Shown piece by piece: positions 1-64,000 of a stretch of 64,000 bases of DNA. The stretch is from Phallusia mammillata. Taxonomy: Eukaryota. Below the pieces are notes generated by a model that worked only from the letters and a program-made list of their open reading frames with translations, was not told where the DNA came from and did not search any database. Both the position numbers and the translations under genes were made by a program. The stretch covers positions 17,298,001 through 17,362,000 of the forward strand of contig OZ281497.1 in assembly GCA_965637545.1 (NCBI GenBank), written 5' to 3'. Positions within the stretch are counted from its first letter, which is position 1. The number at the start of each line of letters is the position of its first letter.

Positions 1-31
1 TAGTAGCATCACTGAAGTAAAGTATATGCAG

Positions 32-639
32 ATGGTGCAGCACTAACACCTGATCACGTGATTGAGATGTGGCGGGACAGTTGTTGCCTGGACAACAGAC
101 CGACCAATTCTCGACTTCTCCTGATTTTTGACATCGTCACATCCCAACCGTGGATCAAAACGGTAAGCAACCTACAGTACGACTACGTTGCTATTCAAAC
201 GTGTCGCCTGACGTCATCAGCGGGTGACGTGGAGTCTATGGTCGGTAACCTTCCTCCAGAGCCGGGGGTCTTCACATCGGAGTGGGTGCAATGGAACTGT
301 GACGTCACAAACGGCTTGTCGGAGGCATTGAGCGCTTGGCAAACATCCGACGACACGAATCACGTGATACGACCAATCTATATGACGTCACGTCGATGGA
401 CGGACTTCGCCCTGAAAGTTCCTTTAAATGACGAAAGAAACTCGTTGGCCAAACACTGGGGATCTCACTATCCTACTGTTTGTCGCCCTTGTCTGAGTTT
501 GTCAGCGACTTGTGCTGCGAGATTACGGCTAGTGAGGCTGCTTGGCGCTCCCGGACGCCGATACAGGCGATTGAAAATGCGCTGGTTACCGCCAGAAACT
601 CTTGACACCGGGCATGGGTTTAGGCTGGTTCGATCATGA
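32..639 (+). CDS. Terminal coding exon of an unidentified gene extending left of the window
   Basis: CAG acceptor at 29-31, open frame to TGA 637-639 (ORF 58..639). Versus its duplicate at 15966-16348 I count about 18 synonymous and about 16 non-synonymous changes in this frame (e.g. GCT GCG AGA TTA CGG CTA vs GCC GCG AGG TTG CGC TTA, both AARLRL), so this frame is protein-coding. Family not recognised. Confidence 0.65.
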
Positions 640-1271
640 AGGGTTTGTTGTTACTGGAAACGCGACCATACCAACCCTATTTTCCTGAAAATAGCCAAAC
701 CCTTGACTTTTTTTCAGGCTGTGGCCAAATTAACTTTCTATGACTGCATTTTCTAACCTTTGTAGGTTAGAGGACTTTTGTCGAACTTTAGAAAAACACT
801 GCAATAAGTAGTTTTGGGGCTGAGATAGCAATACTGTGAGCAAGATAAAGCACTTGCTGTTTTTTTGTTAACTTCGAAGTTTAGTTCCACACGGCTCAGC
901 TAGCTTGCCACTGTGACTTTGTATTGGTTTTGATTGATTGTGCATCATTATTACACTCCATTACTGTTATACTACAAACTCCCTAATCTTATAATGTAGT
1001 TCTTTTCTGCACAACTTTTTAAGGAAAATGACTGAACCGTATTCATAACGTACCTACCAGCTTGACGCAAAATAGCTCAAATCTTTATTACAGTTTTGAA
1101 ACACAAGTGCGTGTTGACAATATTTCACATGTACTGCTACTACTGTATGTCTGCAATGCAATTAGATGTCGGTGCTCTTGTCATTTGGAACACGAAATGT
1201 GACTGCTCCTTAAACTGATTTTGTGCAGTTTTATTTTGTACTTCTCAATATACTTTTTATCTACGTAACGA

Positions 1272-2085
1272 AACACTTTCATACCAGACATAGCGTAAGC
1301 TGGTAAATCAACATCAAAAGTTGAATTTGATGTTTTTCAATTTGACCTTCAACTACTTTTCTGCACATTCAAATGTCCAGATCAGTTTAGCAAAGTTAAA
1401 CAGCAACCACATCTGCTACTAAACAATGAGATCGCAATAAATATAGATCCCTGTTTGCTTAGCTTTTAGAGAGGGTTCATTCCATCTGAACTTCTTTTCA
1501 CAGAACTTAACTATAGACAGGTGGCTTTCCTATATATTTCCATTTTATACTCCATTTCCTACACACGTGTTTGTGGGAATTGGTTACGCTGTAGAATGGG
1601 GGGATTATTTTTAGATTCTTAAAGCTAAATTAGTATAAAGCTTTAACCCAAATTAGGGTTTTGATCAACCCAAATTAAAGTCCATATTCTTTTTACTTCA
1701 TTATATTTTCATACATTTTAAAGAAGTAGCAAATAGTACTTCTCTTTGATGTTGCTGTCCAAGCCCTTTTTACAACAGTTAAAACCCTAACAGTATTATA
1801 AACACTAAAAATTAACAAGTCATTTTGCAGCAAAGGGGAAAGGGCCCCATAAATGTCTCGTCAAAACAATTACACTCGGCAAAAACCATGGAATTTTCAC
1901 CGTACTTTTGTCTGTACATGTCTAGGGAACTAGCTAATGTAAGGAATGGCAACCAAAACAGAATCTACAATAAAGGCTCAAAATTAACGACTCTCGTTTC
2001 AGTGCCTCCTGGCGTAAACAATCGTTATGTTATGATGATCGTATTTATATTTTTTGGGAAAAATGATTTTCTTCTGAATAATCAA
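1272..2085 (-). pseudogene. Decayed remnant of the promoter and signal-peptide exon of a copy-3-type meprin gene
   Basis: Similar to 23790-24330, which holds the copy-3 exon 1 and a TATAAAAA at 24042-24049 on the minus strand. Shared ATACCAGACATAGCGTAA at 1281, 9917 and 23793. ATG and TATA are mutated here. Confidence 0.55.
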
Positions 2086-2143
2086 TAAACTGCAGACCGT
2101 TCATAGCGGAAATATAAATGTAAAGTGAGGAATTTACACTAGA

Positions 2144-2626
2144 CAACTGTATTCAAAACACAAGTTGCCCAACCTATTGTTACGGAATAAAGCCTATGGA
2201 GCCATTTTGTGTCCAAAATGACACGGCAGGGAAAGAAAAATAACACATAAATTGTCTGATTTTTACAAACTGGAGAGCTTAGACGCGAATTTGATTTGCC
2301 AAATTGAATGAAAATTTTGGGTTCTAACATTTCAACGCAATGTTAAAAGCTAAATTGCTGTTTTTCATGTACATTTGGCCAGTTAATTTTCATGTAAACT
2401 TTAACTATTTGCGTTCAGCGAGCATTATCACGCTTAAATGTTAGAACCCCAAAGTTTTATTCGTTTTGGCTACTCAAATTTGCGTTAAAGCCCACTAGTT
2501 TGTAAAAATCAGTTAATTTATGTGTTTTTCCCTATACCTGCTGTATTAATTTGGACACAAAATGGCGTCCATGAAGCTCTATCGCGAAACAATGGGTTGG
2601 ACTACTTGTGTTTTATGTGTACTTTG
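2144..2626. mobile_element. 483-bp imperfect-palindrome MITE (CAAAGT..ACTTTG family), copy 1
   Basis: Long imperfect inverted arms; same length and arm-for-arm similarity to 52460-52942; absent from the paralogous site near 10760. Confidence 0.8.
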
Positions 2627-3225
2627 GATTAGAAGTCCCAATTTCTGGAAACTCGTGAATTTTGTCTGAGCACACGCCGTATGGTTACAAGCACATCAAA
2701 CAAGTTCAACGCGGTTTTCTGCAAACAAAACATACACTCAAAAATGGGATACCGAATAAAATAATTGTATGTCGGCAAAGGCTTACCAGGGTATCACATA
2801 TATACATAGCTTAATATCATCAGAAAGCATTGTACACACATAAAAACGTGTACTTCAAATATACGGTAAATTGGACAACCTTATTGCAACCAAGCTCACC
2901 TTGTAAAGGCAACATTATTCCTTTTCATCTGAGTTATAAATTTAGCATTACGATCTATTAGTGACAAACAAATTTTATTTAGTCACTTCAATTTCTTCTC
3001 GTAAAGTTTGCAAATTCAAACCAGCAACTAACGAACTCACGTGGTCCAAACTAAAGTTAATACAAAATCGCCAAAAGCAAAGCACAGAGAAAGAAATTAC
3101 AAGGGTATTGTTACGTCACAGGGGATTGTGGTGCAAAGCCTGCAAACACACCACAGGAGATGTGACGTGGGTAGATGGTTGAGTGATTTTTAATGTTTCA
3201 ATAAAGATTAAAATGGTATCATTTA

Positions 3226-3385
3226 GGAAAACGTATTCATTTTATTGAACAGACGTTTCGACAAAAACTTTTGTCATCATCAGTGAAATATAGAGAAAGG
3301 TTCAAGGACATAAGTTTTTGTCGAAACGTCTGTTCAATAAAATGAATACGTTTTATTCAACTTCGCTGGCAATTTGTTTTATACT
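3226..3385. mobile_element. 160-bp Penelope-like (pLTR-derived) insertion with internal inversion
   Basis: 14-bp direct repeat AATGGTATCATTTA at 3212-3225 and 3386-3399; 43-bp perfect inverted repeat (about 3228-3270 / 3312-3354); single unduplicated site in unit B at about 10779-10795. Confidence 0.75.
3243..3291 (-). ncRNA. Minimal type I hammerhead ribozyme-like core (weak stem I)
   Basis: Minus strand reads CTGATGA-T-GACAAAA(GT)TTTTGTC-GAAA-CGTC; predicted cleavage after C3252. Stem I has only 2 bp followed by an internal loop. Confidence 0.55.
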
Positions 3386-4021
3386 AATGGTATCATTTAA
3401 ATTTTAAACTTCCTTATCTGCATTAATTGAGGTGTCATTTAGCGCTAAATTATTCTTTGTGGCTATAGCGACAAGAATTGTTAAACTTTAATACAAATAA
3501 TAATATGTTGACGATTTTAAATCAGTAATCCTTGTACCAGCAGTCCCATTAGTTTTACATTTTCCAACCTTTTACTTATTTACGTAGCACTCTTTACGTT
3601 TTTTTTGTTGCAGTTCCACTGGGTTATTGTGGCGTTGACTCTCCGAAACTGTTACAATTTGTTTTGTTTTTGTTCTCGCCGGTTACCTGGCCTGCTTATG
3701 CTGGTCGTCGTCGATTCTATCTAGTTCATTTTAGCCGTCAGACCATTTTTATTCGATTTTAGCGGCTTTGAGTGACTTCTACCAACATTTTTCTCTGGGA
3801 TTTCGCTCAAGTTTCTTGCCTTCCGAAACACCAGTGGTCGATACAGATTTAGAACTAATAACCCAACCTTACGTGCACGAGGCGATTGGCTATTAAATTG
3901 ACACACTGATGTACTAATGCAGCATAGTTTATTTGCTATTTACAATTAAGTCATCATGCTTTTTTATCAGATACAGTTTTTTCGGATATATTATAAGTTA
4001 AATACAAAAGTCATTATCAAA

Positions 4022-7000
4022 TCAATCTAAAAAATAGAACGAGGAAAGCAACACAACTTGCCACCAACATTTCCAAAATCTTAAGCGTGTCGTATCCAAG
4101 GTTGTTGCACCTGACATAGTCATGGAAACAGTTGTTGTTGTTGTTGTCGTAGTCGTGGTCGTGGTCATTGCTCTCGGCGTCGTGGTTTGGGCTGCTTGCA
4201 AATACGTCCAGTTTGTCATGTCTGTATAAAAAAACATATGTCACTTCATAAGTGAAAGGGTACAAGTGTAATTTAATCATATAAGCAGGTATAGTTTTGT
4301 AGACAATCGTGTGTAAATTGAAATTTCGCCTACCGGTAACTTGAACAGATACAATAATGGAATCGTGTTTGATATACGACTTCATAGTACGCACGTTGTC
4401 CACCGCCTCAAAAGCCCTATAGCCCCATCCACTATTAAATTCCTGCAAAGATATCATTGGGAAAACAGGTTAGTTCTACTTAAAAAATAGCAACAAATTT
4501 CGACAAAACATGTTAATATGTTTACATATTACCGTGGTTGGTTGTCCCCAAGGTTTCGAGTTGGTGTCTGTGAGAAAGTTTGAAACAACGTTACTTTGCT
4601 GAAGAACGTCGGCAGTTTGATCAACGAGAGAAAGTTTGATGTATCTATTTTGAAACGGCCAATCAAGCTGATCATCATTTACTCCTTGAGCGATGTGAAA
4701 GTACACGGACATATAAGTTGAGTCAGATGACCTGCTGTCTCCTAACGGGTAAATCTAAGGATAAAGACCTCATGGTGTTTTTGTCGACATTTTTTTTCGT
4801 TCTTAGCGATGTTTTTTAAACACTCTTTTGGTAGGACTTATGTGTACATACAGATACAGATCACAAAAATTCGCCATGCTACTGTAAAACTGTAGTTTTA
4901 TCTCTAGTACCAAACCCTTGTCAAAGATAAAAACATCGTATTACCGTGAGAACAAAAGCATATCCGTCGTCTGTATACATCAAAGGACTTCTAAAACCGT
5001 CTCCTTTACTGGATGTATTTAGCTTCTCAGAAAAACCTTCAAGGGTGAAGAAACCAGTTTCACACGATCTGTCAATCACGTTGACGTCATCAATCGCAAC
5101 AACATCAGCTGAACCTAAAAGGTTGTATTTGCAAAACTCTAATCGTTGTGTTTTCGAAAGAACTAAAAAGTTTTTATATCAAAAAACAATTTACTGTACG
5201 CAGAAGTGACTTGGTTGAATATTATTGACTTTTTTAACTTTAAAGATAAACATAGGTATTTTGGTGTTTGGGTTAAACTCACAGGAAGAAATCTCCTTTT
5301 TCTGTAAACTAACAAACCTGCTGTAGCTGTAAAGAGGAGTTTAAACTCGGAAGGAGCTGACATCGTCACTCGAGCTTTCCTCCACATTTGTCCTTGGTCT
5401 CCATTTAATGTAAATATTTGACCAAGATTGCTTGAAGTAGTTGACTCCAGTGTTACACTGAAACAATATAAATTATTGTATCAACCTAAACTTTTTTGCC
5501 AAAACTTTCACATCAAAAGCATCCACACTTTAAAGTTATTGCTGTGCTTGTCGAGTGCATGTAGTATGAAAAATCAAGACATTGTTTGCTGACAGTGGAT
5601 TTCAGCAAAGGGGTACGAACATTCACCAAAGTGATAGAAGCACTTGACGACCTTGCAGCAACCAGGATGCTTCCTATTAACAGAAATAGATAGCGGCAAT
5701 TACAACTCCTACAACGCATAAAAACAACGGTGTTGGGCGTCACTGGCGACTCTTTGGTGTAACATTAAAACAATATATTCCTAAACCACGCAAAACAATA
5801 TTTTCTGATGACTCTCAATTGTGTTTACCGGTATCAGCCCGACCAAACGTTGCATCATTTTGCGGAAGAGTGGGTGAAGTTGTGGAGACTGAGTGACGTA
5901 TCCAACCTGTGCTGTTTTCCGCTACATACCCACATATCGAATTGTCTTCAAAATTGCAAAAGTACGAATACCGCTGTGTATCGCCTACGCCATACAAATG
6001 TTTACAGTACATTAGATTTAAAATCAATATGCTGTACAGTCCACCCCCACCAAAGTCGTACATCCGGCGAATTTTTGTCAGATCCCCAGAACTCATAGCT
6101 TGTCCTGTCCCGATGACATTTTGAAACGCGGGGTTAAGTGTCACTATCGATATGGATCCATTAATTCTAAAACATAACATGTTCACCATAAATGTATGTT
6201 AGTATTAATACAGTAGTAATACGATACAGTGTCTAGCAGCAACCCACGAGAACTCGTTTTGAGTGTAGTGCATGATTGAGTTGTAATCATATGGAACCCG
6301 CTGATGATCAACCAGGCTAACTTCTTCTCTATCGAAGTTATGGCGTTTGTCTAATGTAAAAAATGTGTGTTCACTTTAGATTTCTTCTGTTGCTTTTTTA
6401 CGATTTACCTTCTTCAACATTTTCCAACTGCACTATGACGTAATCGTCGCGGTCGGGTCTCGATTGTTCGTGGAAGAGACCGAGAGCGTGCAAAATTTCA
6501 TGTTGTACAGTGTCTATCAATTCACAACCGGCTCCGATTGAAAGAGATTGAGCACCACCTTGGCGTCCAACACGGGAAAAACACCTGAAATTGATAGGTT
6601 TGTTTTCAACATATTGGTTTAGTGGTATTTTCACAGTCTATACACGAACGTTTCGGAAATACTTATGTGAAATTCCAACAGTTTCATTTTTTGCCTCATA
6701 TTATGTTATAAGCACTCAGGGCCCCTACCTTAACTATTCACAAATATTATTACCATGTTCCTTAAAAGGAGCACCTAGCCACTTACCCTTTAAGTGGCGC
6801 TATGCTGATGTAGTCGGTTTCAACGGACTGGTTGACAAAATTGAAACCTGTTTTAAGCTCAAGATCTTCGATCGAATCCAAAATGGTCGCAATGGCCTGT
6901 GAAATCACCACAAAATGTTTTGATTTAAGCTAGTACTTGATATGTTTTATTCAGTTACCAGAAGCGAAAGCTGATCAGAGAAGTGGACCGGAATATTTTT

Positions 7001-8275
7001 GCTCCATCTAGTGTTCTCGTCAATAAGACCGTTTCTTGCAGTTTCCTTCAGAATATCATTGCCATGAAGAAAATTATCTAAAAACATGTTCCACGTTCTT
7101 TAAAATCTAAATTAATGACCATGTGAAGCGAACAGTTCAAAATGGATGTAAGCATCTCTTGATTTGGTGATCTCAATCAGTGCTCTTCAACCTTTTTTGG
7201 TTTGGTGAACCCTTAAAGTTGTTGTGACGAACTCATGCACCCTGTTTACTGAAAAGGTAAACAGGTAAAAAGCGAAATGAAAAATCGTTATGCATATCAT
7301 CTTGTCAATTAACTCCAAGCATATGTTGGCGAATTTTCCATGAAACATCGGCGAAAAAGCCAACACTCGATATCGTAACATCACCCGAATGCAACACAGA
7401 CACTATCAAACTATACACGGGGATAAAACATTAAAAAAGTTTACCTGGGTTATACATCATTTTAAACCTACATCTTATTCATAATATCCTGAAAGTCAAA
7501 TATTAATGGCTCATTAAAAGTTTGTAGTGCACCCTTGTATACCTTTTCGTTGGTGCCGTGCACACCGGTTGAAGAGCACTGATCTTAATGACAGTTAATA
7601 TTAGGCCAATTTACTCAGCAGTTTAACACGAAAAGCTTTTGTCAAGCCCAGTTATTTTACAAATGCCTGTTGTATATCAGTTTATCAATAGGCCGAATTA
7701 AAGCAGAGCAAGTTTTACAAGACGTCATTGCGCAATGATTATACTTAGTTTTGCAAGCCTCTGAATGGCAGTTCCGTACCTTTGTTAATTTCTGTAATTC
7801 GTCTTTTGTTACCAGCGTCGACATCAATGTTGTTGGATTTCGGGTTGTTTCCTACACCACAACTTAAGTATTAACACAATTTTTTTGCACAAAATATTCA
7901 ACTTTTGTGATTATTGTGGCATGCCACGTTGTAGCGTGGTATAACATATGAGCATTCACAACATTTTTAATTGATTTATTGGTAGGCTACAAGGTTTTTC
8001 GAACGGGAGGTTTTAATCAGCTCAGTTGTAGTTTTATGTCTAAGTCAAAAAACTATGTCGTAGGAATCTGTTTTCAAGGAATAAACTTTAATATCACCAT
8101 CCAAGTCCATTCCTCCAAGTCTTTTCGGTATAAAACTTGTCTGCAAGAAAAAAATAAATTCAATACAAATCTATTTCCCAAACGAGTAAAATTAAAAGTA
8201 AGTACATACTTGAAACTGAGGCAGTTGATAAATTAGAACAAAAATAAGAAGTCTGCCATACAGATACTTCTTCAT
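4022..8275 (-). CDS. Meprin-like astacin metalloprotease copy 1 (signal-pro-astacin-MAM-MATH-Thr stalk-GPI-like tail), 15 exons
   Basis: Spliced in frame: MKKYLYGRLLIFVLIYQLPQFQ; activation site R|NGLIDENTRW; HEILHALGLFH; Met-turn SIMHY; MAM CNFEDNSICG...AIDDV; MATH SPLMYTDDGYAF, GVNDDQLDWPF; GT-AG junctions throughout. Confidence 0.92.
7178..7581. mobile_element. hAT-like MITE in meprin copy 1 intron
   Basis: TIR CAGTGCTCTTCAACC; 8-bp TSD ATCTCAAT/ATCTTAAT; single ATCTCAAT at the empty paralogous site in copy 4 (~28182). Confidence 0.9.
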
Positions 8276-9161
8276 TTCGATTTGCGACTGCTAAATATAT
8301 CAAATGACCTCTTTAATAATCGTAAACCATATGTCTTTAACAATGCTAACAACATCTAAAGGAAGTGCTGTGTAAGTGTAATCTATAATACCAATATGAT
8401 TCATCACGCCTCTTTTTATGCATTGTTTGCGTATCGTTTTGCGTTACAGGTTCTAACCAAACTTTCCTTTATTAAACAACGTTTGAAACGTGGGTGTCCC
8501 ATCAGAATTGTATGAACAATTAAACCCGTTTGGACCGGTTCCGGCGACGTGCACTGAAGGACTCGTCTCTTGTGCCTCTTTTTGTTTTTCTTGAAAACAC
8601 AAAAAGGAGAATCATGTTTGTATATGACAGGTATTTGTGGATCGATATGTGTCTTGGAAGACATATGACACAGTGGTGTATATGTATCAGCTAATATCCT
8701 GGTTTAACATATCTCAGAATAACTTTAACCTGTGCCCCGGGAAAAGTATATAATTTCATGGTAACGTTGTTCACGCGTCCTACAAAAAAACAAACTAGTT
8801 TGTGCAATTAATAGGTTAACGCACCATCGTTTATTGCCAAAGACACCAGACTTGAACGGCCGATTATAGCACAAAGTATGCAAAGAGTATCGAATATGGA
8901 AATTATTGAATCAATAAAAAATGTCCGTGAACGGTTCTTCAGATTAAATGTCTGATAAAACATTTTTAGGCATTTAACTAATCTTTAAGTACACTTACGT
9001 ATCTGGGCGTGAAACCAACAGTTTCATAACACGGGTCAAAATCTGACATACAATTTCATGTTAAGAAATTAAATGCAAACAAAACTTTGTATAAACGGAG
9101 TAGAAACATTGCTATTTAAACAGCATTTTAGAATGATGAAATGTAGTTTCGCACCATTATT

Positions 9162-9427
9162 AGTCTATGGTCGGTGACCTTCCTCCAGAGCTGGGGGTCT
9201 TTACATGGGAGTGGATGCAATGGAATTGTGATGTCACAAACGGGTTATCGGAGGGTTTGAGCGCATGGCAAACATCCGACGACACGAATCACGTGATACG
9301 ACCAATCTATATGACGTCACGGCGATGGATGCTAAAAATTTCTTTAAACGACGAAAGAAACTCGTTGGCTAAACACTGGGGATCTCACTATCCTACTGTT
9401 TGTCGCCCTTGTCTGAGTTTGTCAGCG
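9162..9427 (+). pseudogene. 5'- and 3'-truncated duplicate of the 32-639 exon
   Basis: Matches 233-507, has an internal 12-nt deletion and no splice acceptor, then jumps to sequence matching ~816. Confidence 0.8.
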
Positions 9428-11322
9428 TAAGCTTTTTGGCTGAGATAGAAATACTGTGAGCAAGATAAAGCACTTGCTGTTTTTTTGTTAACTTCAAAAT
9501 ATAGTATCACACGGCTCAGCTAGCTTGCCACTGTGACTTTGTCTTGGTTTCAACTGATTGTGCATCATTATTACACTCTATTACTATTCATACTGCAAAC
9601 TATCTGATCTTGTGGTGTTGTTCTTACCTGCACAACTTTCCCTTGGTAGGTGCTACGGAAAATGACTGAACCGTTTTCGTGACCTACCTACCAGTTTGTC
9701 GACAGAAATAGCTCAAATGTTTTTTAAAAGTTTGCAGCACGAGTACGTGTTGACAATATTTCACATGTACTGCTCCCACTTTATTTCTGCAATGCAATTA
9801 GATGTCGGTGCTCTTGTCATTTGGAACACGAAATATCACTGGCCTTTAAACTGATTTTGTGCAGTTTTATTACATACTTCTCAATATACTTTTTATCTAC
9901 GTAACGAAACATTTTCATACCAGACATAGCGTAAGCTGGTAAATCAACATCAATGGTTGAAATATATTTTTTTTATTTTGACCTTCAACTACTTTTCTGC
10001 ACATTCAAATGACCAGATCAGTTTAGCAAAGTTAAACGATAACAACATCCGCACAAAAGTCTGCTACTAAACACTAAGATCGCAACAAATTTATATCCCA
10101 GTTTGCTTCAGAGTCGTGTTCGAGCCGTCTCCATTTTATACTCCATATCCTATTTACTAATCACATCCTTTGATCAACATTTTACACACATGATTGTTTT
10201 TGCAGCAAAAACAAATGGATCCCCACATACGTGTTTATGGGAATTGGTTGCGCTATTAAATGGTGCGATATATGAGTCTTAAAGACAAATTAATATAGAG
10301 CATCAACCCATATTAAGGTTTTGTACTTTTGTCAAGATTCTATTTACATTATTATATTGTCACATTTTTAAAAAAAAGTAGTAAAAAATACTTCTTTTCG
10401 ATATTGTTGTCCAAGCCCAAATTTTTTACAACATTTAAACCCCTGACAGTATTAGAAACACTAAGAATTAACAAGCCATTTTGCAGTAAAGAGGGTAGGG
10501 ACTCATAATTACCGTCGTAGGAGTATCGTCTTTTACAGCTCTCATCTGAACAATTAAACACGGCAAAGACCAAGATATTTTCATGAGACGATTGTCCCAT
10601 GTCGGGTCGTATTTTTTATTACTGCACTACTGTCCGTACATGTTGGTGAAACTAGTAAATGTGAGAAATGACAACCAGACAAAATCGGATGATCGGATTT
10701 ATATTTTTGGGGAAACAATGATTTTCTTCTGGATAACTATCAAACTGCAGACCGTTCATAGCCGAAACATAAAGATTAAAATTGGATCATTTAAACTTAT
10801 CTGCGCTAATTGAGGTGCCATCTAGTGGTAAATCATTTTTGTAGCTAAAGCGACTTTTGTAAGTTTCATAAATAATATGTTATACATTATGCACACATGT
10901 TCGTTACACATTTGCTATTTTTGGTATTTACGTAGCATTTAGCCCCAAAACACTCGTTAAGGTTTTTCGGTTGCAGTTCTTCTGGGTTAATGCTGTAGCG
11001 TATTGGCACTCCGAAACTTCTGCAGTTTGTTTTTATTTTTGGTCTCGCCGGTTACCTGGCTGCCTTATGGTCATCGTCGAATCTGTCTAATTTATTCCGG
11101 CCGCCAGACCATTTTTAACTGATTTTTGCGGCTTTTAGTGACTTTAACCTATCAGCTTTCTATGGGATTCCGCTCAAGTTTCTTGCTTATCGAAACACGG
11201 GTCGAAAGAAGTGGTCGAAACACATTTGTAACTCAGAACCCAACCTTTAAGGAGATTTGCTTATTACTTCGACGAACTGATGTACTAATGCAGCATGGTT
11301 TATTTGGTTTGTACAAGTCATG

Positions 11323-14300
11323 CTACGCATCATACTTTTTATCCGATATAAAGTAGACCAAGGGAAGCAACACAACCGTCCACCAACATTTCCAAGATCT
11401 TAGGGGAGTCAAATTCAAGGTTGTTGCAGCTGACGTAGTCGTGGCAACAGTTGTTGTTGTTGTGGTTGTTGTCGTCATTGCTGCTGTCGTCGTCGTTGTT
11501 TGGGCTGCTTGCAAATAGGTCCAGTTTGTCATGTCTGTACAAAAAAAACATAGTTAACTCCATTAGTGAACGGGTATACGTGTGATTTATTCATATAAGC
11601 AGGTATATTTTTGTAGAAAATGGTGTGGAGATTGAACGTTTTGCCTACCGGTAACTTGAACAGATACAATAATGGAATCGTGTTTGATGTACGACTTCAT
11701 AGTACGCACGTTGTCTACCACCTCGAAATTCCGATTGCCCCATCCACCATTAAATTCCTGTAAAGATTTTATAGGGAAAACAAGTTAGTTCTACATAGAA
11801 AAAGCAATAAGTCATATAACTTGTTTTTATATTACCGTGGTTGGTTGTCCCCAAGGTTCCGAGTTAGTGTCTGTGAGAAAGTTTGAAACAACGTTACTTT
11901 GCTGCAGGGCGTCGGCAGTTTGATCAACGAGAGAAAGTTTGATGTATCGGTTTTGAAACGGCCACTCAAGCTGATCATCATTTACTCCTCGAGCGATGTG
12001 AAAGAACACTGACATATAAGTTGAGTCAGATGACAGGCTGTCTCCTAACGGGTAAATCTGAGGATAAAAACCCCAAAGATGCTTTTGGCCTATAATTTGT
12101 CGTTTTTAGCTATGTCTTACTAGTTGGTTCGTTGAAAAATCTTTTTAGTTGGACGGTTGTGCATTTGTAGGTCACAAGCATTTACCGTGCAAAATTAGTT
12201 TTAGCATTAGGGCACAAACCGTTCTCGAAGTCAAGAACATCGTATTACCGTGAGAACAAAAGCATATCCGTCGTCTGTATACATCAAAGGACTTCTGAAA
12301 CCGTCTCCTCTGCTGGATGTATCTAGCTTATCAGAAAAACCTTCAAGGGTGAAGAAACCAGTTTCACACGATCTGTCAATCACGTTGACGTCATCGATCG
12401 CAACAACATCAGATGTCCCTAAAAGGTTGTATTTGCAAAATTTGAATCGTTGGCTGTGTTTTTGAAAGAACTAAAAAGTTTTCATATCCAATACCAATTT
12501 ACCGTACGGAGAAGTGACTTGGTTGAATATCGTTTTAACTTTTTTAAACTCTACATATGAACATAGATATTTTGTCTATGGGTTAAACTCACAGGAGGAA
12601 ATCACCTTTTTTTCAAACTAACCTACCTGCTGTGGCTGTAAATTGGAGATGAAACTCTGATGGAGCTGACATCGTCACTCGAGCTTTCCTCCACATTTCT
12701 CCTTGGGCTCCATTTAATGTAAATATTTCACCGAGATTGCTTGAAGTAGTTGACTCCAGTGTTACACTGAAACGATGCAAACTATGTTAACAAACTGACC
12801 TTTTTTCCAAACCTTTTACATCAAAAGCATCCACACCTTAAAGTTATTGCTGCGCTTGTAGAGTGCATGTAGTATGAAAACTCCAGACACTGTTTGCTGA
12901 CAGTGGATTCCAGCAAAGGGGTTCGAACATTCACCGAAATGGGAGAAACATTTGACGACCTTGCAGCAACCAGGACGCTTCCTGTAAATTTTGCAACCAA
13001 GATTTAGAAATAAATGGCCGTATTTACAACTCAGATAACGTTTAAAACAACTGTGTTTTATGTTACTGGCGACTGTTTGGTTTAAGTTTGAAACGATAGA
13101 TCACCTGAACATCCAAAAGAAAACCCCCAAATGACTCTGAATTATGCTTACCAGTATCAGCTTGACCAAAACTTGCATCAGTTTGTGGAAGAGTAGGTGA
13201 CGTTGTGGCGACTGAGTGGCGTATCCAACCTGTGTTTTCTGCTACATACCCACATATCGAGTTGTCTTCAAAGTCGCAAAAGTACGAATACCGCTGTGTA
13301 TCGCCTAAACCATATAATGTTTTACAGTAGATTGGATTTGACATCAATACGTTGTACAGTACATCCTCACCAAAGTCGTACATCCGTTGAAGTTTTTTCA
13401 GATCCCGGAACTCATAGCTTGTCCTTTCCCGATTACACTTTGAAACGCGGGGTTAAGGGTCACTATCGATGGTGAACCATTAGTTCTAAAACATAATAAG
13501 TTCACCATAATTGTATGTTAGTGGTAATACAGTTAACTATCCAGCATCAACTTACGAGAATGCGTTTTGGGTGTAGTGCATGATTGAGTAGTAATCATAA
13601 GGAACCCGCTGATGATCAACATGGCTTACTTCGTATCTGATAAAGTTGTGCTGATTGTCTAATTCAAAAAAATGTGTGTTCACGTTAGATGACATATATT
13701 GTTTTGTTACGATTTACCTTCTGCAACATTTTCTAACTGCACTGTGACGTAATCGTCGCGGTCGGATCTGGATTGTTCGTGGAAGAGACCTAGAGCGTGC
13801 AAAATTTCATGTTGTACTATGTCTATCAACTCACAACCGCTTCCGATTGAAAGAGATTGAACACCACCTTGGCGTCCAACAAAGGAAAAACACCTGAAAA
13901 TGATAGCTTTGTGCTTAACATATTTGTTTAGTGGTATTTTCACAGTGTTACAGAAACGTTTAGGAAATATTCATGTGACATTTAATCAGTTTCATTTTTC
14001 TGTCATCTTATGGTTGAACAGCAATTAGGGCCACGTGCACAACCATTTACAACTATTTTTGACCAAATTATTACTATTGTCCATTAAGACGTGCACCTAG
14101 CCACCTACCCATCAAGTGGCGCTATAGTAATGTAGTCGGTTTCAACGGTCTGGTTGACAAAACTGAAACATGTTTTAAGCTCAAGATCTTCGATCGATTC
14201 CAAAATGGTCGCAATGGCCTGTGAAATCACCAAAAAATGTTTCAATCTCAAGATTAGAAAAGTACTTGGTATGTTTCATATGGTTACCAGAAGCGAAAGC

Positions 14301-15119
14301 TGATCAGTGAAGTGAACCGGAATAGTTTTGCTCCATCTAGCGTTCTCGTCAATAAGACCGTTTCTCGCAGTTTCCTCCAGAATATCATTGCCATGAAGAA
14401 AATTATCTAAAAAACGTTCCACACTTTTTAAAATCCTAATTAATAACCATGTGAAGCAACCAGTTCAAAATCGGCGTAAGCGTCTCTTGATATGGTGATC
14501 TAAATTAGAGTTAATATTAGGCCAATTGAATTAGCTGTTTAACAATTAAAGCTTTTGTTAGTTGATAGAGTAAATTTTTCAAATTGCGCAATGACTTTAG
14601 TTTCACAAGCCTTTGAATGGCAGTTTCGCACCTTTGTTAACTTCTGTGATTCGTCTTTTGTTACCAGCGTCGACATCAACGCGGTTGGATTTTGGCTTGT
14701 TTCCTACAGCACAACTTAAGTATTTACAAAAGATTTGGCACAAATGCTAAACTTTTTGTGATTATTGTGGTATGCCATGCTACAAAATGAGTATTCAAAA
14801 CATTTTTAATTGATTTAATGGTAGGGTCCAAGTTTTTTCCTTACGGGAGGTTTTGAGAACTCTAGTTATGGTTTATGTATAAGACATAATACTATATCGT
14901 AGGAATCTGTTTTCAAGGGATAAACTTTAATATCACCGGCCAAGTCCACTCCTCCATTATCTTCTATTCTCGGTATCAAACTTGTCTGCGGGCAAAAATA
15001 ACTTCAATACAAATCTATTTCCCAAACGAGTGAACTTAAAAGCAAGTACATACTTGAAACTGAGGCAGTTGATAAATTAGAACAAAAATAAGAAGTCTGC
15101 CATACAGATATTTCTTCAT
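11323..15119 (-). pseudogene. Meprin-like copy 2 with a single 1-nt frameshift in the last astacin exon
   Basis: All 15 exons present with intact HEILHALGLFH and SIMHY. TCC GGG ATC TGA at 13398-13409 has three G where copy 4 has four (TCC GGG GAT CTG), giving a stop before MAM. Confidence 0.75.
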
Positions 15120-15965
15120 TTTGATTTACGACTGCTATATCTATAAAAAAAACTGATTAATAATCGTTTACCCTATGTCTTTAACAACGCTAACAACATC
15201 TGAAGAAAGTGATGTGCAGGTGTAGTCTATAATAGCAATATGACCAGCCACGCCTCTTTATACCTTTTTGCGTTACAGGTACTTTCTAGCTAATCGTTTC
15301 TTTCACTAAACAATGTTTAAAACGTCCTTCCTGAACTGTATGAACATTCAAAGCTGTATGGAACGGTTCCGGGGACGTGCACTGAAGGACTCGTCTATTG
15401 TGTCTCGTTTTGTTTTTCTTGAAAACACAACAAAAGAGGATCATGTTTCTATATGACAGGTATTTGTGGACTGGTATGGGTCTTGGAAAACATGTGACAG
15501 AGAGGTTTAATATATCTCGAAATAACTTTAACCTGTGCCTCACGAAAAATATATATTCTCATGTGCCAAACGTTGTTCAAGCGCACGACAAAAGACAAAC
15601 TGATTTGTGTAATTAATAGGTTAACGCACCATCGTTCATTGCCAAAGAAACATGACTTGACCGGCCGATTATAGGCACCTAGTACGCAAAGAGTGTCGAA
15701 TATGGGTATTATTAAATCATTAAAAATTGTATGTGAATGGTTCTTTAGATTAAATGTATGATAAAACTTTTTTTAGGCGTTAACTAATCTTTAAGTACAC
15801 TTACGTATCTTGGCGTGAAACAAACAGTTACACCGGTCGGAATCTGACATACAATTTCACTTCAAGAAAATAAATGCAAACAAAACTGTAAACTAACCGG
15901 GGCAGAAACATACTGATATTTAAACACCATTTTACAATGGTAGAATGCAGTTTCGCATCATTATT

Positions 15966-16348
15966 AGTCTACGGTCGGTGACCTTTCTTCAGAGCCGGGG
16001 GTCTTTACCTCGGAGTGGGCGTATTGGAATTGTGACGTCACAAACGGGTTGTCGGAGGCTTTTAGCGCTTGGCAAACATCCGACGACACAAATCACGTGA
16101 AACGACCAATTTGCATGACGTCACGGCGATGGACGAACTTCGCTTTGAAAGTTCCTTTAAACGACGAAAGAAACTCGTTGGCCAAACACTGGGATCATAC
16201 TGTTTGTTGCCCTTGTCTGAGTTTGTCAGCGTCTTGTGCCGCGAGGTTGCGCTTAGTGAGGCTGCTTGGCGCTCCCGGACGCCGATACAGGCGATTGAAA
16301 ATGCGCTGGTTACAGCCTCAAACCCTTGACACCGGGCAAGGGTTTTAG
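15966..16348 (+). pseudogene. 5'-truncated duplicate of the 32-639 exon
   Basis: Matches 233-625 with a 9-nt in-frame deletion; ends GF-stop; no acceptor upstream; 3' flank matches 640-788. Confidence 0.8.
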
Positions 16349-19071
16349 GCTGGTTCGATCATGAAGGGTTTGTTGTTACTGGTAACTCGACCATACCAAC
16401 CCTGTTTTCGTGAAAACTGCCAAACCCTTGAAACATTTTTTTGAAGCTGTGGCCTAATTAACTTTCCACAATTGCATTTTTTTAACCTTTGTAGTTTAAA
16501 GAACTTTTGTCGAACTTGAGGTGTTTTTAGGTGAGGTTTTCATAAAAGCATGAACTTCTCATTCTATAGCTTACTACATAACTTGTTTCTAATTTGTTGT
16601 AATTTACAACCGTAACAGGAAGCAAACAAAAGCTCAACCCAGAAAACTAACAATACTTGTAGCACCAACTGCTAAGTCAGTTAATGTTATACCTAACTAA
16701 GTATCTCCATAATTTGATACACCATTATATTAGGCATTTTAGTTGTAAAGCCAAAAACAAGCGCTTAGTTCACATTCTTTCTATTTTATTTTTGATGTGA
16801 TATTTTACAATTTTTGAACTCCCGACCAGTTTCTAAACTTTGTGAAACAGTTCATATTTGGACGACAAGTTATAAGGGCAAAACATTTTAATGCTAACGT
16901 TTCTTCAGTGACAAAGATTAGTGGGAGCAAAATGGATGAACAATAATCATACATGTAGGGCCTACCTACATTGTAGGCTATTATAACTTAGTGTAGAGTG
17001 AACTAATATATCGTATGTTAATCGTAAGTACAACAGTCTGTTTATATATATATATATTATGTATTTATATGTACAGTCCAATAGTTTTGTGTTTATGCGT
17101 ATGTCCATAAAATCAGCAGAACAATTGCCGAAAGACAGTGCCAATAATTTAATTGAACTGATTTGCCTGCACGCGAATTGGTCCAGTTTGTCATGTCTGA
17201 AGATAAAACAGTAATATAAGCTATATGTTAATATAAGCTACGCATTTCGTATCGCGCAAGCGGAAAGTTTAGTACTGATTTTTGCACCTACATGTTACTT
17301 ATACAGAAATAACAACTGAGTTGTGCTTGAGGTACGACTTCATGTTGCGCACATCATTCAACTTTACAAGTGTTTGATAACCACTTCCAATATTTAACAC
17401 ATTATGGACACTTGCCTGTAACTTGCACAGAAATAATGACTGCATTGTGCTTGACGTATGACCTGAGGTGACGCACGTCATCCAACTTCACGAATGTGCG
17501 ATAGCCCAAACCAGTATTTACACTCTACAAACGTAGAACATAGGTCTACATGTTTTGTTTATTCGAAATATTTACATTTACTGTATCTGGTCTTTTCCAA
17601 TATTCCGCCGAGTCTGTGAGAAAGTTTGCAATAACGTTACTTTGCTGCAGGACGTCGGCATTTTGATCAACGAGAGAAAGTTTGATGTATCGATTTTGAA
17701 ACGGCCACTCAAGCTGGTCATCATTTACTCCTCGAGCGATGTAAAAGTACACTGACATACAGATTGATTCAGACGACAGGCTCTTTCCTAGCGGGTAAAC
17801 CTGGAAAATTAACATACACCTTAGTTTGACGGACGATTCTTGCAGATGAATTGTTTTTGTACGTAAAGAGTCAAAAAAGGAACACTAGTGATTACCGACA
17901 CCCTAAAAGCGTATCCGTCGTCTGTGTACATTACAGGACTCAGGGTTGCATCTCCTCTGTGGAACACATTGAGAATTTTCAGAAAAACCGAGTGTAAAGA
18001 AACCAGTTTCACACGACCTGTCAATCACGTTGACGTCGTCGATCGCAACCGCGTCTAAAGATCCTTGAAATAATGCGTCACAGAACTTGTTATTTTGCGA
18101 TTTGTCATTAAAGTTTTGAAACATGTAACGATTTATTGCAACCAATGCTGAACCCTTAGATAGTCATCAGCACTTACGACGTTGGCGGAGAGTGTGTGGG
18201 CGATAAACCTAAAACTATACTATTCTTTTGTTTCAATGTTTACAGCATTAATGGAATACCGACGCAACGTCAACCGGAAAACTTAGACCTCTCTAAGCAT
18301 TTATACTGAAACTCGGCTATGAATGGCTAATGGTTATCCTAGCTAATGGTTATTTACCTGACGAGGAATGGGATGAAATGATTTTGCTATCAGATTGACA
18401 TTTTAATTAAGATTGAAGTTAACTATAAAGTTTTTTTTGTGTGTATTTTTCAAAGAAAAATTTAGTATGTACTTGTGACAAACCAACCTGCTGTAGCTGC
18501 AAATTGGAGATAAAACTCAGATGGAGCTGACATCGTCACTCGAGCTTTCCTCCACATTCGTCCTTGGTCTCCATCAATTTCGAATATTTTGTTACCCATC
18601 ATATTTGATGATGGTGACACTGACACCAGTGTAACACTAAAATAAATTTTGTTGTAGAGTTTTTTAATAGCATTTAACGTGAAGTGAATTGAAATTACTT
18701 TGCTGAAATATTGTAGATAGGAAATGTTTACCAGATAAACAAAATCAGTTTTACCTTAAACTTATTGATGTACTTGTCGAGTGCAAGAAGTAGGAGAACT
18801 CAAGACACTGTTTGCTGACAGTGGACTTCAGTAGAGGGGTTCGCACAAACATGGATGAGGGCGAATAAGTTGGCGAGATGGCAACCAAAATGTTTCCTAT
18901 AAAGTTAAAATGTTTTAAATTATGTCAATTGTTGTCGCCCGGTCATTACTTTTTCTGTCAGTTATGAAAACGTTTCAACATTTAAAAGATATTGCGGGGA
19001 GTAAAGAACCTTGGCGAAGGGTATTTGGCTCTATAAATTCACTACTGTGATCAGATCTGAAGCGTCTATGC

Positions 19072-20677
19072 CAGTGGTTCTTAACCTTTTCATAACGGCC
19101 GAACCCCTACGATATTCTTCAGCCTTTGGTCGAACCCCAAAGTTACATCCTAGGTTTTGGCCCCATTTTCTTTGGTAGGTCATAATTAGTTTTTGTTCAA
19201 ACGTAGTGGCAACAGTTACTGTTTGTCATTTTGTTAAATTCTGACATAATAGTACAAGCAACTTCTTCATGATTGCTTTAATTCCGGCAATTTTTTGTTT
19301 TTACCAAAATGAAGCATTGTATTTTTAGCATCTGTACACAAACATGAAAAAGATGAAGAAATAAGTTTTTGCTGCCAACAAAATTTCGTTGCGTTTCTGC
19401 TTAGGAACAACGCGAACAATGCTCTTTGTTACGTCAAAAAAGATAATTAAAACCTTAGTGCAGGGGTGCACAACCATTTTGCTAGGTCGGCCGCATCGCA
19501 AATTCTTATTTCACCAACGGCCGCCATTTACCTATTTTATTTTTTTGTATTTACCATCTAATAGCGCCCAAAAAGCCCAGATTAATTTCTAGCTCGGTAC
19601 ACAGATTGAGCTGCACAGCGAGGAGATCAGTCTTAAGTGTTTATGATGTCATAATCTATATTGTGATGCTTGTGGTACCTGTTTTGTTCGCATTGTTGGC
19701 ACACAATAGGCGTACAAAAAGTCTGATACATATGGTTATTAGTAGGGCTGTTATCAAATAAAGGTTTTGAATTTTTCAAATAATCAAATAATTTTTTCCT
19801 TTCAAATCAAATAATCAAATAATTCAAATAATTTAAAAATCCAACAATGTAAGGCCCAGAACCGTTAAAGAATAGGGGTATTTATTAAACATAAATGCAA
19901 TGTGGTTGTGCTTTTAATCATTAAATCGATGCTAAGCCTTTTTTAATAAAAGAAATTAGTACAGACATGCACAGACATTTGGTTATTCTCCGTAATTTGG
20001 CAGAGCCATGTATTCTACACAGGTATTTTTTTCACATTATTTAACAGGTTTCTCTGGGACACTTGGTTAATTAAACTTTGGTCTTTAACATTTCAATCAC
20101 TTGCTTAAATAACCTTAAATGTAAATTTTACCAGGTGTAATTAATACCAAAATATAAGCTAAAAAGTAAAGTATCATGCTTTAGTCCAATATAATTTGGG
20201 AAAGGTTATGTAATGCTGGAAACACATGTTTCGTGCTTTTGTTTACACTCCATTTCATAAAAATGTCACCAATTTGTCAAAATAAATTGATTTTGCACCT
20301 AAATTAAGATTTACTGCATAGGAAAAAATTGTTTGATTATTTGAAATTGAGTAGAAAATTATTTGATAAATTTTTAAACAATTAAAAATTTCAAATGATC
20401 AAATAATTATTTGTTTGATAACAGCCCTAGTTATTAAGCTGGTAATACTCTTTTTAGTACCACAAAAGCTGTTTCGAGATGTTTAAAACAGCCCTGCCTA
20501 AGTTTAACCTTCCAGTGTTTTGATATCTGGCAAATACAAATTGCCATTTTTAGCGACTATAGACCCTAAAGTCAAAAACGAGTATTTGTATTGCACTTCA
20601 AAAAGACCTTCGTCGAACCCCTGATCCGGCGTTGCCGAACCCCTGGGGTTCGATCGAACCCCGGTTAAGAACCACTG
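19072..20677. mobile_element. hAT-like MITE hosting two nested MITEs (19461-20496 and 19743-20429)
   Basis: Outer TIR CAGTGGTTCTTAACC with perfect TSD GTCTATGC. Innermost TIR TAGGGCTGTTATCAAA with TSD GTTATTAG/GTTATTAA. Middle element CAGGGG..CCCTG with degenerate TSD CCTTAGTG/CCTAAGTT. Confidence 0.85.
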
Positions 20678-22371
20678 GTCTATGCAGACCAGCGATCACG
20701 GCACACTAAAAAAATCACAGTAAGCCAGACATAACGATTACAATGGGCCTGGCGTATACTGCGAAGATTTAATTGTATATATTTTGGTTTATTATCAACA
20801 AACAAAAATACCCTGTGACATTTTCACCATAGTACTGGAAATATCTACACTTAGATTTTTACCTACCTTTTCCAGTTACACCAAACGTTGCGTCAGTATG
20901 TGGAGCAGTTGATGACGTAATTTGAGATACCGAGTGACGTACCCAACCCGTGTTTTGTGGAACATACCCACAGATTAAAAGGTCTTCGAAGTCGCAAAAG
21001 TAGGAATATCGCTTTGTGTCGCCTGCAACGCCATTGTGTATATTTGACTTGTAAATCCAACGTTAAAAACTAAATTTACTATTTTACTCACCGCAGTCGT
21101 ACATTCGTCGAAGTTTTGTGAGATCCCCCGAACTCAAAGCTTGACCTGCGCCGATTACGTTTTGAAACTCGGGGTTGTGGTTTACGATGGATGGTAAACC
21201 GTTTGTTCTACATGTAATCGGTTTTTAAAGAAAGCTGTATATTCAGCAAAAAAATTCGCATACACTTACGAAAACGCTTTTGGACCATAATGCATGACCG
21301 AATAGTAATCGTACGGAACACGCTGATGATCCACCAAGTTACGGTCATACTTGTTAAATGCGTGTCGGTGTTCTAACACAAAAGTGTTACTTTTACTTTG
21401 TATGCAACAACATGTTGTTATTTTTTTACCTTCTAACACATTTTGTAACTGAACTTTTACGTAATCGTCGCGGTCGGATCTCGATTGTTCGTGGAATAGA
21501 CCGAGAGCGTGCAAAATTTCATGTTGTACTATGTCTATTCGTTCACACCCGATTCCGATTGAAATGGTTTGGGCATTGCCTTGACGACCAACATACGAAA
21601 GGCACCTTAAAAGAATAATTGTTCATTTGAACAGGAAAACCTCGTTTTCTAGGGTCACATAGCTTAAAATGCTCTTTTTTGACCCCTTTGAAGCAACTTG
21701 GTTGCCTGTATATCGACGTTATAGAAACACCATTGTGTTACACCCACCCATCAAGGGAAACCACTTCTAAGTAATCTGTTTCAGTTGATCGATTGACAAA
21801 TTTAAAGCAATTTTTCAGCTCCAGATCTTCTAATCCCTCCAAAATTGTTGCAATGGCCTGATGGATTAACAGACATGAGAATAGAATTTCAAGTAATAAT
21901 TTGAAAAAAAGTAATTAATCACCAAATAATCTTGGCAATGACCGAATACTTTACGTTTATAAGTGCAAAAATACAGGCAGAAATAGTTTGAAAAACTCTT
22001 TGCAAATATTTTGCCTTGCTGACCAGAAGCGAGAGCTGATTGGATAACTGATAGGGGATAGTTTTGCTCCATCTAGTGTTCTCGTCAATAAGACCATTTC
22101 TGGCAACGCTCTTCAAAATATCACTGCCATGGAGAAAATTGTCTAAAAACCAACAAACCAACAATCCAAGTTCAAAGAATCAATTTTGTGATAGTTGATG
22201 ATCTGATTTAGCGGTAAAATTCATTCTATGCTCTTGCTGCAGTGATTTTATTGGTATTTACTGTTTAGTGAATAGTTATAACGTATATGACAACATCGTT
22301 TTTAAGTCCAAGCAGCGGTTTTGTGGCAATGATGCAATTAAAAAAACGGAAAAGGAGTCATTGGATTAAAG

Positions 22372-23324
22372 CAGGGGCGGGCAACTTCTCCAGTCGGCGG
22401 GCCTGATATGGGAAAATGAAGTACTTGGCGGGCCGGATTCCTGAATCGATACATTAATCGCGTATTTATCCAGTGATTTAAAACGGATTTTTGACCACCT
22501 AAACCAGGGGTGGGGGACCTTTTTGTTTATAAAAGCTACCTAACGATTTATCGACACTCGTGTAGGCCTACGCCGCATAGACTATTTCCCAGGCCAAGGG
22601 CAGTGATGTTCAAACTTTTTGACTTACAGAATGGTCGTTTTGCTATTTCCTCGTAGTTTGTAGGACTTACGGTCCCAGCTAATTAAAATTCCTCACTACA
22701 TTTTCATCTTCACTACAACATTCAGGATTTATTTAACCTAGAAATTGCTGAACCTGGAGTTTTTGGTAGTCCTAACTATGGAAATCGCTTTATGTACCAC
22801 TATGGGACCACATGGGTCTTGTTTGAAAACCGCTGCCCTGGAACTAATCAAAAAATAATCTGCAATAAAGTCAAAAATACGTTTCTGTCTATTTTTTTCA
22901 GCGCCTGGTGCAGTCGGTTATATCAACATCTTAAAAATGTATTTTGCCATCGAAGGCCGCACTTAGTGCCCTGAAAGGCCGCATGTGGCCTTTAGGCCGC
23001 AGGTTCCCCACCCCTGGGCCTGAACTAGGCTATACGTGTGGAAACAAAGAAAACCGTTGAAGTAGGACACACACAAGGTTGGTAGTTATGTCGTAACAAT
23101 GGACGTATGGTGCAATGGTAACAACGGCGGGAAATGTTTTTGCTATTGGGGAGCGTTACTGTGCGTTACAACTGTAATTTGACGTAGTAAGCAAGTAATG
23201 GGGGATTGCGGCAGACTGTGGCCGCGGGCCACATTATCATGTAAGACCGGAAACTGTCCGCGGGCCGCTCAAAATCCCGTTGCGGGCCGGATCCGGCCCG
23301 CGGGCCGTATGTTGCCCACCCCTG
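22372..23324. mobile_element. hAT-like MITE (GCGGGCC subterminal repeats) with nested MITE at ~22505-23017
   Basis: CAGGGG..CCCCTG termini, perfect TSD GATTAAAG; related to 46580-47096. Confidence 0.85.
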
Positions 23325-24755
23325 GATTAAAGGATATATGTAGAAAAATAGGCCCTAGTACCCACAAAATCACTTAACTTCGCAATATCTAAACATATTT
23401 TCTCATACCCTTGTTAATTTCCGTAATTTGTCTTACGTCGTTGGAGTCGACATTATCAACAGAAACTGAACTTGATGTTTGGTTGTTTCCTGCATCAATT
23501 ATATCCATACAAACTAGGTTCAATAGAACAAATTAGTAACAAAACAGCATTGATTAATTTCTATTAATGTCACCTGTCTCAAGTATTAATACACTTGACT
23601 GTTTTAAAGTTTAGCGCTAGACTTGTAAGAAATTTGTATTGATCGTTGTTTCAGCTAAAAGCTAAGCGACAAACAATGTATATAGCTCTCAAACTATTTT
23701 CTTACATTACCTTGTCTTTTTAGTACCCAACTTGCTGCCTGTAAGTAAAATATGTTTTTTTATAAAATCACAAAAACTAAACAAACATTTTTATACCAGA
23801 CATAGCGTAAACTGATATCAACATGAACATGAAAAGTTGAAATATATGTTTTTTCATTTCAAACTTCATCTACTTTTCTGTACATTTAAATGTCTTTAGC
23901 AGTTTTGCAAATTTAAATAGAAGCCTATGTGACACAGCAACAACATTTGTACAAAAACCTGCTACTAAAAATTGTGATCGCAAACATTTTATGTTCATGT
24001 TTGCTTAGTTTGTAAAGTCGGGTTCATTCGGTATTAACTACTTTTTATAGAACTTAACTACCGTCGTGGGAGGTTAGCAGGTCTCGTCCAAACAATTAGA
24101 TTCGGTAAAGACCATGGTGGAATTTTCATGAGACATTTTTTTCCATATCAGGGCTTATTTTTTATTACTGCGCCTTTGTCTGCACATGTTCGAGTAACTA
24201 GTAAATGTAGGGAATGTCAACCAAAACAAAGTCTACATAAAAAGCTAAAATTTAACGACTTTCGTTCCAGTGATACTGGGGCAACATCAGACATATCCTA
24301 CCGTTATTTTGGAGAACGTTTAACAACTGGTGATTAATTTGTGTTGTTTAAGTTGATGACGTTACTCTTTCTCTCATGTTTTGATTTCTTGAAAATATTT
24401 ACATGTTACCTATAATTATCCAGACGCATCCACAACATTTGGCGGAAGTAAACAATCGTTACGTTTGAGAACAAGAACAGATTGCTGGTTTAACGTTTTC
24501 AAACGTTAAGACCGGATTTCTTTTTGGGAAAAGGTACATATTTTCTTCTGGGATACTAATAAACAGCAGGGTCGAAACACATGTAGGACTCATAGCCCAA
24601 CCTGCACAAAGCGATTGCTTACCATATCGACGAACTGATTACTAATGCTGCATAGTTTATTTGCTTTGTACCAGTAATGCTACGCTTCAGTTTTTTGTCT
24701 GATACAACTTTATGGGCACTTTACAGGATATATATACACAAAAGTCATTATCAAA

Positions 24756-27700
24756 TCACTCGATAAAGTAGACCAAGGGAAGGAACATAACTGTCCACCA
24801 ACATTTCCACAATCTTAAGCCTGTCGTATCCTTGGTTGTTGCACCTGACGTAGTCGTGGAAACAGTTGTTGTTGTCGTCGTGGTAGCTCTCGGCGTCGTT
24901 GTTTGGGCTGCTTGCAAATAGGACCAGTTTGTCATGTCTGTATAAAAAGCATAGTTCATTTTATAAGTTAACATGTATAGGTGTGATTTAATCATAGGAA
25001 GCAGGTACATTTTTGTAGAAAATCGTGTGGAGATTGAAGTTTCGCCTACCTGTGACTTGAATAGAAATAATAATGGAATCGTGTTTGATGTATGACTTCA
25101 TAGTGCGCACGTTGTCCACCGTCACGAAAGACCTATAGCCCCATCCACGATTAAATTCCTGTAAAGATATGATTTGAAAAACAAATTAGCTCTGCATAGA
25201 AATAGAAACAAGTTTCGACAAAACATAATGACATGTTTTCATGTTACCGTGGTTGGTTGTCCCCAAGGTTCCGAGTTGGTGTCTGTGAGAAAGTTTGCAA
25301 TAACGTTACTTTGCTGCAGGACGTCGGCAGTTTGATCAACGAGAGAAAGTTTAATGTATCGATTTTGAAACGGCCACTCAAGCTGGTCATCATTTACTCC
25401 TCGAGCGATGTGGAAGAACACGGACATATAAGTTGAGTCAGATGAAAGGCTGTCTCCAAACGGGTAAATCTAAGAAGAAAAACCTCTTTTACCGATGTCT
25501 TATAAAAATATCGTTGGTTGGACGGTTGTGCATTTATAGGTCACAAACATTCACCTAGTTAGTGCAAAATTAGTTTTAGCAATAAGGCCCAAACTCTTGT
25601 CGAAGTCCAGAACATCGTACAATACCGTGAGAACAAAAGCATATCCGTCGTTTGTATACATCAAAGGACTCTGAAAAACGTCTCCTCTGCTGGATGTATC
25701 TAGCTTATCAGAAAAACCTTCAAGGGTGAAGAAACCAGTTTCACACGATCTGTCAATCACGTTGACGTCATCGATCGCAACAACGTCAGCTGATCCTAAA
25801 GGGTTGTATTTGCAAAGTTTGCATCTTTAGCTGTGATTTCTACAGTTTTCATATCCACGGTTTTCAATAATTTATGTACTTAAAGATGAGTATAGGTATT
25901 TTGGTGTCTGGTTTAAACTCACAAGAATACAAATTTGTCTGTAAGCTATCAAACCTGCTGTAGCTGTAAAGAGGAGTTTAAACTCGGAAGGAGCTGACAT
26001 CGTCACTCGAGCTTTCCTCCACATTTGTCCTTGGTCTCCATTTAATGTAAATATTTCACCAAGATTGCTTGAAGTAGTTGATTCCAGTGTTACACTGAAA
26101 CAGTATAATTTTTTTATCAACCTAAACTTTAAAATACACACAAAATAGTGTTAAATGCGTTAATAGTTCCAAACAATCACATGGAAGCATTCCCACCTTA
26201 AAGCTATTTCTGTGTTTGTAGAGTGCATGTAGTAGGAGAACTCTAAACATTGTGTGCTGACAGTGGATTGTAGCAGAGGGGTTCGAACTTTTAAAAAAGT
26301 TGGAGAAGGATTTGACGAAGTTGCAACCAGGACGTTTCCTGTGAATTTTGTCACCAAAATTTAGTAAAAGAAACTTTATTTACAACATAGCCACGGCCCA
26401 TAGTGGTACTGTATTGACAAACACATGAAACGTTTTTCTCGGCATCTAGCATCCTACAGGGTTTGAATTTGGCCCAGCTACAGTCCTCTGATGGGTTTCA
26501 ACCAAGATTCTCAACCTGTAGTGAAATTCTAAACTTATTTGGATTAAGAATTGCAACAAATTACTATCCACTCCCAACTGGCTGCCCTGGTATTCGGCGG
26601 GAACTCGTGTCTTGGACATTCTTTTGGGATAACATCATTGCTGACAAGGAGTCAAGAAGAATTTACCCACTCTCTTGGTACAACCATATAATTCAGATTC
26701 AGGTGGTACGCAGCGATAGGAAAAGTCATCAGGTGGTACGCGATCAGTAGAAGGTTGGGAATCACTTGTTTAAAATTTAAACAATGGACCACAAAACATT
26801 ATCTGCAGAATATCTACAAATGACTGAAAATGCACTTACCTGTATCAATTTGACCAAATGTTGCATCAGTTTGCAAAAGATCGGGTAACGACACGGAGAC
26901 TGAATGACGTATCCAACCTGTGTTTTCTGCTACGTATCCACATATCGAATTGTCTTCAAAGTCACAAAAGTACGAATATCTCTGTATATCGCCTACACCA
27001 CATAAATGCATAACAGTAGATTGGATTTGACATCAATAAGCTGTACAGTCGACCCTCACCAAAGTCGTACATCCGTTGAATTTTTGTCAGATCCCCGGAA
27101 CTCATAGCTTGTCCTGTACCGATTACACTTTGAAATGCGGGGTTAAGGGTCACTATCGCCGGTGAACCATTAGCTCTAAAACATAACATGTTCGCCATAA
27201 ATGTATTTTAGTGGTAATACAGTAATAATACATACAGTGTCCAGCATCAACTTACGAGAATGCGTTTTGAGTGTAATGCATGATTGAGTAGTAATCATAC
27301 GGAACACGCTGATGATCAACAAAGCTAACTTCGTATCTGAGGAAGTTATGATGATTGTCTAATGAAAAAAAAAGTTTGTTCATTTTAGATGACTTCCATT
27401 GTTTTTTACGATTTACCTTCTCCAACATTTTCTAACTGCACTGTGACGTAATCGTCGCGGTCGGGTCTCGATTGTTCGTGGAAGAGACCTAGAGCATGCA
27501 AAATTTCATGTTGTACTATGTCTATCAATTCACACCCGCTTCCGATTGAAAGTGTTTGAGCACCACCTCGACGTCCAACAAATGAAAAACACCTGAAATG
27601 GTACCTATGCTTTGTGCTTAACATATTTGTTTAGTGGTATTTTCAAAGTGTGTACAGAAACGTTTTCGGAAATATCCATGTGTGACATTCAATCGGTTTC

Positions 27701-28842
27701 GTTTTCGTGTCATCTTATGTTTTCAAGCAATTGCACAACTATTTACAAATATTTTTAACAAAATTATTAATATTGTCTGTTAAACCTTGCACCTACCCTT
27801 CAAGTGGCGCTATGCTGATGTAGTCTGTTTCAACGGACTGGTTGACAAATTTGAAACATGTTTTAAGTTCAAGATCTTCGATTCCTTCCATAATGGTCGC
27901 AATGGCCTGTGAAATCACCACAAAATGTTTCGATCTCAAGCTTAGAAAAGTACTCGGTAGTTTGTGTTAGGTTACCAGAAGCGAAAGCTGATCAGAGAAG
28001 TGAACCGGAATATTTTTGCTCCATCTAGTGTTCTCGTCAATAAGACCGTTTCTTGCAGTTTCCTCCAGAATATCATTGCCATGAAGGAAGTTATCTAAAA
28101 ATGTTTCACACTCTTAATCTTAATTAATGACCATGTGAAGCAAACAATTCAAAATGGATGTAAGCATCACTTGATTTGTTGATCTCAATGAGTTAATAAT
28201 AGACCGATTTACTGAGCTGCTTAACAATTAAAGCTTTGGTCAAGCCCAGAGATTTTACAATTGGTTATTGTATATCAGTCGATCAATAGGCTGAACTAAA
28301 TGACAGCAAACTTTTTAATTTGCGCAATGACTTTTACTTCGTTTCACAAGCCTCTGAATGGCAGTTCCGTACCTTTGTTAACTTCTGTGATTCGTCTTTT
28401 GTTACCAGCGTCGACATCAATGGTGTTTGATTTCGGGTTGTTTCCTACAGCAAGTATTGACACAACTTACAGAAGATTATACTTTTTTGACTATTGTGGC
28501 ATACCATGCTACAATATGAGTATTCACCACATTTTTAATTGATTATTGGTAGGCTGCATTTTATTTTTCCTACTGGAGGTTTTAAGCAGTTGAATTAAGG
28601 TTTTATGTGTAAGTCAAAATACTATATCTTATGAATCTTTTGTCAAGGGATAAAATCATATGTCACCTTCCAAGTCCACTCCTCCATCATCTTGTCTTTT
28701 TGGTATGAAGCTTGTCTAAAAGAAAAATAAATTTAATACAAATCTAACGAGTAGCAACTTAAAAGCAATGACATACTTGAAACTGAGGAAGTTGATAAAT
28801 TAGGACAAAGATAAGAAGTCTGCCATACAGATATTTCTTCAT
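24756..28842 (-). CDS. Meprin-like copy 4, intact, 15 exons
   Basis: In-frame splice of all exons; HEILHALGLFH, SIMHY, MAM, MATH, Thr-rich final exon ending WWTVMFLPLVYFIE*. Confidence 0.92.
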
Positions 28843-29930
28843 TTTAATTTACGACTGATAAATATCTTTAAAAAAACGTATGCTTTCAACAACGTTAACA
28901 ACAATTGAAGAAAGTGCTCTGCAAGTGTAATCTATAATACCAGTATGACCAGTCACGCCTCTTCATATACTTGTTGCTTATCTTTTTGCGTTACAGGTAC
29001 TTTCTAGCTAAACTTTCTTTTACAAAACAACGTTTGAAAGGTGGGGATCGCTCCTGAACTGTATGAACAATTAAAGCTGTATGAACCAGTTCTGGCGACG
29101 TGCACTGAAGGAACTCGTATCTTGTGTTTGTTTTTCTTGAAAACACAACAAAGGAGGATCATATTTCTGTATGAGGTATTTGTGGATCGGTATATGTCTT
29201 GGAAAACATGTGACATACAGTTGTATATGTGTCAGCTCATATCCTGATTTAATATATCTCAGAATAACTTTAACCTGTTCCTCACGAAAAATGCATAATC
29301 CCATGTACCAATCATTTTCTAGACGTTCTACAAAACAAAACTGACGTGTAGTTAAATAAGTTAACGCGTCATAGTTCGTGGCCAAATAAACGAGACTTGT
29401 TTAAGAAACAATCAAAATGACCGGCCAATTATAGGCATCTAGTACGCCAAGAGTTTCGAACATGGGTATTATAAAAAAAATTAATTTGCGTAAATAGTGC
29501 TTCATGTCAAATGTCACCTAAACAAAAATATTGAGTCCCGTTTTTTCTCAGACATATATATAACATATTTTACGTACACGTACATATTTGGTGTGAAACG
29601 AACAATTACATAAAATAAGATGTGCCATTTGCCCTACCGGTTGGAGTCTAACACACAATTTTACTCTCTTGTACTCTCACGAAATTAAAAATGTTACTCT
29701 CACGAAATTAAATGCAAACAGCATTGCGAACTAAAACGGAGTGAAAATATTATGCTATTCAAACAGCATTTTACAATGATGGTGAGAAATGTAGTTTCGC
29801 ACCATTATTTGCTTAGTCACTCGTCTTTTGTGCGTTGCCTTGACTTAGGCGTCTGTTGATATTAGGTTGTTTCCAGACTTGCGTAATACTTCGTATCCAT
29901 ATGATTTCTATGTTAGCTTTTGTTTATTGG

Positions 29931-30224
29931 GGTAGAGCTACTAACACGATACCTCCTGGGTGATCCAAAAGTGCCTAATTTTTGAAACGGTATATCTAAA
30001 AAAATGCTAACGGTTAGGGCTATTAGGGCCGGGGTAAGGTATTAGCATTTAAAATTCAATAAAACTAACCCAAAAAATTAGTTACTAATGTAAAATTTTC
30101 AAACATTTGCATCCTTAACCAACCCCTCTTTAGTCGCTAAAAAAATAATTCAGCTCTTTACGCCACTTATCGAAAATTAAGCACTTTTGGATCACCCAGG
30201 AGGTATCGTGTTAGTAGCTCTACC
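29931..30224. mobile_element. Mutator-like MITE
   Basis: 44-bp perfect TIR GGTAGAGCTACTAACACGATACCTCCTGGGTGATCCAAAAGTGC; 9-bp TSD GTTTATTGG/GGTTATTGG. Confidence 0.85.
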
Positions 30225-30715
30225 GGTTATTGGCTGCAAAACGCGACAGTTACATGTTTACAAAATACACCAATTATTGTTTAAAACGCACTATATCTGT
30301 AGGTTCTATTGCACTTAACCTGTAGTAGGTGTGTAATAAATTGTTGGCAAACCACTTTCCACTAACTTTTTATCTGTCAATGGACTTTTTGTAACAGAAC
30401 CGGCTGAAAAATATGACGTTTGTGATAAAACCGGCTGACAAAAAGTTTGAATCCACCACTGCTTGTAAACCTATTGTTGTACCTCCCTATTCTATATGTA
30501 TATATTGTATTTCTGTATTACTGCTCATTACAAAACATCATCTGGTGGGCAAAACATTATTAGCCAGAATCGTCGCAGCAAATTTTGAAACACAACACAG
30601 GAAGCATATTTTTTATGCATTCAGGATTCTTAATAACAAGCGAATGCAAACATCTAAAGCCACGCGAAAGACAACGACAACGGCGTATATTTAAGCGCAT
30701 TTGGTTTGATTGCAC

Positions 30716-33700
30716 CTAAATGTACAACATGCACACAATCATATGCAACAAAACGGATCCTGGCCATTTTGGTAAGAGTCCAGCAGAACCACACTGCCTG
30801 TCATCATCTGCCACAGACGTCTTTTTCGGTAATTCTTTCCATTTGTTCATGTCTGCCACAGAAATTATAAATGCGATATTATTTCTATTTGCAACAACTA
30901 GTAAAACGAGACAACCTTATGTTCAGTAAAACCATCATTACACGGTCAGCGTGCAGTTGATGTATATAATAATCAATAACTAAATAAGCTGATTTCTTTT
31001 GTAGACTTGTAGCTTTTTCGTTTTTTTATCGTTGCTGAAGAGTTGCTTTTGAAATAACCTATACTCACTTCTAATTGCTACTTATAATTCCTACTGTATT
31101 GAATGCTACTCACCTTTAACCTGTATGGAAAACAGCAAAGTATCATGTTTTATGTACGAGTTCTTGTTGAGGACATCTGCAACTGGCATAAAGTAGCTGT
31201 AACCCCAACCAACACCAATCTCCTGTGGACAAAAAAACCTTTATTCCACCAAGCATTTTTTTCAGCACAGCTGCTACAGACTTTATTTAATCTTTTGAAA
31301 AAGGGTTTTCTAAAGAACTTGTCGATTTCCACGTGTGGCGTTTTTTTTTACAAAGGTTAATTAGCTGGACCGATAGCCATGACATCGTAACTAATTAAAC
31401 CAATGAAGAGAAAAAAAGCTCTTACTGAAGTTGGTCTTTCCCAAACTGGGTTATCAGCAGTAGTGTTGAGATTACGAAATGAGTTCATCCGATGCAAACT
31501 ATTGGACGATTGGTCGACTACCGAAAATTTTATGAAACGATTTGCAAACGGCCACTGCAGTCGATCATCATTCACTCCTTGAGCCAAGTGAAAGAACACG
31601 GACATATATCCAGGATACTCGCTGCTTCGTCCGACAGGATACACCTGTATGAAATATGAATATCACTTTGTTAAATAACTTCTCTTCTGCGATTCACACC
31701 TGCAAGTTCCGGTAAGCAAACTCGGTAAGTGACCATATTTTCACATAACTTACTAATAACAGTACGAACCAATTTAGCATAGCCAGGCTCTATATTTACC
31801 GATATTCTGAAAGCATATCCATCATCGGTGTAAAGCAACGGGCTTATATAACCCTCAGCGATTTCAGTTGTGCTTAAAATTTGGGAATAGTTTCGAAAGT
31901 GCACGTGCGCGGTTTCGCAAGGCCGGTCGATCACGTTGACGTCATCGATTGCAATGACGTCATTAGACTCTGCAGAGTTATGTACGATTATGATTAAAAC
32001 GTTTTGCTTTTATAAAATTCGGATGTATGCAGTAGTACTGTGGTACATCAAAGTTTAGAATTTCTCCTGTTAGTTATACGCTAATTACCGTTTACATTTA
32101 AAAGGTCGTTGATGCAATTGAGTTACCCAATGTTACAGTGAAGCGTAGTTTGTATTCTGTAGATGAGGTTATCGTTAATAACGCTGTGGTCCACATTTGT
32201 ACTTGATTGTTATCTACAACTAACAACTCCGTAATGCTGACGCTGCCATCAGAATTTTGCGTCTCCTTAGCAACACTTAAAAAAAGAATTGTTTACGCAG
32301 CTATAAAACAACCTCTTTAAAAGCAGTCTAGTTTTCAATGACTTTTTGACAGGCATTAATGCTACACGTATTTGTTTACCTCAATGAAATCGCGTTTGAA
32401 CTAACATAGTATGAGAATTCTAAACACTGTGCATCAGCTGTAGGTTCCAGTAACGGTGAAAACATTCTCTTTGTTGTTCGGTAGAAGCCACCAGTTTGCT
32501 GGGCGATCATCATATGTCCTGTGACAAGTTCAATTTTGCACTGTGTGCATATTGTTTCGCACCAATGCAAATGTATTAAGATCTGCTGGTGGTCGATTGA
32601 AACAAGTAACTGATAAGCAAAAAGCGTATGACATTGGCATTTCAACCTTTGTCTGCTACATCATAAGTAGCGTCGGTTTTCGGTAGTATCGATGAAGAGA
32701 CTGTGGCAGATTGATGTTTCCAACCGCTTTCGGGTACGTAACCGCATATTGAAGGATCCTCGAAGTCGCAAAAGTACGAAACCCGCGCAGTGTCGCCTTC
32801 GAAACACAAGCAAAATATAAGTGATGCCTGCACGTGCTCAGACTGCAGAATTTGTATAGTATTTTTGTATGACAGTTGTAATTTCGTACATGTCTAAGCT
32901 TGTTTCAAATTTTACTTCGCGGTATGGCACAAGCGTAACGAAAGCGTGCGTTATAGCCAGGGTTGCCATCGACTTGAATCCAAAAATAAGGACAACCGAA
33001 AAATTAAATTTTAAAACGAAACGAAGCCAACGTTTTTTTAACAAATCTTTGCATTTATACGTCCCCTGACATATAATATGCAATATTTTGGCCAGAAACA
33101 ATCTGTTTCAGCAACTCCTTGCTCGTAGTAAACACCTTGCGCATCTCACGACCGCTAATGTCTCGTTTTACGTTTACTAGTAGCATGGTTTTGACTTGTA
33201 ATTGTTGAAAATAAGACAAAAGAAGGACTCAAGTCCAAAATAAGGACATTTCTTAGAAATAAGGACATTGAACTTTTCTAAGACACTACCGTTCAAAATA
33301 AGGACAAATCTTAGAAATAAGGACGGTATGGCAACCCTGGTTATAGCTAACGATAGTGCAAGCCGATGTATAAATTTTACAATGCTTTGACGTCAGTAAT
33401 TCGGATAAAACAAACTACAAGAGATTTCATGTCATGACGCAATCCAGTCTTAACATCACGTACACCCACAGTCACACTATTCTAGATCTTACCACAATCG
33501 TACATTCTTCTCACTTTTGCAAGGTCACCTTCACTCAAAGCTCGTGTGGTTCCAATAACATCTTGAAAAACTGGATTTTTTGTCACGATCGTTGGTGATC
33601 CATTCGTACTAGTTAGTGTGATAAAAAGTATTTGTAAATGATTTTACCGATTGGCTATGTTCAAATGCAATAATTTTGGAACAAAATGATTTTCTGTAAC

Positions 33701-35397
33701 CAAGTAGTTATAGGACTGTTAAGTTCTGAAGGAACACTGAAAGCTTGAAAAAACTGTGGTTTGTGACAACATTTTCCCCTGTACATAAACTATGAAGTGA
33801 ACTTTAACAAACAATGCTATTAGACCAGCTTTTCAACATAAATATGCGGTAACATGTAGTGTACATCCAATCCTATATTTACGCTTACCTAAATGCTGTG
33901 GATGTATAGTGCATTAGCGAATAGTAATCATATGGGATTCGCTTTGGATGTATCAAAGTCTTGTCGTAGCTGTCAAAGTTATGTTCTCTTCCTGAAATGT
34001 AAACAAAAGTTCACGCATGTACATATGTTGGGAAAGACATTTTACACAGCAAATATACCTTTAAACGTTATAAACCACCAGTAGATTGCAAAATTTACAG
34101 TCATCGCCACATTTCACATTTTACCTTCCAAAATATTTTCAAATTGAATACTGACGTAGTCGTCGCGGTCCGATCTCGATTGTTCGTGAAATAAACCGAG
34201 AGCGTGTAAAATTTCATGTTCAACTGTGTCCATTAATTCACACCCGCTGCCGATCGACAAAACTTGCACACCACTTTGCCGACCGACGTAAGAAAAACAT
34301 CTGTTAAATTTAATCTACAGTTGAATTTAAAACCGAAAAAGGAGTAGATATGAAAGTACATGAAGAAAAGAAAAAAAATATATTGTCAAGTTTTTTTGTG
34401 TTATGAAGTCGCTTTTGATTTTCAACTCATTTTTTTTCAAAAACAAAACACCAGTATTTTGATTTGAAAATATATAATATATCATGTTTGTAAAATAAAC
34501 TGGATAATATACCCCACAAGGCGTTGAAATTCAATGAAATCTTTCTGGTCCGTTCGGTTAACGAAAGAAAGACATGTTTTTAATTCCAAATCTTCAAATG
34601 CTTCTAAAATAGCCGCAATCGCCTGCAAGTACAAACACCAAGCCATATTGTTTGAATTCCGAAATTCCGGTTTAAAGGCGTTACCACAGGGTATAAGTGT
34701 TGAGCGAATTGAACAGGGACTACTCTACCCCATCGAGTAGTTTCGTTAATAAGGCCGTTCTTCGGCGATCCTTTTCCGGGAACAATGTCATCACCACCCA
34801 GGAAATTTCCTTTTAAGCAATAAAATCCATTGTGCACAATGCCCGAACCAACGTGTTTAATTGAGACGAAAGCATACCTTTGTTTACTGCTGTGATATCT
34901 CTCTTGCTAATGTCGTCGACCCCGATTACTCTGGCCCCTTCATCTGAAGACGTAAGTAAATTTGCACTGCGTTAAGATCAAACCGCGTACTATACTGCCT
35001 AACTTATGTAAACAGTTTTAACATGAAATAACTTGTTACCTGACGATGCTTGCAGTCTTGTACTGAAGCTGTTGATTTTTATTATTTCTCCCTGTAAAGA
35101 TTGTATCTTGGGTCTTAAAGTTAAAATATAAACTGACAAAAATTAGAGGTTATTGTTTGAGACGTTAATAGAGTCAATTTTGTGTTCTGTTTATCTTATT
35201 GTCATGAAATTCCACCTTCACGAACCAGTAAGCTGACATTTTCTCTGAATTAATTAATGCACAGCTAGATTTGCACTGTTTCCGATGTAGTAGGACGTAC
35301 TGTTAAATAAGATACAAAATGTTCTTACCAGCGATACAGCATACTGCAGGCCAACCGCTAAAAGCAAAAGCAGAACCAAACTCGGAATAACTTTCAT
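30716..35397 (-). CDS. Meprin-like copy 5 (most divergent), intact, 15 exons
   Basis: Signal MKVIPSLVLLLLLAVGLQYAVSL; K|NGLINETTRW; KTCLSF; HEILHALGLFH; SLMHY; RMYDC; MAM; MATH; final exon DMNKW...RQCGSAGLLPKWPGSVLLHMIVCMLYI*. Confidence 0.9.
32958..33339. mobile_element. hAT-like MITE with AAATAAGGAC subterminal repeats
   Basis: TIR CAGGGTTGCCAT; perfect TSD GTTATAGC. Confidence 0.9.
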
Positions 35398-36473
35398 CCT
35401 GTGGATGCTTTTCTATTTTTATCTGCAATGTACAAAAACTGTTTTTGTTTCTTGCTGATAATAGATTTTTTTATTTCCAACGTATAAAGAAGACAATGCT
35501 CATGCGAAAAATTTAAACAGAGACATAAACGTTCAATCTTTGACTGATTTAACTTTTGCGACACAACCTTTTTATAGGTCTTCGGAAGAACAATAGAACA
35601 ATAGCAGCTATTTGTTTTAGACTAGATGAGTAACAGCGCGTTGGTTGCCAACTTTCAGGTTTAGCTATTCTTATTGGCACGTTTAGTTTTTTAAGAATCA
35701 TTGTTAAATTTTCGGAACGCTGAAAGGAGAATATAAAAGGCAAACAAATCGTTTTACCTTACAATAAAAATAATTGACAAATAAACTTGGGGATCTGTAC
35801 TTTGTTTGTCAAGGTTTATAGCATTTTCGTAGCAAGCCTGAACCTGTAGAGATGAAGCAGTTGCAAAAGATAATAAATTATTCACAATTTATACATTCAA
35901 ACATTTTGCTTTTTGTTTAACCTTTGAAGGTAACTTTGTATTCATTTAGATTTGCTCGTGGGCTTTAATCTTAATGAGTGGGTGATGCAGCTCTATAATT
36001 TCATATTTCTTACTATCAACAAGACCCTTTCAATGTTGTTTTTCACAGTAATAGCTGTAGGGATGGCTTTGATTAGTACTTTTATTGGAGATTTTGTTTA
36101 TTTTATTGAAGTGGCTACTGATCATCGTAGTTACCTGCGATAACCCTATTAATTTGTCTGGTCTTGTATAATTCTCTGTAGTAGGAAAAGATGGATTTTT
36201 CATAAAGAATACATAAATATAACCCGTTTAAATTATGTAAACAATCATCAAGACAAACAATTACCCGTTATCTGCAGGTATTTCATAACTTATATGCAAC
36301 GAAGCGCTTTAAAATTCAGTGTCTTTAAATGAGAACAGCATATTGCTCAAACTACATTCCACATTACTAAACGTACAAGCTGCCATACACCCAACAATTA
36401 AAAAAAACACAAACTGTTTGAAAATAAAGTTCAAGAACCGAATCTGCTATACAAAACCTACACACTAATACAA

Positions 36474-39397
36474 CTATATAGGATTGGCTTCTTTGCTCGG
36501 GATTTCCGGCCCCGGAACCACCGGATCCGACCAATGCACAGACAATTTTCTCGAATCCCTTTCGGGCAAATCCAAATCACATAAGTTCCTTACATCATCA
36601 GTTTTACGTGGCGATGACCTGCTACTTGCCCTTGAGTTTGATGAACGTACATAGTCTCTCAAAACTGACCACTTGGAATTATACTTTTTCCACTGCTGTG
36701 ATTCAGATGAAAGAGCAATTCGGTCACAAAACCCACGAATCCTGGAATCAACTCCCTGATCGTGCGTCAATTGATCTTTCATTGTGCCAGGAACGGCTTG
36801 CGATCCAACTTGATACTCGGTCGCTTTAGGCGTGTTAGAAAATCCACCAATTGGGCTATAGTAAGAGGTTTTTCTTGTAGGAGCCAAGAGTCGCTGGCGT
36901 TGTTGCATTCTCTGTAACTCACGAAGAGATTTTGCGTTGTTGGAAAGTCGACAGGAGGTTCTGCGGATCGGAAGAGTAGCGTTGGTGGTCGACGGTCTGG
37001 AAATGTCTGCGCTTTGTGTGCTTTCCTCACAAACACTTCTCGATCGAACTCTTGAACACTAATGAGACATAAAGATTTCGTGAAACGATATTTTCATCCT
37101 GAAATCTTTGCATGATAACTGCAAGTGCATTTATTCAACACGTGATAAAATATAATTTAAATGACAAAAAATCGTTTTCGAATGTATGTGAGTCAATTAT
37201 GCTGACACATCTTTGACAATGAACATTAATGTACATATCACTTAATTATTTTGACTACTTTTGTTTATCATCCAAATATACCAAGTAGTTCTATCTGTCC
37301 GTTAAACCAGGGGTCGGCAACCTTTTTTGCACTGCGGACCGTTTTTGAAACTAAAATTTTATCGCGGACCCGTCTTTAAAAAACTACATATATTTAGCAA
37401 TAAAAACGCCTAAATTAGTTTATCATCCCCGGGATACTTGGGCAAAATATTTAATAGCATTTAACCTGAAAACCTATACGGCCCGGTAACGAACTCCTCG
37501 CGGACCGGTACCGACCACTGCGTTAAACTAAAGGTAATTCAGCTTTGTACCTGTTGCGTTTGAACATCACGACGTGACTCTGGTCCAAAACTATCCCGGT
37601 TGCCAGAATATCGCATACTCTCTCTTCTCTCGCTCCACGATTCCCTTTTGACTCTGCTCTCTAAAATCTGTGGCAGAGTTGGGGAACTGTGCTCGCTGGT
37701 TTGTTGAGTTAGGAAGAACGACTGTGCAGGTTTCTTGGAGGTTTCTGCAAGTGATTCTCGCAGACGTTTGGTGTCCACCCGCTGCATCATTGCTTGTGAA
37801 AGATAGATCTCTGAAAGTTCCTTATAAAATATAAAGTCCTTATAAATCGTATAAATCAGTGTTTCTTAACCTTTTTAGCGCTTGTACCCCTTGAGATTTC
37901 ATGACATTTTCTCGTACCCCCTGTCTACAATGGCCAACGGAAGTAAACAATAATGGGAATTAAACTCAGTGTATTTATAACTTACGTGTTGAATGCATGC
38001 ATTAAAATAGTCTTGAAAGTTCAACAAAATTTACAGAACACCAACAATCAGTCAATTGAAATCAACTACACATAACAAAGTAACTTGTTACGCATTCTTC
38101 ACAAATATGCCTAAATAATGCATAATTTCACACTGACTGTCGTACCCCCTACTTTGGTGCTTCGTACCCCCAAGGGGTACATGTACCCCTGGTTAAGAAC
38201 CCCTGGTATAAATCATTGCAGGTTGTGTCAAAGTTGTAAGCGGGCCTAAACCAGCCCGAAAGTACAAGACTCGTTTCCGACCTGAAACCATTTTTTTGTT
38301 AAAACCATCCCCGAATTAGGCCCAAAACTGCAACACTAATGAGCACGAGTGCAAATACAGGTCAAAATCAAAACTCATTTAACTTAAGCCCAAACCCGAC
38401 CCGACTATGACTTAAAGTAGGGGCTACGACATGCAGGATGAAATTATATGCTATTTAGGCATATTTGTGAAGAATGCGTAACAAGTTACTTTGTTACAGT
38501 ATCCAGAACGGGTTGGTTTTGTACTACTTACAATACTGTTTTCACGCATGCATGCATACAACACCCAAGTTATAAATACACTGAGTTTAATTGTTACAAT
38601 TTTATTTACTTCCGTCGGCCATTTTAGACAGGGGGTACGAGAAAATTTTATGAAAGCTCAAAGGGTACGAGCGCAAAAAAGGTTAAGAAACACTGACTTA
38701 AAGCCTGCCCCGGACTTATAACTTTGGCTTATACCCCAATTTCTTAAGTTCACAAGCGATGTGGTGGGACATGAAAACATTGCTTTGTAGATTTTTACCG
38801 TATACCGTAACCAGCTTCACGTCGTTAAATACATGTCGTTGACTATTAATGTATAGCTCGGAATAGTACTTTAGATTCGATCACAAACAAAACGAACTAT
38901 TGGGCGACCAACAACTTTTTGTGGTATCAAACCGTCTCTCCAGGAGTCACTGACACCACTTTAGAAACCACTATTTTGTTTATTTCTAAATCAATTACTT
39001 TTTTGGTTACGATGCAAACGGTCCAATGATAATTTTAACATGTCTTAGTTAAAAAAGGCCTGCCTGTATACGTTGCATTGCTTCCCGATCTCTTGAGGCG
39101 CATATCCTTGCACTTGACTTCAAAGTGGAAGAGTTCTGGTTGGAAGAATTTATAACGTCCATGACGTAATCACGTGCTGCTTGTGTCCGGTTGTGCCAAA
39201 TTTCATCAGCTGTTTAGGTAGAGTGTATTTCAGCAAGCGAGTTGTTTTGGACACAGATTTTAGTTACCTTTAATCCGATAATCTTGGTTGATTGCTTTCA
39301 GTTTTTGCTGATGCTCGCCTTTCCACAAGATGGCGTTCTTTGTTATTGCGTATTTCAGATGAGGTGACAAAGACTCCAAATCGCTCGATATCGACAT
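36474..39397 (-). CDS. Uncharacterised Ser/Arg-rich protein, about 4 coding exons
   Basis: Phase-compatible exons MSISSDLESLSPHLKY..YRIK / ADEIWHNRTQAARDY.. / IYLSQAMMQRVD..QTQQ / CSRVRSRS..EANPI*. The exon 2 donor is uncertain. No family recognised. Confidence 0.6.
37308..37520. mobile_element. hAT-like MITE
   Basis: CAGGGGTCGG..CCGACCACTG termini; perfect TSD CGTTAAAC. Confidence 0.85.
37857..38205 (+). mobile_element. hAT-like MITE
   Basis: CAGTGTTTCTTAACC..GGTTAAGAACCCCTG termini; perfect TSD GTATAAAT. Confidence 0.9.
38418..38695 (-). mobile_element. Second, inverted copy of the 37857 MITE family
   Basis: Reverse complement of about 37857-38115; TSD ACTTAAAG at 38410-38417 and 38696-38703. 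Confidence 0.8.
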
Positions 39398-40745
39398 AAT
39401 GTCACGATATTGTACGTAAATTCACAGGCTTCAACGTTATGTCGAAAGGTATAACAATTTGTCAACGTATTAACTATAAATCACTATCTGCAGTTCAAAG
39501 TAAAATTCGATTCTTGTTCGTTGATCTGTTACAATAACGACTGTAATTTATAGTTACTGTCTTGAACTTAACTAATATGTAAACTATTTGAAATAAACTT
39601 AAAGGACAAATTACACCTTACTTGGCGGCAGAATATGCTATAGTTTCATTAAATCACTGCAGACTTCAATATGTACAGTGGACCTGGGTTAACTTATGGT
39701 TGAAACTTGTTGCTGTTGTATTCTGTCATGGTCGAAATTGCGTCTTATCACTTGTTTGCTTAACTCACTACTCTTAACTCCACTGTTCGAACGTTTTTGG
39801 CTTGTTATCTTGTTTTCTTAGGCGCAGACAATGTCATTGTTGCGAGTCCTAAACGAACGGATTGTTTGTTATCAGAGGGCAAGCGTAAGAAGTGAAAACG
39901 CAGCCAAACATGCGTTGGACCTTACCAAAAATCGTTTGTCTAAGTTCGTAATCCTAGCAAAACGTAATACCTGTTTGCTGTTTAAATTTGTAATTGGTAT
40001 TGTAAAGGTAACACGTTTCATACACTCTTCGATTTGCTGATCCTGCAGTTTTGACAAGTATTATTCTTTGCGTCCAAAATGACTAAATATAAGCCCTCTG
40101 TCACCAAACCGACCCTTACACATTGTCACAGTCCATTCGTAAATCACACAAGGCATATACTTTCGTCAACGTTAACACAATAACTTAGTCCGCAAGTCAA
40201 CACAAAAAATCGCCTTACAAATGGTTCTTCGGTTATAGTGGCGTGTATTTTTGAGGCAATATTTGCAAAAGATCAACACTTTACCAACAGACAAAGCTGT
40301 GTCAACACAGGCCGGTTTTTGACGCCATTTGTCTGGTTCCGTGTAATCTTTATAAGTTTCTAAGGGTATTGTTTACGCGGAAATAGATTTGCCGTGAAGT
40401 GGTTATCGTCATACAAGGGTGGGCAACTAAAAACCTTGAACATTATTTTTTTATTTCTCAAAACAACTTGAATCGTTTCCTACACTATACCAGAAAACAC
40501 TATTCTCAATGATTAACCAGGTTTTCGCATAGAAAGCTTGGCTTCTAAAGGATGAAACATATTGCAGACAATTATTTTATTAAAAGTTTTAAATACAGTG
40601 CTTGCGTCAGGCACAAGGTCGTGTTGTTTACGGCAAACTTCTTTAACAAAAAAATACTTGTTTCGGCGCACTTGAAAACTTGCACAAGTGCAGTTTCAGC
40701 GCAGAAGTTATTTCCGGCATTAGTCTGATAACAGGTACGTCTTCG

Positions 40746-43065
40746 TCACATGTACGTCATCTTCGTGTGACCACCAAACGTGACATCACGTGGTTTCGAA
40801 GGAAGTTCTTGTATTTGAAGTTCGCTGATGACTTCAAGGTTAGAAGACGGATGTTTTCCGCATCCATGTTGACCAAGGACTTTGGGTGGTAGATGACAGC
40901 AACATCCGACACTGACTCCTGAAATCAGTTAGAATGAACATAAATCCATACTGGGATCAACCTTCATGCAGACGAGCAATGATGACATTCGAACACATGA
41001 ATCGCAACTTAGACATTTTCAGGAATAAACCAGGCCTACTGAAGGTGTCATGCCGAATTAACCGATTATCAAGCATTCATTTATCGCAAGATATAGGTTA
41101 AAAATAAAGCCTGCGGTGGGATTTGAACTAATGACAGAAGCCTATTCGGGCCTGGCGCTATGACACGGTGGTAAGCCCACCAAAAGTCGAATCACAGCAT
41201 GGAATGCTTATAATTCATAACAAAACTTTCACTTGGTCTGGCGTATTCCTGAAAACGTTTAAGTTGTGCAACAACAGCAAGTCAATAGCATCAATAATAT
41301 TGGCAAGAACGTTTACCGGATCCGCTGCGACTCGCCACGTATGCTGCAGCAACCGTCGCAAGAACAGAATCTCTTCTCTTGGCGGCGTTTTTGCGTTCTC
41401 TTAAAAAGATTGGTTGCAGTTAACACGAGGTTGACACAAACTAAAACCACAACAACATCTTTAAAGACTACAGTGCGTCAGATTTGAAGGGGTGTATTCA
41501 AACCATATAGCAATTATTCTGGCTAGTTGAAACATACATATAAGTGTTATCCTTTCCTATCTTGCGAGAACTGTAAAACGAATTACGCTAACTTTGCCAT
41601 ACCCTTGTCATACCCAACATTTACACCTTGTGTTGCAGTTTTTATAATGTAGCGTACCTCCGCCAGATTGCGCTGCCAACCCATAGAAAAACCGCAGCTG
41701 CGTAGGAGAAGGCCACAGACCCCCAACCAACAAATATTCCATCCGAAAGTTCCATCGCCTTTCCCTCGTCCCAGGCAGAGTTAATGACATCAAGGCCATA
41801 CCAAGTACTTGCAACCAACGCGAAAGTTCCTGAAGAAATCGTGTGAGTTTTTATTCGTTGTTAATTAGCCTAAGCGCTTGTTGGATTACAAATGTAGCTA
41901 ACTATAAACTTATTGGTCACAAAGTTAAGACAGTAAACGTTCACCAATTTGAGATACCGTCCCAAGAAACAGGGTAATTGCAAAACTGTCTTAAAATTGC
42001 AGAATAGTTTAAAACCTGCAATTTTGCTTTCCTATTATACCTAATTTCTCAACTGCACTTTGTGAATAGATACAACAGCACAATAGGCATGACCAAAAAG
42101 AAGGCGCGTGCAAACACTAAAAAATCAGTAGTATGCAAAATAGTTCAAACTTTACCGGATAAAGACCACACGAGGGCGCTCCAGCGAGTTAGTTTCTCTT
42201 TGGTTTTAAGGGAGAGTGTGAAAAGCAAAACACATTTCATTCCGAGTACGTTGAGAAGAAGAGCAAAGAAACTAAGCAGACATGCTGTTATCATCAGTCC
42301 TCTGCATACGATCCTTTGCGCTACAAGCAAAAAAATGGATTATATTTTTTCTAATCCTTTTTCAAAAAAAGACTAATCCTAAACATTTGGTCCTGGCAGT
42401 TTTTACGCTTTCGTCTATACCTAGTAATAATTTATTTTCCTTTACCTCCGTGTGATCCAAGTAACGAGCCAGAAAGCCATTTTCCACAAAGTCCTGTTGA
42501 ACTGCAAAATTTCCATAACCCATAGCAGTTTTCATAGGGTGAAATCTAAACAAAAAACAAATGGGAATTTTAACAAATACCAAAAATATTGTTTTGTTTC
42601 AAATGACATTTTGCGCTAGTTTCGCGCTTATTGCCACACAATGTTTAATGCCACGTGATAACAAACATCGCGTCAACCTAAACCACGTGATTGGTTTGCA
42701 TCTTGTCATAAACGATTCGACTAATTTAGCGGTATCTATTCTTTAGTATTCAGTTTCGCTCCAAATCTAATTTGGGCGATCACTTACAAAAACACACTTG
42801 GTTGCACCCATGATGGTACAGTGGTTATGTTTCGTTTACGTTTTTTTCCCAACCCGATTTGCGCAAAAGTTTACAGATCTAGAACATTTTAAAGTTATGT
42901 ATGCTAATATAAAAGCAAACTTACCGAAGCCTCTGCATAGCTAACATACCAGCAAGGTGTAATTGTAACAAATACGTAGGACGAGGCAGCTGCCAAACCA
43001 AGTAGAAAACCACATACTGTGCAAGTTGGTGCAGCAGCGCTTGAGCAATCACCGTCGCCACCCAT
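40746..43065 (-). CDS. Claudin-like tetraspan protein, about 6 exons, long Cys-rich C-tail
   Basis: TM1 CGFLLGLAAASSYVFVTITPCW; ECL1 signature YGLWKFCSSTGLC; CRGLMITACLL..LGMKC; TM4 GIFVGWGSVAF. Phase of the last exon is uncertain. Confidence 0.8.
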
Positions 43066-43851
43066 TATTAACGCCTGCACCGTATTTATTACAACATGCC
43101 CTACCCGTAACTGCTCCACACGCTAAGTGATAATCAACTGAAATCTCTGGACCTTTGTTTGCTAAAGATAGTTGTAACAAACCTCTCATGCACATACGTT
43201 GGCAAATAATCAACAACAAGGTACACATTTAAAAATATTACCAACTGGCATTCTTCCAATGCAAGAAAAAGGCACAAAGAATTTTGAACGCACTGTTTTC
43301 GCACCTTTTGGGAAACGTTTAGCAACAAGGCGTTAATGTCCAAGAAACAAGACAACGTCGGTACCAAGTAAGGTTCAAATGAGGATAAGGACACAGTAAC
43401 AAGCCGAGCCGCATTTACACGATTGCAGGCAGCGACCTATAAAGTTTTTGAGCCTTTTTTTACACATTTTTTATTTCATGTTGATATTTTTTACCTCCCT
43501 GCATTTTTATACAACTTGCATTTAATTTTTTGGCATGCAGACATTACTTAACTTTAACACCACATCATGTGGCTAATAATTGGGAAAATAAAACATGTAG
43601 AAAACATTTTATCAGTCTTGCTGGGGATTTAGCATGTTTAGAGGTTGATTGCTTGACTAGATTTGCCAGGATAACAAAGGTGACTGACTGTTACACATCA
43701 ACATTTTCACTGTAATATAAAACAAAACTACAAAGATTTTTGAACATATAACGAAGGTAATCTGGTATTCAACCTTTCTGTTTTCACATCGTCAAGGTTC
43801 ACTGTCAAATGAAACACAACAGAAGAGCTTTTACAGCCTGCATATGACAGC

Positions 43852-45400
43852 TCAGTCAGCCTGCATTTCACTGGTGATCATGTCATGATACTGAGACTTC
43901 CACACCATGATGTTGGACTTGCCGTAGAGCTACATAGTAAACATGTGTGCAACAATGATTAATTCAATGCATATTTATACAAAAAAAAATATGAGAGTAC
44001 ATGCAATACTGTATTTTTGCATAGATAGGTATAAACTCAAAAATAATCCAATTCGGTAACTTAACTGATTTTTACAAAAAGTAACAACAGTAGTGTTTGA
44101 TGTACAAAGGGTCAGACATTATTGTTCTTTGTACTACATACTGCTATGATTACTCTAGTACTTTCATTTATTGCTCACACCGAAATCAGGTAAGAGAATA
44201 GGATGTTTTTTTCTGGTTGATTTCAAGTTATTTACCTTGGTGACGAATTCAAGTATTTGCTTTTTGCTTATTTCATGTTCAGTTCTCAGTCCCCATCTAT
44301 AGTTAAACTGTGGTGGATCACAGTTTGGAACTTTTGTGACTTCAATATACCTGTAATCAAGTTTAAATGCAACTTAATAATACACAGAATGTTGCTGCCA
44401 AATTAGTGATCACTAATCAAACATACATTTGTCTTGCAAACTCCTGGTGTAGTAATTTTTTAACATCTCCAAACACAGCATGAGGTTTGTCTTTTTCAAT
44501 TCCCAAACCTTTGAGCGCATTCCATAATGTTCCTAAATTGGTGCAAGTATATACATGCAGGTAAAGCATTTGAAATTTCAGCCTGGCATGTCAAGAAATA
44601 AATCAACCCTTACCATCGGACATGGAATTTCCTGACATAAATATTAGTGTCAGCACAGTCAACAGCAGTCCACGCTTAGAATTTCCTTTCCTGTTAAAAA
44701 TACAAAATGACCTTATCAAGAGATAACATAATATATGAGGAAAGTAGGAAGCAGTTTATACACTTTTCAGTTTAGTACCAGTTCATCATTTCACTGCTGT
44801 TGGATTGATCCAGTACTGATACAAGAATATAAGCTTTTTTGGGAGCTTCACCAATTTCTACAAGCTGTAACCCAAATACATCATGAAGTTTTTTTTCAAC
44901 ATGTTTCATCACTTCAGCATAGGATGATTTGTGATCCTGGATGATATAAAAAAATGTTAAATAGGATCGAAAATAGGATTGAACACATGTGCAATTGTTT
45001 TAAAACTTATAAATATTGACAAAATCTATTATTGTATGTGGGTAACAATCTGTCATTTTCAGGCAGTTCTTTAAGATACCATTACACATGACAAATTAAA
45101 TTTTAATGAACCCATACCATGAGACCTGTCAATCAAGAGGGCCAGGGTAAGAAATTTAATCTGACTGGATATTAAAGTAAGATATGTAAGTTTAAATGCG
45201 AAATACCTTCATGACATATTTGTTAATGTCTGCTCTTTTTATTGGAATTTTTCGTTGCTCCCAAACAAGAAACAGGTGAACAACATTGTTTGCCTGAAAA
45301 AAGTAAACGTCAGTAAGGTCAGTGCCGCAAAATAGTAAAAAAAATGTGGACGTACCTTTCGTTGAATTTCACTAGAACCCAGGGTTTGTGATTGACTCAT
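43852..45400 (-). CDS. NSMCE3: MAGE-domain protein, SMC5/6 complex subunit NSE3 homolog, 7 exons
   Basis: Spliced ...KIPIKRADI..VFGLQLVEI..YILV..KRGLLLTVLTLIFMSGN..HAVFGDVKKLLHQEFARQMYIE..FNYRWGLRTEHEISKKQILEFV matches MAGE homology domain motifs. Confidence 0.88.
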
Positions 45401-46247
45401 AGCAGATGCAATTAGAGGTTTCCGAACCTCAACCAACCTCCAACTGATTCGCGAAAGTTGCAGTTTGCGCGGTAAAGCTGTGAGCGCCGTCGAACCACGA
45501 AAGGGAATTTCCCCAGGCTAGAGAAATCAAATATTTTTTTCTCTCCAAAGTATCCACTGTAATAAAACTACAATGTTTGTATTGCAACAAAATGTTTTTA
45601 TTACAAAACGTTTATAATTTCTTTTATCGTGTTTTCATTGATCGAAGCGAAAAAATTGATCATTGGCTACACTAAATCAAAAGATAGAATAAGTAAATAA
45701 TTTGTGGGTAAACATTCTCATTAATCAAATACAGTATTGTTAGTCGTGTTTTTTTGTTTTATCTGATCTTAGAGCTATACTTTATTCGGCGTCAGTGTTT
45801 GAACGAAAGCGTGCATTTTGAGCCAGATCAACACAACTTCCAAAGTCAGGTTCTGCAATACGTATAGGCCACACTCGCATGCGATCAAGCTTGAGCGCTG
45901 TAAAATATTAAACATACTTTGGTTTTTGATATTGAACTTTGGCACAGTCCGTCGCTGGCTCCCATTTTTTTCTCACACCACGGTCGCCGTTTACACAATC
46001 GCGATTACAGTTGTCAGATACGGTGACATGGTAGGTCAATATTTGCCATTTTAATGCTGAATAATGCTCTGTTGGTCGGATCTTTGGCACTCACAAACGA
46101 ATTTTTGACAGTGTGTGTGCTGGTTGTTTTTTGCAGTAATTACACTCCGAAATACATTTATTGTACGTTGATACTATTTTAAACTTAATTTATATTTTCA
46201 TTTTTGCATTGATTTCCTAAGGCTGGATTACTGACGCTTGCTGCACC

Positions 46248-49200
46248 ATGTCTAAGGAAGCTGAAAACTTATTGGGTGAAACAGTCGACCTGCTTCCAAA
46301 AGAATGCTTACCAGGCGCAAAGAAAATGGCGGAATTTATCAAAGAGTGTTTCGTGGATCGAGGCATGCCAAACGAAACTGAAGGTTATCAACTGCAACCT
46401 GGTTTTGAACCAGAGACCGCAAAGTATGCTTACGACAAGTTGCAACTGGGCAAAGGAGATATTATAGTCTCAACTTATCCCAAAACAGGTAGGCAAATTG
46501 TTAAATACGTTTTTAGGGGACAACCAATACGTTTATTGCGACGTTGCTTGTGTGTAAATTGGTCTGTCATTATCTAAACCAGGGGTCACCAAACTTTTTT
46601 CACTGCGGGCCGGATAAGTTTAATAATAATTCGCGCGGGCCGGATAGTTTACATGGCCTAGCGCCGTCTTTCCGAACTTAGCCGAATTTCCGAAATAGGG
46701 GCGCGCGCGGGATATGGTCTTTCTATAATCCCATTAAAAATCTGGTCATGCGACTATTAAATTGTATAGTTAGTCTCATCTTACAAGCAATGCTTGTATA
46801 TTACGTCACAAGTGACCAAAGAAAGCAATTGTTTGCGCACAATTAACACTACATGTAGTTTTGTTTGTGACGTAACAAACTGACTTTGGGTCAATCCTCG
46901 GCGTTGTAATCCCACAAAACAAGGTAATATCAATTCTACATATCGCGACAGGAAAACTTTCGTAACAAGTAGATTAATTTTTAAATGTTACAAAGTTATC
47001 AATGCGATTTTACAAACCATAAAATGTGGTCGCGGGCCGGATGAAATGACCTCGCGGGCCTGATCCGGCCCGCGGGCCGTAGTTTGGTGACCCCTGATCT
47101 AAACAATGGTATTTTTTTAATGTCCAGTGGGTAACTTTATCAAATTTTACGAAACCCCTAAAAATAATAGTTAAAAATAAATAGCAGAATACAAATAGGT
47201 TACACAGAGTTACAGTTGACTTTATAGTTGCCGAGAAAACGATTTACTTAAACGCATTGCCATGTTGCATGGGTTGTCGTTTATATTCTTCACTTGCAAT
47301 TCGACCGCAGAGTAGGCCTACTGTAGAATCAATTTCGTAATCTTGACCCTAGAATGATGGAAAAGGTGAACCACACTGTATATGCCAGCATTACTGTTCG
47401 CAAAGATACTATTATATTTGATTTAACCCTTGCGAAACTCCGGTGGGCGTTGCATGGAACCATAAGCTACCGCGAAACCCCGGTTAAAAGAGCGCTGACC
47501 TGGTTGGCTTCAACAAAAACAAAGACTTACGCTGCGGGTAAACGCAGAACAAACTTGGAGCTATATGTTACTGTACGTTGTCGGTAAACATCAAATATCA
47601 ACACAGTGCATTTTACGACGCAGTGTCACGGTTAAGTATTATGTCGTTACACATTTTGTACTGCAGGTACAACATGGATGCTGGCTATTGTAAATCATAT
47701 CTTGCACGGAAATAACCCAGAGAAGATGCAGAAGTATCAAAAACTTCGACAGTTTATTGGCTACCTTGAATTTAACCATGGTAATAATAATAAGTTATAA
47801 AACTAACAAACTGGGTGACGGTATGTTTAGTTGTCAAAAATTTTTGCGCCTTTTGAGCAATAAAAATGTTCATTCCATCAACAACGATCATTCTATCAAT
47901 GCCTTATATTTGGCAACAATACTATGTTGCACCATACACAGTGTGAGACTTGCTGCTACATGTGCTGTCTCAACATGTTTTTCTGTTCGGAAAAGACTCC
48001 CTGTATTTGCTCAAAGGTTCATGTACGCGCCGATAACATTCCTGCCGAGTTGCTCTTATTTTATCTCTCTTCTAGTGTTTATGACGAAGCTGGAATCAAT
48101 AACGCCTAGCTGTACGTTTCAATTTTAACAAAGCCTATGTCCCACACATAATTATGCAACAATTGCTTGAAACTATTTGAGACTCTAACTAATTATTTAA
48201 CCAACTAAACTTACCCTCGTATTTTCGTCTTTCACAGTTTCGAAGTACGTCGACGTATGGGAAAAACTATCGTTTCCGCAGCAAGTGTTCGGAACCCATC
48301 TACCCGCCCCTTTGATCAATTTGAAACGATATCGGGAGAATGGGGTGAAGGTGATAACAATTAACAGTTTAAAATCAAAAAATCCATAAAAAAGTTTTTT
48401 TTTATATAATAAGCTTAATTATTACTACTAATTCAGAATAATTTACTTTGAAGGTTTGTGGCTTTTGCTTTTCTGTGTGTCAAATAAAGTTCAATATAAT
48501 GGTTAAAAAAATGTTTTTTCAGGTTATATACGTGATACGAAATCCAAAAGATCAACTTGTCTCTTGGCGAAACTTTGTCATGAAGTTTCCTTACGCCAAG
48601 TATGACTTCTGGAAATCGTGTTTTCCCGAAAACGAAACAGAGTTTTACGACAAATACTTGGAAGGTATGAAACTTATTCTCTGAAAAATTATTGAAACTT
48701 TGAAGGTGGCGTAAGGATGGCGACAAACTTACTAGTCAGAGCTAAGTTAAATTGTTTCATTATTAACAGGAAAACAATACGCCTTTGCCAAGGAAGGCGA
48801 AGGTTATTTGGAGATTTTGCGAGAATGGTATGCTCATAAAGGCGACAATATCTTGTTCGTGGTCTTTGAAAAACTAAAAAAGGTGTGTTTACTTTACAAT
48901 TAAAAAGCAGTTGCTGTTTTTTTTCCAATATTCCAAAAAACATACAGAATCCTAACGAGGAAATAAAAAAGATAGCAGAGTTTATTGGTAAGCCTTTATC
49001 AAATGAAGAGTTACAAAACGTTGTCGACAAGACTTCTTTCAATTCGATGAAAAAAGAATACGGAAAATTGTATTCAGAAAAATTTGGCATCACAATGTTT
49101 CGCAAAGGTTTGTCAAATAAGGATGTCATTGGAAATTGTTCGTTACAAAAACAACAATAATGTATTTTAGGTGAAATTGGAGAGTGGAAAAACCATCTTA

Positions 49201-49280
49201 CAGTGGCACAATCAGAATTAATTGATCGCAAAGTTGAACAAGTTCTCGGGGAAACAGACATCAAATTTATTTATGAATAA
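46248..49280 (+). CDS. Cytosolic PAPS-dependent sulfotransferase (SULT family), 7 exons
   Basis: 5'-PSB loop TYPKTGTTW, THLP, 3'-PB RNPKD..S, C-terminal RKGEIGEWKN; in-frame GT-AG splicing to TAA 49278-49280. Confidence 0.93.
46580..47096. mobile_element. hAT-like MITE in SULT intron 1
   Basis: TIR CAGGGGTCACCAAACT; perfect TSD ATCTAAAC. Confidence 0.9.
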
Positions 49281-50956
49281 ATATGCTGAAGTAAAACTGG
49301 CTAAATGCTACGAACCATTTTTTGTGAGAATAAACTTCGTGGATCACTAATCACCATTACCATCCTTTTTCGAAACATGTAACCCAAATTAATTGCATCC
49401 AATTTTTTCTGACAAACCAGTTTTTTAACTAAACTTTATGTTTTTAACTTCACGCTTTATTGGCTTTGAATCAATAAAAGCATAGATAACTTAATTCACT
49501 AGATGCGCAACTCGGCGAAATCGCTCAGACAGGTCACGCTTGAATGAACCAGTACACATGGGCTTCTTTACAATGGCGGGTAATGGGTGAAGAGTGAAGA
49601 TATTGGCAAAAAATCGCAATTTCTTGCATTAAACGTCAAATAACTTTGGAATTGAAGTGATAATAAACTTGCAGGTTACGTAAGTGTCATGTATCTCGTG
49701 TATTTTATTCGTTTTTAAAAGTTTATTGTGTGTTTTAAAAGGATCACTAACCGTTTTTGTTTGATTGATTTTTTATGTCAAATATACCGTGGACAAGACT
49801 AAATTCTCGTATTTGTGATTTGGTTGTATTTCTGTGTAATAGCTAGGTAGCCACACCGTGCCAGCCAAAATCAAACAGTAATTCTTTTAGAGCATTCATA
49901 TGTGAAGATCACATTAAAAAAGCGATCTGCTGATTATTGGTTGCAGAAAAAAGTTAAAAATTGGTGCTTTGCCATCCAAAAAAATTCCTAAACAGCAGTA
50001 CAGAAAAAAATTGGTAACATTGCCTATGAACATATAAATGTTTATTACAGCTAAAATCATTTGTTGTGGCCAAGACAAGCAAAAAAGCACCATTTTACAG
50101 AAAGGTTCTTTCATAAGTTAAACACCACAGCGTTAAAAGTGTTGAGAAAGCTTTTAAACAATTAGGTCCTCAGCTGAAAGTTAGTACACACTTCTTAAGT
50201 TAACAATTCATTTTAAACAAGAAGTTGTACAACATTTAGAAAAGTGGCCATTTTACAGAAAAGGCAAATACCTTTTGGTAGAACAATATAAAAATAAAAT
50301 TGTTAAAGCATACATAAGGTACAGTTATGTTTATTCTGAATTAATCTGGGTTTCTGTATGTTATAATTTTTGTGGTAGACTTTGCATCTCAAGCAATGTT
50401 GAGGTTAAATGGGCTCCATTTTATGGATGGTGAGTTAAACCACTATCCTTGGGTATTACTCCATTGAGGAAATCAACTTTAAATGCATTTTTAAGTATAA
50501 CACCTGCTTTTAAAACAAGATAGTTTTATCATTAGGTTTTTATAGTTTTTTTTGCATCATCACAGGGGAGTTGGATAACTTAAAACTTTGTATGGGAGTA
50601 AGCAGGAAAAACAAGAATATTAACAAACATGTCATACAAGCATGGAACACCCTGACAGGCACAATCATAATTCGCTCACCTCATTGCAATGTAGCCAGTA
50701 GATATGCCAACACATTTAAAACTAGATCACCTAATCTTCAAACACAGTAACAGAAAAAGGGCCGGTAATGTGTAAAATGTGTGCAAAGTATGGCAAAAAA
50801 TGGAACGCAACAGAGTGCAGCAAATGAAATCCAGTGCAACTAGTGAAGAAGAATTGGTAACAGTGGATGACCGAATTCATTAGGATATCTTGGTATGCAG
50901 ATTCAAATGTTTCTCATTTAATTTTGGAACAGTAATGTGTCATTTCCCATCTGCAG

Positions 50957-51930
50957 GATTTGGTTGAAAGTCAAAAACACTCACTAATGAGTGGCAAGCC
51001 ACATTTTTTAAAAATGCAATGTAAAAATGCTTCAAAGACCATTAATCGGAGACGGTACCACCCTGATGTGGTTCATTGGGTAATTGAGTTGTTTACTAGA
51101 GCTTCAGCAGCATATAATCATCTCAGAACCAGTGGTGTTCTTATATTGCCATCATCACGTGGGTGTATGTAAATACCACTTGACCGCTGTGACCGCTGTG
51201 GCCACTGTGGCCAGCCTGTACACACTTTCTAAATGCTGTGGCCAACCTGTAAATACTGCGTGACCGCTGTGGCCAACCTGCATATACTGCGTGACCGCTG
51301 TGGCCAACCTGTATTTACTGCGTGACCGCTGTGACCATTTTTTAACACAAGCGTTGACGGTTAGTGCTAGTGGGGTTAGGGTGAGGGTTTGTATTGGAAA
51401 TAACACTTCAATCGGGTCTCATTTACCTATACAGGTTGGCCACAGCGGTCACGCGGTATTTACAGGTTGGCCACAGCGGTCACGCAGTATTTACAGGTTG
51501 GCCACAGCATTTAGAAAGTGTGTACAGGCTGGCCACAGCGGCCACAGCGGTCAAGCGGTATTTACATACACCCTCATCACGTACTTTACAGTAGTACAGG
51601 TATAAGTTGCAATTTTACACATAATTTTTTAAACTGACATACCATCACACAATCCTAAAAAACACTGTATGGTAGATTGTTAAAAATATTGGCTCTGGTG
51701 CATGTGGTATCAATATCAACCAATTGGCAGTCAATGCTCTGTGGATGAAAAGTTAGTTTACAGCAGCAATTTATGCACTTTTTCATGTTTTTTTTTAATT
51801 TATTATTTTCATGTAGTCAAGAAAATTGGTATTCTAGGAAGGCCACTTAGTTGGATTTATTGACTACGGGGCCAGAAATGCAGACACCATAATGGCAACC
51901 CATATATGTAGTTATGTAGCAAGGTGGTAC
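50957..51930 (+). mobile_element. Decayed P-element/THAP9-like transposase relic with introns
   Basis: RRYHPDVVHWVIELF..AYNHLRTSGVLILPSSR|TLQ (interrupted by a MITE), then a DE..K-like motif and GHLVGFIDYG..MATHI; in-frame stops present. Family assignment is from motif recall only. Confidence 0.6.
51161..51573. mobile_element. Foldback/Mutator-like MITE with ~140-bp TIRs built from ~31-bp tandem units
   Basis: GGGTGTATGTAAATACC..GGTATTTACATACACCC termini; perfect 9-bp TSD TCATCACGT; unit GCGTGACCGCTGTGGCCAACCTGTAAATACT. Confidence 0.9.
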
Positions 51931-52459
51931 ACATAATGCAAATTGTCCAATTCAGCGAATTCAAAGTCCAAACTTGCTACATAAATAAGGTTAATTGCCA
52001 TTTTTTTATGATATTATTAAGAAAATTCCAAAAACTAAAACATTTTTATCAAACTAAACGTCGCAGCTCAAAAAAACTATCGACAAGACGACAAAATATG
52101 TGTATGTTCTTACCTATGCCCACGAAATGTGTACTTGTTCATTCAAGCGTGCAACGTCTGAAGGAAGGCAAAACCAATATATTCGCATTCATGGTAATTA
52201 AGTAGATTTGTTAAAATAAAAATGTTCAAAAAATACATCAACATAGCATAACTACACATTAAAAGTTACATCTTGTTCTATGTAGTAATTCACCCGAGAG
52301 ATTTTTTTAAATATTTAGTCGGCAGACGAGTTGCGCATCTAGTGGTAAGCACTTTTTTCCAAGGAATGCAGCCTGACTACCATGAATAAAAATGTACGCA
52401 TTATGACGTCACATACCGTTGTAAACAAACTGGCGCCAGTTTGTGTTCTTGGTTTTAGG

Positions 52460-52942
52460 CAAAGTCTATACAAAACACAAGTTGTCCAACCTATTGTTAC
52501 GCAATAAAGCCTATGTAGCCATTTTGTGTCCAAAATGATACTGTGGGTAGAGAAAAATAACACATAAATGTCTGATTTTTACAAACTGGAGAGCATAGAC
52601 GCGAATTTGATTCGCCAAATTGAATGAAAATTTCGAGTTCTAACATTTCACCGTAATATTAAAAGCTAAATTGCTGTTTTTCATGTAAATTTGGCCGCTT
52701 ATTTTTCATGTAAACTTTAAATATTTGCGTTCAGCGTGCATTATCACGCTCAAATGTTAGAACCCAAACGTTTTATTCGATTTTGCCTATCAAACACGCG
52801 TTAAATCCCACCAGTTTGTAAAAATCAGACAATTTATGTGTTTTTCCCTATACCTGCTGTATTAATTTGGACACAAAATGGCGTCCATGCGGCTCTATCG
52901 CGTAACAATGGGTTGGACTACTTGTGTTTTATATATACTTTG
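52460..52942. mobile_element. 483-bp imperfect-palindrome MITE, copy 2, nested in the Mutator-like element
   Basis: CAAAGT..ACTTTG termini; 8-bp TSD GTTTTAGG (10-bp GGTTTTAGGC if the termini are trimmed by one base). Confidence 0.85.
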
Positions 52943-54170
52943 GTTTTAGGCAGGTAAGTTATATTGTGTACGCTCTCAAAAGGAGTTTGAGGTACTTATT
53001 AAACATTAAATGCGTATAAACACTCCCATATAAAAGATTCAATGTTAGGGTTGATTCTGATGAAGTTTTGCTCCTACTCGTGAACTTCACTGTCCTGTTT
53101 TTTTAATATATATACTCGAACTATTTTATTCAACATCGAATTTTTAACACAGTTGGGAGACCCAGCCATATTGCGACTTAAATGACTAACAAAACGGAAC
53201 TGTTCTCCCTTTTTAAATGGAAACTTTTTCTGAGAAATGAAGACCACAAAGCTGTGCAAATGCCTTTTTATTTTTGGTATAAACTCCACCCAGAACCTAC
53301 TACACCATACACAATGTTTTGATCATGCATTAATATCCTAACATAAAACACAGTTTACTGGCTAGTTTGAAGCAAACATGTTTGCGATTTTCTTAAAAAA
53401 GCATTTAATCATACAATTGTAATTACAGAAGCCATATTTTTGTTTTAAACAAAAAAATCCATGTTTCACATTCTCTTTCACATTTCTGTTTTGTAACATT
53501 TTACTGTTTGTGCCAGTGCATTGCAAAAGGCTGTTTTATTCATAAATTAAACACACATAAAATATGAGTCCTTTAGTTATATAGAGTACAAGCCTGTGAC
53601 TGTCATTAAAAAGGCAAATTAGGTAATCATATTGATTTTGAAATTGTATTGTAAATGAATCAATAAACAATCATCAGTTTTTCAAAAACTTCAGAAAGAA
53701 AATAAGGAATATTCATTTTTATTACAATATTAAACTGAAAGTATACAATTTGATTGAAATAGGTACAGTAAAATTTGACCGTAGTGAGAAGGTTTTTACC
53801 AACAAAAATACCAAAAACACATTTGCTGAAAGATGTGGCAGGTTTGTCAATTAGAACAAAAACCTCAAGTTATTGGTATATTTAGCTCCTGATGTTAATT
53901 AAACCTTAACTGAGTCTTCCTCACAAAATGTAAAAATAACCCAATAGTACCAAGAAAAAAATCTGCACTCAGCATGCATAAAAACAGCTTCCATCATATA
54001 AACTATCTTCAAATGTCATTTGTGGTAAATAATCATACAAGGAAAAAAAACTGTTTGTACTACTGTATTCGACAACCAAGTTCTAATTGGTTGGAGAAAT
54101 GATTAATTGGGTAATAACCAACACCCAGACAATATGTAATCTTTATTCTGACTGCCTGTAGAATGTAGAC

Positions 54171-54321
54171 CAGTGGTTTTTAACCTTTTTTTCGCACCCC
54201 CTGGGTTTTTTAATTATATAGAATAGATCTAACCAACCTTAATGATTCAGCATCCCCGCACCCCCTAGGAACAGTTCTCACACCCCTTGGGGGTACGAGA
54301 ACCCTTGGTTAAGAACCCCTG
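54171..54321. mobile_element. Short hAT-like MITE nested in the Mutator-like element
   Basis: CAGTGGTTTTTAACC..GGTTAAGAACCCCTG termini; perfect TSD ATGTAGAC. Confidence 0.88.
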
Positions 54322-56453
54322 ATGTAGACATTGCTAAAGAAATACTAAACCTTTTCAACAAAAATAAAACTACCATGGCAACAGATTTACATATTGTATG
54401 AGCAATAAATTTTGTACATTGGAAGAAAATTTAGTATAGCCATATACACTGCAAAAATACCTGCGCACAATTATCAGCCCGATAACACAGGCACGCATGC
54501 TGGAGATTTTATGTGAGAGTGGGTTGCACAGAAAGAAAGTGTACTGCAAGTCTGCAACCAACAAAATCTGTATTAGAAAATAGAAAAAAAATGTTTTTAA
54601 GTATTTCTAGAAGTTGCACTTTTTTCAGTCATAAACACCATGCACTCACTGGATGACAATAGTAACTGACCAAATTTCTTGTTGATGCTATCATCTTGTG
54701 TAAACATCACCTCATTGCAAGAAGCATCTTTTACTTGTTTATGAGATCTGTTTATAAATTCAGAATCAATATTGATGTAAAAACCTGAACTTTCTAAATT
54801 AGTAAAATTAGTAACTAAAAGTTAAGTTTTTATGAGGAACACAGTATGTACTATTTTGAGTGAGTATTCATTTTTTAAGGCAAGGGTCTTTGGTTAACTG
54901 GACATTTTTAATGAAGCAAAATCCTTTCAAAAATTAGGTTTTTTTTCTGTTAACTTGTGAAGTTTCTGTTATTTATGTCTGTTCTTAATCTGACACAAAA
55001 AATATGTTTGTGTTCTGCCATCTGATACCTACCTCACACTTATTGGTTGATTTCTTGCCCCTGATTTAAACACCATTTTGCTGCTTTTGTAATTGGCAGA
55101 CAAAATTGTTAAAGTTGAAAAATATGTTCCCAATGGTGATGGCCATGGCATGTCAGTCAGGAAAAAAGGTTTCGCCCATCAGAACCAAATGCTTTCACCA
55201 GTGGCTGACTTGATGCTGTAGACTTAAAGGGCACATGACCTGTATTATACTATTTTAGTATACTATAAGATATTTTAAAATTTTAGTCAACTATAGTACA
55301 GTGTAGCTGTTCTTTATACAGTCTTTCTAAAAAAACAAACAAAAATACATTGTGTGATATTAAACAGGTTGCAGACGATGTTCGCGACTTTGCGCAAAAT
55401 AAATTACAATTCTGTTATCCGTAAAGTTTTTTTAACAAAAATAGTTGGTGCAGACTGCAGACTACATGTCACATTATAACAAGAAGCCAGGTATCACCAC
55501 GCGCCAAATTGAAACCAACTACCATGACGGAAACAATCACCTGGCTATAGTTACCGTAGTCAGGCTGCATTCCTTGGAAAAAAGTGCTTACCGCATCTAG
55601 TGAATTAAGTTATCTATGATAAAAGACAAATCACGTGAAAGTTATGATCACATGACGTTTCCTGCGAAAAAAAGGTAAACATGATATCCGATACAGTACA
55701 GACGTTAAAAATACAATTTGGCTTTGTAAACAATTCTTAAAATGTCTTTCCGCAAAAATTTATCAAAATAGTTGCAAATCAAGGAACAAATTGACAATTA
55801 ATTTACAAAATATTTATGTTCTCGCCATTTTTGAAATCGTAGGTTCGTTCCTAGTGCTACGGATTAAAAATAAACTTTAAGCAAGCAAGTGCAAGCAGTG
55901 ACAAAACAATCGAAGTCAAGCAATCAAAGTTATTAAACGTCAATATTTTCTAAAATTTAAAGAAATCGTTTGAGGTAAGTTTTTGTTTAACGTTAAAATA
56001 TATTGGTATCAAAAATAAATATATTCTTTACTTTGTTGAGTCGCTGATTTTTACATTAGTGCATAGGTAAACGTGATTTTGTTTTTGTACTTAATGTGTT
56101 TGAAATTTGAATGTTTGCAAGCATTTGTTACTTGTGTCAGTCGTCAGCGGATAATATATTAGTTTTCCATGTTTAAGCTGTAGTAGTGGTGGTCATATAA
56201 TATGAATTGGTTGTAATAGAAAATAATAATTTGTCTTCAATACTGGTGTAACAATATACTGTTGGTTATGCAAGTGTCATAGTATTTACTGTTATATAAT
56301 GAGATGAGCTTTCAAAAACTCCTTGAATTAACAGCTAGTATATCTATATGAATTGTATATAAATATAATTGGTGTATTTTTGTATTTGAACATGAATATA
56401 GAAGTTTTTAAAGTGAACCATGTGTAAACTTTTACGCAGAGAAAGAAAAAAAC

Positions 56454-56693
56454 ATGCTTAGCGCGTGGGCAGTATTTGCTATCGTCACCATTTTCTGGTT
56501 GGTAGTTGGTGCACTTGGACCTTGGTTAGTGCCAAAAGGTTACTACAAAGGTGTTTACCAGACAATGATTATCACTACAGCAGTATGTTGCTGGCTGCAC
56601 TGGTTTCTCACCTACATGTCTCAGTTGAATCCTTTGATTGGACCAAATCTTTCAAATGGAATGGTATACATGATGATGTGGGTGTGGGACTGA
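56454..56693 (+). CDS. ATP6V0E: V-type proton ATPase V0 subunit e (single coding exon)
   Basis: 79 aa, two hydrophobic helices, motifs FW..VG..GPW.VPKG, TAVCCWL.W...Y.SQLNPLIGP. Acceptor at 56438-56439 just upstream of the ATG; candidate 5'UTR donor GAG|GTAAGT at 55974/55975. Confidence 0.92.
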   Translation: MLSAWAVFAIVTIFWLVVGALGPWLVPKGYYKGVYQTMIITTAVCCWLHWFLTYMSQLNPLIGPNLSNGMVYMMMWVWD

Positions 56694-57892
56694 AACTGTC
56701 ATAAACATTTTAGATGTGCAATATTCCTTGTTGTATGGCTAGTTTTGCCAATTTATGTTTATTTAACACAACTATAATTTAGTTGTGTAACACATTTCTT
56801 TCTTCTCTTTGTATGTTGTTATTTTATGTCTTGAATTTGTTTGTAACTCTTCTGCAACTTTGTTTTGCTGGCTTGTAACCTCTTAAAGCACTACTCTGAA
56901 ATGTATTGCAACAAGCCTCAAAAAAGCATATCCAAATACAAACAACTGGACAGTTAAGAATCAAACTGTGGCAGTGATGAAAATAGTTGTCTGAGGTTTA
57001 TTTTTTCACATTAAAATGTATGTAAGACATTATTGTATTGGTGAACAGTCAGAAAAATTAATGCAGAAAAAGCAATTTTGCACATATGCATTTAAGTTGA
57101 ACAAACCTTGTTTAAAAAATGGTTTTAAAATTAAACTGAATGTACACAGCGCAAATACTTGTGAAGGCTCATTATTGCATTAAAAAGTATTTAAGAATAT
57201 ATCAGCCAGTCTGCCACCAACTGGAGTCTTTTTTGTTTTTATGGGTGTTGTCATAAAAGGATTAAAAAGCATGTGACAGAAAATGGACATTGTTTGCAAG
57301 TAGTTATTGAGCTAAAAATGTAGACTACATACAGGCCTTTTTTAAGCTGAAATTGTGAACTGGTGTTTGCAGCTACACAGAATGTCCAAAATGGTGTTTT
57401 AAAGGGCCTGGCGTACTATGATTTAATCAGTTTTATTTCTTGAGACAAACTATTAGTATGAAACTTTACTGCAAAATTTATGCTGCCTTGTAGAACAAAT
57501 AAACTGCAGTCGGCTGGTAATTTCCTAGCATTGCATATAAAAGCACACATTTGGAATCAAGGATGTGTTTACTGTATTATTATCATTTTGAAAAAAAAAA
57601 CAATGCAAAAGATCAAAGAACATAATTTCACAAAGTGCACTGGGACACAATCACACTTGAATGGTTGAAGACTGCAGACAGTATTGTTTCAATATACATG
57701 TGTTACTGCAAAATTTTGATTAGTGACACTGATAAAGTTAGGTTGGCCATTATAATAGATTCATTTACAGTGTGAAAAATCCAATGTTGCTGCAAAATTA
57801 GTAAAATTCCATGTCATACTTCTGACTTAATCACAATGAATTTTGAAAAACAAAATGGTGGATAGATGAATGATACAACGTATGCTGGAAAT

Positions 57893-59999
57893 CTATTTCA
57901 ATTGGGGTCGGCCAGCAACAACAGAGTCCTCAATACCACACTCATTGACGCCCCGCTTGATCTTGAAGAAACCCTCTGCTCCCCAATCACTGTTCCAGCT
58001 ATTGGCAACCAACCAATATGGTGTACCTTCCTCTGTTCCCCAACCAATTATCTTAATTGCATGGCCACCAAGTACACCTCCAGTGACATGTTGATAAACA
58101 CCTAAAATATTTGAGCATTATTTCACAGAAATGTACTTTGTCGGTAGATTGTTCACAAACGCAACCCAACAAGGACTTTAGAGAAGTTCAACCAAACTTG
58201 ATTGACCCAAAAAGAGAGTGTTAATCCTGTTTAATAGTTAACCCAAATGGTTAATCTGACTAAAAAGCTGTTAAACAATTTAACCCAAACGCAAGCCACA
58301 CACTCACCACTCTTGTAAGTCGGGAAATCTGCATAAACAGTGAAAGCAGCCTCGACAGGCCCATGCTTCTGTATTTCAGCTTGTATTTGTGACACATCAG
58401 AGCTAATTTCATATGAGTCTGCACCAAAGTGGAGATCTTTTTTGTAGTTCTCAGTAGTATTGCCCATACATGCTCTTTCACACTTTGGAGTGGATCCACC
58501 TTCACTACATTTTGGTCGTTTACCTAAAAGTAAAAATCGTTTTTTTGAAAAATTATCAACCTTTTCAACTGTTTTGAATGAAAAAGTAACAAATTTTATT
58601 ACATCGTTAGGCAAAAACAAATGTTTGTTGCTCAGAGTGGGACAAATCACAGCATTTCACCTATTGTTAGGTAATGAGCATAACAAAAGATCAGCTACAG
58701 AGTAAACTGTTTGTGTCATGTGACATGTTAGCAATTGATTAACAAACTAAGCTGCTGGCACTGAACAAATGAGAAATAGGTCCCTAAGCATTCAATTGCC
58801 TAGTAATGGCTGTTGGCCAACTTTTCTAGGAAGTTGGTGCAGGAAATGCTTTGTCACGAGATTTAACTTCACGTGACACTGATGTTTGCTAATTTATCTT
58901 GCTGAGTTACCTATTTTTGTGTGGCATCTAATGCAGTATAGTTATACGTTTCCTTTTTATAACAAACATTCCTCATAACTACCTTCAACATGATGCTCGC
59001 ATGGTGGAATAGAGTAGGGTTGGCAATATTGGTCATTACCATATAAGAAACCGGTGACTAGCCCCTCATTAACCCAATGCCTCCAGGCACCAGCTGGGTA
59101 TCCACCATTACATCTACAAGGACGCAGTTTTCTTATTATTTAAACATGCAATACATTCTAGAGACACATATGAACTAATTAAGGTTTTGTAATCTAGTTT
59201 AGGTTATATGTAAAAAAAGTCGAATTAATTTGCAATTGTGTCATTAAAGGCACAAACAGGCTGCAACATTTACCCATCTCCACATGTGATACCACAGCAG
59301 GTCAGCATATCTTGTGCAGAAATTTCAGTTTTGATGGCGCCTTTACTGAAAATGCACAGCCTATCAGACATTGCTTCCACTGCACCAAATGCCCAACATG
59401 AACCACATGATCCCTGAAAATACACATTTAGTCATCAAAATTATATATGTTTGTATGCAAAATTATGCAATACCCATTTCAATGTTCTATTTATGACACA
59501 CATCCATTTTGAATAAAAGAGTAATATATTTACCTGGTCACGAACAGCCTTTATTGAAGGACAATTTGGCCAATTTGTTCTTGAATCAAATGTTTCAGGG
59601 AGATCTTTCTCATCAACTTCATGAAACCTGTGGTCCCCCAACAGAAGATTGATTAACAGCACATTCCATTAAAATAATTAAAACAATAAAACCTCACATT
59701 ACTGGAAGTACATATTTCAAATCAGTTTCCTGCTTCACACCACATAAAACTTTCAAGTCAGATGGAAGGTAGTTTTTAGGGTCAAAGTTGTGGGCAGCCT
59801 GTAACAAAATTTACATTTTTAAAAGACCAAAACAAAAATGCCTAATACAAAAAGATTCAAAAGTAAAACAAAAAAGTACCTTCCATGTTGTGTGAAGGGA
59901 ATTCACGGTGTTCACGATTTCGTAGAAGTTTTGTTCCTTTGTCACAACATAAGCTTGCGCTACGCACAAAACAGCCAACAAAAAACCCAAAACTTTCAT
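57893..59999 (-). CDS. CTSB: Cathepsin B, intact, 7 exons
   Basis: [13 protein letters not shown] (Gln23, Cys29), occluding loop [16 protein letters not shown] (His199), ANSWN (Asn219); signal and propeptide present. Confidence 0.95.
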
Positions 60000-60523
60000 A
60001 TTGAATAAAAAATAACAAAATCTAAATAAAATTTCTGAAACAGCACAGTTCAAATTAAGATTAAATTTAAGCAACATTCGTTGGCCACTACATTAACATT
60101 TGACAAACGAACGGTCGTCGCCATCAAAGCTCAACAACACGAACGCCTCGTTTCAGTCAACACGCTTTGTTGCAATTGTTGGTGTCTCGTGACTGAGCAA
60201 TTAGGCTATGTCGTGCAAAATTGCAAATGGAAAAAAAGAAAATTGCGTCATACAGCAATAACAGCACTGCCTATTTGTCCAATTTTTACTGGATTGGATT
60301 ATCCCTTTTCCTTTACCAGCTGCTTTTATAAGTGCCTCAGCATTTCAAGACTTTTATATGTTTCCAGTTATGATTTTTTAGAATCAAGTTCGATTTTGCT
60401 TGACAGACTCACCTTTGTTTTCGGGCAGTGACGTATTAGGTTCAAACTTGTTTGGTGTATTCTAATACTACCACGCTAAAACATAAGAAAACTGGCTTTG
60501 GGAACTCCGCCAGCACCCTATTT

Positions 60524-60672
60524 TCGTCTCTGTGCCCGCTGTATTATTCGCTCATTGCTCTGAAGAAGTCCTACCTTTCTGGTGGACGAAACGTCAGCAA
60601 AAATACAAGTTCTTGAAAACAACAACTGGTATTTTGTTTAGAATTACACCAGTTGAACGAAATAATTTATTA
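60524..60672 (+). mobile_element. 149-bp hammerhead-bearing Penelope-like mini-insertion
   Basis: 12-bp direct repeat AGCACCCTATTT at 60512-60523 and 60673-60684 flanking a hammerhead core and a 3' hairpin CAACTGGT..ACCAGTTG. Confidence 0.75.
60555..60600 (+). ncRNA. Minimal type I hammerhead ribozyme
   Basis: Stem I TTGCT/AGCAA; core CTGAAGA-A; stem II GTCC(T)ACC-TTTCT-GGT-GGAC; GAAA; palindromic ACGT stem III; GTC cleavage triplet ending at 60595. Confidence 0.8.
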
Positions 60673-61061
60673 AGCACCCTATTTGTTGCACATTAAGAAA
60701 AAACAATGATCTCAATTTTTGTTTTGTTGGTTTTAGATCACCATGCAAACGCTTGACGATCGAATAAATGTGCACATAGGCGCCGAGTGGACGGTGGCGG
60801 GGTGGCGCGGCCACCTTGGGTTTGTAAAGCACGGTGGCGGCCACCGTGGATATTTTGAATTGTTTGTAGCGGTATCGTACAAAACATCGTAAAATTTGGA
60901 ACAATTTTGCTTTTAAACAAGCGTACTGGTAAAAAAGCAACAAAATGTGCCGAAACTGCAACCTGTTTTGGTTAGTGTCTTGTTTATAACGTCAAACACA
61001 CAATTGTTGACATTAAATGTGTGGCCATTATTGTGTACAATGCGATTGTACTGTAATAAAC

Positions 61062-61254
61062 GGTAGAGCTACTAACACTGAGCTTCACCTTTGGCCCGAC
61101 CTGGGAACTTCTGGTAGGTGGCGCAAAAGAGCATAGGCGTTTATGGTGCTGACTCAGCAATTATTCTTACCATAAACGCCTATGCTCTTTTGCGCCACCT
61201 ACCAGAAGTTCCCAGGTCGAGCCAAAGGTGAAGCTCAGTGTTAGTAGCTCTACC
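61062..61254. mobile_element. Near-perfect foldback Mutator-like MITE
   Basis: 86-bp arms with 1 mismatch, 21-bp loop, perfect 9-bp TSD GTAATAAAC. Confidence 0.92.
61147..61159. promoter_or_regulatory. Perfect T-MARE/ARE motif TGCTGACTCAGCA
   Basis: Exact 13-bp Maf recognition consensus in the MITE loop, ~1.15 kb upstream of the CTSB ATG. Function untested. Confidence 0.4.
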
Positions 61255-61637
61255 GTAATAAACAGGTATTTTGGTGATACGAGAGCAACTATTAGACGAA
61301 ACGTTTCCTTAACGTTGCTAAACCAATAATAACGTTAAAGCAAAGTGTTTTAAATGAACATTATTTCAAATATTTTGACGAACGTCGCATTTTTTAGTTG
61401 GAGCTCGATCGTGCGGTTGTTCGCTTTGGTGACGTCATAATTTACGTCCGCCACCTTGCATTTTTGTACAATTCGGCGCCTATGGATGTGCACATAATTT
61501 ACGTAGGAATACAAAAGCAATAAAACAACAATCAAACTTTTGCAAACGTGGTTTAACAATATCACATTTGTGGCGATTAGGCTTAAGGCAACTTTAAAAC
61601 AAAATATGATTTGGCCATTCAATTCAAGAGAAGCATT

Positions 61638-63834
61638 TTAGTCAGATCTTGCGCGTCCAGCAACCACCATTTCTTCAATTCCACACATATTTACTCCTCG
61701 TCGGATTTTGAATGTCCCTTTCGCTCCCCAATGTTTCCCCCATGTGTTCACAGCTAACCAGTATGGCAAACTATTTTCCTCACCCCAACCGATGATTCTG
61801 ACCGATTGTCCACCGACCTCGTCTCCAGCTAAGTGTTGATACACACCTACGAAAATATAATTTTGACTTTTTGTGGTTTAGCATATGAGTCGCAACCCAA
61901 ACTTAGGCTGCTCAAAAATTCTTTTGGGAAAACCGCTTTTGTCAGAAATGCACGTTTTAACTTCCTTTGGTAGCATTTTTTCTTATCCACGACTGACACC
62001 CTTGGCTGGGTAACAACAATTCCATAATAACTATAGAAGCTTTGTTTTTGTATGTGACGTAATAATTTAGTTGTTATAGCCTGCTGTGAAGTCTTGGCAA
62101 TTGTGACTCTTAATGCGTTAAATCCGCATTAAAGTTGGTATAAAATCAATCTACAAAATACAAATATGGGGGCATTAACATAGACGTCGCTGGGTGAACG
62201 AATCGATGTAAATTGTAATTGGACTGTATAGCTGTTTGGATCGCATACGCATACAGTATACACAGACCGACAAAGGCGATCTATATTACCTGACTTGTAA
62301 GTAAAGAAATCTTCATATACTGTAAAAGACGCTTGAACGGGTCCGTTTCGAATAATTTCGAGTTGGATCTGTTTGGGAACGCTGCTCACAGTGTAGGAAT
62401 TGACCCCATAATACTTCTGCTGATCGTAATCAAGCGATTTGTTACCAAGACATCTCGGCACGCATTTTGGCGTCGCAGGCGTGGTGGTGGTTTCTTTCTG
62501 CTTTCCTATACAAAATAACTGTGTAACATCTGTGAAATAAAAACGCTGTAACGTTTTTGTGTACAAACCAAACTATCGCTAAGTTGTAACGCAATTGAGT
62601 GATGTCCGATAACGAAAAATATGGAAACAAAAAACAGTCAAACCGAACACCTCGATATACCTTTTCCCATCCGTTGCAGTGGTTTAAAACTGTATGGTTG
62701 GCAATATGTGATGTCACCATATCCCAATCCAGTAACAACTCCATTCCACTGAAAGTAGTCCCAGGCAGCCAACGGATATCCACCATCACACCTAAGTTTT
62801 TTAATTCGAATCTGTTTCTTCCATTTTAAGTCAAAAATAGGCAACTTAATACAAGTTTTCCTGTCTTTTACCCAAATCCACATCTCCAACCGCAGCAAGT
62901 AAGCAGATCTTGGGCTGATATATGCGTCACAATTCGAGCTTGACTGAAGATGCACAGACGATCCGACATCGTTTGAGCTGCTATGATAGCCCATGATGCT
63001 TTGCATTTTCCCTGATGCAAGAGGAAGTTTTCTTGAATAAATTAAAACGCTTTTATATTAAGAAATCTTATACCTGGTCCATGACGCTGTTTATTGATGG
63101 ACAGTATGGCCAGTGACCTCGAGCATCAAATTCGGTTGGAAGGATAGTACGCAACTGCGGATCGTGGTATCTTAATTACAAATGATTTATTCGTTATATA
63201 TTTTAAAAAGTCCGTTTCTGATGTTTGTCGCGGATTTCAGTCGCAGTTGTAACCATTTTGTTTATAGCATTCGAAGTTGTAACTGGGAAAATCATACTTG
63301 TCGGTAAAACTTAACATTCTCTTTAAAAAGGCAGATTTTGAAAGATTAAAGGTTACGAAAAGTTTTTTGGGGTGCCTTTTTTCATTGATGCTCTAAGTAC
63401 GTGCTTACATTGCCTGGTGGTTTATCACTGCGCATTTTGGTATTGGCCAAAAACAATCTTACATGGTGGGGATAATTTTTCCTCCAGTCCACCGTTCACT
63501 TCTAACACCACTCAGATTTTTCAAATCTTCAAGACTGTAAAGATGCGGGTTGAAGTTGAATCCGGCCTAAAACACAACATTTATTTTTTGCCAACGTTAA
63601 AAGAGTCCATAAATGCTGGTATATTTGGTAAAATCGTTAATTACCTTTATAATAATCACATGGTTGTAGCAATGTCATACGCTTAATGTAAAGCTTATGT
63701 CGTACCTTCCAAGTGGACTGTCGCTTATTCACCAAGTTAATGAGTTGAAGTTGGTCGCCAACCACCAACAAAACAATTTCTGACATAACAGTGAAGAGTA
63801 CTGCAACATATTTACATCTTTCCATCTTATACAA
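61638..63834 (-). CDS. Cathepsin B-like pseudo-protease (intact ORF, catalytic residues replaced), 7 exons
   Basis: Same exon phases as the neighbouring CTSB; MDQGKCKASWAI (Cys29 to Ser), GGQSVRII (His199 to Gln), occluding loop PLQRMGKGKQKETTT. Start at 63834 or 63825. Confidence 0.88.
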
Positions 63835-64000
63835 AATTAGACTGCAAATTTATGGCCTGTTATTGATTAATATTGCAGGCAAGACATAAATAAAAACTAC
63901 ACAGTAAAATCTGGTTGCCTAACCTAAACAGTCTGATTCGCTGATATAAATGCTGCACCCTCAGGCCATTATCGAATCACGCAGGAATAAAACCAAATCC

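Follow-up and report, generated by a model that had tools for sequence, protein, structure and literature searches.

To our knowledge, the literature singles out meprins as the only proteases combining MAM and MATH domains with a transmembrane (TM) region, and the biology of the vertebrate enzymes is governed by the mode in which they are held on the membrane or shed from it. A related diversity of anchors occurs in the matrixins, another metzincin family, where MT4-MMP/MMP17 and MT6-MMP/MMP25 are GPI-anchored whereas MT1-, MT2-, MT3- and MT5-MMP are TM-anchored, as shown experimentally; in this comparison, TM- and GPI-anchored paralogs within one protease family would represent the same type of switch as the one proposed below. 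MDGA1/2 are likewise GPI-attached proteins with a MAM-domain ectodomain, but they contain no protease or MATH domain and are otherwise unrelated. Vertebrate meprin alpha and beta (MEP1A, MEP1B; PDB 7uab, 4gwm) resemble the genes described here in domain order, signal peptide and propeptide. However, they also have an EGF-like domain as well as a TM helix and cytosolic tail, and meprin alpha has an inserted furin-cleaved domain (PMC4545420), none of which is present in the copies described here.

The closest described systems are the tunicate meprins, which have been reported with a transmembrane region and include three tandem, EGF-less genes on Ciona intestinalis chromosome 8 (Marin 2015, PMC4545420). 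A preliminary description of the present locus had mentioned tandem meprin genes in Ciona, correctly; as these are published and also lack EGF, the tandem arrangement and the absence of EGF are already known. Among the matches listed by title in full-text literature, there was no natural GPI-anchored astacin or meprin, and GPI is nowhere mentioned in the astacin review PMC9848320.

Five tandem meprin-like genes

The window, a 64,000-nucleotide stretch of Phallusia mammillata DNA, harbors a head-to-tail array of five paralogous meprin-like protease genes, all on the minus strand, which extends over 4022-35397, with the final base of the copy 1 stop codon at one end and the copy 5 ATG at the other (Table 1). 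Gene models were built on canonical splice sites and conserved intron phases, with the junctions in copy 1 set by homology to the RNA-verified copy 4, and gave 15 exons per gene in all five copies. RNA revealed two small additional 5' exons in copy 4, and their counterparts in the other copies were placed by similarity. Every copy encodes a signal peptide, a propeptide, an astacin domain, MAM and MATH. Copy 5 is the most divergent, with 47-49% identity to the other copies.

Table 1. Features of the meprin-like cluster, numbered from the first letter of the window.
Feature	Position	Strand	Remarks
Copy 1 gene, ATG to stop	4022..8275	-	15 exons, 648 aa, ORF intact, all splice sites GT-AG
Copy 1 exons 1-8	8275-8210, 8140-8098, 7851-7780, 7077-6959, 6896-6787, 6584-6409, 6350-6248, 6166-6051	-	
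Copy 1 exons 9-15	5984-5829, 5673-5529, 5457-5318, 5114-4945, 4754-4533, 4442-4334, 4221-4022	-	
Copy 2 gene	11323..15119	-	15 exons, reading frame broken, C-terminus extended
Copy 3 gene	17093..23857	-	15 exons, frame shifted
Copy 4 gene	24756..28842	-	15 exons, 642 aa, ORF intact, transcript evidence
Copy 5 gene	30716..35397	-	15 exons, 629 aa, ORF intact; second exon 35091-35040 uncertain
Copy 4 signal-peptide exon (MKKYLYGRLLIFVLIYQLPQFQ)	28777..28842	-	outside RNA contig coverage
Signal-peptide exon counterparts	copy 1 8275-8210; copy 2 15119-15054; copy 3 23857-23797; copy 5 35397-35329	-	
Copy 1 putative GPI signal	4025..4114	-	S-G-A, spacer TTLDTTRLR, FWKCWWQVVLLSSFYFLD, stop; last exon 4221-4022
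Copy 2 signal-like segment	11326..11433	-	S-A-A, spacer TTLNLTPLRS, WKCWWTVVLLPLVYFIS, then DKKYDA
Copy 3 putative GPI signal	17096..17176	-	S-R-A, spacer GKSVQLNY, WHCLSAIVLLILWTYA; stalk absent
Copy 4 putative GPI signal	24759..24848	-	S-G-A, spacer TTKDTTGLR, LWKCWWTVMFLPLVYFIE; transcribed
Copy 5 putative GPI signal	30719..30790	-	G-S-A (or C-G-S, S-A-G), spacer GLLPKWPG, SVLLHMIVCMLYI
Copy 4 RNA joints	24937/25050, 25158/25248, 25469/25626, 25795/25955, 26094/26197	-	X1-X3
Copy 4 RNA joints, continued	26338/26840, 26992/27060, 27358/27417, 28094/28373, 28444/28667	-	X1-X3
AATAAA	copy 4 24656..24661; counterparts copy 1 3928-3933, copy 2 11299-11304	-	conserved block common to copies 1, 2 and 4

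Domain assignments were examined by Pfam tests run exon by exon on copy 4. Three consecutive exons matched PF01400 (Astacin; E = 2.5e-24 for the core exon), and the three exons directly following the protease matched PF00629 (MAM), together covering profile positions 1-136 of 158; with the domain split over exons, no single MAM exon reached the gathering score. The two exons after MAM matched TRAF/meprin MATH families (PF21355, E = 4.5e-13, above the cut-off; also PF22486). Human meprin alpha and beta were the best PDB structures for both the astacin and the MATH exon, with TRAFs ranking next for the latter. All five copies retain the zinc-site motif HEILHALGLFHEQSR(P/S)DRD, which agrees with the HExxHxxGxxHExxRxDRD definition, as well as a Met-turn exon with S(I/V/L)MHY. 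Conserved first exons are predicted, by eye and hydrophobicity and in a region outside RNA coverage, to encode ER signal peptides (MKKYLYGRLLIFVLIYQLPQFQ, MKKHIFQLFMFMLISVYAMS, MKVIPSLVLLLLLAVGLQYAVS); in copy 4, the phase-0 donor of this exon is the only one compatible with the RNA-defined second exon.

C-terminal segments of the last exon

In every copy, the last MATH exon is joined to the final exon in phase 1 (codon G/AC = D), so that the latter begins with DMTNW, or with DMNKW in the case of copy 5. The C-terminal peptides quoted in the preliminary description were located on the minus strand in all five copies, and its account of their ends was borne out, with a short hydrophobic stretch at or near the stop and no EGF, full-length TM helix or cytosolic tail. 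No EGF-type cysteine pattern turned up when all six frames of the window were scanned over its full length, and the last exons gave no Pfam match.

A GPI signal is described as an omega residue (G/A/S/N/D) followed by a non-Pro residue at omega+1 and a small residue at omega+2; a hydrophilic spacer 8-12 residues long comes next, and 15-20 hydrophobic residues form the C-terminus (PMC10491789). All five tails can be placed on this pattern, with small omega and omega+2 residues on either side of a non-Pro omega+1, a spacer of 7-10 residues and a terminal hydrophobic stretch; the omega sites are our own placement, and the looseness of the small-omega pattern makes it weak support taken alone. The terminal stretches comprise 13-18 residues, compared to the published 15-20, and are broken up by K, Q, H or P. 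Their hydrophobic cores span 11-17 residues with 0-6 residues after them. Copy 5 (13 residues) and copy 1 (uninterrupted core of only 11) fall below the published length. The stretch ends 0-1 residue from the C-terminus in four of the five copies and is followed by six hydrophilic residues in copy 2. Upstream of the putative signal, the last exon of copy 1 encodes a Thr-rich stalk, and in copy 3 the proposed omega site follows MATH with hardly any flexible linker. GPI anchoring is the best reading of the five tails and a reasonably probable one. PI-PLC-sensitive GPI proteins such as HrUrabin exist in ascidians (PMC9265791).

Other tunicate meprins and the origin of the tail-less form

The homologous DM last exon is also found in six other tunicate meprins, from Ciona intestinalis, C. 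savignyi, Styela clava and the contigs L001 and L002. The Ciona and Styela proteins share the astacin-MAM-MATH order without EGF, and the window copies are 38-39% identical to those of Ciona and 34-36% to those of Styela. These proteins also share with the window copies a single last exon that begins at the conserved V-x-D-M junction following MATH and encodes the segment for membrane anchoring. In the six relatives this exon encodes a 25-32-residue helix and an 11-37-residue cytosolic tail starting with basic residues. The stalk of Ciona and Styela is acidic and rich in His, their helix measures 25-29 residues and their cytosolic tail 17-37, whereas in the window copies the stalk is Thr-rich or absent, the core has 11-17 residues and there is no tail.

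Homology between the DM exon and the TM exon in these relatives also permits a different view, in which the five proteins are type I membrane proteins whose short retained TM helix spans or half-spans the membrane without a cytosolic tail; we regard this as unlikely. InterProScan-type tools would label such a stretch TM, as they do for Ciona meprins. In copies 2-5 the uncharged stretches attain lengths of 14-17 residues, which short helices of the early secretory pathway can match, and tunicate meprins were assigned a transmembrane region by Marin 2015 (PMC4545420). Against a retained helix, the cores are 8-20 residues shorter than those of the six relatives, the basic stop-transfer residues present in all of them are missing, and the stop follows the core almost immediately in all copies but copy 2. 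Additionally, all five copies have a small-residue site and spacer at the distance expected for GPI, and GPI transamidase usually acts on proteins that combine a signal peptide with a tail-less, marginally hydrophobic terminal stretch, according to Galian et al. 2012 as reported in PMC10491789.

The window copies group together as a single clade of five (UFBoot 99), outnumbering the three Ciona genes, and the tail-less form is therefore derived in this lineage. The preliminary description had called the architecture ancient, a claim that does not hold given the helix and tail encoded by the homologous exon of the relatives.

Under the GPI reading, we propose that the tunicate membrane anchor became a signal for GPI attachment at the C-terminus in the common ancestor of this lineage-specific five-gene tandem cluster. 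The original anchor would have been a single last exon encoding a stalk, a TM helix of ~24 residues and a basic cytosolic tail. The N-terminal signal peptide would bring the zymogen into the ER, where the C-terminal stretch, being short and of marginal hydrophobicity with an 11-17-residue core and no tail, would hold it transiently at the membrane. GPI transamidase would then cut at a small residue 24-30 residues from the end (S in SGA, SAA and SRA; G, S or C in CGSAG) and attach GPI. In copies 1, 2 and 4, a Thr-rich and probably O-glycosylated stalk may keep the enzyme at a distance from the membrane, and activation would involve a propeptide (FLHGNDI aspartate-switch region) that is probably removed after Arg in ...TAR/NGLID. 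GPI attachment itself, the omega sites, cell-surface location, activation and any phospholipase release are what we infer from sequence features.

We somewhat favor the view that the meprin/astacin family here gains its first naturally GPI-anchored members, arising from one switch from TM and tail to GPI before the fivefold expansion, and that they would have an outer-leaflet tether, which phospholipase could release, without a cytoplasmic signalling or sorting tail. If so, the cluster would provide a natural comparison for the roles of the helix and tail in sorting, dimer retention and shedding, and astacins would join those metzincin families in which anchoring changes between TM and GPI. 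This interest is tempered by three points: evolution has commonly replaced TM with GPI anchors, EGF-less meprins in tandem are already published for tunicates, and the anchoring is deduced from the sequence.

Lesions in copies 2 and 3 and transcript evidence

Two of the five copies may be non-functional. A 1-nt deletion in a G run (GGGG to GGG) near 13404 shifts the frame of copy 2 in exon 13485-13371, and in copy 3 the A run near 17978 is one base longer (+1 insertion), which shifts the frame in exon 18063-17896. These frameshifts may mark pseudogenes or, as both lie in homopolymers, assembly errors. The six-residue tail within the C-terminal SDKKYDA extension of copy 2 originated from a deletion that took out the stop codon. 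In copy 3, the donor before the last exon (after exon 17524-17416) is GC, and exon 17524-17416 has a degenerate duplicate at about 17302-17400. Copies 1, 2 and 4 have lost one or both members of a conserved cysteine pair in the astacin domain.

Such lesions, the dead duplicate exon among them, and the low RNA depth would fit a decaying cluster or soluble enzymes, with a non-working anchor, products that are clipped and secreted, retained and degraded, or never made, and a hydrophobic end persisting as a remnant. This appears improbable considering the three intact ORFs of 629-648 aa with complete zinc sites, and the coding sequences are under purifying selection (dN/dS among copies 0.10-0.44, comparisons with copies 2 and 3 included). 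Moreover, copies 5 and 1 are 48% identical overall and their tails are not alignable, yet the physico-chemical layout of the tail and the position of the stop are kept.

Transcript evidence comes from copy 4 alone, at low RNA depth. Ten junctions of this copy were confirmed in spliced RNA contigs from three runs (X1-X3), and none of these joints was present in the DNA run X5. The joint 25050/24937 connects the last MATH exon to the last exon in all three RNA runs and reads through the stop at 24756-24758 without differences; the X1 contig showed 0 differences from the genome over 24750-24937, stop codon included. Splicing to further downstream exons, the outcome that the preliminary description had named as contrary to its proposal, was looked for in copy 4 RNA and was not seen, and the three RNA runs contained no contigs in 23900-24699, downstream of the stop. 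Since the contigs end 6-17 nt past the stop codon, they do not map the 3' end. Even with low-depth contigs from one copy that cannot reveal transcript ends, it is very improbable that the gene models are an artefact, with real transcripts ending in other downstream exons (EGF, TM, tail) and the DM exon a minor alternative end, given the MATH-to-DM-exon joint in all three runs, a neighboring gene that begins 900 bp off, spacers between genes without EGF pattern or Pfam match and a homologous exon that is last and carries the stop codon in every other tunicate examined. Finally, the conserved AATAAA lies 88-94 nt past the stop in copies 1 and 4 (94 nt in copy 4) and 18 nt past it in copy 2.

Gene models and domain composition of the five copies

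All five C-terminal peptides quoted in the preliminary description were located on the minus strand of the window, where the astacin zinc-site exon (HEILHALGLFHEQSR) and the Met-turn exon (S[IVL]MHY) also occur five times each, interspersed among them. When minus-strand ORF fragments were compared all against all, the conserved coding blocks fell into five colinear sets (copies 1-5); copies 1, 2 and 4 also share similarity in non-coding DNA, and copies 3 and 5 are alike in coding frame only. Copy 1 was modelled from splice-site and frame constraints and the other copies by exon-wise alignment to it, nearly all transferred borders falling on AG or GT with the expected phase. Earlier 13-exon models, which left the signal-peptide exon through a weak phase-1 donor, were replaced after RNA joints revealed two small 5' exons of copy 4; these removed a conflict of phase between the signal-peptide and propeptide exons. 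The final models comprise 15 exons in each gene. Intact ORFs were obtained for copies 1 (648 aa), 4 (642 aa) and 5 (629 aa). One nucleotide is deleted from a G run of copy 2 and one is inserted into an A run of copy 3 (+1); because both frameshifts sit in homopolymers, assembly error and pseudogenisation are equally likely. The last intron of copy 3 is GC-AG, its GC donor following the functional penultimate (MATH) exon, and it harbors a dead, degenerate tandem duplicate of that exon with an in-frame stop. A start considered for copy 1 (MICITIF...) was rejected; it lies inside a ~400-bp insertion, missing from copies 2 and 4, in a 5' intron; the insertion carries an ATG followed by a hydrophobic ORF resembling a signal-peptide exon. 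The flanks of this insertion overlap by ~14 bp at the empty paralogous sites, which suggests a target-site duplication.

Domain tests were run on copy 4, one exon at a time. Three consecutive exons matched Astacin (PF01400; core exon E = 2.5e-24) and the next three MAM (PF00629; profile positions 1-136). The exon across the MAM-MATH junction gave no Pfam match, and the two exons after it matched families of the TRAF/meprin MATH type (E = 4.5e-13). Among solved structures, the best matches to the astacin exon, and likewise to the MATH exon, were human meprin alpha and beta. Every copy opens with a conserved signal-peptide exon, followed by a propeptide whose FLHGNDI segment resembles the aspartate switch of astacins. 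No Pfam match was obtained with the last exons of copies 1, 3, 4 and 5, and an EGF-type cysteine pattern was found in no frame of the whole 64-kb window. In copies 1, 2 and 4, the cysteine that closes the astacin domain is replaced (MYDC to MYDF); its likely partner is lost in copy 1 (LKTC to LKTG) and kept unpaired in copies 2 and 4. Copies 3 and 5 retain both cysteines of the pair.

Coordinates of features in the window
Feature	Position	Strand
Meprin-like genes, copies 1-5	4022-35397	-
Copy 1, stop and 3' UTR region compared with copy 2	3950-4024	-
Copy 2, site of ~60-nt deletion	11323-11345	-
Astacin-end cysteine replaced, copies 1, 2, 4	6051-6060; 13371-13380; 27060-27070	-
Exons of likely partner cysteine, copies 1, 2, 4	~6840; ~14160; ~27850	-
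Copy 1, rejected start	7300	-
Copy 1, insertion in 5' intron	7182-7579	
Empty paralogous site of insertion	28180-28193	
Copy 2, frameshift	near 13404	-
Copy 3, frameshift	near 17978	-
Copy 3, dead exon duplicate in last intron	17302-17400	
Copy 4, RNA contig through last exon and stop codon	24750-24937	-
Copy 4, joint of last MATH exon and last exon	25050|24937	-
Copy 4, small 5' exons	28715-28667; 28444-28373	-
Copy 4, RNA contig extension	28716-28744	
Copy 4, alternative DNA contigs	24940-25281; 25669-25678; 26627-26729	
Spacer ORFs	16-636; 9164-9427; 15968-16345	+
Further ORF	36477-37058	-
Repeat block downstream of copies 1, 2, 3	198-2600; 9163-10786; 15967-16457	
Dispersed repeat pair	2142-2612; 52342-52928	
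Tandem paralog pair	57896-59668; 61641-63175	-

C-terminal tails and transcripts of copy 4

The last exon is entered in phase 1 in all five copies and begins D-M-(T/N)-(N/K)-W, followed by a Thr-rich stretch in copies 1, 2 and 4 and by none in copies 3 and 5. The published GPI signal consists of a small omega residue, a non-Pro omega+1, a small omega+2, a hydrophilic spacer of 8-12 residues and 15-20 hydrophobic residues (PMC10491789). Each of the five tails can be placed on this pattern; their hydrophobic stretches are rather short for it and contain interrupting K, Q, H or P residues. In copy 2, the additional DKKYDA corresponds to 3' UTR sequence of copy 1 and is present because a deletion of ~60 nt took the stop codon and part of the 3' UTR, so that former UTR is now read and adds SDKKYDA.

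C-terminal tails placed on the GPI signal pattern
Copy	Small-residue triplet	Spacer	Terminal stretch
1	S-G-A	TTLDTTRLR	FWKCWWQVVLLSSFYFLD
2	S-A-A	TTLNLTPLRS	WKCWWTVVLLPLVYFIS + DKKYDA
3	S-R-A	GKSVQLNY	WHCLSAIVLLILWTYA
4	S-G-A	TTKDTTGLR	LWKCWWTVMFLPLVYFIE
5	G-S-A	GLLPKWPG	SVLLHMIVCMLYI

Between 11 and 25% of sampled words from the copy 4 region were present in three RNA runs of one study, which is the expectation for exons only. RNA contigs over 23900-29899 contained ten GT-AG joints in base-exact agreement with the modelled exon borders, including that from the last MATH exon to the last exon; none of the ten occurs in the DNA run. One RNA contig leads from the MATH exons through the entire last exon and its stop codon with 0 differences. 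Further downstream exons, which the preliminary description had named as contrary evidence, are absent from the RNA contigs, the last exon being read through the stop, and no RNA contig lies within 23900-24699. This transcript evidence comes from low-depth contigs rather than reads, concerns copy 4 only and reaches neither the signal-peptide exon nor the poly(A) site. An AATAAA is conserved 88-94 nt past the stop in copies 1 and 4. In one RNA contig, the second exon of copy 4 runs on past its acceptor for 29 nt on the upstream side in place of a join to the signal-peptide exon; this could represent unspliced pre-mRNA or an alternative 5' end. Within copy 4, the DNA run also gave alternative contigs of about half the depth; these skip 340 bp, differ by small indels and replace one stretch, suggesting either a second haplotype or misplaced contigs from paralogs.

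Tunicate comparators and mode of anchoring

An exhaustive protein search with the MATH exon gave no match above 51% identity and none from P. mammillata itself; it yielded Ciona and Styela meprins, plus exon fragments leading to four loci (L001-L004). A word-based search with the same query gave no match, as expected with an exon-sized query, and carries little weight. Comparators, counted as six, were collected through the MATH-exon search, cluster look-up and contig retrieval, from C. intestinalis (P0128, P0034), C. savignyi (P0018), Styela clava (P0124, P0126, P0059) and the tunicate contigs L001 (ENA) and L002 (JGI). The window copies are 38-39% identical to the Ciona meprins, and their peptide strings are absent from the supplementary alignments of Marin 2015 (C. 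intestinalis), so the window belongs to another species. In all comparators, MATH ends V-x-D-M and the remainder lies in a single last exon. That exon encodes a stalk that is acidic and His-rich, an uncharged hydrophobic segment 25-32 residues long, and then 11-37 further residues as a tail starting with K, R, H or S. Measured in the same way, the hydrophobic stretch of the window copies is 11-17 residues long and 0-6 residues come after it. By this comparison the last exon is homologous to the transmembrane exon of the comparators, with the helix shortened and the tail lost in all five copies. A Tara transcript fragment (P0050) with a terminal hydrophobic stretch of 23 residues and no tail is possibly an incomplete ORF and was not counted as evidence. 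In L002, a reverse-transcriptase-bearing element (PF00078; 4300-4930 of that contig) occupies part of the last intron of its meprin-like gene.

In C. intestinalis, chromosome 8 carries three meprin genes in tandem, reported to encode protease, MAM, MATH and "a transmembrane region" without EGF in a paper that nowhere mentions GPI (Marin 2015, PMC4545420). The tandem Ciona genes mentioned in the preliminary description are thus real, and its observation on the five copies, including the lack of EGF, holds with corrections; because it is published for Ciona, the tandem EGF-less architecture is already known and not new.

Judged from sequence, the window C-termini bear the hallmarks of a putative GPI-attachment signal, namely marginal hydrophobicity, no stop-transfer residues, no tail, a small-residue site with spacer, and a signal peptide, and this layout is kept although the tail sequences no longer align. 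The GPI-anchored meprin subfamily proposed in the preliminary description is supported in part: a GPI-type signal is the best reading of the tails, and an "ancient" origin is not supported. GPI anchoring of these proteins is somewhat probable; release by phospholipase instead of sheddases is speculation. GPI anchoring works in ascidians, where PI-PLC releases HrUrabin (PMC9265791). Among the titles listed by full-text literature searches, none was on an astacin or meprin that is GPI-anchored in nature, and GPI goes unmentioned in a recent review of astacins. A short transmembrane anchor without a tail, which would suit the homology of the exon to the transmembrane exon and less so its short stretch without stop-transfer residues, is unlikely. 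A decaying or soluble product, compatible with the frameshifts of copies 2 and 3 and hard to match with the intact frames of the other three, is more doubtful still. A gene-model artefact is very improbable beside the exact RNA joints of copy 4.

History of the cluster and neighboring sequence

A tree inferred by maximum likelihood (LG+G4, 587 columns), with a vertebrate-like meprin fragment as root, unites the five window copies in one clade (UFBoot 99) apart from Ciona and Styela, with the branching order (c5,(c3,(c1,(c2,c4)))), c1-c5 being copies 1-5. Values of dS to copy 5 exceed 3 and are saturated, and dN/dS is 0.10-0.44 throughout. The simplest history has the anchor converted once in this lineage, ahead of the first duplication and the later expansion. 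With the window copies in one clade and the comparators keeping helix and tail, the proposed ancient origin is not supported; the tail-less feature is old relative to the cluster and not an ancient trait of the meprin subfamily.

The three spacer ORFs and the further minus-strand ORF listed in the table gave no Pfam match. A repeat block with plus-strand ORFs of 88-207 aa, themselves without Pfam match, is shared downstream of copies 1, 2 and 3, and its similarity is at the DNA level, because it is alike in all frames. A second, dispersed repeat pair is 70-90% alike, also in all frames, and ORF fragments of a tandem minus-strand paralog pair are 41-59% identical.

Follow-up and report, generated by a model that had tools for sequence, protein, structure and literature searches.

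The window analyzed here, a 64,000-nucleotide stretch of the Phallusia mammillata genome, contains two cathepsin B (CTSB) genes in tandem, one active and one (which we refer to as the dead copy) without the catalytic apparatus of the family. Alignment, phylogeny and codon comparison together show, at the level of sequence, where the dead copy came from, that its catalytic apparatus was lost, and that its fold continued under constraint. We consider it probable that its product is a lineage-specific pseudo-protease that has kept the fold and would bind cystatin-type inhibitors or peptides in an open cleft.

Gene structure of the dead copy

The inactive CTSB homologue occupies the minus strand from 63825 to 61638 and, with exons joined at canonical sites, encodes 338 amino acids in seven exons:

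61638..63825, minus strand: whole inactive cathepsin B-like gene (ATG at 63825, stop TAA at 61640-61638; Peptidase_C1 and Propeptide_C1)
63706..63825, minus strand: exon 1, 120 nt; start codon, hydrophobic N-terminus resembling a signal peptide, propeptide start
63463..63566, minus strand: exon 2, 104 nt; propeptide
63074..63170, minus strand: exon 3, 97 nt; propeptide end and mature-domain start (LPTEFD...DQ), Gln23 kept
62872..63011, minus strand: exon 4, 140 nt; former active-site motif GKCKASW, Ser29 codon TCA at 62996-62994
62661..62791, minus strand: exon 5, 131 nt; loop, first half (KPLQRMGKG), with Cys108Leu, His110Arg and His111Met
62290..62505, minus strand: exon 6, 216 nt; loop, second half (KQKETTTTPATPKC), with Arg116Gln and Cys119Thr, Thr/Pro-rich
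61638..61846, minus strand: exon 7, 209 nt; Gln199 (CAA at 61808-61806), Ala200Ser, stop codon

The reading frame of 1017 nt has no internal stop, all six introns run from GT to AG (24 of 24 splice dinucleotide bases intact), and exon 1, with the length and the start position of its counterpart in the active gene, encodes a stretch with a mean hydropathy of 2.0-2.4 across residues 7-23. Exon 6 also encodes the conserved N-glycosylation sequon at Asn135, and exon 7 the retained Asn219 together with Ser220Thr, Asn222Gly and Asp224His. The same frame has a TAA 27 nt before the ATG, within the 175 nt of upstream sequence that the window includes. Nearer to the start codon, at a distance of 16 nt, stands a putative acceptor, TTTGCAG, that resembles the trans-splice acceptor of the neighboring gene. 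Within 600 nt after the stop codon there is no AATAAA-type hexamer. The window contains no N.

Pfam assigns the protein a Peptidase_C1 domain (PF00112, 1.8e-50, residues 85-332) and a Propeptide_C1 domain (PF08127, the short cathepsin B-type propeptide; 35.3 bits against a cut-off of 32.7), and beyond these two it finds no further domain. Both the order of propeptide and domain and the occluding-loop insertion place the protein, by homology, in the CTSB subfamily of papain-like (C1A) proteins. A preliminary description of this DNA had proposed a propeptide and an intact seven-exon reading frame, and the model agrees with it on both; the end coordinate given there (63834) is the TTG of a mechanically called open reading frame, and the true ATG is at 63825.

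The neighboring active cathepsin B

A tblastn search of the dead protein against the window located a second CTSB gene, on the same strand and 1.6 kb farther downstream, the active tandem partner that had been anticipated from inspection of the sequence:

57893..59999, minus strand: active CTSB gene; 7 exons, 336 aa; catalytic residues complete, occluding loop present
59999-59880, 59798-59698, 59627-59534, 59413-59274, minus strand: active CTSB exons 1-4 (model; exon 2 donor GTGAGG)
59113-58983, 58523-58308, 58101-57893, minus strand: active CTSB exons 5-7 (model)

Exon lengths are 120/101/94/140/131/216/209 nt in the active gene and 120/104/97/140/131/216/209 nt in the dead copy; exons 1 and 4-7 are thus equal in size, and both mature domains have 254 residues. 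The active protein is 100% identical to UniProt A0A6F9DB06 (Cathepsin B, Phallusia mammillata, 263 aa) over 78% of the query, and its next-best matches are the ascidian CTSBs of Clavelina (68%), Ciona savignyi (63%) and Styela (59%). We compared RNA contigs from four runs, belonging to four studies and carrying the same species label, with positions 57890-63880 (5991 letters). The active gene is represented by one fully spliced contig in each of the four runs (word depth 168-327), with the modeled junctions seen exactly in all four, and in the contigs of two runs the ascidian spliced-leader sequence is joined at AG 60036-60035 upstream of the gene.

Residues lost and kept

Residue numbers count from Leu1 of the LPxxFD motif, which we take to be the usual start of mature cathepsin B numbering. 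Positions counted in this way agree with those of PMC7054455. Around the nucleophile the dead copy carries Arg21Met, Ser25Lys, Gly27Lys, Ser28Ala and Cys29Ser, which turn the active-site motif from GSCGSCW into GKCKASW; at the catalytic histidine it carries His199Gln and Ala200Ser; near Asn219 it carries Ser220Thr, Asn222Gly and Asp224His; and in the occluding loop it carries Cys108Leu, His110Arg, His111Met, Arg116Gln and Cys119Thr. The loop insertion itself is still present (exons 5 and 6 have the lengths found in the active gene), the 13-residue loop segment having become PLQRMGKGKQKET, and the former loop as a whole reads KPLQRMGKGKQKETTTTPATPKC. Gln23, Asp22, Asn219 and Trp221 are retained, as are 10 of the 12 disulfide cysteines, with both partners present in five of six disulfides (the six being those of the human enzyme). 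The two missing cysteines, 108 and 119, are the partners of the loop disulfide, so that no unpaired partner is left, and no new unpaired cysteine has appeared. In the 120 best database relatives, Cys29 is present in 119, His199 in 119, and Cys108 and Cys119 in all 120; by this comparison the substitutions in the dead copy lie far outside normal variation and are not chance.

The preliminary description had been drawn from the letters alone, and its residue assignments stand: Cys29Ser, His199Gln and Gly27Lys (with the codons TCA at 62996-62994 and CAA at 61808-61806 exact), the loss of both loop histidines and of the loop-disulfide cysteines 108 and 119 (confirmed by alignment), and the persistence of Gln23, Asn219 and the other structural cysteines (10 of 12). 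Arg21Met, Ala200Ser, Ser220Thr, Asn222Gly, Arg116Gln and Asp224His do not appear in it.

In cathepsin B the loop is tied to the body of the enzyme by the salt bridges His110-Asp22 and Arg116-Asp224, and His110 and His111 serve its dipeptidyl carboxypeptidase action (PMC7054455 and papers cited there). Both loop-anchoring bridges are broken by the residues predicted for the dead copy (Arg110, Met111, Gln116 and His224). The charge of the mature domain is reversed as well, with a pI of 8.6 (basic) against 5.5 (acidic) in the active neighbor, and the Lys-rich remnant of the loop is followed by TTTTPATP, a plausible patch for mucin-type O-glycosylation. With Cys29, His199 and the loop anchors gone, the protein lacks what marks an active cathepsin B peptidase (EC 3.4.22.1) and, on its residues, should be placed under non-peptidase homologues; in any genome annotation it is not to be labeled active cathepsin B. 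As for the silicatein or SERA-type pairing of a Ser nucleophile with the catalytic His, Ser29 is there and position 199 is Gln.

Origin of the duplicate

The dead copy is 48-50% identical to the neighboring CTSB, higher than to any other protein; the best non-neighbor match in a full-length search of 5.8 billion clustered proteins has 47% identity. A phylogeny with CTSB had been proposed in the preliminary description, and in that tree, once other long rows are excluded, the dead copy and its neighbor are sisters (98/92) inside the ascidian CTSB clade, with terminal branches of 2.52 substitutions per site for the dead copy against 0.17 for the neighbor since their split. When other divergent or dead CTSB-like rows were added, all of the long rows gathered at the base of the tree, an arrangement flagged as long-branch attraction, and an approximately unbiased (AU) test with these rows did not reject the clade of dead copy plus neighbor (delta lnL 2.1, p 0.41). 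The sources of the rows so grouped are animals (a moth, a beetle, a fluke and nematodes) and one protist-like contig that bears telomere-like repeats. We do not accept this grouping as a sign of an old clade of dead CTSB-like proteins (long-branch attraction, AU p 0.41). Private residues, in the per-row version of the comparison, are shared mainly with ascidian CTSBs and foremost with the neighbor (12 of 56), a modest signal; sharing of rare residues (those in <=5% of rows) gave no clear signal.

Synteny supports this origin independently of the tree. The locus of Clavelina lepadiformis has the gene order CTSB, V-ATPase subunit e, MAGE and claudin, and the same order is found in the window, where the genes following CTSB are these:

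56454-56690, plus strand: V-ATPase subunit e gene
~45302-43864, minus strand: MAGE gene
~43044-41327, minus strand: claudin gene

No second CTSB-like exon occurs in the 10 kb upstream of the Clavelina CTSB, and no second CTSB copy occurs within 10 kb on either side of the Styela clava CTSB. The sister placement, the synteny with Clavelina and the single copy in Styela therefore make the duplication special to the Phallusia side of ascidians. It is also old, because the introns of the two genes no longer align (no similarity was found outside exons) and only 25 of 72 4-fold sites are identical. Tree and synteny together show, as far as sequence comparison reaches, that the dead copy is a tandem duplicate of CTSB that arose on the Phallusia side. 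The earlier suggestion of an independently evolved inactive CTSB thus holds, with the neighbor closest (48-50% identity, 98/92) and the copy absent from the Clavelina locus. Searches for an orthologue returned no candidate with the exon-6 peptide in protein collections and nothing above 70% identity with the exon-7 peptide among 1.84 billion representatives, and in an Atlas look-alike search exon 7 brought up nothing but the generic papain family.

Constraint on the fold

We aligned the mature domain of the dead copy with 219 CTSBs and called a column invariant if it was at least 95% conserved. The dead copy retains 68 of 80 such columns, and matches its neighbor in 16 of 68 variable columns (Fisher p 3e-14). 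The 12 invariant losses are concentrated in four segments (around 29, 199 and 219, and the occluding loop), which hold 11 losses in 21 invariant columns against 1 in 59 outside (p 3.5e-7; the segments follow established knowledge of the enzyme but were picked after the losses had been seen). Put the other way, the dead copy keeps 58 of 59 invariants outside the catalytic and loop segments and 10 of 21 inside them. That the invariants of the fold persisted almost without exception over the period in which half of those in the catalytic and loop segments changed argues that the copy was not neutral since catalysis was lost.

Simulated neutral drift from the neighbor's coding sequence (indels ignored) points the same way. 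At 50% identity the simulated copies contained 11 stops on average and none of 3000 had an open frame, and the probability of finding all 24 splice dinucleotide bases intact under neutrality at that divergence is approximately 4e-4; at 90% identity the frame was still open in only 9%. Constraint is also indicated by the joint loss of Cys108 and Cys119 and by the retained Asn135 sequon. In a codon branch model of six ascidian sequences, omega = 1 was rejected on the dead branch (2dlnL 14.45), which received 0.91-0.98 nonsynonymous changes per codon where the neighbor's branch received 0.26. The pairwise comparison of dead and active genes gave a dN of 0.51 and a dS of approximately 1.7 to 5 (including a correction at 4-fold sites). 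We discarded the point values of omega from both the pairwise and the branch model (dS is saturated and branch lengths are at their bounds); omega on the dead branch may lie very roughly at 0.15-0.5, a range to be read with saturated synonymous sites in mind. Because of this saturation the omega values are unreliable, and a recent switch to neutrality would be invisible in them.

The preliminary description had supposed that the protein was kept, and had named a dN/dS near 1, coupled with no expression, as the sign of a young pseudogene. Fold residues, reading frame, splice sites and an omega below 1 all speak for the former, and omega = 1 is rejected on the dead branch, where dS is saturated. 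The sequence from this one species supports the view that the dead copy evolved much faster than its neighbor yet non-neutrally, with its fold under purifying selection.

Expression

Expression was the point on which the preliminary description fared less well: four small RNA runs that cover the neighbor contain no contig of the dead gene. Over positions 61490-63880 there were zero contigs in the four runs (16-34 million letters each), which are truly RNA because the contigs of the active CTSB are spliced. From the usual use of this species we suspect that the runs represent eggs, embryos or single cells. Among 5.8 billion clustered proteins, transcriptome assemblies included, nothing identical or close to the dead protein was found. 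Low or restricted expression of the dead gene agrees with the absent protein match and with the absent AATAAA-type hexamer.

The same observations suit a gene that was formerly maintained and is now silent, that is, a pseudogene, either very young or transcriptionally dead, in which no disabling change has so far struck the frame. This is the main non-functional rival, to which the lack of dead-gene contigs beside a well-covered neighbor, the lack of a matching protein in any collection searched, the missing canonical poly(A) hexamer and the long branch (2.52 against 0.17 substitutions per site) all lend weight. However, the frame, the start codon and the splice sites of all six introns are intact, only 9% of simulated neutral copies were still open at 90% identity, and the RNA runs are small and probably (on our inference) from early stages. 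Because few neutral frames stay open, any neutral phase would have been short compared with the time taken by the 11 of 21 catalytic and loop replacements, over which 58 of 59 other invariants stayed. We regard a recently silenced relic as unlikely.

Proposed role and mechanism

Papain-like catalysis uses a thiolate-imidazolium pair formed by Cys and His, which is impossible in the dead copy because Cys29 and His199 are absent; with Ser29 lacking a general base and Lys25 and Lys27 crowding the site, the protein should be inactive. Its hydrophobic N-terminus, propeptide, sequon and five disulfides lead us to expect folding in the secretory pathway in the manner of procathepsin B.

A tandem duplication of CTSB on the Phallusia side of ascidians produced a second copy, which lost the thiolate-imidazolium pair (Cys29Ser, His199Gln) with surrounding residues, as well as the histidines and the disulfide of the loop and the two salt bridges that close it, while selection went on preserving its secretory-pathway features and papain fold. 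For the protein itself we propose the following course. It would enter the secretory or lysosomal route in a zymogen-like form and, being unable to activate itself, would have to be trimmed by a different protease, of which the neighboring CTSB is an example. Once trimmed, it would present a cleft that is open and does not cleave, covered by a loop that is loosened, basic and Thr/Pro-rich. This cleft could hold the ligands of cathepsin clefts without turnover, most likely cystatin-type inhibitors or peptide substrates, and the protein might thereby buffer the supply of inhibitor or substrate for active cathepsins; the unanchored loop could serve as an extra binding arm or a glycosylated one. 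The trimming and cystatin binding of TrCB1.6, an inactive fluke paralogue described below, offer a parallel that makes a cleft-binding decoy or buffer the most likely role.

The main functional rival is a selected non-enzyme in which the old cleft is not involved and which would bind matrix, tunic or glycan, like TINAG and TINAGL1 in function and unrelated to them. The reversed charge of the mature domain (pI 8.6 against 5.5), the Lys-rich loop remnant with TTTTPATP as a plausible mucin-type O-glycosylation patch, and the retained N-glycosylation sequon are all consistent with such a role, and TINAGL1, whose CTSB-like domain is inactive, is itself matricellular (PMC5361709). The dead protein, however, has no adhesive or EGF/SMB-type module, and a cleft-binding decoy could show these features too; we think this role quite improbable. 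A fuller picture that we entertain only tentatively is that of a tunicate CTSB pseudo-protease, expressed in the adult only, in which the loop lid has become a free, basic, probably O-glycosylated arm, acting either as a sponge for cystatin or substrate or as a protein that binds tunic or matrix. The loop so recast was formerly shut and histidine-bearing, and the gene stands beside its active parent.

The active Ser variants of papain-like enzymes that we know of all keep the histidine. It is very hard to credit a still-active hydrolase with Ser29 as nucleophile. In its favor, Cys-to-Ser papain-like variants can stay active (PMC7054455) and Gln23 and Asn219 are kept; against it, the general base His199 is Gln, Ala200Ser is adjacent, and Lys25 and Lys27 stand beside the nucleophile position.

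If the dead copy is expressed, the locus would be a clean natural experiment, with parent and daughter CTSB genes side by side and the daughter stripped of all that catalysis and loop closure require; the 58 of 59 held invariants would mark the parts of the CTSB fold that are needed for a non-catalytic role; and a phenomenon studied mostly in parasites would gain a case in a free-living chordate. Should the sponge or binder reading be true, it would provide a free-living parallel to decoys known so far mainly from parasites.

Comparison with known inactive cathepsin relatives

The closest described counterparts are TrCB1.5 and TrCB1.6, inactive cathepsin B1 paralogues of the schistosome Trichobilharzia regenti; active sister enzymes or legumain trim TrCB1.6 in trans, cystatin binding is confined to the trimmed form, and a loosened occluding loop has been discussed as raising cystatin affinity (PMC7054455). 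Like them, the dead copy has a signal peptide and propeptide, no added domain, a replaced Cys29 and no means of self-activation, together with further changes at loop His110 and Asp224. His199 and the loop disulfide persist in the fluke proteins, whereas the Phallusia copy has lost both catalytic partners and the disulfide. They are near to their active sisters, highly expressed and cystatin-binding, whereas the Phallusia copy is 48% identical to its neighbor and known from the gene alone, and their host is a fluke rather than a free-living chordate.

Losses of this kind also occur elsewhere. SbCAB4 of the assassin bug Sycanus has His199Leu and lacks both loop histidines (PMC12653315). In public data we found CTSB-like proteins without Cys29 or His199 in Loxostege, Caenorhabditis remanei, C. 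bovis, Paragonimus and several contigs; they have the same architecture as the Phallusia copy, several have lost the catalytic residues and both loop histidines, and two share with it the Gln-Ser pair at 199-200. Their identity to it over near-full length is 34-43%, below the neighbor's 48%, and two short fragments reach 51-55% over approximately 70 residues. Coming from unrelated taxa, these proteins are, judged by their sequences, independent in origin.

TINAG and TINAGL1 resemble the dead copy in having a non-proteolytic cathepsin B-like domain in a secreted protein (secretion being predicted for the Phallusia copy). They carry N-terminal EGF/somatomedin-B-like modules (PMC5361709), of which Pfam found none in the dead protein, in a window that includes 175 nt upstream. 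They are also an old, widely conserved family, whereas the Phallusia copy is a local duplicate of an ascidian CTSB and, unlike them, has only the ordinary CTSB signal peptide and propeptide. The opinion that it is not of the TINAG type, expressed at the outset, is borne out by the CTSB propeptide and the lack of an extra N-terminal domain.

The SMIPP-Cs of the scabies mite go back to group 1 allergen (cathepsin L-like) genes and make up a multicopy family. They are inactivated cysteine protease paralogues with mutated catalytic sites that are thought to bind (PMC5956821). The dead copy is like them in being a lineage-specific papain-fold protein with a mutated catalytic site, and differs in coming neither from a multicopy family of that sort nor from a parasite.

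Dead CTSB paralogues are already known in flukes, bugs, nematodes and moths. Because such copies are known in several animal groups, that of Phallusia opens no new question; it adds an independent case. What is unusual in it is the completeness of the loss (catalytic pair, loop histidines, disulfide and both anchors), together with the strong retention of the remaining fold and the free-living chordate host.

Complete preproenzyme and mRNA 5' end of the active cathepsin B

The genomic model at window 57893-59999, together with contigs assembled from public Phallusia mammillata RNA runs, gives the complete preproenzyme of the active cathepsin B (CTSB), which is 336 aa long; the public cathepsin B of this species, A0A6F9DB06, is partial (263 aa). 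When the RNA contigs were compared with the window, those of active CTSB from two runs carried 20 additional letters at the 5' end, the reverse complement of which, ATTCTATTTGAATAAG, is joined at the AG at 60036-60035 (minus strand).

60035-60036, minus strand: probable leader junction of active CTSB (AG of a TTTCAG acceptor, 36 nt upstream of the ATG)

We take ATTCTATTTGAATAAG to be the ascidian spliced leader, so transcripts of active CTSB apparently acquire this leader by trans-splicing at the acceptor.

Surroundings of the cathepsin genes

Numerous short RNA contigs, of 90-95% identity and with loose ends and many variants, fall on the intergenic region of the cathepsin pair (60490-61489), which looks like transcribed multicopy repeat elements. 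A search of window 57000-64000 against Rfam at the gathering threshold returned no families. Downstream of CTSB lie the following features.

56454-56690, plus strand: V-ATPase subunit e (single-exon ORF, 79 aa; Pfam ATP_synt_H, 7.6e-25)
about 45302-43864, minus strand: MAGE-domain exons
about 43044-41327, minus strand: claudin-like exons

The MAGE-domain and claudin-like exons that follow CTSB in the window match those of Clavelina lepadiformis in both order and orientation, an arrangement that constitutes conserved microsynteny between two ascidian orders. Downstream of CTSB in the Clavelina locus sequence (L006, about 18644-18880), a stretch with no gene call is 65% identical to the window V-ATPase subunit e; with respect to CTSB, the two species have this sequence in opposite orientations.

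A separate inactive cathepsin B

Another cathepsin B-like protein, P0328, is encoded on contig L005.

L005 1-21: telomere-like repeat (three ATCCCCA copies at the contig start)
L005 108-1160: P0328 gene (cathepsin B-like protein, Cys29Gly/His199Gln)

Because this gene is intronless and a second gene follows close behind it, the contig is probably of protist origin, and P0328 is probably a dead cathepsin B that arose independently, outside the animals.
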